Positions 1 through 64,000 of a stretch of 64,000 bases of DNA are shown here, in pieces (the stretch's first letter is position 1; every line of letters begins with the position of its first letter). Both the position numbers and the translations under genes were made by a program. This DNA comes from a virus, in the IMG/VR virus record IMGVR_UViG_3300034375_010798; one strand, given 5' to 3'. The notes beneath the pieces were generated by a model. It was not told the origin of the DNA and ran no database searches. It worked only from the letters and a program-made list of their open reading frames with translations.

Positions 1-1
1 A

Positions 2-907
2 GGCACTACAAGTAATGGAACTGGTGATAACCTTGCCGCAGCGACTGCCGCTATGATCATTCTCGCTAATGAAAATGTCGGCATAGGAACGGACGCGCCA
101 AGCTTTCGTCTTACCGTTCACGGTTCTTCTGGTTCTGATGGGGATTTTAACGGATATAATGGCACCACTACTGGCACTTTCCGACCAAATGGTTTCCTCC
201 CAGATTTGATGGTATGTAGACCTTATACTGGATTCAGTGGTGGTGGAAATACATTAAGAGGACATATGGCATTCGGCGACGGTGTTGGTATTTATTCCGT
301 CAACCCTAATACGGGAGGAAGTTCTCTTTATGGTGATATAAGGTTTTATACTTCGGTTTATGGATCAGGAAGTAGTTATTGCGCTATAGATAGAATGACT
401 ATAACCTGTGATGGTGAGGTTTGTGCTCATAAAACTATAGTAACACCAAAATTGGAGGTTAATGGTGATATATATCAAAACGGTGACACTTTTTATGAAA
501 CAAACAGTTTTACACCAACAATTGTCGCGAGCACTAGTAACCCAACAGTAGGATATTCAGTTCAATATGGTAGATATACTAGAATAGGTAATTTAGTAAC
601 AGTGCAAATAAAAATTGATATATCAAGTATCTCTGGTGGCAGCGGTCAATTGAGAATTGGGGGTCTGCCATTTACATCAAATACTGATGCCAACTACCGA
701 TCCGCGGGTATATCTTCTTTCACAAGAGGGTTTAATAACGGTGGGGGGGCAATTACTCTAAACATAGGGCCAAATACAACAGAAGCTGGTTTGTATAGAT
801 GGACTGATAGCAGTAATTTTGACACAGAACTAGCTCCTGCAGATATTTCTTCTGTTCCAGCTACAATCCATGCAAGTCTTACATATGAGGCTAATTCTTG
901 GACATAA
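2..907 (+). CDS. Tail fibre / receptor-binding protein, C-terminal part (5' truncated by the window edge)
   Basis: The frame is open from nt 2 (GTTSNGTGDNLAAATAAM...). It has an ENVGIGT..P...L.V fibre-shaft repeat and a C-terminal FTPT...GRYTRIGNLVTV...GLPF fibre-tip domain. GC is higher than in flanking genes. Confidence 0.75.
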   Translation, partial: GTTSNGTGDNLAAATAAMIILANENVGIGTDAPSFRLTVHGSSGSDGDFNGYNGTTTGTFRPNGFLPDLMVCRPYTGFSGGGNTLRGHMAFGDGVGIYSVNPNTGGSSLYGDIRFYTSVYGSGSSYCAIDRMTITCDGEVCAHKTIVTPKLEVNGDIYQNGDTFYETNSFTPTIVASTSNPTVGYSVQYGRYTRIGNLVTVQIKIDISSISGGSGQLRIGGLPFTSNTDANYRSAGISSFTRGFNNGGGAITLNIGPNTTEAGLYRWTDSSNFDTELAPADISSVPATIHASLTYEANSWT

Positions 908-1008
908 AAAAATAAAGTTTATAAAGTAAAATTAATTTATTAATATATATTAAGAGCAACCTAGTTAAAACAAAATAAAAGAATAATATACTATATATTA
1001 ATAAGTTT

Positions 1009-2172
1009 ATGAACCAGAATAAACAAATACAAATAACTGAAAAAGATAAAGTATATATATTAATACTAGCTGGAGGTATGGGAGCTAGAATAATACAAAC
1101 ATGCTTTATAAGATCTCTTATAAGAATAAGAAAACAAGAAAGAAATACATATCCTATACTAGTAATAGATAATAGTATAATAGGTCATATGGTTTCTTCT
1201 GCAATGTCTGGGCAGAACGTATATGGAGTTCAAGTTCCAGAATCTCCCAATCAATGGCCACATGATCCGGGTGTTATACCTATAGAAAATGGTTTTGAAC
1301 ATGGTATATATTTAGATAGTTGGCGTGCACAAAATCAATTTTTTAATCGTGATGAAAATATAATACCTAAACTTATAAAAAACAATATAGATAGAGTTTA
1401 TTCTATAGAATATGGCTTTAGTTTAACCAAACTAATCACTCAGCACAGATATAAGGATGATCCTAAATCATTTATATGTAATCTATACTCTAAATCTATG
1501 GCTAGTCCACTGGAATATGATGGTGGCCACCCTATGCTTAAGATTAGTGGAAGTAATAATAAAGTTAATAGTTTTATTAATCAAAATAAAAAACCTATAG
1601 TATTAGTTCATTTAGGAGTTGATAGAAACCCACATGAATTAATGTCTGGTATAAACTACAGAACACATAAAGTATGGTCACTTCAGCAATGGGGTGAGTT
1701 AGCTGCAAAATTAAAAGATAGATATTCTTTTGTTCAAGTTTTTGCAAACGAATATAATCCAGAGATACCCGGTATAACATCATTAAAAGTAGATAATTTA
1801 AATCCAGTATTACAAATATTACAATCTCAAAAGTGTAGAATGTTTTTAAGTATTGATAACTATCTACCACATTTAGCAGCTGCATTATTTCCCTCTATAA
1901 AAAGAAGAGGTGTTGTTTTATGGGGTAGTGTTTCACCTTATGTTTGGGGTTGGAAACATAATATTAATATATGGAATAAAAACTCATGTGATCAAGATGA
2001 TTTAGGTTGTTGGAGACCAAATATGTTTGATCAAGATAGAAATGGAAAACTATGGGTTTGCCCTTCTTACAGCTGTATGAAATCAATAACAGTTCAGCAA
2101 GTTATTAAAGAGATGAATAATTTAGAGGATATAATTAAAAAAGATAAAAAAGAAAATACGGTGATGTTATAA
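1009..2172 (+). CDS. GT9-like (ADP-heptose heptosyltransferase-type) glycosyltransferase
   Basis: Motifs AGGMGA near the N-terminus, K.WS..QW.EL, SIDNYLPHLAAAL..GVVLWG (GT9 DSG.MHLAAA...LFG equivalent), and a C-terminal Cys cluster C..GCW...C....CM..I. Confidence 0.7.
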   Translation: MNQNKQIQITEKDKVYILILAGGMGARIIQTCFIRSLIRIRKQERNTYPILVIDNSIIGHMVSSAMSGQNVYGVQVPESPNQWPHDPGVIPIENGFEHGIYLDSWRAQNQFFNRDENIIPKLIKNNIDRVYSIEYGFSLTKLITQHRYKDDPKSFICNLYSKSMASPLEYDGGHPMLKISGSNNKVNSFINQNKKPIVLVHLGVDRNPHELMSGINYRTHKVWSLQQWGELAAKLKDRYSFVQVFANEYNPEIPGITSLKVDNLNPVLQILQSQKCRMFLSIDNYLPHLAAALFPSIKRRGVVLWGSVSPYVWGWKHNINIWNKNSCDQDDLGCWRPNMFDQDRNGKLWVCPSYSCMKSITVQQVIKEMNNLEDIIKKDKKENTVML

Positions 2173-3998
2173 TGAAAAATTCTTATGTATTAGGTTTAAA
2201 TTGTGGCCATGATGGCAGTGTTTCTCTTGTTAAAAATAGAAAGATGGTTGGTTATATTGCAACTGAAAGATTAACTAGAAACAAGAAGGAACGAGGGATA
2301 AATAAAAAAACAATTAAATACATTTTGGATAAAGAAGGAATTAAATTAAAAGATGTTGATTGTGCAGTTATAACGAATTGGTTTTGGGATAAAGATTTAG
2401 AAGGAACAGAACTTTGGGATAAAACAAAAGAAGATTTTTCTATTGTTGATGCTAATGGAGTTGAATACACACAAGAAGATTGGTTTAACTTTCATCAAAA
2501 CACTAATATGGTTGCACAAGGTGTTTATGAAATGCAAATAGGTGAACAAAACATTCCTGTTTTCTTTGTTGATCATCATTTTTCACATTGTGCAACATCG
2601 TATTACTTGTCTCCTTTTAGAGATGCAATTTGTTTATCTGTTGATTTTGCAGATAATATGGGAACATCACACTCAGTATATTATTTTAATGACGATTTAA
2701 AGTTTTATCGTCCAATCCGTAGAGGGGGTGATTTTGATATAGGTAGCTTTTATGGTTCTATGTGTGATTACTTAGGTTTTTTCCCATCTCTTACTGATGC
2801 TGGCAAAGTAATGGCTTTGTCAGCATACGGTAAAGTAAATGAAAATATAGTTAATGGATTAGAGTGGCCAACTGTAAAAAGAATAGGTCAATTATTTCAT
2901 GGAGATCAATATAATTCATTATTGTATAGACATGGTATGCCGAATATACCAGAACGAAGAGTTTTTTACCCACAACTTAAAGGAGAAGGTGGGGTTGAAG
3001 ATATATCTTGGTTAGATAAAAAAGATTGGAAAATAAAAATAAATAAAAACATTGCGGCAGACACACAACATATATTAGAAGCTTCAATGATTAATATGAT
3101 AAAAGAAATTTTGTCTAATGTAAAAAATACAAAAAATATATGTTTATCTGGTGGAACTGTTTTGAATTGTGTTGCTAATGGGAAATTACAAAAAGCTTTT
3201 CCAGATTATAATTTCTTCATACCACCAGCACCGGGAGATGATGGATTATCAATAGGTGCATCCATTTTTATTGCGGAACAAATTCGCAAAAATAAAAAAG
3301 GTGAGATGAGTATAGAAATGACAAATAAGAAAAAAGTAGGGTATACAATATCTGATACTTTTACTGGCGGTAAGATTTATGACGATCAAGAAATACAATC
3401 AACAATAAAGGAATATTTAAATATAAATAAACCTAAATTAAATTATGAAAAATTATCAAATGATGATATTATTAATAAAATAACAAAAGATATATCTGAA
3501 GGAAAGATTGTAGCTTATTTTGAAGGCGGATCTGAAATAGGCCCAAGAGCCTTAGGTAATAGAAGTATACTAGCAGATGCACGCAACAAAGATATGAAAG
3601 ATAAACTAAATAAGAATGTAAAACACAGAGAAGAGTTTAGACCTTTTGCTCCTATGGTATTAAAAGAGAAAGCTCATGAGTGGTTTGATGTAGAAGAAGG
3701 ATATGAGTCACCATTCATGTTATTTAGTCACAAATCAATTAGGGGTAGTGATATTCCCTCTGGTGTTCATATAGACGATTCTGGACGATTACAGACGATT
3801 TCAGAGGATAATGGAAGAATATATGATATCATAAAAAAGTTTGATGAATTAACTGGTGTTCCTGTAATCATAAATACATCATTTAATGATAAGGGAGAAC
3901 CCATTGTAGAAACTCCAGAAGATGCAATGAAATGCTTTATAAAAACAGAAATTGACACTCTTGTTATGGAAGGTTTTTATGTTACTAAACAATATTGA
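2172..3998 (+). CDS. O-carbamoyltransferase, NodU/CmcH family
   Basis: Motifs HDGS, HHFSH, GKVMALSAYG, LSGG..LNCVANGKL, PAPGDDG.SIG, EIGPRALGNRSILAD, KHREEFRPFAP and NTSFN..GEPIVETPEDA. Confidence 0.95.
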   Translation: MKNSYVLGLNCGHDGSVSLVKNRKMVGYIATERLTRNKKERGINKKTIKYILDKEGIKLKDVDCAVITNWFWDKDLEGTELWDKTKEDFSIVDANGVEYTQEDWFNFHQNTNMVAQGVYEMQIGEQNIPVFFVDHHFSHCATSYYLSPFRDAICLSVDFADNMGTSHSVYYFNDDLKFYRPIRRGGDFDIGSFYGSMCDYLGFFPSLTDAGKVMALSAYGKVNENIVNGLEWPTVKRIGQLFHGDQYNSLLYRHGMPNIPERRVFYPQLKGEGGVEDISWLDKKDWKIKINKNIAADTQHILEASMINMIKEILSNVKNTKNICLSGGTVLNCVANGKLQKAFPDYNFFIPPAPGDDGLSIGASIFIAEQIRKNKKGEMSIEMTNKKKVGYTISDTFTGGKIYDDQEIQSTIKEYLNINKPKLNYEKLSNDDIINKITKDISEGKIVAYFEGGSEIGPRALGNRSILADARNKDMKDKLNKNVKHREEFRPFAPMVLKEKAHEWFDVEEGYESPFMLFSHKSIRGSDIPSGVHIDDSGRLQTISEDNGRIYDIIKKFDELTGVPVIINTSFNDKGEPIVETPEDAMKCFIKTEIDTLVMEGFYVTKQY

Positions 3999-4773
3999 TC
4001 AATATGATACAATAATACTTGGTTTCGGCGCACACACAATAAAGAATAGATGTGTTGAACAGCTAAAACCATTATTTGAAACTGGTAAGATAGATGCTTT
4101 TGTAACTAATGGAGCTTCTATCTTACATGATACAGAGATTGCTTTGTATGACGATACCAGTGAGGATGTTGAAACTACAATCAAAGAGGGTAAGTTTGGT
4201 TGGAATAGAAGAGTATGTGGTGATATAAACAACTTTATCAGCCTTACAAGAACTGATTCATTAGGTAAGTTGATTTCTAACTTCATTGGTTGGCAAGGTA
4301 ATCATAGAGATAAATCAGTATTTTGGCAAGCCCATCAGAATCAAGTGCAACCTATTGTATCTATTGGTATAGGTCATGATATATTTCAAATGTATGGAAA
4401 CTTTGATCCCGCACAGTGGGCAAAAGCTTCTTATAATGATTTTTTAAGACTTTGTAAGTTAGTAGAAAATACAAAAAGAGGTTTGTTTGTTTGTGTTGGA
4501 AGTAAAGTCTTTGTTCCTATGGTTATTGAAAAGGCGTTTTCTGTTGCAAAAAAACGTGATAGTGAATGTGTTTTTGATAGTTTAGTTTGTGATTTGTTTG
4601 ATTTAGAATCAGTTGATGGATCAGAGTATGTTAACAAAGACACATCTAAGGCTGGTTATTATGAACGTCAATTAAAAACTTTTGGTAGAATATCAGAAAA
4701 TATTGAATATCTTAGAATAGATAACAGAAATATATATCAGAGGATGTATGAAGAAATTACACGTAATAGGTGA
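3979..4773 (+). CDS. Deoxyhypusine-synthase-fold (DHS-like NAD-binding) protein of unknown function
   Basis: Motifs GFGAHTIK, VTNGA.ILHD.EIA...TSEDV, IG.DI and VGS.V..P.V.EKA resemble uncharacterised bacterial DHS-like proteins. Start moved to ATG 3979 behind a GGAAGG SD. Confidence 0.6.
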   Translation: MLLNNIDQYDTIILGFGAHTIKNRCVEQLKPLFETGKIDAFVTNGASILHDTEIALYDDTSEDVETTIKEGKFGWNRRVCGDINNFISLTRTDSLGKLISNFIGWQGNHRDKSVFWQAHQNQVQPIVSIGIGHDIFQMYGNFDPAQWAKASYNDFLRLCKLVENTKRGLFVCVGSKVFVPMVIEKAFSVAKKRDSECVFDSLVCDLFDLESVDGSEYVNKDTSKAGYYERQLKTFGRISENIEYLRIDNRNIYQRMYEEITRNR

Positions 4774-5536
4774 GTCATTTATAGATAGATATGTTTTTAT
4801 GCATTCTAATAGAATAGATCCTGCAACAAAAGTTCCAGTTATTTTATCTAATAAAGAAAAAGTTGACACTGATGGCGGTGCCGCTAATTTGATTAAACAT
4901 CTAAATTTTCTCTTTAAAGAAAACAAATACCATGAAATAGCTTTTTATACAAATGAAGATAAAATAATTAAAGAGAGATTTTATATAGACCATAACCCCA
5001 TATATAGGTTTGATCATGGAGATAGTGTAAAACATAACAAAGGAATGGTTCAAAATTTAATAAATGATTTAAATGAAGGTGATTTCCTTGTAATATCAAA
5101 CTATCATAAAGGATTAATAACAGATTATGAAATAAACTTACTAATAAAAGAAGCTAAAAATAAAAACATAACTTCTTTTATAGATACAAATATAGTAAAT
5201 AGTGAATATTATGGCGCTGATTATCTAAAAATAAATAATAAAACATTTTTAGAATATGAAAAAGATTATAGAGATGATATTAGCAAATATTTTCCTAATG
5301 TAATTGTTACATTAGGTATTGAAGGATACAAATATTATGGATATAGCCATATTTTACAAAACGGCGGTGGTCATACAAAATATGATTTTATAGATAGTAT
5401 TGGTGCGGGTGACTCTTTCTTTGCATCATTTATATATAATATTGTATGTGAAAAAAACATATATGATTCATTAAAAGAAGCAGATAATTATGCTGCTGAG
5501 AATTGTAAGAAACTTGGAACATTAAGTTTAAATTAG
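4748..5536 (+). CDS. rfaE1: PfkB-family sugar kinase resembling the HldE/RfaE domain I heptose-7-phosphate kinase
   Basis: VIGESFIDRY, GGAANL, SNYHKG, VTLG.EG and DSIGAGDSF match HldE kinase motifs (VIGD.MLDRY, GGAANV, SDY.KG, D..GAGDT). Confidence 0.8.
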   Translation: MKKLHVIGESFIDRYVFMHSNRIDPATKVPVILSNKEKVDTDGGAANLIKHLNFLFKENKYHEIAFYTNEDKIIKERFYIDHNPIYRFDHGDSVKHNKGMVQNLINDLNEGDFLVISNYHKGLITDYEINLLIKEAKNKNITSFIDTNIVNSEYYGADYLKINNKTFLEYEKDYRDDISKYFPNVIVTLGIEGYKYYGYSHILQNGGGHTKYDFIDSIGAGDSFFASFIYNIVCEKNIYDSLKEADNYAAENCKKLGTLSLN

Positions 5537-5591
5537 GTTTTTAATATATTAAAATATAATGTATACATAAACCTTTAAAGGAGATAATAAG

Positions 5592-5888
5592 ATGTCATTA
5601 AGTGTAGATGGAATTATTGAAAAGCGTCGAGGGCAGATGCAAGCAGTAGGTGAGATTCAAGAACAATTGAACGAAGCCCAAACAAGAGCTAATAATCTTC
5701 AACAGTCACTCATTCTAAATCAAGGAGCACTATTACAGTTAAACGCTCTATTAGAAGAATCTGGTGTTAACTTGGAAGAGTTGGATGCACAAGAACAACA
5801 AAGTGGTCAAGAGCCATTAGAAATGCAAGATGTTCAGACTATTGACACTACAGATGGTGATTCTGAAGAGGGTGATGAAAGTTTGTAA
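5592..5888 (+). CDS. Small coiled-coil protein with acidic tail, unknown function
   Basis: GGAG SD, Q/L heptad pattern, E/D-rich C-terminus. Confidence 0.7.
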   Translation: MSLSVDGIIEKRRGQMQAVGEIQEQLNEAQTRANNLQQSLILNQGALLQLNALLEESGVNLEELDAQEQQSGQEPLEMQDVQTIDTTDGDSEEGDESL

Positions 5889-5915
5889 TATTTATTAAAA
5901 AATATGTAGTTTGAC

Positions 5916-5985
5916 AAAAAAAGAAGTATATTTATAGTAGAAGTTTTCGGTTTTAAAGTATTGCTATAAGTAACTTCTTTTTTTT
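5916..5985 (+). terminator. Long imperfect hairpin / intrinsic terminator upstream of the sheath gene
   Basis: AAAAAAAGAAGT (5916-5927) pairs with ACTTCTTTTTTT (5973-5984). The inner TATTTATAGTAG pairs with TTGCTATAAGTA using G-U pairs. It ends in a T run. Confidence 0.6.
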
Positions 5986-6076
5986 ATTTTAGCTAAAACT
6001 TGTATATCTTACTTTTAGAAAAACTAAAATTATATACAATTATATATTAAACACATATATTTCTTGGAGAATATTA

Positions 6077-8716
6077 ATGGCTCAAGTATTTGTATCTCCC
6101 GGTGTGTATACTCAAGAAATCGACCAGACATTTAGACCAAATGTAGGTGGTGGTGGTGTTGGTGGTGCGGCTATTATAGGTCTTAGTGAAAAAGGACCAG
6201 CCTTTGTGCCAGTAAGTTTTACCAACGCAAACACTTTTGCCAACAGATTTGGTGTAAAAACTGACGGTGCAGAGGGTTATACATATCAGGCGGTTAACGC
6301 TTATATGAATGAAGGTAATAGAACTACCTTTGTTAGAGTTTTAGGTAAAGATTCTGCCACTATGGGAAAAGCTGGTTTATTGGCATTCCCAGCCGCTGGA
6401 TCGGCTACAGCTTTGGATGACGTTAATAATGTAATATTAGGTATCGTTAGACAAAGAACTGGAACAGACACTATATCTATTAAAGGAAAAGCTGAGAATT
6501 TTGAATTAGTGGTTGGTTCATCAACAGCAAGTGGTCTAAGTATGGACCCACAAGCTGATGGTTTTATAATTAATAGATTGGGAACAGATGCAGTTAATGC
6601 TGATTCATCTAGCCCTCTTCCAGATGTCTTTGTTGATACTGTTTATGGATATGGCGTATCTAGTGTTACAGGTGAGATAGCTAATGGCTCCTCCGCGGTA
6701 GATGTTTCAGTTGATTTTGATTCAATCGGGGGTGGTTTTTCAGAAGCAGGAACTCCTTGGGTGGTTTCTCAGAACTTAGGAAATTCAGTATCTAATCTTT
6801 TTAGATTTCATTCAATTGGTTCTGGTGACGCTGAAAACAAAAGCATGTATGTTCAAATATCAAATGTTGAAGAGAATGAGGCAGATGAATGGCCTACATT
6901 TGATGTAACTGTTGTTGGTATTACAGCAAATCAAGGAACAAATCCCGGATTTACAGATGCTGGTTGGTCAAAATCTTTTGGTAGTGTATCATTAAATCCC
7001 GAAGCATCTAATTACATAGCTAAAGTTGTTGGTGACGCTTATCCAGTGTATGATTTCAGTGAAACACCACCATTAGTAACATACAATGGTGAGTATCAAG
7101 TAACAAATAATTATGTTAGAGTTGAAGTAGCTAATAATATAACATCTTCACACAAGCCAGCTGGCGCTCGTGGAATATCTAGCATTGAGTATAATGTTGG
7201 TAATTCTGTTGCAATTGCTCCATTGTCATATACATTAAATCATAATTCAATTGGTGGTGGGCTAGAAGGATTAATTGGTATTGATTATTCAGACAACGGT
7301 ATGGTTGATAGACTTAAGAAAACATCAACAACTGTTGGTTCATCAACAGCTACAGACGCATTAGTTACAGAAAAGGGTTATTTGACAGTTTCTGGAACTG
7401 GCGAAGGTGGTGTGTTGAATCTTACTGAACAAACAGTGTCATATAACTTTGCGGCCACAGCTGCAAACACGCACACTATTACTCTTAGTGCAACATATGA
7501 TGTATCAGCTGATGATAAAATAACTATCTCAGGCGCAGATGCGCCGGGTGAACTCATCGGAACGTTTACTGTCTTTGGCCAGTTGGGCTCGAATGTAATT
7601 GCTATTGCGAATGATGAGGATGGATCGGCCCAAGCTAGCTCGACCGGCTCTAATATTGCTGGATTGAGTGTTACAATTGAATATTCTTCAAAAACAAATA
7701 ATATAACAGAGTTTGAAATAATTGATACAACACAGAATACAACTCAATTTAATCAAAATGATTTAATTAGGTTTAATGTTCCATTTACGGGTGGTTTTGA
7801 TGGTTTTGATTATAGAACTGATAAAGTCAAAGCTCTTAATGCATCAACAGATAGTTTAAGTGCCTCATATATTGACGCAATTAATATTCTAAGCAATCCA
7901 GATATTTATGATTTTGATATCTTGGCAACACCCGGTGTTCACAGTGCAAATGTTGGTGAAATTCCACAATTAGCCATTAATATGGTTAAGGGTAGAGGTG
8001 ATGCATTTTATCTATTAGATATTGGAACAGACGCTTCTGATATGGACGCTAATGGTAGAATGTCTATATCATCTGCTTTATCCGAGGTGGCAAAATATGA
8101 CAGCAGTTATGCTGCTACATATTATCCTTGGATTAGATTTCAAGGTAAAGTAATTCCTCCATCAATTCAAATGTTAGGTGTATATGCATTTAATGACAGA
8201 GCTGGTGGTCCTTGGTATGCACCTGCAGGGTTTAGAAGAGGATCTCTTCGTGGTGGTATTACTCCAACAAGACCTTTGACACAATCTCAGAGAGATGAAT
8301 TATACAAGGAAAATATCAATCCAATTTCTTCATTTACAAATCAAGGATCAGCTGTTTTCGGCCAGAAGACATTGCAGAGTAAGGCATCTGTTCTTGATAG
8401 AGTTAATGTTAGAAGAATGTTATTAAGTGTTAGAAAAGACATTTCAAGAATTGCTCGCACATTCTTGTTCGAGCAGAACTCAGCCACAGTTAGAGAACAA
8501 CTACTAAATAGAGTTAATAATGTTCTATCTAGTGTTCAATCAGCCAATGGTTTAACAGAGTTCAGAGCTATTCTTGATGAAACAACAACAACACCCGATT
8601 TGATTGATAGAAATATTATGATGGGTAAGATCTTCCTAAAGCCAACAAGTGCTGCAGAAGTTATTGTCTTTGATTTTACAGTATCTCCTCAAGGCGCGAG
8701 CTTTGATGAGGTTTAA
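6077..8716 (+). CDS. Contractile tail sheath protein (T4 gp18-like)
   Basis: Motifs FVSPGVYTQEID, GPAFVP, YAATYYPW, PWYAPAGFRRG, LYKENINPI, FGQKTLQ and LDRVNVRRML. Confidence 0.97.
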   Translation: MAQVFVSPGVYTQEIDQTFRPNVGGGGVGGAAIIGLSEKGPAFVPVSFTNANTFANRFGVKTDGAEGYTYQAVNAYMNEGNRTTFVRVLGKDSATMGKAGLLAFPAAGSATALDDVNNVILGIVRQRTGTDTISIKGKAENFELVVGSSTASGLSMDPQADGFIINRLGTDAVNADSSSPLPDVFVDTVYGYGVSSVTGEIANGSSAVDVSVDFDSIGGGFSEAGTPWVVSQNLGNSVSNLFRFHSIGSGDAENKSMYVQISNVEENEADEWPTFDVTVVGITANQGTNPGFTDAGWSKSFGSVSLNPEASNYIAKVVGDAYPVYDFSETPPLVTYNGEYQVTNNYVRVEVANNITSSHKPAGARGISSIEYNVGNSVAIAPLSYTLNHNSIGGGLEGLIGIDYSDNGMVDRLKKTSTTVGSSTATDALVTEKGYLTVSGTGEGGVLNLTEQTVSYNFAATAANTHTITLSATYDVSADDKITISGADAPGELIGTFTVFGQLGSNVIAIANDEDGSAQASSTGSNIAGLSVTIEYSSKTNNITEFEIIDTTQNTTQFNQNDLIRFNVPFTGGFDGFDYRTDKVKALNASTDSLSASYIDAINILSNPDIYDFDILATPGVHSANVGEIPQLAINMVKGRGDAFYLLDIGTDASDMDANGRMSISSALSEVAKYDSSYAATYYPWIRFQGKVIPPSIQMLGVYAFNDRAGGPWYAPAGFRRGSLRGGITPTRPLTQSQRDELYKENINPISSFTNQGSAVFGQKTLQSKASVLDRVNVRRMLLSVRKDISRIARTFLFEQNSATVREQLLNRVNNVLSSVQSANGLTEFRAILDETTTTPDLIDRNIMMGKIFLKPTSAAEVIVFDFTVSPQGASFDEV

Positions 8717-8744
8717 TAACTAGTCAAATTTTTACTTATGATTG

Positions 8745-8751
8745 TATTTAT
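8745..8751 (+). promoter_or_regulatory. Putative late-promoter element TATTTAT
   Basis: It lies 36 nt before the tube ATG. The same motif sits 33-35 nt upstream of the starts at 10510 and 48001. Confidence 0.4.
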
Positions 8752-8780
8752 ATTAAATGCAATACAAACGGAGATAAATA

Positions 8781-9275
8781 ATGGCAACACCATTTGAAGT
8801 AAATGTAATGTTGGCAGATACATTTGAACCCAAAAGGCAGAATAGATTTATCTTTCAGTTCGCTGATGATACAATCCCTGCTTTTGTGGCTCGCACAACA
8901 TCTAGACCTACTTACACTGCCGCTCCAATCACTATTGATTATTTAAATCAGAAGAGATATTTGGCTGGTAAGGGTGAGTGGGGAACAATTTCTATGTCAC
9001 TATATGATCCAATCGCTCCATCTTCAGCTCAGAAGGTTATGGAGTGGGTTAGACTTCAACATGAGACCATCTCTGGTCGTGACGGATATGCAGCCTTCTA
9101 TAAGAAGAACATTTCACTAAAGGCTCTAGATCCAGTAGGAGCTACAGTTGAAGAGTGGGATCTACGTGGGTGTTGGTGCACAGAGGTTAACTTTGGCGCA
9201 TATGATATGGCCAATGGCGAACCAATGAATGTCGATATCACAATTAGACCTGATGATTGTATATTAAGATTTTAA
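8781..9275 (+). CDS. Tail tube protein (T4 gp19-like)
   Basis: Directly follows the sheath. Motifs FEPKRQNRF, LYDPIAPS.AQ.VMEW.R, GRDGYA.FYKK and VEEW.L.G. Confidence 0.93.
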   Translation: MATPFEVNVMLADTFEPKRQNRFIFQFADDTIPAFVARTTSRPTYTAAPITIDYLNQKRYLAGKGEWGTISMSLYDPIAPSSAQKVMEWVRLQHETISGRDGYAAFYKKNISLKALDPVGATVEEWDLRGCWCTEVNFGAYDMANGEPMNVDITIRPDDCILRF

Positions 9276-9299
9276 TTCTTACTTACAATTAATTCTTAT

Positions 9300-9337
9300 A
9301 AAAACATCCCTTGAAAAATTCAAGGGATGTTTTTTTT
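9300..9337 (+). terminator. Rho-independent terminator after the tail tube gene
   Basis: Perfect inverted repeat AAAACATCCCTTGAA-aaa-TTCAAGGGATGTTTT followed by a T run. Confidence 0.9.
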
Positions 9338-9406
9338 GTATAAAAGATAATTAAATTTTATTAAAATTAACTAAATAATTATTTTTATATGAAAGGAATT
9401 AATATT

Positions 9407-10249
9407 ATGGCCGAAGATATTACAGCTGGGGTAGAATCTATATCTCCCCCGCAAGATAAAAAAACAGAAAAGCCAGATAGTGGTAATAAAGCTGGTTTTT
9501 CTGTTCCTACTGATTTTGTTCCGATACCATCTAAGGGAGTTATATATCCTCCAGAGTCATCATTGCATATGAAGGAACAACTTGAAGTAAGATTTCTAAC
9601 AGCTTCAGATGAGGATATTTTAACATCTCGTTCTTTACTTAGAAGTGGTAAGGCGTTAGATTACCTATTGTCAAGTTGTATTGTTGATAAAACAATTAAA
9701 GTAGATGAGATGATTTCTGGTGATAAAAACGCAATCTTAACCTTTTTAAGAATTACTGGTTACGGTCCAGAATACAAAACAGAAATAAGGTGTTCTTCAT
9801 GCTCTAATGATGTGGAGTATGATTTTGATTTAGGTAATGTAGGTGTAAAAGATTTAGAAATACAACCAGAACAAAAGGGAGATAACAGATTTAAGTTTGA
9901 TACTCCTTCTGGTGTTTCTATTGAGTTTAAGTTTTTAAACACTGCAGAAGAAAGACAAATCTCTGAACTTCAAGAAAAAATGAAGAAAGCTACAAACTCT
10001 CCATTAGATCAAAACATAACAATAAGATTGAAGAATCATATTATAAGTGTTAATGGTGATGCTGACAAAGAGATTATTAATAAGTATGTTGAAAATATGC
10101 CGGTAAGAGATTCAAGATCTATTAGAAAATATATTGAAGATCACGAACCAGATCTGGATATGAAGCAGGATTTTTCTTGTCCGCACTGTGGTAATTCTGA
10201 GGAGGTAGAGATGCCCATCTCTGTTTCGTTTTTTTGGCCTGACAGCTAA
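9407..10249 (+). CDS. Baseplate-hub / tail assembly chaperone (T4 gp26-like)
   Basis: Motifs V.IPSKG..YP, LTASDEDIL and GDKNAIL..LRITGYG..Y, two CxxC pairs, ends FFWP. Start at ATG 9407 behind an AAAGGA SD. Confidence 0.85.
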   Translation: MAEDITAGVESISPPQDKKTEKPDSGNKAGFSVPTDFVPIPSKGVIYPPESSLHMKEQLEVRFLTASDEDILTSRSLLRSGKALDYLLSSCIVDKTIKVDEMISGDKNAILTFLRITGYGPEYKTEIRCSSCSNDVEYDFDLGNVGVKDLEIQPEQKGDNRFKFDTPSGVSIEFKFLNTAEERQISELQEKMKKATNSPLDQNITIRLKNHIISVNGDADKEIINKYVENMPVRDSRSIRKYIEDHEPDLDMKQDFSCPHCGNSEEVEMPISVSFFWPDS

Positions 10250-10436
10250 TACACCACAAAAACATTTTCAGATAATAAAAGAAAATATATTAAATGATAT
10301 TTTTGTTTGTGTTCATTATGGCAATATGACTTTTTCAGATTGTTATAATTTACCAGTTTATTTAAGAAGATGGTGGGTTAAGAAAATAGTTGATATAAAA
10401 GAAGCTGAAAACAAAGCTAATCAACAATCTCAATAA
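10229..10436 (+). CDS. gp51-like chaperone extension, probably reached by a +1/-2 frameshift (not in the ORF track)
   Basis: The +1 frame is open 10209-10436 and reads FFGLTANTPQKHFQIIKENILNDIFVCVHYGNMTFSDCYNLPVYLRRWWVKKIVDIKEAENKANQQSQ*. It has no upstream ATG and overlaps the T7 run at 10229-10235. Confidence 0.75.
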
Positions 10437-10479
10437 AAATACCCCTTAGTATTCTATTTTTCTATACTAAGGGGTATTT
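10437..10479 (+). terminator. 16-bp inverted-repeat hairpin / terminator
   Basis: AAATACCCCTTAGTAT (10437-10452) pairs with ATACTAAGGGGTATTT (10464-10479). It starts immediately after the TAA at 10434-10436. Confidence 0.8.
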
Positions 10480-10509
10480 ATTATATGTTATGTATGCAAT
10501 GGAGATACA

Positions 10510-10719
10510 ATGATGGGAAAATTAGGAATTCTAGCTAGAATAATGAAAAAACTTAGTGGTTTATCAGATAAAGAATTTGAAGCTCTTCGTAAAGCTTATC
10601 AAGAGGGCGACAGAATTGAAAGAGAAATGAGAAAAACACCACAAGGTAGAATGAAGTTAAAAACATTAATGCGTCAAATCAAGAATAAAAAGATAGATAG
10701 ATTATCTCAAAACAGATAA
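10510..10719 (+). CDS. Small basic hypothetical protein preceding the tape measure gene
   Basis: GGAG SD, 69 aa, K/R-rich. Confidence 0.65.
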   Translation: MMGKLGILARIMKKLSGLSDKEFEALRKAYQEGDRIEREMRKTPQGRMKLKTLMRQIKNKKIDRLSQNR

Positions 10720-10725
10720 TTAATA

Positions 10726-13700
10726 ATGGCTGATATTTCATTAACATTATCAAATCTTCAAGATACTGTAGAGAAAACTTCTTTCTCTATAAAAACGTTA
10801 GACTCTGCCTTTTCAGAAATGTCAGAAGTTTTGAAAGGTCATGTTGATAATGTTGATAAATCAACAAAAAAACAAGAAGACGCAATAAAGAGACAGCAAC
10901 AAGCTGTAGATAAACTAACCAGAAGTATACAAAACAATCTAAGTTCTATAACAAATGAATTTACAAAACAAATACCAATTATAGGTAAGTCATTACAAAA
11001 TGGTATAGACTCTATTCTAAAAGGTATGCAAAGACCTCTTGAAGCATTAAGTAGATTTGTTTTAGGTAATAAAAATTTAAGTGGTGTTTTAACAGCCGCA
11101 GGAGGTGGTCTTTTAGCTTCTGCGGCTCTTATTTTTAAAGAGTTTCAAAAGATAGAAAATGCTGTTGTTAGTATCTCTAAACAAACTGGGTTTTATGGTC
11201 AACAGTTAAAAAATGTTAGAGATATGACAATAGAAGCCTATAAGGGTAATTTACAGTTTGGCATAAGTATGGAAAAAAATGCCAAGGCAGCTGTGGGATT
11301 AGTAACTGCTCTTGGTTCCCAAAGAAGACTAACTCAAGATCTCATAAAATTTAATGCGCAGTTGGCTGATTATACTGGTTTGTCAGCAGATCAAACTGGT
11401 AAACTGATGTCCACTATGATTAAAGGTTTTGGTATGACAACTAATCAAGTCAAAAACTTTATTGGACAATTAGCTACAGCCACCGCAGGTGGTCAAGCTA
11501 CTGCTACTATAATAAGAGATATGGCAGCTAATTCAAATCTTGTAGCAATGCATGCGGCAAAGGGAGCACAATACCTATTAGATATGTCGGCTTATTCAAG
11601 ACTAACAAATGTCAATATGAATAAGATGCAGAGTATGACAGATGTTTTTCTAAACTTTGATAGCGGAACAGAATTAATTAATAAATTAAATGTTGCATTT
11701 GGTGGAAGCTTAAACTCTATGGAAATGTTTAGTAAAGCTATGAAAGGCGATGTTGTCGGCGTAATGAATGATCTTCATGGGTTATTATCTTCCCCTCAAG
11801 GATTAAGGACGCTTCAGATGTATCCGGGTTATGCTAGACAATTAGGTCAACAACTTGGTATGAATTATGATGAAATGCTAAAAATAGCTAGAATGACTAA
11901 ATCTGATTTAGAATTAGCTAAACAACAACAAGGTGAACAAGCCAAAATAAATGATATACTAAGAGAACAAAGAACCACTTTTGAGAACATGAAAAACACA
12001 CTAATATCTGAGTTTTTACCCGGATTTACTAATTTAGCTCAAAGAGCTATGACTATGATTAAACCTCTTAAACAAGGTATGTTATATGTTAGAGATATGT
12101 ATAGAGGTCTTAGAAGTGTTATGGGTGGCAGTGATGTTGCAGCTATTAGCACTATAGCTGTTGCTATTCCTACTCTCGTTACAGTAGTTAAAGCATTAGT
12201 TGGAAGAGGAGTATCTAGATTAGCGCCAATGTATGTAAGTGTGGTTAATGGTGGTGGTGTTGGTGGTGGTGTTGGTGGTGGTGTTGGTGGTGGAAGAATA
12301 GGAAAAGCAGGTATGGGTGTTGCGGCTGTAGGCACAGCTGCCGCAGCAACATCTTTCCTTGGTGGTGACGTTATTGATCAAACTTTGAGTTTATTAACTA
12401 TGGTTGCTCCATTTTTTGGACCAAAGGGTATGGCTATTGCTGCAGCAGCTGCCGGTTTGGGTATGTTAAAGAATATGTATATTGATAAGGCTGCTACGGG
12501 CCGGGTTGTTGGTAGTCCTTCATTATTTATGGTTGGTGAAGAGAACAGAAGAGAGGTTATAATTCCCACAGAAAGAATAAGAAATGGTATGCCAGTATCT
12601 TCAGATGTTGCCAACGAACTTGCCTCTATTGGTGTTCCCGGTTTCTTTGATGGAGGCTTTGTAAGCTCCGGTAATAGAACTATATACGGAAACAGAAATC
12701 GTGGAGTTGTTAGTGATGCCGGTAGTTTTGCGGAACAAACAAGAAGAGAACAAGAGGCGATGGCCATAAATAGAGCTTATAGAAGAGATTTAAAAGCTCA
12801 ACATGATGAAAGATTGTCAGTGTTAATGGATATTGAAAGAAACACTGGTGATGGTGGTGTATTAGGTGGCGGTCGTGGAGCTGGTAGTAGTTTAGGAGGG
12901 TTAAGATTACCCGGAGCTTATAGAGGAACAGATTTTAGTCCACTTACAGATCCTATTAAAGATCTACCTAAGAATTTTATGGAAGGTTTTAAAGATGGTT
13001 TTGTAAGAGAATATCAAGAGTGGCGAAAAAGCTTAACAGGTGATTATCGTCAAACTGTTGAGTTACTACATAATATGTATGATATGTGGGGTGAATATAA
13101 AAGAGATGGTTGGAATGCTGTAGGTAGATATATAGCAACAAATAAAGGTATGGAACAAAGATTAGACTGGATTGTTAGTAATATAGGTAATGAGGGTTCA
13201 TTCTTGGATAGGAACTCTATGGCTATTACACAAGGTATAAGAGCCATGTCAATGTCTAGAGTGTTGGATAACAATTGGAAAAAGTCTATTGGAATAGGTC
13301 TTAGCACAGCTTTATTATCGGCTGGAAGATATGGAACACAAAAAATATTCAACAATAGACAGGCAGCTCGTGCACGCCAAGCAAATAGAAATGAGTTAAA
13401 TGATCCAAGTGCAATGCTTATGAACAATACAACTCGAAGAGGGTTAGCGGCATATGGTAGAGGAAGATATGGCGATCCATATAGTTTTACAGATTATAGA
13501 AACCAATTACTCGGAGCAGGTATGTTTGGTCTTGGTGGTTCTGGCCTCGAGCTACTAAGCTCAAGGCCCGATGAGATTCGTCGTATAGCAGACCGAGAAC
13601 AAACTGGTAGTGGGAAAGGTTGGTTAGATCGACCTTGGGGTGCGTTTACCGAAAAGGTGGGATCTGACGCGCGCGGTGTATCAAATTATCTTAAAAACAG

Positions 13701-14898
13701 TAGAGGTGGTAAACTGGCTAGTGGAATTTACAATTGGGCTGGAGATGGTATTGGAAGTGGTATGGATAAACTTAGAGGCACCGGTGTTTATAAAGGTGCT
13801 TCTGATTTTATAAAAGGGTTAGGTGAATCCAAAGTCGGCCGGTTTGTTGGTGGCCAGTTGGGAAAAGCAAAATCCGCTATTTTTGGTGAGGCAGAAACCG
13901 GTGGAGGTTTTTGGTCTTCCGCAGCAGGTGCAGCCACATTACAAGGTTTAGGAACAGCTGGGTTACAATTAGCAACAGGTGGTTTTGGTAAAAGAAATGT
14001 TGCAGCTGCTGTTCAATCTGGAACATCCGCGGCAGGAACTGCATTAATGGCTGCAGGCCCATATGGGATGATAGCTGGGTTAGGTTTGCAAATAGGAGGT
14101 GCGTTATTAGGTGATAAAATAGCTGGTAGTTCTAGGGCTGTTAAGAGAGGAGATGCGCTGGCTGATCTCCAAAGAGCTATTGAAAATCAAGATTTAAAAA
14201 CATTTAGTGCAGCCTCAAGAAAAAAATTACGTCAAGCTAGTAAAAAACCAAGTTCAAGAGGTAGAACTCTTGTAGCTATACAAACAATGTTTGCAAATGC
14301 TGGATTAAATAACAATGAGATAGGTAATATTTTTTCATATTTAACTGATCAAGATATAGATGAGTCAACTACAGCCTTTTGGAATAAGAGACTTTTTAAC
14401 AAAGAATCAGATACACTTAAAGAAACTGATTACCAAAAAATGCAAACCAGTATGGCTGGTAAAAGCACAAATTTAAGTGATCTTCAATCTTCAGCTGATA
14501 ATATATTAGAAAGATGGAGAAAAGATAGAGGTTATCAAACGAAAGAAGAAGCTGCAGAGGCATTAGGTCTTACCCCAGAAGATGCAAAAGACATAACTAA
14601 GTTAACAGAAAGTATTGGATCAGCTGCTGGTGGTTCTGAATTTTTAGAACGACATATGATGAGCATGAGTAAGAAAGAATATGCACAATCCAAAGACGGT
14701 GGCGGTGGAGGTGGCGGAGTAATTCAAATGCCACCAGAGTTGACACAAATGTTTATGGAATTAAATCAAAATGTAAGAAATATGGGTGAAGCTATGGGTC
14801 AAGAAAGTTTTAATATTGTTGTTGAACTTAGTGGTGAAAGAATAGGTCAATATATACGTGAAAGACAAGCCGAGGAACAGTCAACTACGGTAGTTTAG
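10726..14898 (+). CDS. Tape measure protein
   Basis: 1390 aa, A/G-rich helical sequence downstream of the tube and chaperone genes, with an AATG.VV..P..FMVGE..REVIIP TMP motif. Confidence 0.88.
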   Translation: MADISLTLSNLQDTVEKTSFSIKTLDSAFSEMSEVLKGHVDNVDKSTKKQEDAIKRQQQAVDKLTRSIQNNLSSITNEFTKQIPIIGKSLQNGIDSILKGMQRPLEALSRFVLGNKNLSGVLTAAGGGLLASAALIFKEFQKIENAVVSISKQTGFYGQQLKNVRDMTIEAYKGNLQFGISMEKNAKAAVGLVTALGSQRRLTQDLIKFNAQLADYTGLSADQTGKLMSTMIKGFGMTTNQVKNFIGQLATATAGGQATATIIRDMAANSNLVAMHAAKGAQYLLDMSAYSRLTNVNMNKMQSMTDVFLNFDSGTELINKLNVAFGGSLNSMEMFSKAMKGDVVGVMNDLHGLLSSPQGLRTLQMYPGYARQLGQQLGMNYDEMLKIARMTKSDLELAKQQQGEQAKINDILREQRTTFENMKNTLISEFLPGFTNLAQRAMTMIKPLKQGMLYVRDMYRGLRSVMGGSDVAAISTIAVAIPTLVTVVKALVGRGVSRLAPMYVSVVNGGGVGGGVGGGVGGGRIGKAGMGVAAVGTAAAATSFLGGDVIDQTLSLLTMVAPFFGPKGMAIAAAAAGLGMLKNMYIDKAATGRVVGSPSLFMVGEENRREVIIPTERIRNGMPVSSDVANELASIGVPGFFDGGFVSSGNRTIYGNRNRGVVSDAGSFAEQTRREQEAMAINRAYRRDLKAQHDERLSVLMDIERNTGDGGVLGGGRGAGSSLGGLRLPGAYRGTDFSPLTDPIKDLPKNFMEGFKDGFVREYQEWRKSLTGDYRQTVELLHNMYDMWGEYKRDGWNAVGRYIATNKGMEQRLDWIVSNIGNEGSFLDRNSMAITQGIRAMSMSRVLDNNWKKSIGIGLSTALLSAGRYGTQKIFNNRQAARARQANRNELNDPSAMLMNNTTRRGLAAYGRGRYGDPYSFTDYRNQLLGAGMFGLGGSGLELLSSRPDEIRRIADREQTGSGKGWLDRPWGAFTEKVGSDARGVSNYLKNSRGGKLASGIYNWAGDGIGSGMDKLRGTGVYKGASDFIKGLGESKVGRFVGGQLGKAKSAIFGEAETGGGFWSSAAGAATLQGLGTAGLQLATGGFGKRNVAAAVQSGTSAAGTALMAAGPYGMIAGLGLQIGGALLGDKIAGSSRAVKRGDALADLQRAIENQDLKTFSAASRKKLRQASKKPSSRGRTLVAIQTMFANAGLNNNEIGNIFSYLTDQDIDESTTAFWNKRLFNKESDTLKETDYQKMQTSMAGKSTNLSDLQSSADNILERWRKDRGYQTKEEAAEALGLTPEDAKDITKLTESIGSAAGGSEFLERHMMSMSKKEYAQSKDGGGGGGGVIQMPPELTQMFMELNQNVRNMGEAMGQESFNIVVELSGERIGQYIRERQAEEQSTTVV
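12250..12294 (+). repeat. (GGTGGTGGTGTT)x3+ coding tandem repeat (GGGV)n
   Basis: Read directly from the sequence, inside the tape measure gene. Confidence 0.9.
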
Positions 14899-14919
14899 TT
14901 GAGTTAATAGAGAATAATT

Positions 14920-17070
14920 ATGGCATTAATAAGAAAATTTAGAGATATAATTAGAAACACACAGCCAAACGATCAGACAACTATCTTAGCTGATAGATTG
15001 GATTCGGAGAATCTTGGTGGTGTTAATTATCATGTTAACAATGGCCCTAATGGATCTAATACACCCAGTAGCTTAAATGTTTCAAATAGTTATCATGGTG
15101 GTAGTGATAGACCACTAATACCAGCTGATGTTACTTTTTTGGGCGAAAATATTAATGTTTCTTTTTTAGATAATGAAATAAAAGGAACAGAAGAAATATA
15201 TAAAAGATATTTAAAAAATGAAGTTATGGAAAACTCAACTATGAACGAGGAAGAGTTTGAAAAACTATTAGATAAACATCAAAATCAATCTGTATACGAA
15301 AGAGTTGATGGTGGTCTAAAAGTTTATACTATTAATAATGAGTTTTTTAATGGATATGTTGATAGTAATATATTTAAGAACTCAAGTTCTTATTATGCAA
15401 GATTTTATAACGCCATAACAGCTGCGGGAACAAAACTAACAGAGCCGGTTGGATACGTCGGCGCCCTGAGACTGGGGAGTCAAGGATTTAATGTAGCTCA
15501 ATATTGGGGTTCATCATTTTTTAAGCCAAGAATAAAATTAGATAACACAGAAGATCCATATAATCCATCTGGATCTTATAGGGCACCAACTGATACTGAA
15601 GATCTGGTCAATAGTATATTAACGGGTGAGTTTTTAAATCCAGACTCAAGAAGATTAGAAGAAATTGATATACCAGATGATTTAGATGAGTTAGAAGCCG
15701 CATCTCAAAGAATAGTTAAATCTTATGTTCCCGGATTAACAAGAGAACCTCAGCCATTTTATGCTAAGAATGGTTTGAAGGATTTTCTTAAACAAAATAT
15801 TTTAACAAGATATGGATATTTTGATCAATACAGTGCACGCGTGACAAAGGGCGGTCAGATAAATTATATTGTTGGCGTTGGCGAATCGGGAAGAATTGAT
15901 AGTATAGATAAAGTTTTTAAACAACTATACACCAACAACAACTCTGCTCCATATTATGAATATTATGCTAACCAAGAAGAAATTAATGGTGAAGAGCAAT
16001 GGAATAAAGGAGCTATTGCTCAAGTAGCTATAAGTGAAATAGAAAGAAGTGGTGGAAAGAAAGGAGAAGAAGTTTTTAGTTTTGAAAAAGACGCAGATTT
16101 ATTAAATTATGCAGCAAAGGTTCAAGGTTTTTCAAACAATATTGCAGATTCTGTTCCACAAAAATCTGATGAATTGGCTAAAGGTGATGAACTACCAGCA
16201 GTTGAAGAGATAAATATTAGCACGAACGCGGAGGATTCATACACTAAATTACAAAAGTATGATGAATATATTACTCAGTTAGGTGATAGACAGTATTTTC
16301 CCTTTTTGTTTGAGACAGAAAACAGAAGCAAGGTTGAAGAAACAAAAAAAGAGCAAGTTTGTCAATTTCAAGCAACGATAGATAATATTAATGAAACATT
16401 TAATCCTAATTGGGTTTCTAAATCATTTTTCGGTAGAACAGAACAAGTAAATACATATATGCAAACTGATCGTTCTTTATCTATGAGTTTTACTATATTT
16501 GCAAATACTATAAGGCAACTACAAAATGTTTATGAAAGAGTAAACTGGTTGGCACAACAAACATACGGTCAAAAACAAAATAGAGATAATGGTAGTTTTA
16601 AAATGATTGGTGGCCCTATTATAAGAATGACCATAGGTGATATGTTTTTTAGAATGGGTGGATACATACAATCTTTGGCTTATGATTGGAATATATTAGG
16701 TGCTGGTGGTAAGTGGGAGATGACACAAGGATTAAGGATGCCAGTAGCTTGTAGAGTTAATATAACATTTAGAGTATTACATGATGAAATGCCAAATAGA
16801 GATTATAACTTTTATAGAGGGCTAATGACAAACGAAAGAATATTAAATAACCAAGGGTTAATAGAAGGCGGTGGAAGCAAAATGCAAGGATTTACGGTTA
16901 AGGGCAGAGGAAACCCAGCCAAGCCATTGATACCAGTCCGACCAGATAGCAAAGACAGCCGCGTTATAAGTGAAAACGAGAGTTTCATCACTGGCAATCC
17001 GAACGCGAATTATAGCCCAGACTTTGATTATTACTTAAAAGATTTATTTTATGGAAGAACAAGTGGTTAA
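14920..17070 (+). CDS. Baseplate / tube-initiator protein (gp48/gp54-like C-terminal domain)
   Basis: C-terminal FQATIDNINETFNPNW....FGRTEQV.TY..T.RS.SMSF and P.IRMTIGD motifs; located after the tape measure gene. Confidence 0.7.
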   Translation: MALIRKFRDIIRNTQPNDQTTILADRLDSENLGGVNYHVNNGPNGSNTPSSLNVSNSYHGGSDRPLIPADVTFLGENINVSFLDNEIKGTEEIYKRYLKNEVMENSTMNEEEFEKLLDKHQNQSVYERVDGGLKVYTINNEFFNGYVDSNIFKNSSSYYARFYNAITAAGTKLTEPVGYVGALRLGSQGFNVAQYWGSSFFKPRIKLDNTEDPYNPSGSYRAPTDTEDLVNSILTGEFLNPDSRRLEEIDIPDDLDELEAASQRIVKSYVPGLTREPQPFYAKNGLKDFLKQNILTRYGYFDQYSARVTKGGQINYIVGVGESGRIDSIDKVFKQLYTNNNSAPYYEYYANQEEINGEEQWNKGAIAQVAISEIERSGGKKGEEVFSFEKDADLLNYAAKVQGFSNNIADSVPQKSDELAKGDELPAVEEINISTNAEDSYTKLQKYDEYITQLGDRQYFPFLFETENRSKVEETKKEQVCQFQATIDNINETFNPNWVSKSFFGRTEQVNTYMQTDRSLSMSFTIFANTIRQLQNVYERVNWLAQQTYGQKQNRDNGSFKMIGGPIIRMTIGDMFFRMGGYIQSLAYDWNILGAGGKWEMTQGLRMPVACRVNITFRVLHDEMPNRDYNFYRGLMTNERILNNQGLIEGGGSKMQGFTVKGRGNPAKPLIPVRPDSKDSRVISENESFITGNPNANYSPDFDYYLKDLFYGRTSG

Positions 17071-17080
17071 GGAGTAAGTT

Positions 17081-17389
17081 ATGTATTCTAGATATGATTT
17101 TTTAGAAAATGTGTATGATGTAAAATACAATGAATTTAGAAAAGAAACTTTTCCACCGATTAAAGCTGAAGATATAATTAGTGATAGGGATATTATTGTT
17201 TCTTGGAATTCTGCAGAAAGAATTGATAAAATAGCTGCTAAATATTATGGTGATGGTAGTTATTGGTGGATTATATGTTTAGCTAATGATCTTATATCTC
17301 CCCTACAAAAAATAGAAGATGGAACATCTATAAGGATACCTTCATCTGTAGAATTGGTTATTGAAAAAATAAAATTAAAAAGAGGTTAA
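17081..17389 (+). CDS. LysM-like baseplate protein (gp53 / P2 X-like)
   Basis: Motif RIDKIA.KYYGD.SYWWII..AN......I..GT.IRIP. Confidence 0.85.
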   Translation: MYSRYDFLENVYDVKYNEFRKETFPPIKAEDIISDRDIIVSWNSAERIDKIAAKYYGDGSYWWIICLANDLISPLQKIEDGTSIRIPSSVELVIEKIKLKRG

Positions 17390-17392
17390 TGT

Positions 17393-20300
17393 ATGAGTGA
17401 TGCAGACACAATAGATAGTTCTTATGAAAATCATTTAGTTAAGTTAGCTAGTGGCTGGAACGATAAAAAATTATACAATAATATAGAGTTATCTTCACTT
17501 AATACATTTGTGAGATTATATCTTATTGTTAATGACGAAGAACAGAATTTATTAAATAATTTATCTAATAACAATATTGATGTATTAACGCTTATAAGTG
17601 ATGATGACGGATTAAATAATAAAAAAATAGTTGAAATTTCTAGTTATCTACCTCAAATAAATTCTGACATGGGTAATGCTAATCTTCGCAATGCTGGAGG
17701 TATTGGTATAAACAACTTGAAAGTGGAAAGATCAAATAGAGAAGCATTTACAATAAGGTATAGATTATCATTAACAATAACAGATCCTAAATTAATAGAT
17801 CAAAGAACAGATCTTTCAAAATTAATTCAATTAAGTAGTGATTGGATTATTGCATATGGTTGGGATGGTTTTAGAGCAAGTAATATTGCACCTGCGGTTC
17901 CAAATGTAGTTAATAACCAAAATCAAAAAACAATAACCTATAATTTATCTGATAAAAATAATGGATATTGGGATTGGAATTATGCTAAATTATATAAGTT
18001 CAATTTTAATATAACTAATGAGGGTCATCTTCAAGGAAGTCTTGAGTTTTCTAACGCTGATAGTATTAATATAAGCAGTATGAAAATTAATGAAATATCA
18101 ACAGCTGTTTTAAATGATTTAAAAAAACCAGATTCATCTATTGATTTAATTACAGATATATCTACAATTGGTCATATACCCGGATATGAAGAGTTATTAT
18201 TAACTTACCCACAAGAAAATGTAAACTGGGCATTTACACCAGATGGCGTTAAACCAGAAGACTATTATGGAATTTATAACGGTGATGCCAGTTACAATTT
18301 TGTTTGGGAAAAAGATTCAAAAGCCTTTGATCAGTGGTATAATGATTATACAGCTGATATTCGTGAGAGTGTTCCCGACACATCCCAAAATAGAAAATCT
18401 AAAAAATACATTTTTGGGAGTGAGATAAAATACTTATTAAATGAAGAGGGTGTTATTGTAGAGGATACACAATCTTCTCCAAACCCACTTATAAAAAATG
18501 TTTATGATTTTAGAGAAACTGGGGATCTATATTTACTGCAATATAGAGATAGAACAGATAAAGTTTCATCTACACAAGCTTTAAATGAATGGATTAATAC
18601 ATTGTATGACACATGGAATAGCTTGCCTGCGTTTGACAAAAACAGAGCCATATATAGTTTTATGAATTTGAGAATACAAATTCCAACGCAGGCAGAAATA
18701 AACGGCATACAAGCTGATTATATAAGTGGTTGGACAGAATTATTTCAAAGAACAGGTGAAACATCCTTAAGAAGAGAAAACGCTAACGAATATTTAAGAT
18801 ATAGTCAACAATATTTAGAGCGTCTTTTAAATGATGCAAACGGTTCTAATGGTATTAGTTTTTCTGTCTTGCGATCTTTATTTACTTCGTTTTCAAACCA
18901 AGTTCTGAGATCTGTTGAGACTTCTCAAACAAAATGGAATGGAGTTAATATAAAAAACAGTGGTGTTGTTTTGAGACCACCGCCACCTTTTGTGTGTAAT
19001 CAACAAGGACTTCCAATAATTTATCGAGCAGGTCAAATTGATGGTTGTTTTTTATATAATTTAAAAGTAGATTTAAGTAACACTAGGTTGGTTTCTAATG
19101 ATGATTTATCTTATTTTTATAATAAAAAAATAAGAGAAGAAGGCACTTTTTTCTTTCTCGGAGATGAAATAGAAGGTGATTTTGGAAGAGTTATTGGTGA
19201 TAGCGGAAAATATAACTATTCTGATAAAACAAAACCTTTTAACTATGGTAACAAAGCTTACAAACCTTTTTATAATGAAAAAGATGTCACAGTATTTAAT
19301 CAAACAACTGGTGAAAATGTAAATGTTCAAGATGATTTTATAAATTTTAAACCTTCTTTTATATCTATGAGGCAATATAATTTATTTTTAAAAGAATTCA
19401 AACAAAAAATTAATTATGGAAAAGAATTTTTAAGTCAGATATGTGTAGCGGATTCTGATTTTGTAAAAAATAACAGTAAAACTATTTTTGATAATAACTC
19501 AGATAATGACCAATTATTACAAGAAACATTAGACATTATAAAAGAAAGAGGTGTTGTTGCCTATCTATCATCTCCAGAGGAATATTTTACTGTGGTGTCA
19601 CAAGAGGATTTGGATAAAATAAGTAATATATCTTATACACTTCCACCTTTTAATTTATTAAAAAAGTATGCTCGGAAAAATAAAAACTACATTAGGGATT
19701 TACATTCTTTACAATTAGATGGAGTAGCTCCATATGGAGATATTGTAGAAAATAATGGATTTAGGGTTCCGTTAGCTTGGGTTTTAGATAATATTAATTT
19801 ATTTAAAGAAAGTTTTGAAGAAAGTGTTAAAGATAAATTTTTATTTAAAAAAAGAATGAATGAATTAATAGAATATGGTAATAGGTTTTATAAAATACAA
19901 CTACCTCTTTCTTCAACTCATACAACGAAATGGTTTGAAAATGATGAGAGCGGTAGTGGTGGTTATGCACCAAGTTATGAAGAAAAAGAAGAAAAATCTT
20001 TTACTTATTATTACTCAAACATAGATAATACACCAGCGAATGAAATCCACTTTGAATCGCCGGAAGATTTATATGGAGAATTATTTGGTGTTTTAGGGAC
20101 TATAATCCGTGATCTTGTTGACGTTTTTATTGCTGAAAAGGGTCTTTACTATAAAAATTTATCTGGTATTAATACAGATATAAATTTTATTGTTAAGAAT
20201 TTTGATGGAGATATTTATGACTCCTTGACTAATAACAGATATAAAGAAAGTTATGCGTTTTCTATAGAACAACAAGATTCTTTTCTAGCTAGAAATTTTT

Positions 20301-22810
20301 TTAACACAACACCAGTTTTGTTAATAGAAAAAGATGAAAATGAACAAAACACAAGTGTATATAAAATAAGGGAGTTTGAAATTTTATATGATTCTATTAT
20401 TGAAGCAATAGAAAATTGCCCATTTAATATTAATAAAGATGGAGGATATAAAAATACTAGTGGGGATATTATAAATAGAAATATATTAAAAAACTATATA
20501 GAGTATATAACAAAACAAAAGGAAGAAACTGATGGTGTTGAAGTAGAAAATATAAATTATTCTTTACAGCATCCACTATATCCTTCTTTTTATGAACCAA
20601 GTATATTAATTAGAAAAACAGATATGACTGATGAAGCGCTATTGGGATTTTATAATAACGCGACCGCGGGTCGAGGTTCTAAATTATTATATGGAGAAGT
20701 GGATAATACTTCAGAAGCAAATTTGTCTGGTCATCAAGTGTTATGTAATCTATCAACAAGAGCTTTTATGAATTTTTGGAAATATGAAGATGAAGACATA
20801 TATAAATGGTATAAAGAATTGTTAGAAAAAAGAGGAATTCAAGAAGAAAAAATAACAGATCCAAATTATAGATCTTCAACAACTGTTGAATATGATAATG
20901 AGTCTTATAGTCAAAATGATATAAAAATAGCTATGGCTGGTTTTGATAATACAGTGGAAGAAGATAAAGAAGAGGGCGGAACAAACGACGACCCACCAGA
21001 TAATACAAATCAATCAGATCAAGGTGTTATAAATGATGTTGACATACAATTTGGTTATGTTAATGATAATAATAGCGATAGTAATTATCCCATAGCTTAT
21101 TTTTTAGGCCCAGTTTTAGAATCAATAGCTAAGAATGTTAATGAAAGAAATGCCAAACTTCAGGATGATGGCGAATTTACAGCAGATGAGTTTGCAAAAA
21201 AGAGAAATATAAAATTTAAATATAATAAAATACCTCTATCAGTAAGAAATGATATCACAAAAGCTTTTAGTGCCAACGCCTTATATATATCTTCTGCAGA
21301 AGGCCAAGCAAAAAATTATGCTACTTTAGTAAAAACAACATTTGATTTATTAGTTGATTATCAATCTGTAGACACAATATTAAATAACCATAATGTTTCA
21401 AACAAATCTGTTATATATCTTCTAAAAAATATTCTTAATTATATTAATGCAGGCGTATTATCTAATATGAAAAACCCTATTCAATTGGCTTTTAGAAAAA
21501 CTCAAAACAATGATGAAGATGTTGTAGAGATCTATGTTGAATCTCAAAATAGAGGTGGTATAAATAAACAACTTAAAGAAACATATGAGTTTGAAAAATA
21601 TATAGAATCAGAAAATAAAAATCAAAAAGTAATTACGTTAAATCACGGAGATAGTCAATCCTTAGTTGAATCATTTAATATATCTAGTAAAATAGATCCT
21701 TTAGCTTATGCAACATTTCAATTACCTTTTAAATCTGGAATAACATCTTTGGATATAAGCCAAGTTATAATGGAATCTTTTACTGATGAGGAAACAGGCG
21801 CGCAACAAGGTCAACTAAAACAACACTTAAGACAACAAATTAATAACGCGTTGGCTGGTCGTGGATTTTTATTTCAATCATTAATATCATCAACCGGAAA
21901 TATAACGAAAAGATTGGAAGATTTAACTAATTTATTAAACAACAATAATCCGGATAGAATAACTCAAACAACTTTTGATGACTTAAACAGATTAATATTT
22001 TCAGATCCAACTGGCAAAACTATGGATTTACTGCTGCAAGATTTTAAAACAATTGATAGTAATGTCGTATCAGATTTATTATTAAATTTTCTTTTTAATG
22101 TTGACGCAACTATACATGGAACAACAGGAATATATTTATTAGATCCCATAATTGTTAATGATTTTGTTAATGCTGCAGAGGGTATATATATTGTTAACTC
22201 TGTTGTGGAAACCTTAACTCCTAATTCATTTAATACTGTTCTAAATTTAAAATTATATTCCCCAATTCAAAACCTTAACACAATTGAATCTCTCGGAGAT
22301 ATGAGGCCAGCTATTGGAACACTTAATGGTAGGCGTATTGATGGATTTTTACCAGCATCAACAAGCCCAGAAAGATTAAGAACTCTTGGATATATCTATC
22401 AAAGAACAGATAAAGGTTATAATAAAGTTAAAGGAGTTATTAACATATCATTTTTTGAAAACCCACTTGAAAGAATGTCTCCGATATTGGCTGACCGCTG
22501 GCTGGGTGAAATATCTTTCTTTCAAGGAGAAAGTGATGGTGGTGAAAATGATGAACCTATCACATCAGAAGATCAATTTGATACCCCTCCACCTGTAATT
22601 GATTCTTCAAACCCTAAAAACGATGGGCTAGAGCTTGATGGTGAATTTGTCGCGGTAACTGAAAGTGGTAAAACAGTTGTTGTTAATCGAACCCCAACTG
22701 CAGCGACATCTAATACTGATACGGCAAGGAGGAGAAGAACAAGTGGTGGTAATACTGATAATGACACTGGAACATCTACAAGAGCTGGTGGGACTGGGGC
22801 GGTGCAATAA
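17393..22810 (+). CDS. Very large baseplate hub protein (gp27/VgrG-like termini with a long internal region)
   Basis: N-terminal GI..L.V and IAYGW motifs; C-terminal SLVESFNISSKID, TIHGTTGI and GIYIVNSV.ETL...F.T.L motifs; follows the LysM gene. Confidence 0.6.
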   Translation: MSDADTIDSSYENHLVKLASGWNDKKLYNNIELSSLNTFVRLYLIVNDEEQNLLNNLSNNNIDVLTLISDDDGLNNKKIVEISSYLPQINSDMGNANLRNAGGIGINNLKVERSNREAFTIRYRLSLTITDPKLIDQRTDLSKLIQLSSDWIIAYGWDGFRASNIAPAVPNVVNNQNQKTITYNLSDKNNGYWDWNYAKLYKFNFNITNEGHLQGSLEFSNADSINISSMKINEISTAVLNDLKKPDSSIDLITDISTIGHIPGYEELLLTYPQENVNWAFTPDGVKPEDYYGIYNGDASYNFVWEKDSKAFDQWYNDYTADIRESVPDTSQNRKSKKYIFGSEIKYLLNEEGVIVEDTQSSPNPLIKNVYDFRETGDLYLLQYRDRTDKVSSTQALNEWINTLYDTWNSLPAFDKNRAIYSFMNLRIQIPTQAEINGIQADYISGWTELFQRTGETSLRRENANEYLRYSQQYLERLLNDANGSNGISFSVLRSLFTSFSNQVLRSVETSQTKWNGVNIKNSGVVLRPPPPFVCNQQGLPIIYRAGQIDGCFLYNLKVDLSNTRLVSNDDLSYFYNKKIREEGTFFFLGDEIEGDFGRVIGDSGKYNYSDKTKPFNYGNKAYKPFYNEKDVTVFNQTTGENVNVQDDFINFKPSFISMRQYNLFLKEFKQKINYGKEFLSQICVADSDFVKNNSKTIFDNNSDNDQLLQETLDIIKERGVVAYLSSPEEYFTVVSQEDLDKISNISYTLPPFNLLKKYARKNKNYIRDLHSLQLDGVAPYGDIVENNGFRVPLAWVLDNINLFKESFEESVKDKFLFKKRMNELIEYGNRFYKIQLPLSSTHTTKWFENDESGSGGYAPSYEEKEEKSFTYYYSNIDNTPANEIHFESPEDLYGELFGVLGTIIRDLVDVFIAEKGLYYKNLSGINTDINFIVKNFDGDIYDSLTNNRYKESYAFSIEQQDSFLARNFFNTTPVLLIEKDENEQNTSVYKIREFEILYDSIIEAIENCPFNINKDGGYKNTSGDIINRNILKNYIEYITKQKEETDGVEVENINYSLQHPLYPSFYEPSILIRKTDMTDEALLGFYNNATAGRGSKLLYGEVDNTSEANLSGHQVLCNLSTRAFMNFWKYEDEDIYKWYKELLEKRGIQEEKITDPNYRSSTTVEYDNESYSQNDIKIAMAGFDNTVEEDKEEGGTNDDPPDNTNQSDQGVINDVDIQFGYVNDNNSDSNYPIAYFLGPVLESIAKNVNERNAKLQDDGEFTADEFAKKRNIKFKYNKIPLSVRNDITKAFSANALYISSAEGQAKNYATLVKTTFDLLVDYQSVDTILNNHNVSNKSVIYLLKNILNYINAGVLSNMKNPIQLAFRKTQNNDEDVVEIYVESQNRGGINKQLKETYEFEKYIESENKNQKVITLNHGDSQSLVESFNISSKIDPLAYATFQLPFKSGITSLDISQVIMESFTDEETGAQQGQLKQHLRQQINNALAGRGFLFQSLISSTGNITKRLEDLTNLLNNNNPDRITQTTFDDLNRLIFSDPTGKTMDLLLQDFKTIDSNVVSDLLLNFLFNVDATIHGTTGIYLLDPIIVNDFVNAAEGIYIVNSVVETLTPNSFNTVLNLKLYSPIQNLNTIESLGDMRPAIGTLNGRRIDGFLPASTSPERLRTLGYIYQRTDKGYNKVKGVINISFFENPLERMSPILADRWLGEISFFQGESDGGENDEPITSEDQFDTPPPVIDSSNPKNDGLELDGEFVAVTESGKTVVVNRTPTAATSNTDTARRRRTSGGNTDNDTGTSTRAGGTGAVQ

Positions 22811-22877
22811 TATAGAAGAATATAATTTTTTTTGATTTTTTATTAAATTAATAAAACATTTAATTGAGAGAATTTAT

Positions 22878-23537
22878 ATGAAGTATTGGGGCGAAAAAGA
22901 AGAAGAAGCTATAGTTTCTTTTAATCAGATAGATGATGTAGAGTTTAAAAATCAGATATATTCTTCTGTAATAGAACCGGCATTTAAAAATTTAATAGAA
23001 AATATATATTACACATTCAATTTTAATAGAACATTATATGATTTTGATACAATAAAACACGAAGCTACAACTCATCTTTATGAAAAATTGTCAAAATATG
23101 ATGCAAGTCGTAATAAAAAATCATATTCTTATTTTGGCACAATAGTTAAAAATTGGTTAATACAGCAATCCAATTCTTATAAGAAAAGGGTATTTATAGA
23201 TGAGAACGAAAATGAAGTTGTTGTTTCTGATTTGAGTGTTGATTTTTATGAAGAAAAAGAATTAGAAAGAGATAATATAAATTTTATAAATGATTTAGAG
23301 AGGAAGTTTAGTAGTATAATAGAAGATAATAATAAATTTACCGATGACGATATACTTGTCTTAGGTGTTATTAAAGATATATTAACAAGTTATGATAAGT
23401 TATATATTACAAATAAAAAGCAATTATATCTTTACATAAAAGAAGCTACTGATTTACCAAGTAGAAAAATAACAAAATCATTAAATAAAATAAAGTTATT
23501 ATATAAAGAAGTAAGATTTAATTTTATAGAGGATTGA
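22878..23537 (+). CDS. Phage RNA-polymerase sigma factor (late, gp55-like)
   Basis: Motifs YW...EEAIV.FN, F..LIENI...F.F and KL.KYD....KSYSYFGTIVKNWLI (region 2-like, cf. gp55 F.YFT.I), plus a C-terminal HTH-like segment. Confidence 0.7.
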   Translation: MKYWGEKEEEAIVSFNQIDDVEFKNQIYSSVIEPAFKNLIENIYYTFNFNRTLYDFDTIKHEATTHLYEKLSKYDASRNKKSYSYFGTIVKNWLIQQSNSYKKRVFIDENENEVVVSDLSVDFYEEKELERDNINFINDLERKFSSIIEDNNKFTDDDILVLGVIKDILTSYDKLYITNKKQLYLYIKEATDLPSRKITKSLNKIKLLYKEVRFNFIED

Positions 23538-23755
23538 TGGAACAGAAACTACCAGATATAAACAACATATCAGATGAAGAGTTAAAACTTATTTATGCTG
23601 ATATGATATTGGCTTATAGGGATTGTTTAAGTGTTATAAAAAGCTTATTAAATGTTAGATCTTATAAGTTGAATGAAATTGCTGTTATGAATGAAGAACT
23701 AAAAAAAAGAGGTTTTGAAAAATTAATAGAAGATTTAGAGAAAAAAGATGAGTAA
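23534..23755 (+). CDS. Hypothetical protein
   Basis: 73-aa ORF translationally coupled to both neighbours. Confidence 0.55.
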   Translation: MMEQKLPDINNISDEELKLIYADMILAYRDCLSVIKSLLNVRSYKLNEIAVMNEELKKRGFEKLIEDLEKKDE

Positions 23756-25280
23756 ATCTATAGTAAATACATTAAACTCAGATGCCGAATTTAATTCTAG
23801 AATATTAGATAAATCCGATTATATAGGCGAAAAAATTATAAAAAGAGGTATTGTTATAGATGTAAACACATTTAATTCTAAAAATAGTATTAATATCAAT
23901 AAAGTTCCTATGTATAGTGTAAAGGCTTCTATTATAGGTGAAGACATAGATGTTAACTCAAGTTTTTTCAATAATGAAATAAAAAATTTAACTCAAATAA
24001 ACATTAATGATTATAAGTGGTATCCTCCGTTAACTTCATTACATAACATAAGTATACCAGAACTTGGAGAAGAAATATTACTAATAAATGAACCATTTAC
24101 AGATAAAACATATTGGATATCAAGAGTTCCAGAAACAAACTATGTTAGTAGATATTTAGCCAGAGAAGATTATAATACTAATAACAAAAGTAAATATGGG
24201 TTTAGTTTTGATGTTGAGGAAGTTTCAAGATTTAGATCAGATCTTCAGCCATCTATAGATGAAAAAAGAATAAAAAACAAAGCAAAGGCAAGATATTTTA
24301 CAATCCCCGCGAAATTTGGGGATGTTATAAATCAAGGAAGAAGTGGTAGTTTTATAAGACACTCCTTTAATAGTGAAACAGAAGAAAAAACAGCTTTTTT
24401 AGAAATAGGAATATTAAACTCTAATAACATAAGCTATCATAATAAAAATTTTATTAACACTATTGGGGAAACAAGAACTAAAACTGTTCATTATAGGGGT
24501 AATATAAACTCTGTTTATCCCAATATTAAGAAAAAAACAAACTTTAACAAAAAAATTATTGGCCCTTTTCAAGACGGATCTTATCAGTTAGTTCCTGTTA
24601 GAAGTGATTTTAAAGCTAAAAATATAATACTAAATAAAGCTGATGAAATTTATAATATATCTTTTTTTGATAATGATGGCGATAATTACATATATAGAAA
24701 TGTTTTAGGGGAAAAGTTAGAAGATTATCAACAAGGAGTTAATAATCAAATAATAGATATGTTAGAAGTTGTGAGAAATATGAATGAAACATTGCAAGAT
24801 ATTATGGAAATGTTTTTAAATCACACACATGACTTACCCGAAATAAACATACAAATACCAGACAAGGAAGTATCATTTAAAGAAAAGGTTAGATTACCCG
24901 GTAAGTTAGTAACTGGTAGACCAAGACAGGTAAAGATTGACGGCGTTCCGGTAAAGAAAACCATTAACACTCCAGTCGGCCCAAAAGAAGTTACAGAGAT
25001 AGTTGGTGGTAAAACTATAACTGTTCCCGGACCTTCAAGGTTGTTAGCTGGTAGAATTAAAACGGTCACTAGAAAGAAAACTATTTCTTATGATAAGATA
25101 GTTATTGGTGGAGAGAAAAACAGAAGAGTTACTACTTCACCAGAAACAAACGAAGAAACAGATAATATATATAAAGATATTTTTAAATATTATGATGATA
25201 TAAAAGAACAAAATGATAAGTTCAATTTATTATCAAGAAAAACTTTTGAATTCTTAAGCAAACATAATTTTATAAATTAA
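23748..25280 (+). CDS. Baseplate central spike / gp5-like protein
   Basis: OB-fold-like N-terminus (GIVIDV..., IPELGEEILL, YWISR), GDVI.QGR.GS.IR, VLGEKL, and an HTH (His-Thr-His) metal-site motif; sits upstream of the gp25-like gene. Confidence 0.6.
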   Translation: MSKSIVNTLNSDAEFNSRILDKSDYIGEKIIKRGIVIDVNTFNSKNSININKVPMYSVKASIIGEDIDVNSSFFNNEIKNLTQININDYKWYPPLTSLHNISIPELGEEILLINEPFTDKTYWISRVPETNYVSRYLAREDYNTNNKSKYGFSFDVEEVSRFRSDLQPSIDEKRIKNKAKARYFTIPAKFGDVINQGRSGSFIRHSFNSETEEKTAFLEIGILNSNNISYHNKNFINTIGETRTKTVHYRGNINSVYPNIKKKTNFNKKIIGPFQDGSYQLVPVRSDFKAKNIILNKADEIYNISFFDNDGDNYIYRNVLGEKLEDYQQGVNNQIIDMLEVVRNMNETLQDIMEMFLNHTHDLPEINIQIPDKEVSFKEKVRLPGKLVTGRPRQVKIDGVPVKKTINTPVGPKEVTEIVGGKTITVPGPSRLLAGRIKTVTRKKTISYDKIVIGGEKNRRVTTSPETNEETDNIYKDIFKYYDDIKEQNDKFNLLSRKTFEFLSKHNFIN

Positions 25281-25289
25281 GGAAAATAA

Positions 25290-25889
25290 ATGAATATTAT
25301 AAAATTTCCTATTAAAGATTTAAAGTGGGATACTCATAAAGAAACAAAGTTTGCTGCAAGAGAACTTATGAGAGCCATATTGTTAACATCTCCTTATGAA
25401 AGACTTATGATGGCAGAAGGTGATATACCAGCAGTTAATTTGCTAAGTATAGGTGAAAATTATTTATTTGAACCTATGACGATAGAGCAATTGCAATTAA
25501 GAATAAAAAGTGATATTGATAAAGCTGTGACTATTAACAACCAAGATAATCAAGCAGCTTTCTTTTATGTTATTGACGATTTTCAAATTTACAATAAAGA
25601 AAGAACAATAAATGAAAGTTTAGGTTTTGTAATTGAAGATGAAAACCAAATATTGTTAAAGATTAACTATTCTTTTTCAACAACTCAGTTTTATGATGAA
25701 GGTATAATTAAGGATTTAAATGATAACAATCAGAGAACAGAGTATATTGGAGACTCACTTGTTGAAAGAAATAAAAAATTAGAAGATAAATTTAAGAATA
25801 GCTTAACAAATAGAAATGGTATAAACAATTCTGGTTCTTTGGTTATACAGGATGAAATTAACTTTACAATAAATGATATTACAATTTAA
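25290..25889 (+). CDS. Baseplate wedge subunit (gp25-like)
   Basis: Motif ILLTSPYERLM...YLFEP (gp25 LLT..GER....LFE); directly upstream of the gp6-like gene. Confidence 0.75.
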   Translation: MNIIKFPIKDLKWDTHKETKFAARELMRAILLTSPYERLMMAEGDIPAVNLLSIGENYLFEPMTIEQLQLRIKSDIDKAVTINNQDNQAAFFYVIDDFQIYNKERTINESLGFVIEDENQILLKINYSFSTTQFYDEGIIKDLNDNNQRTEYIGDSLVERNKKLEDKFKNSLTNRNGINNSGSLVIQDEINFTINDITI

Positions 25890-25903
25890 TATAGAGAAAA
25901 AAG

Positions 25904-27706
25904 ATGACAGAAGCGGTTGATAAAGAGATAAGAGATATTGATTATATCTCCAAAGATTTTAATGGATATAAAACAGATCTTATTGATTTCTTAAAAAAAT
26001 ATTTTCCAGATACATGGCAAGATTTTAGTCAAGTTTCTGGAGGTATGGCTTTATTAGAGATGGTTGCCTATGTTGGTGACAGTTTATCTTTTTTGATGGA
26101 TAGACAAATTAATGAAGGGTTTATAGATAGAGCTATTGAACCAGCTAATGTATACAGTTTAGCACAAAATATGGGATATAAACCAAAGTTTTCTACCCCA
26201 GCTACAACCATAATATCTTTGTCAGCAACATTTTTTGATAGTTCATCTGCAGACTCAATGTTTAAGTTAAACAAACAATCTGTAGTATCATCAGAAAACT
26301 TTATTGACTTTGAGTTAACACAAGATGTGGATTTTTCTGATGACACAAATAGATTAACTATAAGAAACGAGGCTGAAAGTAAAACAACATATGTAAAAAA
26401 TGTTGTAGTAGTTGCTGGTAAAACTAAATCTTTTCAATATACTGTTGGTAGCCCAAGTCCGTTTTTAAAAATAAAATTACCAGATGTTGATATATCAGAA
26501 ATTTTGAGTGTTGTTGATTCTGATGGTGGCGAATGGATTGAGGTTGATAGTTTAGCCAGACAAAGCGTTTTTTATGGAGATGTTAATAGTGATGCATCAA
26601 CATCTGCAGAAACTGAATTTGTTTTAAAACAAAAAAAAGTATATAACAAGTATATAACTGAAAAATCATCTGATGGTAGTATTTATTTGATTTTTGGCAA
26701 TGGTTTTAATTCAAGTGAAGATTCAGAAATTATACCAAACCCAGAGAATTTTGTTTTACCAATTAATTTAAGAGGGTCTGTTTCTGCCTTTACCCCTACC
26801 GCAATTAACTCTGCTAGTTTTTTAAATACTACAACACTAGGTTCTGCCCCCAAAAATACTGTTTTAAATATTTCATATAGGGTGGGTGGAGGATCTAACA
26901 CTAATGTTCCTGTTAATACCATTAATAGAATAAATAATAAAAATATAACTTTTAATGATCAAGTATTTGAGTCAAACAATCCTTCTATAGCTAGTTATGT
27001 TGTTAATAGTTTATTGGTTAAAAACTCAATAGATGCTAGTGGTGGTGCAGATCCTGAAAGTTTGGAAGATATTAAACACAACTCTATAAACAATATTAAT
27101 TCACAATATAGGTGTGTTACATTAAATGACTATATAGCTAGGGTTTTATCTTTACCATCACAGTATGGAAATATATTTAGAACAACTGCAAGAAAAAATC
27201 CAAACAACAATAATGGAGTTCAATTATATGTTGTTGGGTTGGATGAAAATCAAAACTTGAAGAATGTAAATAATATAGTTAAAAACAACATAGAGACATA
27301 TTTAAAAGAGTTTAAAACATTTTCTGACAACATATTGATAACTAATGGTAGTATAGTAAATATAAGAGTTTCATTCAGTATTATAAAAAATGGAACATAT
27401 GGTATTAATGAAACATTATTAGAAGCTTTTGAAATATTGAAAGATAGATTTTTTTATAAGAATATAAGATTTGGTGACACTATTGTAGTAAGTGATATTA
27501 TATCCGTTTTACAAAATTCACCTAAGATATTGTCTGTTTCTAATATTAATATATACTCTGTTAATGGTAATATCTCTGGAAATGATTATGTTTCTAGTGG
27601 TATTAATATAGAACAATATAACAACAATGGCGTAATAACACTACCACAAAATGTGGTTTGGGAGGTAAAATATCCAAATAAAGACATAATAGGAACGGTT
27701 GTTTAA
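25904..27706 (+). CDS. Baseplate wedge protein (gp6 / baseplate J-like)
   Basis: Motifs DYISKDF..YK..L, MVAYVGD.LSF, LAQ.MGYKP, FG.G, YRVGGG...NV, ASGGAD.ES and RCVT..DY. Confidence 0.92.
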   Translation: MTEAVDKEIRDIDYISKDFNGYKTDLIDFLKKYFPDTWQDFSQVSGGMALLEMVAYVGDSLSFLMDRQINEGFIDRAIEPANVYSLAQNMGYKPKFSTPATTIISLSATFFDSSSADSMFKLNKQSVVSSENFIDFELTQDVDFSDDTNRLTIRNEAESKTTYVKNVVVVAGKTKSFQYTVGSPSPFLKIKLPDVDISEILSVVDSDGGEWIEVDSLARQSVFYGDVNSDASTSAETEFVLKQKKVYNKYITEKSSDGSIYLIFGNGFNSSEDSEIIPNPENFVLPINLRGSVSAFTPTAINSASFLNTTTLGSAPKNTVLNISYRVGGGSNTNVPVNTINRINNKNITFNDQVFESNNPSIASYVVNSLLVKNSIDASGGADPESLEDIKHNSINNINSQYRCVTLNDYIARVLSLPSQYGNIFRTTARKNPNNNNGVQLYVVGLDENQNLKNVNNIVKNNIETYLKEFKTFSDNILITNGSIVNIRVSFSIIKNGTYGINETLLEAFEILKDRFFYKNIRFGDTIVVSDIISVLQNSPKILSVSNINIYSVNGNISGNDYVSSGINIEQYNNNGVITLPQNVVWEVKYPNKDIIGTVV

Positions 27707-27972
27707 TGAATAGAAGAAAAAGAATACCAAGAAATCAAAAGTTTTCTAAAGCTAGTAAAAGATGTGAAATATGTGGTGAGTCAAAAGCTGTGGATAATCA
27801 CCATATAACACATAAGTCAGAGGGTGGATCTGATTATGGATTAAATAGAGTGTGGTTATGCCCTAATCATCACAGAATGGCCCATAATGGATATTTATTA
27901 ATAAAAGGTTGGGATGACTACGGATATAAATTAAAACTTAATTATGAAATTAGAGAAAATAAATGTCAATAG
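27706..27972 (+). CDS. Small HNH endonuclease
   Basis: Motif CEICG....DNHHI....GGSD...N..WLCPNHH...H. Confidence 0.85.
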   Translation: MNRRKRIPRNQKFSKASKRCEICGESKAVDNHHITHKSEGGSDYGLNRVWLCPNHHRMAHNGYLLIKGWDDYGYKLKLNYEIRENKCQ

Positions 27973-29426
27973 TAAGAGCATATGCAGACAAAGACACTTG
28001 GATTACCGACTCTGCCGTTAGTGCTAATTTTGGTTTATCTCCAATATTAGAGGTTTGGAACAAGTATAGCAATGAAAAAGAAAAAAAGGAATATGCAAGA
28101 ATATTAATAAAATTTGATTTAGATGAGTTAAAAGAAGAAATATCAGTTAATAAGAATTATCCAGATCCAAGAGACTCTTCTACTGTTTCAGCATTTATAA
28201 GAATGAATAATGTTACTCACGGAGAAGAACAAGCTAGTGATTTTGACATATATGCCTTTCCACTAAGCGCCACATGGATTGAAGGTAAGGGTCTTGATAA
28301 TGATCTTAAAACAAACACTGGTTATGCAAATGCTCTTTATGCTGATAACATCAATCTTTGGACAGATTTAGGTGCTTTAAGTGGGGGTGAAGCTTATAAG
28401 GGGGCTTTTGATGCAATATATGACTCTAACTCAGCTATTCAATCATTTGTTCATGGTGAAGAAGATTTAAAATTAGATGTTACTGAGTGGTTTAAAGATT
28501 ATTTGGATGGATTAAGTTCTAATTATGGGTTTATGATTAGAATGGGTGATAAAGAAGAAGCTCAAACTGATGCTGAGGCAGCAGCTGCTGGAGTTAATAC
28601 TTCTGTAACGGGTGTTAGTTATTTTACTAAAAAGTTTTATGGAAGAGAGACAAACACAAATAGAAGACCATATTTAGAACTTACATGGCCAGAGACAATA
28701 AAAGACGATAGAAAAACATTATACTTTTCTAGATCTGCAGATTTATTTTATTACAATATTGTTGACGGTGTTTTGGAAGATTTAGATGGAACAGGAAAGT
28801 TTCCCGGATTTGTTACATTACAAGCTGATGGTGTTAATATAGCTCCTATATCACTAACAGCAGGTAGATTTTCTAAGGGTATATATAAACTAAATATAGG
28901 AACAGCAACTGATGATTTGGGTAATGCGTTAACTGGTGTTAATATATCTTTAAGCTCCGCTACTAATTTTACTGACACATGGAGTGTAACATCGGCTGGA
29001 TATGAGTCATCTTATACTTTTAATTTTGAGCCTAAACTACCCTCTATAGGTAATGATAATTTTACTACATCAAACTTGATTGTCAACTTGGTTAATCAAA
29101 AAAGCGAATATGATTATGGAAGTGTAGCTAATATAAGAGTTTTTATTAAAGACAAAACACAAGTTTTACAATCCACAACAGCTACAAAAACATTTATTGA
29201 TAGTTTTATTGTTAAAAATGGAATGTATGAGATAAGAGAAAAATCCACTGATTATGTGGAGATTTCAGAAGATAGCTTATCATATGATAAAGATGGAAAC
29301 TTCTTTGAGATAAACACTAACAATCTTTATCCTAATGTAGAATATAAGATTGTTTTAAAACTAAAAGTTAGAAATGAAACTATTATAATAGACAAACCAG
29401 ATTTGTGGAACTTTACTGTTTTATAA
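27963..29426 (+). CDS. Virion structural protein with a DNRLRE/CBM96-like N-terminal domain
   Basis: Motifs ADKDTWI....NFG, RILIKFD, W.EG.G, DVTEW....NYGF and F..RE.....PYLE..W. Confidence 0.65.
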   Translation: MSIVRAYADKDTWITDSAVSANFGLSPILEVWNKYSNEKEKKEYARILIKFDLDELKEEISVNKNYPDPRDSSTVSAFIRMNNVTHGEEQASDFDIYAFPLSATWIEGKGLDNDLKTNTGYANALYADNINLWTDLGALSGGEAYKGAFDAIYDSNSAIQSFVHGEEDLKLDVTEWFKDYLDGLSSNYGFMIRMGDKEEAQTDAEAAAAGVNTSVTGVSYFTKKFYGRETNTNRRPYLELTWPETIKDDRKTLYFSRSADLFYYNIVDGVLEDLDGTGKFPGFVTLQADGVNIAPISLTAGRFSKGIYKLNIGTATDDLGNALTGVNISLSSATNFTDTWSVTSAGYESSYTFNFEPKLPSIGNDNFTTSNLIVNLVNQKSEYDYGSVANIRVFIKDKTQVLQSTTATKTFIDSFIVKNGMYEIREKSTDYVEISEDSLSYDKDGNFFEINTNNLYPNVEYKIVLKLKVRNETIIIDKPDLWNFTVL

Positions 29427-29436
29427 GGGGTAAAAA

Positions 29437-32400
29437 ATGGCTGACGGCTATACATACGAAAGTTTATTATCTTCTTTAGAGAGTGCTGGAAGTATTTCTG
29501 GTGATTTACTAGAAACTTCATTTACAGCAGATACAAACAGAGCTATTCCTCTTATAGATTATGGTAGATTCTCAAAACATACTTTCTTTGGTGATATAAG
29601 AAGAAAGACAGAAAGAAACTTTAATAAAATAATAACTGAATACCCTATTGGTTTGAGTGGGGCTTCAGTGGCTGCATTAACAGAATCAGATATATTGGCT
29701 GTTGATAAGTTTTACAAAGAAGCTGATGGTTACACTAGATGGTTATTGAATGAGTTGGGTAAAGATGTAGCCTTTACTGGAACAGAAAAATCAATAACTG
29801 CAAATGCTGTTAATAATAATCAAGAAAATGTTACATTAATTCATTTACATAGAGATTCTGATAATTCTGTAACTGGTGATCAGTTAGATAATATAAATGC
29901 AATATATGAAAGAATAGAATTATACGAAGATTTTAATAAAGAAATAGAATATTTAGATGCTGGAACTTTATCATATTTTGGAGTCACTGGTGGTGAAGGT
30001 AATTATGCTAATTATTCTACTCGTATAACCGAAGAAGTTCCAGCCTCTGCAGAGGTTGATGTTATTCAAAACTTCAAGTTGGAAAATCTTATACCAAGAT
30101 ATTTGTTTTTAGGTGATGATACAGAATTCTTAAAAAGTTTTCTTACAGCATTGTCTGAATCTTTTGATGAATATAAATTATATATAGAAAACATACCAAA
30201 CTTAAAAAAGATTTCATACGATAGCGTTGATAGAGTTCCAGATAGATTCATACCTGTTTTAGCTAAAGATTATGGTGTTAATTTATATGAAACATCTGCA
30301 GATATTGATATAAAACAAGAACTATTTAATTCTTCATCTGCTGGATATACTAGTAAAGAGGTAACAAGTAAGGTATGGAATAGAATATTAAACAATATCC
30401 CACACTTATTAAAATCAAAAGGTGCAAGAGAAAGTTTAGAAGCTATTTGTAGAATATATGGAATTAAAAACAATTTCTTAAAAATTAATGAACACTCAAT
30501 TTTTAGAACAAAAGTTAAAAAAACAGAACAAGAGTTAGTAGATTTTATAGCTTTATATTCTGATGGAACGAATTATGTTCAAACATCAGTTGGAGCTACA
30601 GAAACTAGTTCTTTGGCTTTTGATTTTGCGGCTGGGCAAGACTTTACCATACAAACTGTTGTATCTGCAACAGCGGCACAATCTCACACATTGGTTGAAC
30701 ACCCACTATATAATATAACATTAAGTGATGTAGGTGTTTTAACATTTAATTCAGTAACAACACCAACTGTAACAGTATCCACCCCAGAGGGGTCTATTTC
30801 ATCCCATATACAAGCCTTAGATAATTTTACTAATATAACTGTATCAAGAAGTGGTGATACCTTAAACGCTTATTTAACCACCCTCTCAGCTAGTCCTACT
30901 GGTGGTAATGATATTGTAGAGGTTGTTAGTGGTTCTTACAGTGATGTATCGGTTGGAACTGAAAGTTATGACTCAACAGGTGGAACTGTTGGTGGCTCTA
31001 CAAAATTTCCTTCTCCAAATAACTTTATTGGTTATATGCATGAAGTAAGAACATGGGATATAGCATTAGAAGAAGAAGACATAAAAGAACATACGAGAAA
31101 CTTTCAATCAATATCAATTGAAAATACAAAAATAAACAATCAAAGTGCCACATATAATAATTTGAAGTCTCACTTCAAACTAAGAGAAGATATAATTCTT
31201 GGTGGTGATTATAATTTTATTGTAAACTCTGCAAAAAGTAATTATCATGCTGAACCTGTGGGGTTTGGAACAACAGAGAAAAAATATAGACACTTTTCCG
31301 ATAGAAAAAGAATTGTTAGTAGTTATCCATTAGGTTTCTCTATTAACAATGATAAAATAAGAACATCAGAAGAAAATATTGAAGAAGAAGATGTTGGTTA
31401 TATTAGCTTCTCTATGAGTCCAACAAACGCAGTAAATAGAGAAATATACAATAGTATACAAGATTTTAATGTGTTTGATCTTTTAGGAGATCCTTCTGTA
31501 TTAACAAAGAACTCATATTTTGGAACAGACATAAATAATAAATGGAATGAAATTTCAGAACAATGGAATTTATCTAAAAACGAAACATTTGATCCAGATC
31601 CATTAAACAATGCATTACTTAAAAGTGGTGGATCTGTTTTGACGGTAACTGGTGTTAGTGGGTCTAGCGTTGGATTAATGAACAATAACGCATTTGTTAA
31701 ATCAATGAATAATTTCAATGATACATTTGGAAGTATATTTCCATTCTCAGAACAATTTATACCAGCAAAAACAAATGTTATTTCAAAAGGTTTATTTATT
31801 GAATCACCTTTATTAGAGAGACATAAAACAAAAAGAGTGTTTGGTAGAAGATGGAATTCTTTGGCTGAGGTCTTGGCTGAGAACGAACAATATCAATTAA
31901 CAGCAGATGGAAATATTATATCATATGATAATGATAAGCAAACTAACAATGCTGTTCCTACGGTGTTATCGTTAAATGAACTTGAATTTGTTTTAAATAA
32001 TCACTATTTAGCTGGTGATTTGGCTACAACGGGTTCGGGTTCAGCTAATGAAGTAAATTTATCAGCATCAGCTGCAACTACTGCAGATTTTCAAGGTTAT
32101 CAATATTATGATAACAACATACAAGAAACTATAGATTTAGAGTTTAGTGCTATAACTCAAGTTCCAAATGTTAGTGTTAATAGCACTGTAAACGAACCTA
32201 ATTTTTCTCAAACTAGATATGGTAGATTCTTACCCGTAAGAATAACTCCCGCAGCTGTTGACCAAACAGAGGTTGAAATAACTTTGGATACTATGTTAAT
32301 ATCACCTACTGCAAACAACACAGCTAGCAATGGGTTCATAAGTGGTAGAGTTAAAATGTTATCTGGTGGTGTTGAATTCAAAACGGATTTACCAGCCTTA

Positions 32401-32775
32401 AGGTTTGATTTTCCCACATCAGCTGATGGAACAAACTTGTTTATTGCAGAGGTTGGTGATATAGATGCTGGTGAGGGTAGAATAGTAAAAGACAAAGACA
32501 ACTCAATAGTTGTCTCCTTAGAGAGTGCAACAATACAATTAAACTTAACACTAGCTAGTGTTGTAAGATCACTCAGTGCAGTTGCTGGAGATGTTACACT
32601 ACAAATGGTAGAAGATTCGGCGTCTGGTAGTATTGGTATTGTTCCTATTAATGTTACAAACCTATTTAATGATGTAACATATATATTTAGAGTGGGTATA
32701 AACGCTGTTGATACTAAGGATACTGATTTGATTAGACAAATAACACAACAAGGTGTAGAAAAAATTACATCATAA
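29437..32775 (+). CDS. Baseplate wedge gp7/gpI-like protein with a LamG-like domain
   Basis: WNRILNNIPHLLKSKG.R.SLE...RIYGI and F.GYMHEVRTW..AL (LamG-like); S/T-rich. Confidence 0.65.
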   Translation: MADGYTYESLLSSLESAGSISGDLLETSFTADTNRAIPLIDYGRFSKHTFFGDIRRKTERNFNKIITEYPIGLSGASVAALTESDILAVDKFYKEADGYTRWLLNELGKDVAFTGTEKSITANAVNNNQENVTLIHLHRDSDNSVTGDQLDNINAIYERIELYEDFNKEIEYLDAGTLSYFGVTGGEGNYANYSTRITEEVPASAEVDVIQNFKLENLIPRYLFLGDDTEFLKSFLTALSESFDEYKLYIENIPNLKKISYDSVDRVPDRFIPVLAKDYGVNLYETSADIDIKQELFNSSSAGYTSKEVTSKVWNRILNNIPHLLKSKGARESLEAICRIYGIKNNFLKINEHSIFRTKVKKTEQELVDFIALYSDGTNYVQTSVGATETSSLAFDFAAGQDFTIQTVVSATAAQSHTLVEHPLYNITLSDVGVLTFNSVTTPTVTVSTPEGSISSHIQALDNFTNITVSRSGDTLNAYLTTLSASPTGGNDIVEVVSGSYSDVSVGTESYDSTGGTVGGSTKFPSPNNFIGYMHEVRTWDIALEEEDIKEHTRNFQSISIENTKINNQSATYNNLKSHFKLREDIILGGDYNFIVNSAKSNYHAEPVGFGTTEKKYRHFSDRKRIVSSYPLGFSINNDKIRTSEENIEEEDVGYISFSMSPTNAVNREIYNSIQDFNVFDLLGDPSVLTKNSYFGTDINNKWNEISEQWNLSKNETFDPDPLNNALLKSGGSVLTVTGVSGSSVGLMNNNAFVKSMNNFNDTFGSIFPFSEQFIPAKTNVISKGLFIESPLLERHKTKRVFGRRWNSLAEVLAENEQYQLTADGNIISYDNDKQTNNAVPTVLSLNELEFVLNNHYLAGDLATTGSGSANEVNLSASAATTADFQGYQYYDNNIQETIDLEFSAITQVPNVSVNSTVNEPNFSQTRYGRFLPVRITPAAVDQTEVEITLDTMLISPTANNTASNGFISGRVKMLSGGVEFKTDLPALRFDFPTSADGTNLFIAEVGDIDAGEGRIVKDKDNSIVVSLESATIQLNLTLASVVRSLSAVAGDVTLQMVEDSASGSIGIVPINVTNLFNDVTYIFRVGINAVDTKDTDLIRQITQQGVEKITS

Positions 32776-32791
32776 AATAAGGGGTTTATAA

Positions 32792-33439
32792 ATGTTTAAG
32801 TATGAAACAAGTTTTAGACAATTTAGTTTTGCAACATTACAATTAGTTACAGAAAAAATTAATTCTTTAAATAAAAACTCTATTACTGAGTTGGGTTGTC
32901 ATTCTGGTTATTTAACATTGGAATTATCAAAAACTTTTCCACTAAGTAATATAATTCCTGTTTCATTAAGTGATTATAAGACGACAGCTCATATAAGAAA
33001 AGTATTAGATAAAAACAATTTTTCTATGGTTAAACCTGTTTTACTAGATAGAAAAACAATAAATGAATATATAAAAACCATAAACACAGATATTGTTTTT
33101 ATAGATAATAGTTTTTCTTATCCTCCAAGAGTTTTAGACGAAATAGTAAAATCAAACATTATATGTGATGTTATATATGTTGATGGTGACTCTATTATTC
33201 ATATCAATACAGAATCATTGATATCTCAAAAAAGAAAAGAAAGTATGGTTATACAACCAGAACCACAACCAGAACCACAACCAGAACCAGCGATAGAGGA
33301 ACCAGTTGTTAATATAGAAGAAGCAGTTCCAGAGTATGCGGCTGTAGAAGAAGTAGAGGAAGAAGTGGTTGTAGAGGAAGAAAAAGTAAAACCAAAAAGA
33401 AGAAGAAGAAGCAGAAGTAAGAAAACAAATAGTGAATAA
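32792..33439 (+). CDS. Degenerate SAM-methyltransferase-like protein with QPEP repeat, acidic stretch and Arg-rich tail
   Basis: ITELGCHSGYLT (motif I-like), DIVFID, (QPEP)3, and KPKRRRRSRSKK. Confidence 0.5.
   Translation: MFKYETSFRQFSFATLQLVTEKINSLNKNSITELGCHSGYLTLELSKTFPLSNIIPVSLSDYKTTAHIRKVLDKNNFSMVKPVLLDRKTINEYIKTINTDIVFIDNSFSYPPRVLDEIVKSNIICDVIYVDGDSIIHINTESLISQKRKESMVIQPEPQPEPQPEPAIEEPVVNIEEAVPEYAAVEEVEEEVVVEEEKVKPKRRRRSRSKKTNSE
33254..33289 (+). repeat. (CAACCAGAACCA)x3 coding repeat
   Basis: Read directly from the sequence. Confidence 0.9.
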
Positions 33440-33519
33440 TACTTATATTTATTATAAGCATTGTTTTTATTAAATTATAATACAATATAGTTTTATGTAT
33501 AATAATAGGGGGAAATAAA

Positions 33520-34089
33520 TTGGCATTTCTTGATTCATCAACAGCAGTTATAGACGCAATTCTTACTAAGAGGGGCCGAGAATTGTTAGCTAGAAATGAT
33601 GGCTCCTTTCAAATAACAAAGTTTGCCTTTGGTGATGATGAGATTAATTACCAATTATTCAACATTGCAAACACAGTTAATCCAGAGGCAGATATTATTA
33701 ATCTACCTGTTTTGGAACCCACATCAAATGATGAGGTAGCATTGTTAAATAGATTAGTAACTCTACCAAGAGGAACACTAAAAGTAGCTACATTGAGTTT
33801 AGATCCTAATCAAGCAACAGTTGATTTTGGAAGTGATATAACTGTTTCAGTTGTTACTGAAAATGGTAGTGATCCACAGGGATATACAGCAACTATTAGA
33901 GATTCTACTATTGGTGTTTTGACAGCTGCAAGAGCAATTCCAGCTGCTGGTGGTTTAGCTACTTTCACTATTAGAACTGGCGAAAATGCTAGCGGTGGAA
34001 CAGGAACTACAATTATGGATATTATTGGTATCAACACTGGAGCTAGAAAAGAGTTTAGCTTAACAGTTAATGAAGCAACAACAACTTAA
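33520..34089 (+). CDS. Conserved virion structural protein (TTG start)
   Basis: Starts AFLD....IDAILTKRGRELLA....FQITKFAFGDDEINY, typical of large-myovirus baseplate/fibre-attachment proteins. GGGGGA SD. Confidence 0.75.
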   Translation: MAFLDSSTAVIDAILTKRGRELLARNDGSFQITKFAFGDDEINYQLFNIANTVNPEADIINLPVLEPTSNDEVALLNRLVTLPRGTLKVATLSLDPNQATVDFGSDITVSVVTENGSDPQGYTATIRDSTIGVLTAARAIPAAGGLATFTIRTGENASGGTGTTIMDIIGINTGARKEFSLTVNEATTT

Positions 34090-34102
34090 TTAGAGAAAAG
34101 GT

Positions 34103-34969
34103 ATGGCGTTAACAAATTTTAATGAAGATGATATATCAGTTAGTGATGTTGAATATACTACTAACTTTGTTATAGATTCAGCTACAGCAGCTTCGGCTAG
34201 AAATATATACTCTTTTGTTGCAGAAGCTAGTTCTACTGGTTTTTTAGTAAATGCTCAAGGTTCAACAACAACTACACCTCTTAGTTCTGCCTTTAGACAC
34301 TTTACTAATTACTATTTTTCATCAGCATCAGATGCATCTATACCACTTGCACAAGACAACACAACAACAACTGGTATATTTAGAGCTATTCAATTAGGGA
34401 GAACAACAGTTGATGATGGTATATTAAGTGGTAGTGTTACAGCTATATTTTCTTTTGGGGCTGTTGGTAACTTACAGTTTGTTGATATACCAGATACAAC
34501 AATTGATAATAGTATTGGTAGAAAGGGAACTCTAGTTCAGAAAAATGATGAAACAAATGTTGTTGGAACAGTATTTTACGACACAGGAACTTTGGTTTTC
34601 CACGGTGGTAATACATCAACAAACTTTTTAACATCACCTGCATCTGGTTTTATATTTGGTGAAGGTTCAACAGCTGAAACTATAGCTATTAATGAAGTTA
34701 ATTTTAAATCTGTTAATAGTATTAAAAGAACTTCTTTTTTTTGTAGAGCTAAAAACAGAGAATTTAATTACACAAATAATATAACAGCGTTATCTGATAG
34801 AACTACTGGATCTATTACTGGCTCATTAACAGCAGATCCTACAACATTTATAACAACAATTGGTCTTTATAATGATGATGGTGAAATGCTCGCAATAGCC
34901 AAGGTTTCTCCAGCAGTTAAAAAGACTTTTGATACAGAAAAAGTTTTTTCTGTTAGATTACAATACTAA
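34103..34969 (+). CDS. Baseplate / fibre-attachment protein, paralogue 1
   Basis: C-terminal EFNYT.N...TFITTIGLYNDDGEMLAIAKVS..VKK motif (tail-collar fibre / gpH N-terminal-like). Confidence 0.7.
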   Translation: MALTNFNEDDISVSDVEYTTNFVIDSATAASARNIYSFVAEASSTGFLVNAQGSTTTTPLSSAFRHFTNYYFSSASDASIPLAQDNTTTTGIFRAIQLGRTTVDDGILSGSVTAIFSFGAVGNLQFVDIPDTTIDNSIGRKGTLVQKNDETNVVGTVFYDTGTLVFHGGNTSTNFLTSPASGFIFGEGSTAETIAINEVNFKSVNSIKRTSFFCRAKNREFNYTNNITALSDRTTGSITGSLTADPTTFITTIGLYNDDGEMLAIAKVSPAVKKTFDTEKVFSVRLQY

Positions 34970-34975
34970 AACATT

Positions 34976-37333
34976 ATGTCATTTAAAGCTTTTGAAGACG
35001 AAACTATCCAAAGTTATGTTAATGAGAAGATAGAGACAGTTTCATTATCAGAGACTAGTCCTTCGGCTTCTTATGCTCATTTTTTCACAGGTATAAGAAG
35101 TTTGGGTAAGATAGGTTCTTTAAATGGCGACGATAATCCAGATTTTGGTTTTAATAAAGAAGATGAAATAAAATATAAATTTGACTTTACTGAAATACCT
35201 ATACTTGGCCAATCAATAACTGCCGATATGGTTAATGGTGTTTATATGAGTGAAGGTGATATGGATTATAGCACCGCTGCTGGATATAACACAACAACAT
35301 CACATCAAAGAATATTTGATCATATAGCATACTATTTGTATAGAGCAGATCTAGATGATAATTATGATCCATCCATAACAAACATACAAAGTGGCTCAAC
35401 AAGTGTGGATATATCTGTTTTTAAATTAATTAACTTGAGAAAAGATATAGGTTTTAGTGGTATAAAACCATCATCATTTAGAATGGAGTTAAACTTAGGA
35501 ACACAAAGTATTACTGGCCATATTGATGGTTCTTCTGCAGAGCCTTTATATTATGATACTCACGCTACCGGATTTACTGGGGCTTTGGATTTGAAAAACC
35601 CATATGGTGGTGAAGTTGGGTTAAGTGATAAAAGTTTCTTTGGTGTTTCTCTTAATGATACACCTTATATGGCCGCTGAAGGTATTGATAACATTGTTGA
35701 TGGTATAACAATAGAGGCAATAATAAGACCTCACCAAAAAGATTCTGTTTTATTTTTTAGAAGAATAGCTAATTCTGCAGACGATAAAACAAGAAATAAA
35801 TTTATGAAGTTAGAGTTAACTAAAGGCCCTAATGGTATAAACGAAGCTTTTAGGTTTTATATAAGAAACACATCTACATATCCTAATAACTCAGACACAT
35901 ATGCGGATAAAACAGAATCTAATTTTACAGAAAACTTTTCTGACACTAATGTTCAAGCTTCTGGATTATTTGTTCCTAACGATGTTGGTATAAATCTTTT
36001 TGATGGTAATTTTCACCATATAATAGTTACATGGAGTCCATATGAATTAGTATCAAATAATGTGGGGGATGCTGAGTTAGGATCTGGGGTTGTGTTGGGT
36101 TATGTTGATGGATACAAACTTCTTAATAAAGAACAGGTTTTTCCAAGACTTAAGGGTTCTGATAGTTCAAACGGCCCAACACCACAACCAAATATGCTTG
36201 AACAAAGAATACCAATTAGGCAAGAAAGATTAAGATCTACTGATTCTCTTGATGGGCCAAGTGGTAACAATATATATATTGGTGTTTCAAACTTTAGTAG
36301 AACAGATGGTGAGTTTGATGGAGATAGAGGAGTTTTAGCTCCTAGTAATGATCCAAAAATATCTGGGCCTTATGATGGGCAAATACAAGAATTAAGAGTT
36401 TGGAATATAAGACTAAAAGATGGAACAACTAAATATAATGATAATTTAAACACATTATTAAATACTACAGTTGATGTTGTGGCAAATCCAGAAAAAAGTA
36501 TTATAGGAACTTTTAATAACTTTTATGATTCTGGTTTAACTGGAACATCAACAAGTGCTGGTAATATAGTGGGTTGGTGGAGATTCAACGCTATAGGGTC
36601 TCTAACAGCTGCAGATCATGCAGGAGGTTTAACACCCGGCCTTATTGCGAATGCTCCTGCATTAGCTGCTGACCCAACTGGTCAATTATCTGGAAGTAGT
36701 GGTGTGTTGGTTGGTAACTCTACTATGAGATTATATAATTCTAAAAACATATTATTAGGTTCAAGTGGAAATGTTTTTAGTGAAGAGTCTGTTTCTTCAC
36801 TACAAAGAACACTGACATATTATGATCAACCAGCGGCCGGATCAAAGCCCGTAAATAATAATTTAAATCAGGGTAGAATATTAAGAAGAACTATTTCTGA
36901 TGAAGCAAAAAGAGTTGGTGTTATATTTTATGACACAAATCAAATAGTTTTAGACAATGATGATGAGTTTGTAAGTATGAATTTCACTTGGCCAACCAGT
37001 GGTGTGTCTGGTGATTTTGGTTTTTCTGTAACTAGTGATAATATAGATAATAACTCTATCAACGTTGAAAGATTAAAATATGACGCAGTTATAAGAAGTG
37101 GTAGAACTTTGTTTTCGGCAGTAGCGGAGGGTTCTGAATTTAATTACACTGAAAACCCAACGGGGAAAAACCCAGATACAAACGAAAATATATTTGATGA
37201 TCCAACAGCATTTATTACTTCTGTTGGTTTATACAATAATGAAGGTGAGTTATTAGCTATAGGTAAGTTATCAAATACTGTTAAGAAAAATAATAAAATT
37301 CAAATAGAAACTCAAGTTAAGCTAGATTATTAG
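34976..37333 (+). CDS. Baseplate / fibre-attachment protein, paralogue 2, with a LamG insertion
   Basis: Same C-terminal EFNYTENP...FITSVGLYNNEGELLAIGKLS motif; internal FHHIIVTW and GQIQELRVWN (LamG). Confidence 0.7.
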   Translation: MSFKAFEDETIQSYVNEKIETVSLSETSPSASYAHFFTGIRSLGKIGSLNGDDNPDFGFNKEDEIKYKFDFTEIPILGQSITADMVNGVYMSEGDMDYSTAAGYNTTTSHQRIFDHIAYYLYRADLDDNYDPSITNIQSGSTSVDISVFKLINLRKDIGFSGIKPSSFRMELNLGTQSITGHIDGSSAEPLYYDTHATGFTGALDLKNPYGGEVGLSDKSFFGVSLNDTPYMAAEGIDNIVDGITIEAIIRPHQKDSVLFFRRIANSADDKTRNKFMKLELTKGPNGINEAFRFYIRNTSTYPNNSDTYADKTESNFTENFSDTNVQASGLFVPNDVGINLFDGNFHHIIVTWSPYELVSNNVGDAELGSGVVLGYVDGYKLLNKEQVFPRLKGSDSSNGPTPQPNMLEQRIPIRQERLRSTDSLDGPSGNNIYIGVSNFSRTDGEFDGDRGVLAPSNDPKISGPYDGQIQELRVWNIRLKDGTTKYNDNLNTLLNTTVDVVANPEKSIIGTFNNFYDSGLTGTSTSAGNIVGWWRFNAIGSLTAADHAGGLTPGLIANAPALAADPTGQLSGSSGVLVGNSTMRLYNSKNILLGSSGNVFSEESVSSLQRTLTYYDQPAAGSKPVNNNLNQGRILRRTISDEAKRVGVIFYDTNQIVLDNDDEFVSMNFTWPTSGVSGDFGFSVTSDNIDNNSINVERLKYDAVIRSGRTLFSAVAEGSEFNYTENPTGKNPDTNENIFDDPTAFITSVGLYNNEGELLAIGKLSNTVKKNNKIQIETQVKLDY

Positions 37334-37342
37334 AGAGTGTAA

Positions 37343-38254
37343 ATGCCAGATCCATTACTACCAATAAGAACTAACAAAGATATTGAAAGTGGATATGTTA
37401 GAATAAATCCATCAGACTATTTTTTTGTAACATTTGAAAGCTCAAAACAAATAGCTATTGATGATATAGAGTGTCCTTTGACTAAGGGTATAAATGATCA
37501 TCAAATAATTAGTTCACCTAATGATTCTGTTTGTGCGATGACTGCTAGTTGGGATGGTAGTAACTCATCATATTGGTATACGGTAAGAAAAATATTATCA
37601 GAGAGAACAAGTAATTATTCTTTAACAGCGACTCAACCCGCTGATGCACAATTAGGTATAATAAGTATAAGGAAGAACTTTTATGATATGGCCTTAGCGA
37701 CTGGTAGTGTTACTGCCACTGTCACGGGCACTAATTTTGTTGGTAATAGCATAGCTGATACTTATTATGATGATGGTAATGGTAACTTTTTAAAACTATC
37801 AAACGGATTATCAATAGGTAAGGTGTTATACGATGATGGTATGATTGTTATTGATAATGCAGAATATAGAGAGGTTGCAACCTCAACAACATCATTAGTT
37901 TTTAATACAAGAGTTCAACATACAGCTTTAAATGTTTATTGTAAGTGTGAATCAAATGAACTTAATTATACACTAAATCACACAGCAGCTGCTACAGCTA
38001 GTTTATGTGCAAACGGCGAAAGTATAGAGGCGGGACATGATAATTTATATACTAAAACTTCTATAACAGGAAGCACTGATAGGTTTAAATATTGGGAAGA
38101 TTTAGTTTCGTCTGGTTATAATTTTTCACCTATGATAACATCTGTTGGTTTATATAATGAAAATAATGAGTTATTGGCTGTTGCTAAATTAACAAAACCA
38201 ATTAAAAAACCCACAGACTTACCATTAACTGTTAAGATTGCAATTGATATATAA
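37343..38254 (+). CDS. Baseplate / fibre-attachment protein, paralogue 3
   Basis: C-terminal ELNYTLN...ITSVGLYNENNELLAVAKL.KPIKK motif. Confidence 0.7.
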   Translation: MPDPLLPIRTNKDIESGYVRINPSDYFFVTFESSKQIAIDDIECPLTKGINDHQIISSPNDSVCAMTASWDGSNSSYWYTVRKILSERTSNYSLTATQPADAQLGIISIRKNFYDMALATGSVTATVTGTNFVGNSIADTYYDDGNGNFLKLSNGLSIGKVLYDDGMIVIDNAEYREVATSTTSLVFNTRVQHTALNVYCKCESNELNYTLNHTAAATASLCANGESIEAGHDNLYTKTSITGSTDRFKYWEDLVSSGYNFSPMITSVGLYNENNELLAVAKLTKPIKKPTDLPLTVKIAIDI

Positions 38255-38265
38255 AGGAAAATAAA

Positions 38266-39990
38266 ATGGCATTTAGGTTTATAAATCCAGTAGCTACTGG
38301 GCAATTTAGATATATTTTATCAAGAGCTGTTGAAGATGTTACTATAATAGATCTTACAGATACACCAAGCAATGGAGTAACTGGTTTTCACTTGGAAGTT
38401 GTAACAGGATCTACTAAATCAATAGAACTTGACGGCATTGGTGAGTATATGAAACTCCCAACAGCAGAAGGAAATAACACTGAGTTTGGTTTGGATGATA
38501 TAGGTGTTAATGGCCCCATAGCTAACAATTTAATTTTTGAATCTTGGGTTAAATTATCAGACATAGAATATACTGCAGGATACGCAAACCAATATTGGGA
38601 AGCTACAATACAAAGAGATACTACAAGTGGCCCATATGGTCAAGACGAAAATGGTGATGATATATTTGGAACAACAACGGAAGGTTTTGATGGAATATAT
38701 CATAGTAGATTAATATATATAGACCCAGAGGGAGATTCAACATCTGCTCACTATGTTGATTTTCAATTCACTAGTGGAACAAATATAGCATATAGTTTAA
38801 CATCAAACTCTAGTATACCTGTTAATACTTGGACTCATTTGATGACAAAGTATAATTGGGAGGGTGATACATATGGAAGTGGTGAAGGTAATAGCACTAT
38901 GTCCGTATATATAAATGGAGTGTTAGATAGAGTAGAGACTTTAGACAACCTTCATGCCGCAGGGGCTTTAAGCAACCCTGCATACCCTTCTACGGGTTCC
39001 CCATTAGATGCTAAGGGATTAATACTATTTAATGGTAAAGTCGATGAGATGAGATTGTGGTGTCTCAGTGCAAGTGATCCTGTTATGGCTGAACTTGCTT
39101 CTGTAACTAGTATAGGGTTATATCCAGAAAAACTAAGTGTTCAAGCTCAAAATGATTTATCTCCAAGTGCTAACACTTTAGTAGGTTGGTGGAGATTTGA
39201 AGATGTTACAGCTGTAAATCTTTATGCTTCTATAGTTGATAGTATAGAAGATAGCACAGAGTATAATCACAACGCTACTCCTGTAGGTTTTGAAGGCCCA
39301 ACAAGTTTTTCCGATGATCAACACTCTATTTATGGAAGTAATGCAATGGATAACTTCCCAGATTTAAAAATAGGAACAACAGATAATGGCGGTATGTTAA
39401 CCATTGATAATAGAAACTCAAGTGTTCTATTAGAAGAAGGTTGGGAGAATTTAGTATTAAAGTCAAAAAATAGTTGGACTCCTATCTTAGAACAAAACGG
39501 TGATCCAACAGCAATAGTTAATGTAGATGAAAGACAGATATACACTGGAACCTCTGGCGTTAGAGTTAATACAGGATATGAGGGTGGAGGGGCAATACAC
39601 ACCATAGATTATTCACCAGAAAATTTTATTGATAAAAACAAATATATTTGTGGTTTAAGAATGATTGCCGCTAGTGGATCAGTTAGTGCAAGAGTAACAT
39701 TTACTCTCGGCCCAGAAAGCAATAGTGCATCTGTAACAGCTGTTATGACTAACTTAGAGTGGAGACCATTTTTTGTTAGGAATACTGCTATTAGTGATCC
39801 GGGGCACCCCTCATCTATTACCGGATCTGTTAAGGTAGAACAGCTTCATAACCCCGTAGAAGGAGCAGATGAAGGATCTTTGTTTAATGTTGATTCATTT
39901 ATGATTAAACAAGGTGATTACCCATCAGCTTTTGTGGGACAAGAAGAAGTCAGAAAAACAGGTCAAATTTATTGGAATATAGGTGATTAA
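38266..39990 (+). CDS. LamG/concanavalin-A-like virion protein with a C-terminal CBM-like domain
   Basis: Motifs FESWVK, NTWTHL, VYINGVL, FNGKVDEMRLW and LVGWWRF. Confidence 0.75.
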   Translation: MAFRFINPVATGQFRYILSRAVEDVTIIDLTDTPSNGVTGFHLEVVTGSTKSIELDGIGEYMKLPTAEGNNTEFGLDDIGVNGPIANNLIFESWVKLSDIEYTAGYANQYWEATIQRDTTSGPYGQDENGDDIFGTTTEGFDGIYHSRLIYIDPEGDSTSAHYVDFQFTSGTNIAYSLTSNSSIPVNTWTHLMTKYNWEGDTYGSGEGNSTMSVYINGVLDRVETLDNLHAAGALSNPAYPSTGSPLDAKGLILFNGKVDEMRLWCLSASDPVMAELASVTSIGLYPEKLSVQAQNDLSPSANTLVGWWRFEDVTAVNLYASIVDSIEDSTEYNHNATPVGFEGPTSFSDDQHSIYGSNAMDNFPDLKIGTTDNGGMLTIDNRNSSVLLEEGWENLVLKSKNSWTPILEQNGDPTAIVNVDERQIYTGTSGVRVNTGYEGGGAIHTIDYSPENFIDKNKYICGLRMIAASGSVSARVTFTLGPESNSASVTAVMTNLEWRPFFVRNTAISDPGHPSSITGSVKVEQLHNPVEGADEGSLFNVDSFMIKQGDYPSAFVGQEEVRKTGQIYWNIGD

Positions 39991-39992
39991 AT

Positions 39993-41339
39993 ATGAATGG
40001 TAAAAATTTTACATTAAGAACTGGTGTTAAATTTTCTGGTAACTCTGGAGATTTTGACAAACAGCCATTTATAAATTTGGTAGAAGAAGACTCAATTACT
40101 AGTGGTAAGTTTTTATCACTTTATAGAATAAGAAGATCAAAAGAAGAAAGTTCAGATATAGATTATGAATATCAGAACCCAGAAAAAGATGGTGTTATTG
40201 GATTAAGTTATGGTGATGGATCTAGTGTTTTTTCTTCAAGTGGAACATATATAACAAAAGCTATTAGTTTAAACGAATACAATGAAAACTTGGTTGGTAA
40301 CACTACAACTGCAGATGCTCAAGAATATTTTGTTAATGTTACTGTTGATGATAATAGTAAATTAACACTTATGATTGACGATAATGGAACATTTCACGGT
40401 GACATAGTTGTTGAAAACTTAACGTTAAATAGTTATAATTATATAGGTTCAACTTACAGACCACAGCCAGAGGGATTGTTAGATGCTAACTTAGATCAAA
40501 CAATACTACCTAATGGCAGCTCGGCAGACAGCACACTAGTATTGCAATACCAATATAATGCAATGGAACAAACAGATGTTTTCTTAACTAGTGGATTAAC
40601 TGGAGTGTATGATTGGTCTGGTAACTCTAATACTGGTTCTATATTTGGAACAGCTATCGGAGATATGGCAAACTTTGGAACAGATAACTCTGTATCTGCA
40701 GGAGTTACTGGTTGGACAGCTGGTATTGTTGAGGGCGGATTTAGATTGGATGGATCATCATATATAGAAAGCGAAACATCAACATTATTTACTGCAGCTG
40801 ATCCACTGGATAATGGATATACTTTATTAACATCAGCTAAGTTTTTTACATCTGCAGATACTGACATATTAACCTTAACTGATGGTGTTGAAACATATGG
40901 TTCTTTAAAAATAAGAAATGGTTCTTTTGTTTTTGATGTAGCTACAGATTCTATAACTGCAGGATCTATAACAGCTGTTGATGAGATTGCAGCAACTGGA
41001 TCTGTTGAACTGGGTAAGTGGTATAATATAGCAGCTACATTAAAAGAAACTAATGGTATAGATAGAGGATCAAAGTTATATATTAACGGAGAGCCATCTA
41101 TATTAACAAGAACTGTTAGCGATACATTATCAGCATCTATGTTTACTACTCCAACAGTAGTAGCTGCTGATACTAAGCTAATTATAGGAACAGATATAGC
41201 TAAAACTAGTAACTTTATGAATGGAGTTATTAGTTTAACTAGAGTATTTAATAGACCACTTAATGATGCACAAATATTTGAAAACTTCATAACTAGTATA
41301 CCCGGTCAAGTTAATATATCAGAAATTAATATTAGTTAG
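39993..41339 (+). CDS. LamG/concanavalin-A-like virion protein
   Basis: Motifs YDWSGNSNTG, GKWYNIAAT, LYINGE and G.ISLTRVFNRPL...QI..NF. Confidence 0.75.
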   Translation: MNGKNFTLRTGVKFSGNSGDFDKQPFINLVEEDSITSGKFLSLYRIRRSKEESSDIDYEYQNPEKDGVIGLSYGDGSSVFSSSGTYITKAISLNEYNENLVGNTTTADAQEYFVNVTVDDNSKLTLMIDDNGTFHGDIVVENLTLNSYNYIGSTYRPQPEGLLDANLDQTILPNGSSADSTLVLQYQYNAMEQTDVFLTSGLTGVYDWSGNSNTGSIFGTAIGDMANFGTDNSVSAGVTGWTAGIVEGGFRLDGSSYIESETSTLFTAADPLDNGYTLLTSAKFFTSADTDILTLTDGVETYGSLKIRNGSFVFDVATDSITAGSITAVDEIAATGSVELGKWYNIAATLKETNGIDRGSKLYINGEPSILTRTVSDTLSASMFTTPTVVAADTKLIIGTDIAKTSNFMNGVISLTRVFNRPLNDAQIFENFITSIPGQVNISEINIS

Positions 41340-41370
41340 TTAGCTAGTAATTAATATAACAGGAAATAAA

Positions 41371-42468
41371 ATGAATTTAAACTATAAAATTGATAAAGAG
41401 CAAATTTTAAAGAAATTTAAAGATTATGTAGATTCTCATACTGATAGGGGTGATAGGTATAATTCTAAAGGTAAGGATGTGCAATATCGTTCAGATTATG
41501 TTACTTTAGAAAAAGTAAAGACATTATATATGTTTGTTATTAATAATATAAAGATAGATTTAAGAAGAGAATTTATACATGATGATAAATTATTTTTTAA
41601 AGTTATGAATAATTTATTAAATAGAGTGAATAATAAAATAAGAACTAAAACTGCAACCAGTTTATTTATTTCTGTTGGTGTAGAAAATCCTATAGTTTTT
41701 GATGGTAGTGAAGACCAATATGAAGAATATTTAGTTTTTAATAAAACAAAGCAAGCTCAAGTTATGAGAAAAATAATTGATGAACTTAATGCAACATTAT
41801 CTGGTGATGTTCCAGAAGAAGAAGGTAAAACTATCATTAATTCAAATGATATACCAAAGAACCCTTCAAACATAGTTGAAGGTATGAGTAAAGAAGAAAT
41901 AGCCGATAAACTTATAAAAAGTATTAATCCAGATTATGTATTAGAAATATTTAAGGGAAATTTTGAAAACTTTGATAAAGAATATTATATTTTTATAAAA
42001 GAACATGATATAGATGATTCAATTGCAAAAGAGATATTATCTAATTTACACAACAAATTCTCTTCAGAAGAACCAAATAATATTTTAAATAAAAAACTGG
42101 AAGAAGAAGAAAAACCAAAACAAATTTATAAAAGATTTTCAGATCCCGGCCTTGAGAATAGAAGAGAACAATCTATGGATCAATTAAGAGGAAGAGGTTA
42201 TACTTCTAAAGGTGGTGGTTGGTATGATCGCCGTGGAAACTTTGTTGCAAAGATAGGTGATAAGGGCGAGATAATTTGGACCAAAGATCAGTATGAAAAA
42301 AGTGATACTGGAGGCTCAGCTGCGTCAATGGGTGGAGCAGCTGCTGCCGCAGGAACACCTGCAGTAGGTCAAGACGGAGATGGTGAAGAAGTAGAAACTG
42401 GATTGAATGATAAAGAGTTAGAATATATTAGAAAAACTTTTGGACATAATGAGAGAGATGATGCTTAG
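41371..42468 (+). CDS. Hypothetical protein
   Basis: 365-aa ORF with an AGGA SD. Confidence 0.7.
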   Translation: MNLNYKIDKEQILKKFKDYVDSHTDRGDRYNSKGKDVQYRSDYVTLEKVKTLYMFVINNIKIDLRREFIHDDKLFFKVMNNLLNRVNNKIRTKTATSLFISVGVENPIVFDGSEDQYEEYLVFNKTKQAQVMRKIIDELNATLSGDVPEEEGKTIINSNDIPKNPSNIVEGMSKEEIADKLIKSINPDYVLEIFKGNFENFDKEYYIFIKEHDIDDSIAKEILSNLHNKFSSEEPNNILNKKLEEEEKPKQIYKRFSDPGLENRREQSMDQLRGRGYTSKGGGWYDRRGNFVAKIGDKGEIIWTKDQYEKSDTGGSAASMGGAAAAAGTPAVGQDGDGEEVETGLNDKELEYIRKTFGHNERDDA

Positions 42469-44611
42469 ATCTGATATATATAATATTATAACAAAAAAAG
42501 AACCTCCTAAAAATGAACTATTTGACAATATATTAAATGAAGGTGAGTTCAAAGCTTTGATAGTAAAGGGTTCTGATGGTAAATCAAGGGTGGTTAATTT
42601 CAGATCCGCTGAAGCCATGAAAAATGCTATAAAAAGAGGAACTCATAAACCAATTGGTTCAAAAACTTCAGAAAAACCTGCAGATGATACACAACTGGAA
42701 AAACCTGTAGATGATACACAACTGGAAAAACCTGCAGATGATACACAACTGGAAAAACCTGTAGATGATACACAAACAGAGTTGCCTGATTCTGAAATTA
42801 AAGGATTAAAAGATAAAAATAGAGAAAATTTAAAAGCAGCCACAGTTGGTGTAGTTGATGAAGTTATTAAAAAAGAAGCATTAGAAGAAAGAAAGTCTGC
42901 GCCGGGTAATAAGGGTTCTGTTATTAATGAAATATGTGTTGGTGTTGGTTTATATGAGTTATTAGTTAATCCAAATATTAGTGATGATGATTTAATTAGT
43001 AATATAACAGAATTTGTAAAGTCATCAAAAATATACAAAAGTAATAAAAAAAGCAGTAATGATGAGGCTATAAAATCAGCTGCGAACGCTTCAAAAATAG
43101 AGTATATAAGAGTTTTAAAATTAATTGCCGAAAAGGGTATAAATTCAGAGGCGGCTATTGTAAGTCATATATGGGGTGCACAAGAGTCACTTTCTAATAC
43201 TGTATCAAAATTAAAAGAGATGGGTGTGAATACAGTAAATGATATAGATATTGAGGAATATGAAGAAATTATAATGGCAGGTGGTGCAGGTGAAAACCCA
43301 ACAGATACAATGATACTTGTAACTGATAATGATGGTAACGCACATATTCTCCATACTTCAAATAAAATGACATCCGCGGATATACAAGCAAACTCCGGAC
43401 CAGTTAAGAATATTGAAAATATACAAAAAACATTATTAGAGATGGAAGATTTAAATATATCTGCAGAAGATTTGGAAAATATATCAAAAAAACATATAGA
43501 TGAATTAAAAAATAAAAATGATGAAATAAAAAAAGTAGCTATAGAAAGAGTGTCAGAAGCTCGTGAAGATATTCGTGGTTTTATAGACGGGTTGAAAAAC
43601 GCAAGTTCAAATGAAGGTGATGAAAAATATTGGAATCTGGCTGTAGAGAGATTTAGTGGGGTGAATAAAAACGGAGAATTAACGACAAATGTTAGAAAAA
43701 GATTAGAAAAATTTTCTCAAAAAGACGAAAATGGCGAGATAAAAGAAGAGTATAAAGAATTTATTAAAAGGGTAGAGAATAGAGAAAAATTAACCGATAA
43801 AGATGAAGAAAAAATAGCTAATATGTTTTTAGATAGTATGGAATATACCCCTAAAGAAGGCGAGAGTGCAACTGTATACTCATTAAATAATGATAATATA
43901 GCCGGTGCCAATAGAGTTCTATATACAGAAGATGATGAAATTAAATTAAGGGAATTATATGGAGAACAACTAGATATTCAGAATAATTATAGAGAAACTT
44001 TAAATAATATTACAGATGGAGCTGGAGATCTTGCTTTTTCAAAATTATTTTGGGATAGATTACATTTAGATATATCTAGTGGCCACAACCCCGGAGGTAT
44101 ACCAAATGAAAATTTTTCTACAATAATGGGTGTTGATAAGAGCGATTTACGTATTTCATCAGATGGTCAACATTATATAAAAAAAGGTAATTCTCTTTTT
44201 AAATTAGATTTAGAAACAGGTGAATTGGAAGAAACCCCAGCTCAGCTTTCAAAAGAAGAAAAGAAAGAAATAAAAACTTCTGATAATTCAATAGTAATAA
44301 ATAGAGAGATATTGGCAGCTGCTCTTCAATCTGGTGTTGGTGTTGAAATAGGTGAAGATTATTGGAAGAATATAAAGGTAGAGTATTTGCAACAAGGTAA
44401 AGGTAATACAGGCAGTGCACTTTTATATTATGAATATTTAGATGTTGAAGGGGAACAACAAAGACTAAATATAGGTAGTCAAGATGTTAGACCTAAAGGA
44501 GGTCAAGGAACTAAACAACAAGATACTATAAAATATCACCGCGATTTTCAAACCAGATTAGCTATAGAAAGCTTATTATGGCAAAAAAGAAATAGTGATT
44601 TTGTAGGTTAA
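42458..44611 (+). CDS. Large acidic hypothetical protein (possible internal virion protein, possible PD-(D/E)xK-like core)
   Basis: ~718 aa; likely start at ATG 42458/42461. A repeat linker is followed by INE...ENPTD...HTSNK. Confidence 0.7.
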   Translation: MMLRSDIYNIITKKEPPKNELFDNILNEGEFKALIVKGSDGKSRVVNFRSAEAMKNAIKRGTHKPIGSKTSEKPADDTQLEKPVDDTQLEKPADDTQLEKPVDDTQTELPDSEIKGLKDKNRENLKAATVGVVDEVIKKEALEERKSAPGNKGSVINEICVGVGLYELLVNPNISDDDLISNITEFVKSSKIYKSNKKSSNDEAIKSAANASKIEYIRVLKLIAEKGINSEAAIVSHIWGAQESLSNTVSKLKEMGVNTVNDIDIEEYEEIIMAGGAGENPTDTMILVTDNDGNAHILHTSNKMTSADIQANSGPVKNIENIQKTLLEMEDLNISAEDLENISKKHIDELKNKNDEIKKVAIERVSEAREDIRGFIDGLKNASSNEGDEKYWNLAVERFSGVNKNGELTTNVRKRLEKFSQKDENGEIKEEYKEFIKRVENREKLTDKDEEKIANMFLDSMEYTPKEGESATVYSLNNDNIAGANRVLYTEDDEIKLRELYGEQLDIQNNYRETLNNITDGAGDLAFSKLFWDRLHLDISSGHNPGGIPNENFSTIMGVDKSDLRISSDGQHYIKKGNSLFKLDLETGELEETPAQLSKEEKKEIKTSDNSIVINREILAAALQSGVGVEIGEDYWKNIKVEYLQQGKGNTGSALLYYEYLDVEGEQQRLNIGSQDVRPKGGQGTKQQDTIKYHRDFQTRLAIESLLWQKRNSDFVG
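42671..42775 (+). repeat. 27-bp tandem repeat x~4 (EKP[A/V]DDTQL) with a 54-bp higher-order period
   Basis: GAAAAACCTG(C/T)AGATGATACACAACTG, with the variable base alternating C,T,C,T. Confidence 0.95.
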
Positions 44612-44670
44612 ATAAATTTTAAAAGTATTAAAAAAGTTATTATATTAATTATAAAAGAATGGAGGTTTTT

Positions 44671-45090
44671 ATGTTAAATACATTATTGTTGGCTACTTTT
44701 TGCCAATCAAAAAATATAGATGAGATTATATCAGACATAAAAAATAATTTTGATATTATGGGTGATAAGATATTCATCTTGCAAGATAAATCAAGTAAAC
44801 ATAAGAAAATATTAACTTACAATATAAAGAAGAGTGGTAACACTATATTTTCTGATGTTATAAGTAATACTATATCTTTACATAGAAAGAAAGAAACTAA
44901 TACTCTTTATACATTGAATGCACTTAATGAAATTGTTAAGGAGCAAAACAATGGTGAGGTTAGTAAGGATTTTACTGTTAATTGGGAAGATTATAGAAAT
45001 ACTTTATTAATAACTTATTATGATGATTTATCTAGTAAAACAGTATTAAAATCAATTAACACAAGTTTAATTAAAATAATTAATATATGA
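44671..45090 (+). CDS. Conserved large-phage hypothetical protein
   Basis: Motifs LLATF, TYN, LHRKKETNTLYT.NALN and W..Y.N.LL. Start at ATG 44671 after GGAGG. Confidence 0.75.
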   Translation: MLNTLLLATFCQSKNIDEIISDIKNNFDIMGDKIFILQDKSSKHKKILTYNIKKSGNTIFSDVISNTISLHRKKETNTLYTLNALNEIVKEQNNGEVSKDFTVNWEDYRNTLLITYYDDLSSKTVLKSINTSLIKIINI

Positions 45091-45097
45091 GGTTATA

Positions 45098-47518
45098 ATG
45101 TCAGAAAACAAAATGGTTAGTGTTTTATTGTTTGTAGAAAATTCTGATGACGATCAAATAGTAGAGGCAGTAAAAAATATATCTGAACAAACATATAAGA
45201 ATGTTGATTTGATTGTTTCATCATTTAAGGAAGAAAATTCAGAAGAAGTTAAAAAAATAGTCAATAGTTTGTTTTTAAATGTGCAATGGATTAATCATAA
45301 ACCTATTCCAACATTTATAAATGAAGCTTTGGAATTAGCTGTAGGTGATATTATTTTTTATAGAACTATTAATAATGTTAAGTGGTATCCAAGACATATT
45401 GATAGTCATATTGAAAAATACGATGATTCAAATGTTAATTGGTGTCTTTCAAATTTAGAAAGCAAAGACATTAATAAGCCAGAGGGTAAAGCTAATACTT
45501 TTGACTATAGGATAGAAAACCCACCTAACTTAACAACAATTATAATTGATGAAGTTTCTCACCGCAAAGGCATACCAGCAGATTGGGCATTATGTATCAC
45601 TGAAGATTCAAATGGCGAACATGATTTTTCTGCGGGTAAAATAGTTAATCAGTGGTCTTATGAAAAATTAAGAGGAACTGTATCCACAGAAATAAGTGTT
45701 ATTCAGTGGATTGAAAGAGATGGTGGTTATAAGGAAACTATAAATTATATTGAGGCACAGATTGGCGCACCTGCCCCTATAGATAACAAACATTCTATCA
45801 ATGAAGAGACTGGTGAGATAGAGATAAAAAGAAAACTTCCAACTTTAGTTGGTAACTATAGATTTGCAAATCATAATAAGCACACTGTTGCTATGTCAAA
45901 GAATATGGGTGATATAAACTCAATAGCTATTAAGAGAACAATAGGGTTGGGTGATGTTATATTAATTGAGCCAATCATTAAGAAGTTGAGACAGGATCAT
46001 CCTAAAGCTGAAATAACACTTTTTACCAAATCAACAGATATACCAAATTACTTCAAGCACGCACCAGATCATATAAAGACGTTAGATGAAGTCAATCTTC
46101 ACGAAGACTTTTTATCTAAAACAGAATATGAAATGGGTATTGATTTGGATTTATCATATGAGAGCAGAGTTAAGAGACCTTTTATTGACTCTTATGCTGA
46201 AGTTGCAAATGTATTCTTTGAAGATAGAAGAGATAAGTATCCACAATTAGTGTGTGATGAAGATCGTATTATAGAAGAAAAATATATTGTTGTTTGTGGT
46301 GATGGATCTGGTTGGCCCGGAAAAACTTGGCCATTAAGTTATTATGAGAACATTATTCTTCATTATAAAAATGAAGGATATAATGTTATAGAAACTGGAA
46401 GCCATCATGTCACAAATGATACAGATCCAACATATCACAATTGTGATTTTAAAACTTTAATTAATTTGATTAAAAATTGTGATTTGTATATCGGAGCAGA
46501 CAATGGTCCCATGCATATTGCAAGATCTTTCAATAAGAAGTGTGTGATTATTGCAGGAGCTGCTTTGCCAAGATTAACTAATCCCAATAATGAAAATGTT
46601 TATTATCTTGAAAATCATGGTAATGATTGTTTAGGATTAAAGCACTCTAAGTTTATAGATTTAACAGAAAAAGGTGGTTTAACATTTATACCTATTAATG
46701 TTAAAGATCCAAGTTGTGGTATTAATGATATTAAACCAAGTATGGTTAAAAAAGCAGTATCATCTTTAACAGATAAAAAGACATCACCAGATGGAAATGA
46801 GATGACTTATGCTTTTAATATCATAGGAAATCTCATCAGCAAAGATTTGATTGAGGGTTTTGCATATTATAGAGATGATGTTACTGGTATATATTGGAAA
46901 GAAGATGTGCATCATCACCCAGATCAAAGACTTAATACATCTCAGTTTTATATAGATAAAAAAGAAACAGTGTGGGAAAAGAACTTTGTTCCAATAATTA
47001 ATCATATGACAGAGAAATCAATAACTAATAATTCTTTATTAGATATTGGGTGTAATATGGGAATATTTTTAGATGGATATTCTAAGTATACGGATGATAT
47101 TATGGGTATTGATTTAAACATAGACTCTATTACAAATGGTATTAATATATATTCTGATTTAAAAGATAAATTAATATCTGGTAATTTTGTTACTTATGAT
47201 TTTGATAGAAAGTTTCAAACATTATTGTGTCATGATATTATTAATAATGTTAGCAACCCAAGAGAATTTTTATCTAAGTGTTACGATGTTTCTGAATCTG
47301 GTGGTTATCTATATATAAGTTTTTATGATATAGATAATGACTCATTTAGAGATAACCCAAGAGATTGGAGAGATATGGGTGTTGGTGAAAAAATATCATT
47401 TTTTGATTATAAAACATTTGAATCTATGTTAGATGATAATGGGTTTAAAATAGTTGAGCAATATTTTACGCATGAAGCTACTGATGCTAAGTTTTTGTTT
47501 TGTCAAAGGAAAAATTAA
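45098..47518 (+). CDS. Multidomain glycosyltransferase: degenerate GT2 + GT9-like + SAM methyltransferase
   Basis: GT2-like N-terminus (EQTYKNVDLIV, A.GD.I); GT9 motifs R..GLGDVIL..P, K.WP and YIGADNGPMHIA; C-terminal LLDIGCNMG.F methyltransferase motif. Confidence 0.85.
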   Translation: MSENKMVSVLLFVENSDDDQIVEAVKNISEQTYKNVDLIVSSFKEENSEEVKKIVNSLFLNVQWINHKPIPTFINEALELAVGDIIFYRTINNVKWYPRHIDSHIEKYDDSNVNWCLSNLESKDINKPEGKANTFDYRIENPPNLTTIIIDEVSHRKGIPADWALCITEDSNGEHDFSAGKIVNQWSYEKLRGTVSTEISVIQWIERDGGYKETINYIEAQIGAPAPIDNKHSINEETGEIEIKRKLPTLVGNYRFANHNKHTVAMSKNMGDINSIAIKRTIGLGDVILIEPIIKKLRQDHPKAEITLFTKSTDIPNYFKHAPDHIKTLDEVNLHEDFLSKTEYEMGIDLDLSYESRVKRPFIDSYAEVANVFFEDRRDKYPQLVCDEDRIIEEKYIVVCGDGSGWPGKTWPLSYYENIILHYKNEGYNVIETGSHHVTNDTDPTYHNCDFKTLINLIKNCDLYIGADNGPMHIARSFNKKCVIIAGAALPRLTNPNNENVYYLENHGNDCLGLKHSKFIDLTEKGGLTFIPINVKDPSCGINDIKPSMVKKAVSSLTDKKTSPDGNEMTYAFNIIGNLISKDLIEGFAYYRDDVTGIYWKEDVHHHPDQRLNTSQFYIDKKETVWEKNFVPIINHMTEKSITNNSLLDIGCNMGIFLDGYSKYTDDIMGIDLNIDSITNGINIYSDLKDKLISGNFVTYDFDRKFQTLLCHDIINNVSNPREFLSKCYDVSESGGYLYISFYDIDNDSFRDNPRDWRDMGVGEKISFFDYKTFESMLDDNGFKIVEQYFTHEATDAKFLFCQRKN

Positions 47519-47956
47519 ATGGAGACTTTTGGTAGTATAATAGATAAAATAACAATTTTAGAAAGAAGAATTCAAGAGTTAAGAAAAAAAGATGAAGGAT
47601 ATTACCACCTATACAATCAGTATGGGTGGTTATTCAAAAGTATTGGTGATCAACTTACTGAGTGTTTTAGTGGTCGTAGGCCATTTACATTTGAAAAACA
47701 TAAGGTTTATGATAAAGAAGTATCAATACAAAATGAAGTAAGTTTTTTATCAGTTATTAGTCTTCTAAATGAGTATAATAATAAGTTATGGGATTTAGAG
47801 GATATTAGAAGAGATAAGAGTTTAACTGATAATGAAAGATTAGAGGCCGCTGATAAGGTTTCTGAGTATAATAAGTTAAGAAATGATTGTATTGATAGAA
47901 TAGATCAATATATTGAAAAAGCAGCCAGAAGTTCACACGAATCTATCTTTAAATAA
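47519..47956 (+). CDS. DUF4254/DUF6165-like helical protein, often next to heptosyltransferases
   Basis: Motifs ETFGSIIDKITIL and N.KLWDLED.RR....N..RND.I..ID. Confidence 0.55.
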   Translation: METFGSIIDKITILERRIQELRKKDEGYYHLYNQYGWLFKSIGDQLTECFSGRRPFTFEKHKVYDKEVSIQNEVSFLSVISLLNEYNNKLWDLEDIRRDKSLTDNERLEAADKVSEYNKLRNDCIDRIDQYIEKAARSSHESIFK

Positions 47957-48000
47957 ATAATAGAAGATATTTATAATATAAAATATTAATGGAGAATAAT

Positions 48001-48177
48001 ATGGAAACTTATAGTAAGATAATTGCCCTTTATGAAGATTTTGTAATGAATCATAAGAAGTTTGTAGAAAGCAATAATAAGTCAGCAGGAACTAGAGCGA
48101 GGAAGGCCATCGGCGAAATAAAGAAATTAGCTACCGACTACAGAAAAGAAAGCGTAGAGGCGGCAAAAACCATGTAG
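48001..48177 (+). CDS. Histone H1-like (Hc1-type) small DNA-binding protein
   Basis: NKSAGTRARKA..EIKKL...YRKES matches the Hc1 family N-terminus. Start at ATG 48001 after GGAG. Confidence 0.75.
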   Translation: METYSKIIALYEDFVMNHKKFVESNNKSAGTRARKAIGEIKKLATDYRKESVEAAKTM

Positions 48178-48186
48178 AGAGATAAG

Positions 48187-48753
48187 ATGAAAAGAATAAA
48201 AAACTTATTATCAAAGGTTATATTCTTTTCAAGTGTTGCGATTTTAGTCAGTTGTTCAGACAACCCTACATCTAGTGATAGTAGGGAGTATGTATATAGC
48301 TATGATAATTACGCATTAATGATGGTTGATGCATTAGATGAAAAATATGCATATTTAGAAAGAAGTTTTAATGTTACAGATGGTGAAATACAATATATGG
48401 AAATTTATCATTTTGAAAAAAGTGACGACCCATTCTACCATCTTCAGTTTAAAATGGATAGAATGATTAAAACAAACTCATTAGATATTTGGTTCAAAAG
48501 TGAGCCAAAGAGTTCTAGTAGAAATGTTTATTCTATAGAGGGTAATATACTTTTTCAAAGTGGCTCTTATATATTGATGATTAAAAAATCTGGCATATCT
48601 TATAATATGAGAACCGATCAATATGATACATTTATTCCAGAACCTGTAGGAATAAATAAGATGGTTATTATAGATGATGGTGTTTTTATAGGTGATGATA
48701 AATATGGTGGTTTGCGTTATCAAATTGGAGATTTAGAAGATATAAAAATATAA
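48187..48753 (+). CDS. Putative lipoprotein
   Basis: Basic N-terminus, hydrophobic stretch, lipobox LVS-C, then SDNPTSS. Confidence 0.65.
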   Translation: MKRIKNLLSKVIFFSSVAILVSCSDNPTSSDSREYVYSYDNYALMMVDALDEKYAYLERSFNVTDGEIQYMEIYHFEKSDDPFYHLQFKMDRMIKTNSLDIWFKSEPKSSSRNVYSIEGNILFQSGSYILMIKKSGISYNMRTDQYDTFIPEPVGINKMVIIDDGVFIGDDKYGGLRYQIGDLEDIKI

Positions 48754-48754
48754 T

Positions 48755-49201
48755 ATGCTCATATATAAACCTAAATATTTTATTGAAGAAGTTATTTTTA
48801 CTAATGGTTGTTTTGATTTATTTCATAAAGGGCATGAATTTTTAATAAACTATGCATTATCTTTTAAATTACCAAGTAATAAATTAGTTGTTGGTGTTAA
48901 CACAGATAAATCAGTTAAGAAGTTAAAAGGAAATAATAGACCTGTTGATACTTTTAATAAAAGAGTAGAAAATTTAGTTTATTTTTCTAAAGAAATTGAT
49001 TATATTATACCGATTGAGAATACTAGTGTTTTAGAAACTATTAAATGGTTAAGACCTAGTATTCTCATAAAAGGTGGTTCAACAGATTTTATAGTAGGTA
49101 AATCATTTGTTGAATCATACGGAGGTAAAGTTATTAAGGCTCCTATGTTTGGAGAATATTCTACAACTAATTTATTGAAAAAGATGGTTAAAGATGAGTA
49201 A
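48755..49201 (+). CDS. rfaE2: HldE/RfaE domain II heptose-1-phosphate nucleotidyltransferase
   Basis: Motifs FTNGCFDLFHKGH, LVVGVNTD.SV.KLKG..RP, P.IL.KGG, V.SYGG.V and YSTT. Confidence 0.9.
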   Translation: MLIYKPKYFIEEVIFTNGCFDLFHKGHEFLINYALSFKLPSNKLVVGVNTDKSVKKLKGNNRPVDTFNKRVENLVYFSKEIDYIIPIENTSVLETIKWLRPSILIKGGSTDFIVGKSFVESYGGKVIKAPMFGEYSTTNLLKKMVKDE

Positions 49202-50774
49202 AAAGTTTCATATATTGCAATTAGCTGGTTTTGGAGACACACTTTCAGCATTAACAAGAATTCCCGCAGTAAAAGAAAAATACCCAGAACATGAAATACA
49301 ATTTTGGTTAGGTGGCATCGGCCAATCAGTTGAGTTTTCAAAACAACAAATAGAAAGAGAAGGTTATAAAGCTTCTGTTGTTAAGAACTTTTCATTTCAT
49401 AATCAAATCAGATCTACATATGATTTTATAAAAGAAAATGTTTTTGAAGAAAACGACATATTAGAAGATTGGAGTTTTTGTTCTGAGATTTTTAGTAATA
49501 AAGAACCTGTTTTTTATAAATATGATTTGCAATTTCCTTATCATTATAAAACAACAAAACATCCATATAATACAGAAATAAATTTTACACCAAAAAATAC
49601 AGTAGCTATTCACCCCCTAACAAAATCTGGCAACATAGAGGGGTTTGAAAGTGATGTTGAGAAAGGTAGGTTTTGGAGTAGAGATGAGTGGAAGAATTTG
49701 TGTATAAAGTTGTGTGATAATGGATATACACCTGCCTTCGTTGGTTATGGAGATGAGGATTGGGGGTTAATAGAAGAGCTAATAACAGACGGATACAGCG
49801 TCTTAGATAAGAGAATGGGTGTAGAAGATACAATATATTTTCTACAAACAGTTGATGCAGGTATATTCTGTAATAGTTGGGATTGGGAAATAACATCAAG
49901 AGCTGGTATACCAACATTTTGTTTTTATACGAAGAATCATTTCTTTATTCAGAATCATATACCAAAAGGGCTATCAGATTTTTGGAACACTTGTTATATT
50001 GAAACAAATTCTGATTATGAAGAAGTAGAATACTATGATCAAAAAGTATATAAAGAAGCTGTAAATGCATCTGGTGTTTTTGATAAAATAAAATATATAA
50101 TAGAAAATAAAAAATCTCCTAATTATAATTTTTCTGTGTGTATGATAGGTATGAATAATGAAAATCACATTCAGAAAACTTTTAATAATATAGGATCATA
50201 TATATCTTCAAATGAAAATAATGAGTTTGTTTTCGTTGATGGTGGATCTACAGATAAAACAATTGATATAACAAAAACATTTATTCAATCATTGAATATA
50301 AAAGAAGGAAACGCACATATAATAGAAAACCCATGGCCAAATAATCACAGTGTTCAGAAAAATATAGCCTTAGAAAAAACAAATAATGATTGGGTTGTTT
50401 GGATTGATACTGATGAAACTTATGAAGATATATTCTGGAATCAGTTAGGTTGGTATATAAGAGATGCTGATAAAAATAATTTTGACTCTATTATATTTCC
50501 AAGAATTAATGTTATAACTGGTGTTGATGAAGATAAGCTAGAAGATTTTGCAAAAAGACAAAATTGGGTTTTATCAAAACCATTTAATTGGATTAATTAT
50601 CCAGATGTTCAACAAAGAGTTTATAAGAACAATTGTAGATATAGTAACAAGATACATATAAAAATAAATAACGCTAATAAAGAAAAAGTAGTTGATGGTG
50701 TTCATTGTTTGCATTATAAAACATATGACACACAAGTTAATCAACTTATTGAATATGGTGAGTATAAACATTAA
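49194..50774 (+). CDS. GT9-like + GT2 fusion glycosyltransferase
   Basis: GT9-like N-terminus (AGFGDTL, VAIHP, R.W..W, NS); GT2 C-terminus (VDGGSTDKT, QKN.AL, WV.WIDTDE, YPD.Q.R). Confidence 0.8.
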   Translation: MSKKFHILQLAGFGDTLSALTRIPAVKEKYPEHEIQFWLGGIGQSVEFSKQQIEREGYKASVVKNFSFHNQIRSTYDFIKENVFEENDILEDWSFCSEIFSNKEPVFYKYDLQFPYHYKTTKHPYNTEINFTPKNTVAIHPLTKSGNIEGFESDVEKGRFWSRDEWKNLCIKLCDNGYTPAFVGYGDEDWGLIEELITDGYSVLDKRMGVEDTIYFLQTVDAGIFCNSWDWEITSRAGIPTFCFYTKNHFFIQNHIPKGLSDFWNTCYIETNSDYEEVEYYDQKVYKEAVNASGVFDKIKYIIENKKSPNYNFSVCMIGMNNENHIQKTFNNIGSYISSNENNEFVFVDGGSTDKTIDITKTFIQSLNIKEGNAHIIENPWPNNHSVQKNIALEKTNNDWVVWIDTDETYEDIFWNQLGWYIRDADKNNFDSIIFPRINVITGVDEDKLEDFAKRQNWVLSKPFNWINYPDVQQRVYKNNCRYSNKIHIKINNANKEKVVDGVHCLHYKTYDTQVNQLIEYGEYKH

Positions 50775-51823
50775 TGTTTACAACAAAAATAAGAAATAAT
50801 AATGTAGTTATACACCATATCAATGAGTTGTCTGTTGGTGGAACAACAAAAATAATACAAACTTTATTACCTTATTTTTTAAAAGATAAAAAATATAAAC
50901 ATTATGTTTCTTATAAAAAATGGATAGATATATCTAGAGAAAGTGATTTTATAAGTGTTATAGGTGAAGAAAGGATGCTTCCCTATAACACTGAACATGA
51001 TTTTTTAGAAATAGTTAAACATTTAAAACCTCACATCATACAAAGATATTCCGCAGGAATACCAGAGTTTCCTTTTGTAGAACAAGTAAAAGAACATACA
51101 AATCATTTTGTATCATTATCTACGTTTGGTGATCAAGACGAAACAATAGATATATCAGCGGTTATATATGTTTCTTTGCATGTTCAATTTTTTATGGGTA
51201 AACAAAAAGAAAAAAATCACTACACTGTAAGAGTTCCTGTTATTGATAAACCTCAAAATAAAAACTTAAGAAAAGAATTAGGTATAGAAGATGATATATA
51301 TGTTTTTGGTAGAATAGGAAGGTCTGATGATAATATATATGATCCTATTAATATAAAAGCCTATTCTATGATAGAAACAGATAAAACTTGCTTTATTTCT
51401 GTTAATTCTTCTCAAAAAATGCTGCAGGATATTAAGCAATTTAATATAAAGAATTTTGTTGACATTCCACAAAATATTGATTATATTTATATATCTAAGT
51501 TTTATAACACTATTGATGTTCTTGCTCATGCGAGGAAAGACGGCGAGTGTTGTCCTACAAACATAGCCGAATCGTTTTCACACAGTAAACCTGTAATAAG
51601 TCATTACGGTGATCGTTTTAATGGTCAAATAGAAAATATACAAAACGCAGGTTTTACTGTGTTACATAATGATATTAAAGAGTATGCTCGTATAATGAAA
51701 AATTTTGTAGATAAAAAATATGATTATGAAAAGTTATCAAAAAATGCAAGACAAAGATATGAAGAAGATTATAATCCAGAAATGATATATAGAAAGTATA
51801 TTGAGATATATAATTCATTATGA
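50774..51823 (+). CDS. GT4-family (GT-B) glycosyltransferase
   Basis: Motifs L.VGGT, FGRIGR and D.LAHAR.DGE.....IAE.....KPVI. Confidence 0.85.
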   Translation: MFTTKIRNNNVVIHHINELSVGGTTKIIQTLLPYFLKDKKYKHYVSYKKWIDISRESDFISVIGEERMLPYNTEHDFLEIVKHLKPHIIQRYSAGIPEFPFVEQVKEHTNHFVSLSTFGDQDETIDISAVIYVSLHVQFFMGKQKEKNHYTVRVPVIDKPQNKNLRKELGIEDDIYVFGRIGRSDDNIYDPINIKAYSMIETDKTCFISVNSSQKMLQDIKQFNIKNFVDIPQNIDYIYISKFYNTIDVLAHARKDGECCPTNIAESFSHSKPVISHYGDRFNGQIENIQNAGFTVLHNDIKEYARIMKNFVDKKYDYEKLSKNARQRYEEDYNPEMIYRKYIEIYNSL

Positions 51824-52527
51824 TTAACCCAAAAGATATACATGTTATACTTATAGGTAATAACGAAGTTTATAATTTTTATGCTAATATGGAGATTATA
51901 AGAGATAACTATGAGTTTGGTAATGATATATGGATTAGTTGCATATATAATGGTGATTTAAATGAATTATGTAGTGGAGCAAGAGAAAATAACTTTATAA
52001 CATTAAATGAAAACAGAGGTTATCAATTAGGGGCTTTAGATTTATACAATAAATCTTTTGAAGTTGCTAAACTAGTAAATAGAAAATATACTTTAATAAT
52101 GAATTTTGATGTTTGGATTTTAGATCAAAATAATTTTTTAGGCATATTTGAGGGTATACAAAAAGACAAACATATAGGCCTAGGTCGTAACATAGAATAT
52201 GGCCATCCACTAACGGATATATGCGTTTTTAAAACATCACATATACCAAAATATATACGCCAAGAAATATTGCCTGAAAGAATAGAAAATTTACACTTGA
52301 CAAATATGGAGAGTTTTGATATATTAGAAGAATGGTTTTTATGTATGATGTATGAAAACAACTTATATAATAGTTGGTATATCTTAAAAAGAGATAATCA
52401 TCCAAGATATAGGTGGACACATTCAAACAGTATAATGCATGAACATGATATTTATGTAAAGAAAAAAAGACTTATGTCTAATAATATATTTGAGGGCAAT
52501 TTAATAAAACAAATAAGGAGTTTATAA
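51820..52527 (+). CDS. Hypothetical protein, possibly a GT-A-fold glycosyltransferase
   Basis: ENRGYQLGA, NFD.W and E.W elements; located in the GT cluster. Confidence 0.45.
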   Translation: MINPKDIHVILIGNNEVYNFYANMEIIRDNYEFGNDIWISCIYNGDLNELCSGARENNFITLNENRGYQLGALDLYNKSFEVAKLVNRKYTLIMNFDVWILDQNNFLGIFEGIQKDKHIGLGRNIEYGHPLTDICVFKTSHIPKYIRQEILPERIENLHLTNMESFDILEEWFLCMMYENNLYNSWYILKRDNHPRYRWTHSNSIMHEHDIYVKKKRLMSNNIFEGNLIKQIRSL

Positions 52528-52530
52528 GTT

Positions 52531-52782
52531 ATGAATATGACAGGTGGTTTAGGTGGAACAACAGAAAATAATAATGATGATGATTATTGGCAGTGTGGTT
52601 CATGTAAGATTAAAGTTACTGAAGATAGTGATGTAAAAGTTTTACCTATAGCCTTAGGTGGTGATGGTTTAAAAAATCAAGGTTTAACTCTTTTTGTTTG
52701 CCCCAATTGTTATACATTGCAATTACCAGAAGAGGTTTTTAAAGAGTTTCATAAAAGGATGCAATCTAATATAATACATTAG
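52531..52782 (+). CDS. Zn-ribbon protein
   Basis: CGSC...CPNC motif. Confidence 0.7.
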   Translation: MNMTGGLGGTTENNNDDDYWQCGSCKIKVTEDSDVKVLPIALGGDGLKNQGLTLFVCPNCYTLQLPEEVFKEFHKRMQSNIIH

Positions 52783-52793
52783 AGGAGATAAAG

Positions 52794-52979
52794 ATGAATA
52801 AGTTCAATAGTTTACAGTCATATATATCTGATAGTATAAAAGATAAAGATGAAGAGTTTGATTTTAATCAACAAGAGATTGATAAAGATAAGGTAAAGAA
52901 ACCTAATCATAAGGCTTTTTTAATGCGTAAAAAAGCAAGAAAAACTGCTAAAAAGTCAAGACGAGCAAATAGAAGATAG
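52794..52979 (+). CDS. Small protein with a basic C-terminal tail
   Basis: GAGGAG SD; ends RKKARKTAKKSRRANRR. Confidence 0.7.
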   Translation: MNKFNSLQSYISDSIKDKDEEFDFNQQEIDKDKVKKPNHKAFLMRKKARKTAKKSRRANRR

Positions 52980-52990
52980 CAAAAAAGTAT

Positions 52991-53020
52991 TTGACTTTTT
53001 CTTATATTTTATTATATTAT
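52991..53020 (+). promoter_or_regulatory. Sigma70-type promoter (TTGACT-16/18-TATATT/TATTAT)
   Basis: Shares the TTATATTATATA -10 context with the promoters at 55863 and 63276. Confidence 0.65.
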
Positions 53021-53062
53021 ATACATAACAAATTTACAATAACTCAATAGAAAGGAATGTAA

Positions 53063-53239
53063 ATGGCACGCACAATCAGAAAGAAGTCTAAGGAAGATGT
53101 TCTTAACGAGCGTGAAGTTAAAAAAGGTGGTAAGAAGATAATTAAAAGAAGTCGTCAAAATGACAGAAGTAGATTGAAAAATATTGACTATAACGACCCA
53201 GCAGCACTGGAAGATATGGAAGATGAATACACTTATTAA
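53063..53239 (+). CDS. 58-aa protein, basic N-terminus and acidic C-terminus (not in the ORF track)
   Basis: AAAGGA SD; reads MARTIRKKSKEDVLNEREVKKGGKKIIKRSRQNDRSRLKNIDYNDPAALEDMEDEYTY*. Confidence 0.7.
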   Translation: MARTIRKKSKEDVLNEREVKKGGKKIIKRSRQNDRSRLKNIDYNDPAALEDMEDEYTY

Positions 53240-53360
53240 AAAAGTTTTAATATTTTTACCTTTTTTATTTTTATTTTATATTATTTTTAGTAAAGATAAC
53301 AATAAAAGAGATATTGAAGATTTAGAAAATTATTTAGGTTATGACGCAGCAGTTAATTAA
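53223..53360 (+). CDS. 45-aa single-pass membrane peptide (not in the ORF track)
   Basis: Reads MNTLIKKVLIFLPFLFLFYIIFSKDNNKRDIEDLENYLGYDAAVN*. It overlaps the previous stop and fills the gap to the SSB gene. Confidence 0.5.
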   Translation: MNTLIKKVLIFLPFLFLFYIIFSKDNNKRDIEDLENYLGYDAAVN

Positions 53361-53380
53361 AATCTATAAAGGAGATTATA

Positions 53381-54199
53381 ATGCCATTAAATCTTAGTAA
53401 AATCAACGGAGCACTAGATCGTCTTAACCCTCAAACAAGAAACTCTAACAACAACAATACTAATACAGCTGTTGTAAAACTTGAAGAGGGAGAGAGTGTA
53501 GTTCGTATTGCACCTTATAAGTATGATTTAGAAATGCCATTTCAAGAACTTCACTTTCACTATGGTGTTGGTGGAAAAACATTTCTTTGCCCAAAGAGAA
53601 TGGATAATCGCGATTGTGCGATTTGTGATATGGCTACAGAAGCTTGGTCAGATTTTACAAACACTAACGATGAATCATCAAAGGATGTATTCAAGAAGTT
53701 AGTTGCACAACTTAGAGTTTTTATTCCTATTGTAGTAAGAGGTCAAGAAGATCTTGGTGTTCGTTGGTGGGCTGTTTCACCTCGCACTACTTACAAGGAA
53801 ATTTTACAAAAAGTAAAGAATGCAATGTCACAAGGTATTGATATAACTGATCCTAATGAAGGCTTGGATTTAATCGTAAGAGTAGAGAAGGGATATAACG
53901 GTTGGTTAATTCCAGAGTCTATAGACACCGCTCTTAAGACTTCAAAGCTTACCGATGGAGATGTTGATGAACTTATTGACACCGTTACAAATATTAATGA
54001 TATATATTCTTTTAGAGATCCAGAAGAAATGAAGGAAGCTATTTCTAATTTCGCTAATGATTCTTCAGAAGAAAATAATTCACAAGGAAGTGTTAAGAAT
54101 TTCAGTAATTCAAATAACAAAAATGATGGTGACATTGATTTTGATAATAAAACTTCGGCATCTGATGTATCAGATAAGTTCGATAAGATGTTGAGTTAA
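53381..54199 (+). CDS. Single-stranded DNA-binding protein (T4 gp32-like)
   Basis: Motifs VRI.PY, PF.EL.FHY, CP......C.IC and DITD..EG.DL, with an acidic tail ending FDKMLS. Confidence 0.88.
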   Translation: MPLNLSKINGALDRLNPQTRNSNNNNTNTAVVKLEEGESVVRIAPYKYDLEMPFQELHFHYGVGGKTFLCPKRMDNRDCAICDMATEAWSDFTNTNDESSKDVFKKLVAQLRVFIPIVVRGQEDLGVRWWAVSPRTTYKEILQKVKNAMSQGIDITDPNEGLDLIVRVEKGYNGWLIPESIDTALKTSKLTDGDVDELIDTVTNINDIYSFRDPEEMKEAISNFANDSSEENNSQGSVKNFSNSNNKNDGDIDFDNKTSASDVSDKFDKMLS

Positions 54200-54200
54200 A

Positions 54201-55367
54201 ATGGCTAGAAAGAAAGTAATTAGTAAAACAACTAAAGATTATGATGGTTCCGGTGATGTCACTAAAGACATCACCGATTTACCACATAAACAAATTGTAG
54301 ATGCTCTTAATAAGAGTGTTGGTGATGTAGCTTATATTATAGGAACAGACGATTCACCAACCGAAGTAAGAGAGTGGTTATCTACAGGAAGCACTGTTTT
54401 AGACAGTATAATAAGTAACAATCCAGACATTGATGGCGGTATACCGGTAGGTAAATTAGTAGAAATGAGTGGAGAAGCAGCTACTGGAAAATCTTTAATA
54501 TCATATTTAATATTGAAGGATTGTTTAGATAAGGGCGGATTACCCGTATTGATTGATACAGAAAGTGCCTGTAATTTTGATTTCTTAAGAATGTTAGGTT
54601 TGGAACCAGATAGAAATTTAATTTATTTGCAGCCTTACAGTATTGAACAAGTATTTAAGAGTATAGAAGAGGTTATAAGAAAATTAAGAGAAGAAAACAA
54701 GGATCGTCTTTGTTGTATAGTTTGGGACTCTGTGGCTGCTACATCAACAGATTTGGAGTTAGAAAACGATTTCGGCCAAAGCCAAGTTGGCGTTCACGCC
54801 AGATTGATTGGCCAAGGGTTAAGAAAAGTTATAAGACTGATAGCTTCTGAAAGGATTTCTTTAGTTTTTCTTAATCAGTTAAGAACAAAGATTGGTGTTA
54901 TGTTCGGAGATCCAGATACAACTCCGGGTGGAAGATCAATACCTTTTATGTCTTCTGTTAGAATAAAACTTTATTCAGATGGTAAGTTGAAGGCAGGATC
55001 AGATATAATTGGTATGGGTATTAAACCTAAGATTGCAAAGAATAGAATGGGACCACCACACAGAGAGTGCCATTTGAAAATGTATTTTAGTAGAGGTCTT
55101 ATTGATGAAGAAAGTTGGTTAGATATATTAATTAAATCTGGTGTGTGCGAGAAGATATCAGCACAAAAATCTTCTTATACAGATAAATCAACAGGTGAAG
55201 TTTATGAATTTCAAAATAGAAAGTTTGTTGATTATGTCTTAGGGAGACCAGAGTTAAGAGAAAAGTTAAGGAAAGAAGTTAAGAAGTGTTTGTATATTGA
55301 ACCAGATCCCTATAAAAGAAATGATGAAATTGTTTTAGAAGAATTAAAGGAAGACGAGGATATATAA
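54201..55367 (+). CDS. recA: RecA/UvsX recombinase
   Basis: Motifs STGS..LD, GGIP.GK.VE..GEAATGKS, IDTE, WDSVA, NQLR.KIGVMFGDP.TTPGG and KNR.GPP. Confidence 0.95.
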   Translation: MARKKVISKTTKDYDGSGDVTKDITDLPHKQIVDALNKSVGDVAYIIGTDDSPTEVREWLSTGSTVLDSIISNNPDIDGGIPVGKLVEMSGEAATGKSLISYLILKDCLDKGGLPVLIDTESACNFDFLRMLGLEPDRNLIYLQPYSIEQVFKSIEEVIRKLREENKDRLCCIVWDSVAATSTDLELENDFGQSQVGVHARLIGQGLRKVIRLIASERISLVFLNQLRTKIGVMFGDPDTTPGGRSIPFMSSVRIKLYSDGKLKAGSDIIGMGIKPKIAKNRMGPPHRECHLKMYFSRGLIDEESWLDILIKSGVCEKISAQKSSYTDKSTGEVYEFQNRKFVDYVLGRPELREKLRKEVKKCLYIEPDPYKRNDEIVLEELKEDEDI

Positions 55368-55368
55368 G

Positions 55369-55680
55369 ATGGTAGCTTTTGTAGAAGAAGATAGTAATGA
55401 AGAAGAAAAACAAAAAACAGTAGCGAGAATAAAAGAATCAGTTGAGGGATTATCAAGAGTAGAGACATTAGGTTTTTTTCTTGGTCTTTCATTTTTTGGT
55501 TTGTTATTTACGTCAATTTTTTTTGGATTTTGGTTCCTTACATTTTATGTTTCTGCGATTGCGTGGAATAACTCTATTGCTGTATTGTTTTCATTACCTT
55601 TTATAACATGGAAAAACTCAGCTGCATTTTTTGGTATTTTTTTTATATTTGTTAAGTTTGTAAAATATCTAAAAAATTAG
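55369..55680 (+). CDS. Small integral membrane protein
   Basis: F/L-rich transmembrane segments and a WN......LP.IT.W motif. Confidence 0.7.
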   Translation: MVAFVEEDSNEEEKQKTVARIKESVEGLSRVETLGFFLGLSFFGLLFTSIFFGFWFLTFYVSAIAWNNSIAVLFSLPFITWKNSAAFFGIFFIFVKFVKYLKN

Positions 55681-55842
55681 TATATTGCATGGTTTGTAAT
55701 CCTTTGGTCGCATAACGGATGAGGGGGTAGTATGGGATACATTACTATGATATTATAATATATCAAACTTCAATGCTATTTAGTATTGATTATAAGTCAG
55801 CGACATCCCATAGAGGTGCTATCGTTAGGGGCAATTTACTAA
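55677..55842. ncRNA. Putative structured non-coding element (~165 nt)
   Basis: ORF-free gap with higher GC and several nested stems (see findings). No family recognised. Confidence 0.4.
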
Positions 55843-55862
55843 TAAAATAAGCAAAATATAGG

Positions 55863-55891
55863 TTGACAAAAGCAGAAAATATCCTTATATT
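55863..55891 (+). promoter_or_regulatory. Sigma70-type promoter TTGACA-17-TATATT
   Basis: Perfect -35 element with a 17-nt spacer. Confidence 0.8.
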
Positions 55892-55934
55892 ATATACATC
55901 AAATTAATGGTTATATAACGTAAGGATATTTTTT

Positions 55935-56306
55935 ATGCCAAGAAGAAAGAAGTCACCAGTGGTAGAGACACAAGAAACATTTGATGATAATGTTTCAAGT
56001 AAGATGACAGGTAGTAGTTCTAAGAGAGACACACATTATAGTAAGGTTTCTGCGTTTAAGTCATATATTGTGGATGAAGAGCAGTATAACCTTTACAAGT
56101 TGTATAAATCATATTATAAGTCAAAGAATGACGAGAATAAGGTGGCTGGTTTTCATGCAGGAGCTGTTATTTTTAGAACTATGAATGATTTCGAACGTAG
56201 GTGTAGTTTTTATCTAAATACGACAAAACACACAACAAAGAAAGAGTTGAAGAAATCCATATGTCAAGATTTGGATTTACTCAAAGAGATCATAATGGGT
56301 ATGTAA
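55935..56306 (+). CDS. Hypothetical protein
   Basis: AAGGA SD downstream of the promoter. Confidence 0.7.
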   Translation: MPRRKKSPVVETQETFDDNVSSKMTGSSSKRDTHYSKVSAFKSYIVDEEQYNLYKLYKSYYKSKNDENKVAGFHAGAVIFRTMNDFERRCSFYLNTTKHTTKKELKKSICQDLDLLKEIIMGM

Positions 56307-56381
56307 AAATGACCACTATTTTGTGTGGTATTTTGCTTTTTCGTTGTTCTAAAAGGGTAGCAAAATTTATTTTGAAAACCC

Positions 56382-56409
56382 TTGATTTTTCAAAAAATAT
56401 TGTTATATT
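56382..56409 (+). promoter_or_regulatory. Sigma70-type promoter TTGATT-16-TATATT with an extended -10 TG
   Basis: Read directly; precedes the deaminase-exonuclease-helicase operon. Confidence 0.55.
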
Positions 56410-56432
56410 TAGTATATCAAAGTTGGTAAATT

Positions 56433-56858
56433 ATGGAGTATGAGCCGAGTAACTCACTCGTAAAAAAAGAGATAAAGAAGAAGAAGTTTTTCAGAATGGC
56501 TTGTTCAGAAATGTTCAAGTCAGACCATAAAACGAGGTTTGGCGCGGTGTTAGTGTTAAAGAACGGCAAGGTTTATAAGTCTCACAATAAGGATATGAAA
56601 ACCCACCCTGCACTCAAAAAACATTATCCGTTCTACGCTGTATCAATACACGCCGAACTTCAAGCAATACTTTCAGTAAATTCATATAGATATGATGATT
56701 GTATAAAAGGTAGTAAGATGTATGTTTATAGAGAAGATAGACATGGTATGTTAAAGCCAGCTAAGCCTTGTTCTTATTGTATGAACATTATTAGAGAAGC
56801 TGGTGTTAAAAAAGTTTATTTTACAACCCCAACCGGGTGGGAGTGTCACATAATATGA
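56433..56858 (+). CDS. Zn-dependent cytidine/dCMP-deaminase-family protein
   Basis: Motifs FGAVLV, HAE and KPCSYC. Confidence 0.85.
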   Translation: MEYEPSNSLVKKEIKKKKFFRMACSEMFKSDHKTRFGAVLVLKNGKVYKSHNKDMKTHPALKKHYPFYAVSIHAELQAILSVNSYRYDDCIKGSKMYVYREDRHGMLKPAKPCSYCMNIIREAGVKKVYFTTPTGWECHII

Positions 56859-57847
56859 GAAAAAATAAAGTTTTAATAGTTGATATGTTGAATATGTATG
56901 TCAGAAACTTTTCTGCATTTGCTATGTCAAACGATAATGGTGAATTAGTTTCTGGGTTATATGGAAGTCTGGCTTCTATTAGGAGTCAAATAGAGTTACA
57001 CCAACCCGATTATACTATCATTGCGTGGGAAGGTCAGGGTTCATCAGAGAGAAGAAGAAAGACATTATCCTCATATAAAGAGGGTAGATCTTTTAAGGGT
57101 TTGAATCGCCGTCATTTTGATTCTTCTGATGAAGATGAAACACAATCATTCGCGCGGCAGTTACTATTACTTAAGGAGTGTCTTAATGATTTACCTGTTT
57201 TGCAATTAGGTGTAAAGTATTTAGAGGCCGATGATGTTATTGCATACCTTTGCAAAAAAGTGTTAAAAGATGATTACGAAAAGATAATAGTTTCTAGTGA
57301 TAAGGATTATTTTCAATTGGTTGATGACACAACTACAGTATTCAGACCCATTAAAACCAAGAAAGACCCCATAGGCCAGTTTATTAACACTGAGTGGATG
57401 AGTGATATAGAAGAGTGTTATCCACCTAATTACACATTGATAAAATCATTATGTGGTGATAATTCAGATAATATTGAAGGTGTTAAGGGCGTTGGTGAGA
57501 AAACAGTAAAGAAAGATTTTCCATTTCTATCAAACACAACAGAATATACAATAGACGATATACAAGAATATTCCATTGAACAAGTATCAAACAAACAAAA
57601 AAGATATCAGAAATATATTGATAATAAGAACTTAATAGAAAATAATTATAGTTTAGTTCAGTTGTTAGATCCTAATATATCAACAACTTCTGTAAGCACA
57701 ATCTTTAATATTGTTGGTAAAACACAATTAAAGTTTAATCCACCTAATTTTAGAATTAAATTACTATCCGAAGGAATTTCACCTAATAATATTGATAACT
57801 GGGTTTCTTCTTTCGCTACATTAAAAACAGAATATATTGAAATATAA
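56855..57847 (+). CDS. 5'-3' exonuclease / flap endonuclease (T4 RNase H, PolI N-terminal-like)
   Basis: Motifs LIVD..N, YK..R, EADDVIAY, VSSDKDY.QL and GD.SDNI.GVKGVGEKT. Confidence 0.93.
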   Translation: MRKNKVLIVDMLNMYVRNFSAFAMSNDNGELVSGLYGSLASIRSQIELHQPDYTIIAWEGQGSSERRRKTLSSYKEGRSFKGLNRRHFDSSDEDETQSFARQLLLLKECLNDLPVLQLGVKYLEADDVIAYLCKKVLKDDYEKIIVSSDKDYFQLVDDTTTVFRPIKTKKDPIGQFINTEWMSDIEECYPPNYTLIKSLCGDNSDNIEGVKGVGEKTVKKDFPFLSNTTEYTIDDIQEYSIEQVSNKQKRYQKYIDNKNLIENNYSLVQLLDPNISTTSVSTIFNIVGKTQLKFNPPNFRIKLLSEGISPNNIDNWVSSFATLKTEYIEI

Positions 57848-57859
57848 AGGAGGTGTGTA

Positions 57860-59212
57860 ATGGTAGATGGAGCTAATTTTGACGTATTTGGTTCTAGTAA
57901 ATTTCAGAATAGAGTTATACAAGGTGCATTAACTGATAGGTTGTTTTTTGAAAAGATATTTGAAATATTAAAACAAGAATATTTTACTACAGAAGCACAT
58001 AAAATTATTTGGGGTGAGATAACAAAACTTTTTAATAAGTATGATTCTTCACCAACATATGATATGTTAAGATTAGAGATAGCTGCTTTAGCTGATAGCG
58101 AAGACAAAGATGATGCCTTAACTATTCTTGTTGACATAGAGAAAACCTCAAACAGACAAGAGATTGAACACGCTAAAGAAAAAGCTTTTGAATTTTGTAA
58201 GAATCAGTCTATGAAAGCTGCAATTCTAACTTCAGTAGAACTCCTCAAAGAAGGAAGATTTGATGAGATACAAAAAACTATTGAAGAAAGTTTAAAGATG
58301 ACAGATAAAACTGATATGGGTCACAATTATTTTGATTCATTTAGCAGTAGAAGTAAGGAAGATAAGAGACCTAATACTGTTCCTACAGGTTTTGAAATAT
58401 TAGATCATAATGATATACTTGAGGGTGGATTAGCTGCAGGTGAGTTGGGTGTTGTAATGGCTCCAACTGGTGGTGGTAAGAGTTTTATGTTGGTGAATTT
58501 TGGATATGGTGCATTAGCAGCAGGTAAAAATGTTGTTCATTATAGCTTTGAGTTGAGTGAAAACAACATTGGCAATCGTTATGATAGTCGTATAACTGGT
58601 GTTCCAACTAAGGAGATTGTTACAAGAAACAGAGAGGTAGAAATAAATCTTCAACGATTTCAAGGTGGTCGTTTGATAATCAAAGAATATCCAACAAAGA
58701 TTGCAACAGTTAATACTTTGAAGTTTCACATAGGTAGATTGCAATCAAGTGGTTTCGATCCAGATTTAGTTATCATTGATTATGGTGATTTGATGAGGAG
58801 TCGCCGCGGTTACGATCAGAAGAGATTTGAATTAGAAAGTATTTACGAAGATTTACGTGGATTTGCAATGGAAACTAAACTTCCTATTTGGACAGCAACA
58901 CAATCTAATAGAGAAGGTTTTAGTGATGATATTATTACTATTGATAAAGTTGGTGAGGCAATATCTAAGGTTCATGTAGCTGATTTCTTCGCCACATTCT
59001 CTCAGCGTAAGTTTCATATTGGTAAGAATAGAATGGGTGCAGCTGGTGTTAATCTTGATATTGAAATTGATTATGGTAGAAGTTTAATCAGATTACATGA
59101 AAACAATAGTCAAGGTGGATTATCAATGTCAGATAAGGTTAGCAATTTGTTGAGTGAGGGTGATAGTAGAAAAAGAATATTTGATAAATATAGAGATAAT
59201 ATAGGAGTCTAA
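57860..59212 (+). CDS. dnaB: DnaB-like replicative helicase (gp41-like)
   Basis: Motifs GGL..GELG...APTGGGKS, YSFEL, IKEYP, IIDY.DL, WTATQ.NR and KNR.G. Confidence 0.93.
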   Translation: MVDGANFDVFGSSKFQNRVIQGALTDRLFFEKIFEILKQEYFTTEAHKIIWGEITKLFNKYDSSPTYDMLRLEIAALADSEDKDDALTILVDIEKTSNRQEIEHAKEKAFEFCKNQSMKAAILTSVELLKEGRFDEIQKTIEESLKMTDKTDMGHNYFDSFSSRSKEDKRPNTVPTGFEILDHNDILEGGLAAGELGVVMAPTGGGKSFMLVNFGYGALAAGKNVVHYSFELSENNIGNRYDSRITGVPTKEIVTRNREVEINLQRFQGGRLIIKEYPTKIATVNTLKFHIGRLQSSGFDPDLVIIDYGDLMRSRRGYDQKRFELESIYEDLRGFAMETKLPIWTATQSNREGFSDDIITIDKVGEAISKVHVADFFATFSQRKFHIGKNRMGAAGVNLDIEIDYGRSLIRLHENNSQGGLSMSDKVSNLLSEGDSRKRIFDKYRDNIGV

Positions 59213-59213
59213 G

Positions 59214-59462
59214 ATGCCAGAGAGATATACCATAATGAGAACTAGTCGTTGGGGAACAACAGGAACAAGTCTTCAAACTATGGCGGTTTTGGAGAGAAGC
59301 AAATATAAAAATGATGATGCTATTAGAGCTTGCAATGAGATGATTTCCAATGATAAGGTTGGAACTAATGAAGAGTTAGAGTATGAGGTTATCTTATCAA
59401 GAGAGAATGGTGTTCAAGAAATAATTCACAAAGTTGATAAGAAAGGAACGGTGAGTATCTAA
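59214..59462 (+). CDS. Hypothetical protein
   Basis: AGGAG SD; translationally coupled to the next gene. Confidence 0.7.
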   Translation: MPERYTIMRTSRWGTTGTSLQTMAVLERSKYKNDDAIRACNEMISNDKVGTNEELEYEVILSRENGVQEIIHKVDKKGTVSI

Positions 59463-59683
59463 TGCCAACATATGATTTCATTTGTGAAGATTGTGATAAT
59501 ATTTTTGAGGTATCAATAGCTATCAAAGACTATGATAGGTTCAAAAAACAAAGTTGCCCTCAGTGTGATAATATAGAAAATGTTAGACGACATTACACAC
59601 CGACTGGTATCAAGTTTGGAGCAGGTTTTTTCAAAGATGGTTATAGGAGTGCAAAGGATGTAGGTCCGAGTAATGACGAATAA
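59462..59683 (+). CDS. FmdB-family Zn-ribbon protein
   Basis: Motif MPTYDF.CEDC..FE.....CPQC....F..GF...Y. Confidence 0.85.
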   Translation: MPTYDFICEDCDNIFEVSIAIKDYDRFKKQSCPQCDNIENVRRHYTPTGIKFGAGFFKDGYRSAKDVGPSNDE

Positions 59684-59741
59684 AAAAATAGCAATAATCA
59701 GTTTATAGCTTAATAAATTTTTATTATAATGGAGAGTAAAG

Positions 59742-59990
59742 ATGATTTCTAGAGTAGAGTATTTTGGGGCTGATTGGTGTGGCCCATGTAGAACATTCAA
59801 GCCGGTTCTTATTGATTCTATAAGTAGTGAAAAGTTGAATATGTTTGATGTAGAAAAGAATAGTGATTTAGCATCAAAAAGAGGAGTTAGATCTTTACCT
59901 ACTACTATTTTATTTAACGAAACTGGTGAAGAAGTAAAAAGATTTGTTGGTAGTGCTAATAAAAAAGAATTACAAAAATATTTAGACTAA
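59742..59990 (+). CDS. trxA: Thioredoxin
   Basis: WCGPC active site and VRSLPT. Confidence 0.92.
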   Translation: MISRVEYFGADWCGPCRTFKPVLIDSISSEKLNMFDVEKNSDLASKRGVRSLPTTILFNETGEEVKRFVGSANKKELQKYLD

Positions 59991-60010
59991 TAAATTAAAA
60001 GGAGTTTCAA

Positions 60011-62335
60011 TTGAGTGAAATTAATAAGGTTGACAGTTTAATTAAATATTATAATGGAGATGAGTTAGCAGCAAGAGTTTTGGCTGATAAATATCTAAAA
60101 GAAGATGAAACATCTCCAGAAGAAATGTGGAGAAGATTAGCTATAGAAATATCAGAGCAAGAAGATATTAATAAAGCTGGTAAAAAGATATGGGAAGAAA
60201 GATATTACGATCTTCTTTCTGATTTTAAGTTTATTCCCGGTGGTAGAATTATGTATGCGTTGGGAAGAGATGAGAATGTATCTTGCACTAATTGTTATGT
60301 TATTCCTATTAAGGAAGACTCAATTGAAGGAATATATGATTGGTTAAAAGAGAGTGCTTTAACATATAGAAGCACAGGGGGTGTTGGAACAGATATTTCT
60401 ATTTTAAGACCAAAGGGTATGCCAGTAAAGAACTCAGGCGGCAACTCTCCGGGCGCTTGTAGTTTTATGGATCTAATGAGTCAATCAACAAACACCGTTC
60501 ATCAGAAGTTAAGAAGAGGTGCTTTGATGATAACAATAAATGTTCATCACCCCGATGTTTTAGAGTTTATTGATATAAAAAAGATTCTTGGAAAAATAGA
60601 GTATGAAGAAGGTCAAGGAAACGGTTATAATAATTTATATAAGTTAGTTGAACATGCTAATATATCCGTTCAGTTAACTGATGAATTCCTCCAAGCTTTA
60701 GAGGATGAAGGTAGATATGAACAGCGTTGGCCAGTTGATTCTAATAATCCTTCCGTATCTCAAAAAGTATCAGCTAAGAAGGTATGGGATGCAATTATTA
60801 AGAATGCTCATGCTCATGCGGAACCCGGTATATTCTTTGTAGATAATCATAAGAGAAATGACGCACTAGCATATGCCAATCCGGCATTAACGACAAACCC
60901 ATGTGGAGAACAATTTTTAGGCCCATACGCTAATTGCTTGTTGGGTCATATGAATCTTGACAGATATGTTGAAAGACAACCCGATGAATTCCCTACAACT
61001 AGGGTTTTTCATTTTGATAAGTTTGCAGATGATATAAAGACCGCAGTAAGGTTTTTGGATAATTGTATTACGTGGAATGATGGAAAGCACGCACTACCAG
61101 AACAGAATGAAATAGCGGTTAATGAAAGAAGAATCGGATTAGGTATTACTGGTTTGGGGGACGCGTTAATTAGACTAAGGGTCAAATATGATTCAGAAGA
61201 AGCATTAGAAGTTGTAGAAAGAATAATGCATACTTATAGAGATGCGGCCTACAATGCATCCATAGAGTTAGCTAAGGCGAAGGGTTCATTTCCTTTGTTT
61301 GACATAGAGAAGTGGGGTCAAAGCGAATTCGTAGCTAATATGATTTCAGAGTTAGATGAAAGTATGTTTGATATGTTAAACAAAACAGGTATAAGAAACT
61401 CTTTCTTGTTAACAATGGCTCCTGTTGGTAGTGGAAGTATTATTGGTCAAGTATCATCTGGCATAGAACCAATTTTTGCAACTTCTTATACTCGTAGAGT
61501 AAGAGAACAAGATGGAGAAACATTCAAGGAATATAAGACTTATCCAAGAATAATTGAAGAAGTTTTCAATAATGATAATAATCTACCTAACTTTGTTGTT
61601 ACAGCTCATAAAATAGATCCATATTTTAGAGTAAAGTTACAATCAGTAATACAAAAGTATGTTGATAATAGTATATCATCAACTGTTAATTTACCTAAAG
61701 AAACTCCCGAAGATACTATTGCTCAAATATATTTAGATGCTTGGCGCAACGGTCTAAAATCTATTACAGTTTATAGAGAGGGTAGTAGAGAAGGTGTTTT
61801 AATAACAGATGATGGAAAGAGTAATAAAAAGAAAGAAAAAGAAGAACCTCAAAAGAGACCTGTTGAATTAGGTGGTGTTACATATAAAATACCTAGTGGA
61901 GTAGATGAAAAACTATATATAACAATTAATCCATATAGTGAAGATCCTAAAAAACCATATGAGGTTTTTATTAATACTTTTGGAGAAGAAAGTTCAGAAA
62001 CTAAAGCCTTAGCTGTTTTAGTTTCAGCATTACTTAAGAATGTTGATGATATTGATTTCATAATTGAACATCTTTCAAAAATAACATCTTCTGCAGACCC
62101 TGTGTTTTGGCATGATAAGGATGCTCAAAGAAGACATCAAATAACCACCAGATCTCAGGCAGTAGCTATAGCATTACAGAAATTCACCACTATTTCAAAA
62201 AAAAATGATGGTGAAGAAAAAAATTATGAAGACGGGGTTAATTTAGAAAAATGCCCTAAATGTGGCTCTAATTCATATAAAAACGAAAATGGTTGTGGTA
62301 GTTGTTTAGATTGTGGATATTCTAAATGTAACTAA
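60011..62335 (+). CDS. nrdJ: Class II (adenosylcobalamin-dependent) ribonucleotide reductase, TTG start
   Basis: Motifs PGGR, NCYV, GGVG.D.S.LRP, RRGA, TNPCGEQ, CLLG, APVGS, SSGIEP and GLKSITVYR; C-terminal TSCPD-like domain and CPKC..GC..C.DCGYSKC. No nrdB in the window. Confidence 0.92.
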   Translation: MSEINKVDSLIKYYNGDELAARVLADKYLKEDETSPEEMWRRLAIEISEQEDINKAGKKIWEERYYDLLSDFKFIPGGRIMYALGRDENVSCTNCYVIPIKEDSIEGIYDWLKESALTYRSTGGVGTDISILRPKGMPVKNSGGNSPGACSFMDLMSQSTNTVHQKLRRGALMITINVHHPDVLEFIDIKKILGKIEYEEGQGNGYNNLYKLVEHANISVQLTDEFLQALEDEGRYEQRWPVDSNNPSVSQKVSAKKVWDAIIKNAHAHAEPGIFFVDNHKRNDALAYANPALTTNPCGEQFLGPYANCLLGHMNLDRYVERQPDEFPTTRVFHFDKFADDIKTAVRFLDNCITWNDGKHALPEQNEIAVNERRIGLGITGLGDALIRLRVKYDSEEALEVVERIMHTYRDAAYNASIELAKAKGSFPLFDIEKWGQSEFVANMISELDESMFDMLNKTGIRNSFLLTMAPVGSGSIIGQVSSGIEPIFATSYTRRVREQDGETFKEYKTYPRIIEEVFNNDNNLPNFVVTAHKIDPYFRVKLQSVIQKYVDNSISSTVNLPKETPEDTIAQIYLDAWRNGLKSITVYREGSREGVLITDDGKSNKKKEKEEPQKRPVELGGVTYKIPSGVDEKLYITINPYSEDPKKPYEVFINTFGEESSETKALAVLVSALLKNVDDIDFIIEHLSKITSSADPVFWHDKDAQRRHQITTRSQAVAIALQKFTTISKKNDGEEKNYEDGVNLEKCPKCGSNSYKNENGCGSCLDCGYSKCN

Positions 62336-62475
62336 AAGAATTATATAATTATATTTATTATACAATGGTTATATCTCTTAAAGGTAAATGTGGTTTATTT
62401 AATTTACTTAATCTTGTGTATATTTATATGTATGCAATAATTATGGAGATTTTAACTGTGAATTTAGAGGTGAGA

Positions 62476-62685
62476 ATGCCTAAAAAACAAATAGATAAAC
62501 CCGGAACTTACTTCTACGGATCTTTAAAAAAATTAGTTGAAGACTTCAACGGAGATTTAAAAGAGATGACAAGATATATGACAGTAGGTCAGTTAACCAA
62601 GTATCAAGAAAAAAATGGAATGATATGGAATATAAGAACTGGTAAACTAGCATACAATCCAGAAACGAAAGAAGTCTTTGAGTAA
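62476..62685 (+). CDS. Hypothetical protein
   Basis: Likely start at ATG 62476 after a GAGGTG SD. Confidence 0.6.
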   Translation: MPKKQIDKPGTYFYGSLKKLVEDFNGDLKEMTRYMTVGQLTKYQEKNGMIWNIRTGKLAYNPETKEVFE

Positions 62686-62687
62686 TT

Positions 62688-62849
62688 ATGGGTGTTAAGA
62701 TAGTAAGATTTTGTGAAAAATGTCTTCAAGAGTTTAAAGAAGAGATATACACAAAAAGAAAAGATTTAAAAGGATCACTAAGTCCGGATTCAATCACGGT
62801 GATGATTGATTTAATATGTGATAAATGTAAGAAATGCGCGATAAAATAA
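62688..62849 (+). CDS. 53-aa Zn-finger protein (not in the ORF track)
   Basis: Reads MGVKIVRFCEKCLQEFKEEIYTKRKDLKGSLSPDSITVMIDLICDKCKKCAIK*. Confidence 0.6.
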   Translation: MGVKIVRFCEKCLQEFKEEIYTKRKDLKGSLSPDSITVMIDLICDKCKKCAIK

Positions 62850-63271
62850 GTTGGGATGAATATGCTATGGGGTTGATTAGCCCCATAGCTATTCGATCTG
62901 AAGACCCTCATACAAAAGTCGGAGCTGTGATATTAGATAAGGATGGTAGAATTGTTGGAACTGGATACAATTCTTTACCTAGAGGATTATCACAGAAAGA
63001 CTTTCCACTCACCAGACCAGAGAAATATAGTCATATAGTTCATGCCGAACTTAATGCTATATTATTTTCTGACTCTTCAAGATTAGAAGGATCTACTTTA
63101 TATGTATCATTTTTGCCTTGTTGTGAATGTGCAAAATGCATTGTTCAAGTTGGCATATCTAAGGTTATATATGGAACAGAATATATATCCAAGGACTCTA
63201 AAAGCAACCAAGATATAGGCACAAAAATGATGCAAAAAGCAGGCATAAAGGTAGAACAATACAGCAAATAA
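62834..63271 (+). CDS. dCMP deaminase
   Basis: Motifs SWDEY.M, RS.DP.TKVGAVI, TGYN, HAE.NAI and PCCECAK.I.Q.GI. Confidence 0.93.
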   Translation: MRDKISWDEYAMGLISPIAIRSEDPHTKVGAVILDKDGRIVGTGYNSLPRGLSQKDFPLTRPEKYSHIVHAELNAILFSDSSRLEGSTLYVSFLPCCECAKCIVQVGISKVIYGTEYISKDSKSNQDIGTKMMQKAGIKVEQYSK

Positions 63272-63275
63272 TATA

Positions 63276-63304
63276 TTGACAAATAGTGAATATCTTATTA
63301 TATT
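63276..63304 (+). promoter_or_regulatory. Sigma70-type promoter TTGACA-17-TATATT upstream of dnaE
   Basis: Perfect -35 element with a 17-nt spacer. Confidence 0.8.
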
Positions 63305-63333
63305 ATATATACAAATTTTACGGGAGATAAATT

Positions 63334-64000
63334 ATGTATAATTATGATAGTAAGGTTGACACGTATACTCACTTACACGTTCACAGTAGTTATTCTATGT
63401 TGGATGGTATTGGTAAACCATCTGACAACGCCAAGAGAGCTGCTGATATTGGTATGCAAGCTCTGGCACTAACTGATCACGGTTCTTGTGCAGGCTTGTA
63501 TGAGTTTCAAACAGCGTGTGATAAGTATGGTGTAAAACCTATTTTAGGTAATGAGTTTTACTTTGTAGAAGATAGGCACCGTAAGGGCTTAACTGATGAT
63601 GAAAAAGAAGGTCTATCAAAGCAAGAACAAAAAGAATTACAAAAACAAAGACAAGCTAACCCTCACCTTATTTTGTTGGCTGAAACAGATGAAGGTTTAC
63701 GTAACATATATCGTTTAAACTACTACGCCAACAAAGATGGTTTCTATAGTAAACCTCGTATTGATTTGAGTTTATTAGCTCAACACAACGAAGGGCTTAT
63801 CGCCACAACTACATGTATTATTTCACCATTTGCAAAGTATTACTTCAAAGGTGAAACTGATAAGATGAGAACCTTATTCAACAAGATGTATAATATATTT
63901 GGTAAGGATCGTTTCTTTGTGGAATTACACCCACATGAAAAGTTCTCTTATAGAGATAACGGTGGAGATCAACACGCTCAACGTGAGTATAACTTTGCGA
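63334..64000 (+). CDS. dnaE: DNA polymerase III alpha subunit (family C), PHP domain; runs off the window end
   Basis: MYNYDSKVDTYTHLHVHSSYSMLDG, ALTDHG, KPILG.E.Y, HLILLA...G.RN..L and GFYSKPRID; GGGAG SD. Confidence 0.95.
   Translation, partial: MYNYDSKVDTYTHLHVHSSYSMLDGIGKPSDNAKRAADIGMQALALTDHGSCAGLYEFQTACDKYGVKPILGNEFYFVEDRHRKGLTDDEKEGLSKQEQKELQKQRQANPHLILLAETDEGLRNIYRLNYYANKDGFYSKPRIDLSLLAQHNEGLIATTTCIISPFAKYYFKGETDKMRTLFNKMYNIFGKDRFFVELHPHEKFSYRDNGGDQHAQREYNFA

What the first reader, a model, noticed from the sequence alone, without database searches (positions are those of the whole stretch)
1009..51823. Split phage-encoded heptose glycosylation/carbamoylation pathway bracketing the tail module
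Seen: the two halves of the normally fused HldE enzyme are separate genes ~43 kb apart, with the kinase at 4748 and the nucleotidyltransferase at 48755, one on each side of the tail/baseplate genes. With them are three GT9-like domains (1009, 45098, 49194), GT2 and GT4 domains, a GT-fused methyltransferase, a DUF4254/6165-like gene and a NodU-type carbamoyltransferase. Established: HldE supplies ADP-heptose, GT9 enzymes transfer heptose, and NodU/CmcH enzymes O-carbamoylate sugars. Inference: the phage makes its own NDP-heptose and builds a methylated/carbamoylated heptose glycan, most plausibly on the virion or alternatively on the host surface. GmhA, GmhB and HldD are not in this window and would have to come from elsewhere in the genome or from the host.
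Basis: partly seen in the sequence, partly recalled or inferred. Interest (0 to 1): 0.9.

Follow-up and report, generated by a model that had tools for sequence, protein, structure and literature searches.

The report
Phage heptose-sugar genes flanking tail module
An uncultured aquatic T4-like phage carries two operons, one on each side of its tail genes, that most likely make an activated seven-carbon sugar (heptose) and build a carbamoylated, methylated glycan from it; the core gene set is already listed in ocean phages as unexplained "LPS genes", its target is unproven, and one member is a new enzyme family tied to heptose synthesis.

Summary

The heptose reading is well supported:
- The kinase and nucleotidyltransferase best match the two HldE domains and the split Burkholderia enzymes HldA and HldC.
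- Related phages add a GmhA-like isomerase, an SDR epimerase and a transaldolase to the second cluster.

It is not new as a kind:
- Cyanophages P-SSM2, S-CAM1 and others carry the same core cassette beside fibre genes. It was published in 2005-2010 as "LPS genes" of unknown function.
- Pelagimyophage papers note rfaE and glycosyltransferases in the host-recognition cluster.
- This scan has found the cassette type in at least 14 other genomes.
- Separate HldA and HldC are normal in some bacteria, so "normally fused" overstates the case.

Particular to this lineage:
- The kinase and nucleotidyltransferase lie 44 kb apart, a layout conserved in relatives.
- The second cluster is large (GT9-methyltransferase, DUF4254, GT9-GT2, GT4).
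- A deoxyhypusine-synthase-fold gene (GSU2086 family) sits in the first cassette. In bacteria this family is fused or adjacent to every ADP-heptose enzyme except HldD.
- The GT9-like partner of the carbamoyltransferase lacks the canonical catalytic Asp.

The target is undetermined: virion proteins about 0.45, host envelope about 0.3, DNA about 0.08.

The parts
994..1001 (+). TATATTAA promoter-like motif 15 bp upstream of cassette A
   Evidence: The motif occurs 41 times in the window against 18.5 expected, and 0 of 100 shuffles reach that count. The same motif lies 15-50 bp upstream of the sheath (6043), the tube (8749), ORF 5592 (5545) and ORF 44659 (44641).
1009..2172 (+). GT9-fold protein of an Asp-less 'GGxGxR' subfamily with four invariant C-terminal cysteines; always directly upstream of the carbamoyltransferase
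   Evidence: - 21 of 27 homologs hit Pfam GT9.
- AF2 model pLDDT 87. VIA Z: 19.4 (3tov), 18.9 (TibC), 18.1 (WaaF), 16.9 (WaaC); the next fold is at 11.7.
- K221, D283 and H288 align to the WaaC donor motifs.
- The canonical G-D Asp is replaced by Ala-Arg in 27 of 27 members.
- C327, C334, C351 and C356 are invariant.
2172..3998 (+). O-carbamoyltransferase of the NodU/CmcH/TobZ family
   Evidence: Pfam Carbam_trans_N and Carbam_trans_C are both above their cut-offs. PDB 7xb6 E=1e-63; TobZ, NovN and GdmN also match. The start overlaps the stop of ORF 1009 (TAATG).
3979..4773 (+). Deoxyhypusine-synthase-fold protein, GSU2086 family (NF052581); proposed extra or alternative step of heptose-nucleotide synthesis
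   Evidence: - NCBIfam 154 bits, below the 250 cut-off.
- AF2 model pLDDT 92. Foldseek's top hits are all deoxyhypusine synthases.
- Bacterial members are fused to HldE, GmhA-like, GmhB-like or HldC-like domains.
- They are adjacent to such genes in 29, 15, 19 and 13 of 80 loci respectively.
- The gene overlaps both neighbours.
4748..5536 (+). HldA-like PfkB sugar-phosphate kinase
   Evidence: - Best NCBIfam model is rfaE_dom_I, 80 bits.
- The only PDB hit is HldA 4e84, and it is weak.
- 27-31% identical to the cyanophage 'carbohydrate kinase' T4-GC 305; belongs to phrog_8133.
- GAGD motif at residues 219-222.
5592..5888 (+). Small ORF (98 aa) of unknown function between the kinase and the sheath
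   Evidence: Conserved in L005 and L008 at 54% identity. No family hit.
6077..10249 (+). Tail sheath, tail tube and a T4-type baseplate protein: start of the tail module that separates the two clusters
   Evidence: Pfam Phage_sheath_1 and Phage_sheath_1C, a weak T4_gp19 hit, and T4_baseplate at 62 bits.
44659..45090 (+). First gene of cluster B, 143 aa, unknown function
   Evidence: 55% identical and syntenic in L130. The TATATTAA motif at 44641 lies 18 bp upstream.
45098..47518 (+). Multidomain enzyme: GT2-like N-terminus (my reading only), GT9 domain, SAM methyltransferase
   Evidence: Pfam GT9 48 bits and Methyltransf_23 51 bits. PDB 3tov and WaaF match. G-D motif 'IGLGDVILIEP' near residue 285. 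39% identical over 803 aa in L130.
47519..47956 (+). DUF4254 protein
   Evidence: Pfam PF14063 E=2e-11. Conserved next to the GT9 genes in L129 and L130.
48187..48753 (+). 188-aa ORF of unknown function; membership of the system is uncertain
   Evidence: No Pfam, NCBIfam or PHROG hit. No counterpart in L129 or L130.
48755..49201 (+). HldC-like heptose-1-phosphate adenylyltransferase candidate
   Evidence: rfaE_dom_II 115 bits, covering 11-143 of 144 positions. PDB 5x9q E=1e-18. GCFDLFHKGH motif. 51% identical in L130.
49194..50774 (+). GT9-like N-terminal domain fused to a GT2 domain
   Evidence: - GT2 Pfam 57 bits at residues 314-453.
- The closest solved GT2s by sequence are the protein or peptide glycosyltransferases GmaR and SunS.
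- N-terminal GT9 motif with G-D.
- Nearest Atlas clusters are viral GT9 clusters, score 0.97.
50774..51823 (+). GT4 (GT-B) glycosyltransferase
   Evidence: Pfam Glycos_transf_1 35.5 bits. 48-50% identical in L129 and L130.
51820..52527 (+). Conserved 235-aa protein of unknown function, co-inherited with cluster B
   Evidence: Syntenic in L129 and L130 at 40-46% identity. No family or PDB match.

Best explanation
Two translationally coupled operons, probably late-expressed, form one glycan-building system.

Supply (inferred from family matches):
- The PfkB kinase (4748) phosphorylates a heptose-7-phosphate at C1.
- The cytidylyltransferase-fold enzyme (48755) makes ADP-heptose.
- The isomerase and phosphatase steps, which are not in this contig, come from the unsampled part of the genome or from the host.
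- The DHS-fold protein (3979) adds or replaces a step, possibly a bound-NAD epimerisation or redox step in place of HldD.

Assembly (inferred):
- Two catalytically canonical GT9 domains (in 45098 and 49194) transfer heptose.
- The fused GT2 and the GT4 add other sugars.
- The fused methyltransferase and the carbamoyltransferase O-methylate and O-carbamoylate the glycan.
- The Asp-less GT9-like protein (1009) works as the obligate partner of the carbamoyltransferase, either as a transferase with a non-canonical base or as the unit that binds the heptose substrate.

Target (least certain): the phage's own fibre or baseplate proteins, modified in the cytoplasm while virions assemble.
For: Shown:
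- Domain identities and intact catalytic motifs.
- GT9 fold of ORF 1009.
- Stop/start coupling inside both clusters.
- Cassette A is conserved between the fibres and the sheath in L005, L008, L007 and L135. Cluster B is conserved between the last structural genes and gp32 in L129 and L130.
- In relatives the kinase stays with cassette A and the nucleotidyltransferase with cluster B.

Heptose-specific support:
- L130 and L129 add an SDR epimerase and a GmhA-like SIS gene after the GT4. L130 also adds a transaldolase, which makes sedoheptulose-7-P.
- Cyanophage cassettes carry GT9-like, carbamoyltransferase, nucleotidyltransferase, kinase, 'phosphoheptose isomerase' and epimerase genes beside fibre genes.
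- The DHS-fold family is fused to a full-length HldE (420 bits) and to GmhA-, GmhB- and HldC-type domains.
- Pseudomonas core HepII is 7-O-carbamoylated by WapO (PMC8005017).

For a virion target (all indirect):
- Both clusters sit inside the structural gene block.
- They share the enriched TATATTAA upstream motif with the sheath and tube, whereas replication-side genes have TTGACA-17-TATATT promoters.
- No Wzx, Wzy, WaaL or priming transferase was seen among the ORFs of the two clusters that I scanned.
- The GT2's nearest solved relatives glycosylate proteins or peptides.
- TibC, a protein O-heptosyltransferase, ties for the best structural match, and ORF 1009 has four invariant Cys at about the position of TibC's iron finger.
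- Virion glycosylation by phage GTs beside structural genes is established in mycobacteriophages (Freeman 2023, as cited in PMC12801897; I did not read it).
Against: - The kinase (80 of 345 bits) and the nucleotidyltransferase (115 of 181.5 bits) are below the curated equivalog cut-offs, so heptose specificity is inferred.
- gmhA, gmhB and hldD are not in the 109 kb held.
- ORF 1009 lacks the canonical catalytic Asp.
- LPS heptosyltransferases match the GT9 models as well as TibC does. ORF 1009 lacks TibC's N-terminal beta-barrel, and the TibC/Aah NCBIfam model gives only weak hits.
- The promoter motif is an inference in AT-rich DNA.
- LPS inner-core modification also takes place on the cytoplasmic face and needs no flippase, so the missing Wzx/Wzy does not exclude it.
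- The published interpretations favour host surface modification.
Confidence: 0.45

Rival explanations
1. Host-envelope remodelling. The same enzymes make ADP-heptose and add a decorated heptose-containing oligosaccharide to the host's LPS core or another surface glycolipid. This would change receptors, block superinfection, or stop progeny from re-adsorbing to infected cells and debris.
For: - All biochemically characterised GT9 enzymes other than the TibC/Aah type act on LPS.
- WaaF and WaaC are equally good structural matches.
- The one established carbamoyl-heptose is in an LPS core.
- This is the published reading for cyanophage and pelagimyophage 'LPS genes' (PMC3037559, PMC7029224, PMC12801897).
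- The GT2 also hits a GtrB-like O-antigen-conversion PHROG weakly.
Against: - The clusters are embedded in, and apparently co-transcribed with, the structural genes of a lytic T4-like phage, which is late for receptor masking.
- The GT9-like plus carbamoyltransferase pair is tied to fibre genes across very different phages whose hosts differ.
- No membrane-translocation genes were found in the two clusters.
Confidence: 0.3
2. DNA hypermodification. The nucleotide sugar is used by one or more of the GT-B enzymes to glycosylate a hydroxymethyl-pyrimidine in phage DNA. Carbamoyl and methyl groups would be further tailoring, protecting the genome from host nucleases.
For: - A metagenomic phage cluster (a HAD/kinase fusion, a cytidylyltransferase and a GT-B enzyme) was shown to put mono- and di-heptose on 5hmC. 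Such clusters occur near structural genes (bioRxiv 10.1101/2023.12.21.572611).
- T4-like phages are the classic DNA glucosylators.
- The GT4 weakly resembles BshA-type enzymes, as the DNA GT-B enzymes in that study do.
Against: - No thymidylate-synthase-family hydroxymethylase and no TET/JBP oxygenase is in the 109-kb contig. This is weak evidence: about 60% of the genome is unsampled, and the TET control search matched nothing anywhere.
- The DNA heptosyltransferase in that study was like T4 beta-GT, not GT9.
- Five transferase domains plus two tailoring enzymes is more than known DNA pathways use.
- Cyanophages with the core cassette are not known to carry hmC (my own knowledge).
Confidence: 0.08
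3. Not heptose. The kinase and nucleotidyltransferase activate a different sugar phosphate, or the products are a soluble metabolite. The GT9-like domains would then use another donor.
For: - Both supply enzymes score well below the curated HldE cut-offs.
- The kinase is about 50 residues shorter than HldA.
- The DHS-fold partner has no known chemistry.
- In bacteria, DHS-fold genes go with a second HldE-type nucleotidyltransferase copy (odds ratio 7), which suggests a pathway distinct from core-heptose synthesis.
Against: - The best family for both enzymes is heptose-specific.
- Three GT9 domains are present.
- Relatives carry GmhA-like and transaldolase genes beside them.
- The DHS-fold fusion partners best match GmhA, GmhB and HldE models specifically.
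Confidence: 0.12

Closest known systems
Cyanomyovirus 'LPS gene' cassette T4-GC 302-308 (P-SSM2 gp307-313, S-CAM1 gp109-115; also S-SM2, S-SSM7, P-TIM68, S-T4)
   Same: - An Asp-less GT9-like protein lies directly upstream of a NodU-type carbamoyltransferase.
- It has an HldC-like nucleotidyltransferase and an HldA-like kinase, each 27-35% identical to the window's.
- It is embedded among tail-fibre genes.
- Its function is unknown (PMC3037559).
   Different: - Here the nucleotidyltransferase is 44 kb from the kinase, in a second cluster.
- No short 'isomerase', cupin or SDR epimerase is in the contig.
- A DHS-fold gene sits where the cyanophages have the nucleotidyltransferase; this family is absent from 50,697 phage records.
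- The GT9-like protein has a four-Cys cluster that the cyanophage versions lack.
- There is a further GT9-MT / DUF4254 / GT9-GT2 / GT4 cluster.
Pelagimyophage host-recognition-cluster glycosyltransferases and rfaE (Zaragoza-Solas et al. 2020, PMC7029224)
   Same: Aquatic low-GC T4-like phages with many LPS-type genes, including rfaE, in and around the fibre region.
   Different: - That paper reports GT8 as the dominant family and proposes host O-chain modification.
- It gives no gene-level description of this cassette.
- This phage's sheath is only distantly related to any cultured phage: 33% to Microcystis phage Mel-JY01 and 42% over the C-terminus to Flavobacterium phage immuto.
[quoted passage not shown]
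   Same: The kinase and adenylyltransferase are separate proteins of the same two folds, with the same catalytic motifs.
   Different: - The phage enzymes are shorter and score below the equivalog cut-offs.
- GmhA, GmhB and HldD are not found in the contig.
- A DHS-fold protein is present instead.
TibC/AAH autotransporter heptosyltransferases (BAHT family; PMC4358343)
   Same: GT9-type GT-B catalytic core (Z 18.9, rmsd 3.3 over 271-274 residues). Four conserved Cys lie in a C-lobe insertion at a similar position to TibC's Cys339/342/358/370. Both would act in the cytoplasm on a protein acceptor.
   Different: - ORF 1009 has no N-terminal beta-barrel.
- It has no catalytic Asp at the D110-equivalent motif.
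- The TibC/Aah NCBIfam model gives only weak hits.
- Oligomeric state and metal binding are unknown.
Pseudomonas LPS inner core: WaaC/WaaF with the carbamoyltransferase WapO (PA5005) (PMC8005017)
   Same: GT9 heptosyltransferases together with a NodU/CmcH-family carbamoyltransferase, giving 7-O-carbamoyl-heptose.
   Different: That system acts on lipid A-Kdo in a cell. Here the genes lie in a virus's structural block, and the acceptor is unknown.
Phage 5hmC sugar-hypermodification clusters (bioRxiv 10.1101/2023.12.21.572611)
   Same: A phage-encoded kinase, cytidylyltransferase and GT-B enzyme using heptose; sometimes located near structural genes.
   Different: Those clusters sit beside a C5-methyltransferase with a TET-type oxygenase, or beside a ThyS-type enzyme, and use GTs like T4 beta-GT. 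None of these was found here.

Membership tests
ADP-heptose synthesis enzymes HldA/HldC (HldE domains I and II) | Score above the curated NCBIfam cut-off for rfaE_dom_I (kinase) and rfaE_dom_II (adenylyltransferase) | tested here: not met
   Kinase 80 bits against 345; nucleotidyltransferase 115 bits against 181.5. Both are nevertheless the best-scoring models.
ADP-heptose synthesis enzymes HldA/HldC (HldE domains I and II) | Catalytic motifs: PfkB GxGD anion hole; nucleotidyltransferase GxFDxxHxGH | tested here: met
   GAGD at kinase residues 219-222; GCFDLFHKGH at nucleotidyltransferase residues 18-27.
ADP-heptose synthesis enzymes HldA/HldC (HldE domains I and II) | Remaining pathway genes (gmhA, gmhB, hldD) in the same genome | tested here: inconclusive
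   None in the 109-kb contig, but the contig is about 40% complete. Relatives L129 and L130 carry a GmhA-like SIS gene and an SDR epimerase, and L130 a transaldolase, in cluster B.
ADP-heptose synthesis enzymes HldA/HldC (HldE domains I and II) | Substrate is D-glycero-D-manno-heptose phosphate | not testable with these tools
   Needs an enzyme assay or complementation.
CAZy GT9 (heptosyltransferases) | Pfam PF01075 above the gathering score | tested here: met
   - ORF 45098: 48 bits against 22.
- ORF 1009: no hit itself, but 21 of 27 family members hit.
- ORF 49194 N-terminus: no Pfam hit; supported by its motif and Atlas neighbours only.
CAZy GT9 (heptosyltransferases) | GT-B fold closest to solved GT9 structures | tested here: met
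   ORF 1009 model: the ten best Foldseek hits are all GT9. VIA Z is 16.4-19.4 for GT9 against 11.7 or less for other GT-B families.
CAZy GT9 (heptosyltransferases) | Catalytic Asp in the N-terminal G-D motif (TibC D110 per PMC4358343; WaaC D13 from memory) | tested here: not met
   - Not met for ORF 1009: Gly-Ala-Arg replaces G-D in 27 of 27 family members, and the cyanophage counterparts have GGAGR.
- Met for ORF 45098 (IGLGDV) and ORF 49194 (GFGDT).
BAHT (TibC/AAH protein O-heptosyltransferases) | N-terminal beta-barrel domain | tested here: not met
   The structural alignment starts at TibC residue 96 and model residue 13. ORF 1009 has no extra N-terminal domain (PMC4358343).
BAHT (TibC/AAH protein O-heptosyltransferases) | Four-Cys iron finger inserted in the C-lobe | tested here: inconclusive
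   C327, C334, C351 and C356 are invariant in the family and lie in the region aligned to TibC 339-370 by range only. No residue-level alignment could be obtained.
BAHT (TibC/AAH protein O-heptosyltransferases) | NCBIfam TIGR04414 above its cut-off (200 bits) | tested here: not met
   ORF 45098 scores 21.7 bits. Only 2 of 27 ORF 1009 family members hit weakly.
NodU/CmcH/TobZ O-carbamoyltransferases | Both Carbam_trans_N and Carbam_trans_C domains above the gathering score, full length | tested here: met
   155 and 212 bits. Full-length match to PDB 7xb6, E=1e-63. It is not a NodU orthologue: 188 bits against 1000.
Cyanomyovirus 'LPS gene' cassette T4-GC 302-308 | GT9-like gene immediately upstream of the carbamoyltransferase, beside fibre genes | tested here: met
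Cyanomyovirus 'LPS gene' cassette T4-GC 302-308 | Nucleotidyltransferase, kinase, short isomerase, cupin and SDR epimerase contiguous with it | tested here: not met
   Only the kinase is contiguous. The nucleotidyltransferase is 44 kb away. Isomerase, cupin and epimerase are not found in the contig.
GSU2086 family (NCBIfam NF052581) | Score above the 250-bit cut-off | tested here: not met
   154 bits, matching residues 17-237 to profile positions 61-266. The phage copy lacks about 55 N-terminal residues. It shares the family's invariant motifs and the DHS fold, so it is a truncated or divergent relative.
Phage DNA sugar-hypermodification clusters | Neighbouring 5mC oxygenase with C5-methyltransferase, or a ThyS-type hydroxymethylase | tested here: inconclusive
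   No PF00303 or PF12851 match in the contig. The genome is incomplete, and the PF12851 control matched nothing anywhere.

The most novel reading that the evidence does not exclude
Two linked claims:
- Marine T4-like phages O-heptosylate their own fibre or baseplate proteins and then carbamoylate and methylate the sugar. They would use a phage-only GT9-like plus carbamoyltransferase pair.
- The deoxyhypusine-synthase-fold GSU2086 family is a previously unrecognised enzyme of heptose-nucleotide biosynthesis. It could be an HldD substitute, or the signature of a second, modified-heptose pathway, and it is widespread in bacteria.
Probability: 0.3. Interest if true: 0.8.

Novelty: new variant of a known kind. 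Interest (0 to 1): 0.55.

Why it matters
- **Virion chemistry.** If the glycan goes on virion proteins, this would be a sugar decoration of receptor-binding structures in abundant ocean phages. That would bear on host range, on escape from host or grazer recognition, and on how fibre proteins are read from sequence alone. Virion glycosylation is so far established mainly for mycobacteriophages.
- **A 15-year-old annotation.** Whatever the target, the work narrows what the unexplained "LPS genes" are: a heptose-nucleotide supply plus a conserved GT9-like and carbamoyltransferase pair.
- **A wider lead.** A DHS-fold family with no assigned function occurs in about a third of sampled genomes of one phylum. 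It is fused or adjacent to every ADP-heptose enzyme except the epimerase, which gives a directly testable candidate for a missing or alternative step in a pathway relevant to LPS biology and innate immunity.

Tried and rejected
- Megablast of the first 12 kb against 50,697 phage records: no match.
- Pattern scans of viral contigs with the GT9-MT fusion and with the nucleotidyltransferase found no relatives. Cluster B relatives came only through the GT9-GT2 protein.
- The two large metagenome records behind L135 and L149 (133 and 158 kb) are not held for whole-record search. No near-complete relative could therefore be checked for gmhA, gmhB and hldD.
A hand-written degenerate DNA pattern worked instead.
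- The T4 late-promoter consensus TATAAATA is not enriched: 10 observed against 18.6 expected. The sigma-70 and terminator scans are uninformative in this AT-rich DNA.
- hhalign of the ORF 1009 family against single sequences (P-SSM2 gp307, S-CAM1 gp109, ORF 45098, ORF 49194) gave only weak matches, probability 0.4-21%. Kinship with the cyanophage proteins rests on position, the marginal GT9 hit and the shared Asp-less motif.
- TibC could not be aligned at sequence level to the ORF 1009 family.
- Phage SDR, cupin and short-isomerase probes found nothing in the contig or beside bacterial DHS-fold genes.
- ORFs 44659, 48187, 51820 and 5592 stay unassigned after Pfam, NCBIfam and PHROGs; ORF 51820 also after a PDB profile search.
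- Ten large ORFs at 29437-44611 match no PHROG family, so 'baseplate/fibre' there is by position only.
- No paper in the library holds 'GSU2086', or both 'deoxyhypusine synthase' and 'heptose'.

Full report
**What the DNA is.** The window is the minus strand of a 109-kb IMG/VR virus contig that CheckV estimates at about 40% complete.
- All genes run on the + strand of the window, and GC is about 30%.
- It is a T4-like myovirus: it has a sheath, tube, T4 baseplate protein, gp25-like and gp6-like wedges and gp32.
- It is only distantly related to cultured phages. The sheath is 33% identical to Microcystis phage Mel-JY01 and 42% over its C-terminus to Flavobacterium phage immuto. Megablast finds nothing.
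- The host is unknown.
- That the very large ORFs upstream of the window are tail fibres comes from earlier follow-up notes of this scan. I did not re-test it.

Cassette A holds four overlapping genes:
- ORF 1009.
- A full-length O-carbamoyltransferase (2172).
- A deoxyhypusine-synthase (DHS)-fold protein. Its real start is probably the ATG at 3979.
- A PfkB kinase (4748) whose best curated model is the HldE kinase domain.

Cluster B holds:
- ORF 44659.
- A GT9-methyltransferase fusion (45098).
- DUF4254 (47519).
- ORF 48187.
- A cytidylyltransferase-fold protein (48755) whose best model is the HldE adenylyltransferase domain.
- A GT9-like/GT2 fusion (49194).
- A GT4 (50774).
- ORF 51820.

Catalytic motifs are intact, and neighbouring genes overlap or abut.

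Two of the GT9 claims had no direct Pfam support and needed further work:
- **ORF 1009.** 21 of 27 homologs hit GT9. Its AF2 model (pLDDT 87) matches GT9 structures at Z 16-19 and nothing else above 11.7.
- **ORF 49194 N-terminus.** It starts with the textbook GT9 motif including G-D. Its nearest ESM-Atlas clusters are viral GT9 clusters.

**Is it heptose?** Direct scores are sub-threshold: kinase 80 of 345 bits, nucleotidyltransferase 115 of 181.5 bits. Context makes the case:
- The best solved relatives are the split Burkholderia enzymes HldA (4e84) and HldC (5x9q).
- Relative L130 (39-57% identity, same gene order) continues cluster B with an SDR epimerase, a GmhA-like SIS protein and a transaldolase, the enzyme that makes sedoheptulose-7-phosphate. 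L129 has the SDR and SIS genes too.
- Cyanophage cassettes carry the homologous kinase and nucleotidyltransferase next to an annotated phosphoheptose isomerase and an epimerase.
- Three GT9 domains are present, two of them with the canonical catalytic Asp.

None of gmhA, gmhB, hldD, SIS, SDR or transaldolase is in the 109 kb held. The pathway as seen here is incomplete. It must be completed by the unsampled 60% of the genome or by the host.

**How new is it?** Not new as a kind.
- P-SSM2, S-CAM1, S-SM2, S-SSM7, P-TIM68, S-T4 and others carry the string GT9-like, carbamoyltransferase, nucleotidyltransferase, kinase, isomerase, cupin, epimerase among tail-fibre genes.
- Sullivan et al. 2010 noted that T4-GCs 304, 305, 307 and 308 co-occur and called them LPS genes of unknown function (PMC3037559).
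- Zaragoza-Solas et al. 2020 described glycosyltransferases and rfaE in the pelagimyophage host-recognition cluster and proposed host O-chain modification (PMC7029224).
- This scan has noted the same cassette type in at least 14 other genomes, with follow-ups reaching similar verdicts.
- 'Normally fused HldE' is too strong. The enzymes are separate in Burkholderia and in all these phages.

**What is particular to this lineage.**
1. *The split.* The kinase stays with cassette A, between the fibres and the sheath, in L005, L008, L007 and L135. The nucleotidyltransferase stays with cluster B, between the last structural genes and gp32, in L130. Neither contig type has the other enzyme. The 44-kb separation is therefore conserved down to about 40-58% protein identity.
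2. *Cluster B* is a conserved block of multidomain transferases.
3. *The carbamoyltransferase's partner.* In ORF 1009 and all 26 relatives the catalytic Asp of the GT9 G-D motif is replaced by Ala/Ser-Arg. The donor-side Lys and Asp/His motifs are kept. The cyanophage proteins in the same position have a similar Asp-less GGAGR motif. This defines a phage GT9-like subfamily that always precedes a NodU-type carbamoyltransferase. The lineage here adds four invariant cysteines at roughly the position of TibC's iron finger.
4. *The DHS-fold gene.*

**The DHS-fold gene (3979-4773).**
- It is a divergent, N-terminally shortened member of NCBIfam 'GSU2086 family'.
- Its model is confident (pLDDT 92), and its best structural matches are deoxyhypusine synthases at 12-16% identity.
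- An exhaustive search found 729 cluster representatives. None occurs in the 50,697 phage records.
- Several members are fusions:
  - to a full-length HldE (420 bits, with its adenylyltransferase half at the curated cut-off);
  - to the HldE adenylyltransferase domain alone;
  - to a GmhA-type isomerase;
  - to GmhB-type HAD phosphatases;
  - to an HldA-like kinase plus a HAD domain.
- In 80 bacterial loci recovered with a degenerate motif pattern, all carry the gene. Of these, 29 have a PfkB kinase, 15 an HldE-type nucleotidyltransferase, about 19 a HAD phosphatase and 13 a SIS isomerase, adjacent or fused, even though the flanks are truncated.
- The one canonical step never seen fused is the HldD epimerase.
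- In 151 sampled genomes of one phylum (the phylum of the genome holding L070):
  - 48 carry the family above its cut-off, 30 carry HldD, and only 2 carry both (odds ratio 0.12, Fisher p = 7e-4).
  - Carriers are enriched for a second HldE-type nucleotidyltransferase copy (39 of 48 against 39 of 103; odds ratio 7).
  - Source.
- These tallies include three genomes flagged unpublished (G057, G158, G032). Leaving them out does not change the result.
- The statistics are not corrected for phylogeny, and about half the genomes have neither gene.
- I therefore take only this: the family belongs to a heptose-type nucleotide-sugar pathway. It either stands in for HldD or marks a second, paralogous pathway.
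- No paper in the library links the two.

**Where does the glycan go?** This cannot be settled computationally.

For virion proteins:
- Both clusters lie inside the structural block.
- Both are preceded by an enriched TATATTAA motif that also precedes the sheath and tube genes. Replication-side genes have sigma-70-like promoters instead.
- The GT9-like and carbamoyltransferase pair tracks fibre genes across phages of very different hosts.
- The two clusters contain no flippase, polymerase, ligase or priming transferase.
- The GT2's nearest solved relatives by sequence are protein or peptide glycosyltransferases.
- TibC ties for best structural match.

For the host envelope:
- GT9 biochemistry is overwhelmingly LPS.
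- The only known carbamoyl-heptose is in the Pseudomonas LPS core.
- Core modification also needs no flippase.

For DNA:
- Phage-encoded heptosylation of 5hmC has been demonstrated.
- However, no hydroxymethylase or TET-type gene is in the contig, and the GT types differ.

My estimates: heptose-based glycan synthesis about 0.75; target virion about 0.45, host envelope about 0.3, DNA about 0.08, non-heptose or other about 0.12.

**Verdict.**
- It is a lineage-specific variant of a published but functionally unexplained phage gene set, not a new kind of system.
- Its main added value is three testable leads: the DHS-fold enzyme, the Asp-less GT9-like partner of the carbamoyltransferase, and the conserved split of the supply genes between two structural-module operons.

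Noticed in passing
window 3979-4773; bacterial loci L009-L088; proteins P0045-P0130: The GSU2086/DHS-fold family is fused or adjacent to GmhA-, HldA-, GmhB- and HldC-type enzymes across many bacterial phyla. In 151 genomes of one phylum it is anti-associated with HldD (2 co-occurrences against 9.5 expected). It is associated with a second HldE-type nucleotidyltransferase copy. No literature was found on it.
   Followed up: yes
window 994, 5545, 6043, 8749, 10286, 44641 (+ strand): TATATTAA is enriched (41 against 18.5 expected). Seven of its 20 plus-strand copies lie in the roughly 3% of the window that is intergenic, 15-50 bp upstream of structural and enzyme genes. It is a candidate late-promoter element for this lineage. 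The T4 consensus TATAAATA is not enriched.
   Followed up: partly
window 55863-55891, about 56390-56420, 63272-63333: Genes on the replication side (55935, 56433, 63334) are preceded by near-consensus TTGACA-17-TATATT promoters, unlike the structural block.
   Followed up: no
window 27706-27972: An 88-aa ORF with HNH-endonuclease PHROG hits (E=1e-8) sits between the gp6-like wedge gene and the next baseplate gene. It may be a small homing-type nuclease inside the baseplate module.
   Followed up: no
window 29437-44611: Ten consecutive ORFs (189-1112 aa) in the structural block match no PHROG family at E<=1e-5. Three of them (38266, 39993, 41371) have homologs in L130.
   Followed up: partly
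L007 12939-14631; L135 12933-14571; L144 14291-15984: More distant relatives carry a second carbamoyltransferase. It is split into separate N-domain and C-domain ORFs, between the first carbamoyltransferase and the kinase. The DHS-fold gene is absent there.
   Followed up: partly
L130 12004-14297: An SDR epimerase, a GmhA-like SIS protein and a transaldolase form a run directly after the GT4. This links a classic phage 'auxiliary metabolic gene' (talC-type transaldolase) to heptose-precursor supply, not to general pentose-phosphate metabolism.
   Followed up: partly
window 45098-45460 (residues 1-120 of ORF 45098): The N-terminus reads like a GT2 (GT-A) start (VSVLLFVENSD...QTYKNVDLIV) and is conserved in L130, so the protein may be a GT2-like/GT9/methyltransferase triple fusion. 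Pfam gives no hit there.
   Followed up: no
window 9300-9334 and 10202-10227: Strong hairpin-plus-T-run terminator-like sites lie after the tube gene (16-bp stem) and at the end of the baseplate-protein gene. An earlier first-reader note proposes a frameshift at the second site.
   Followed up: no
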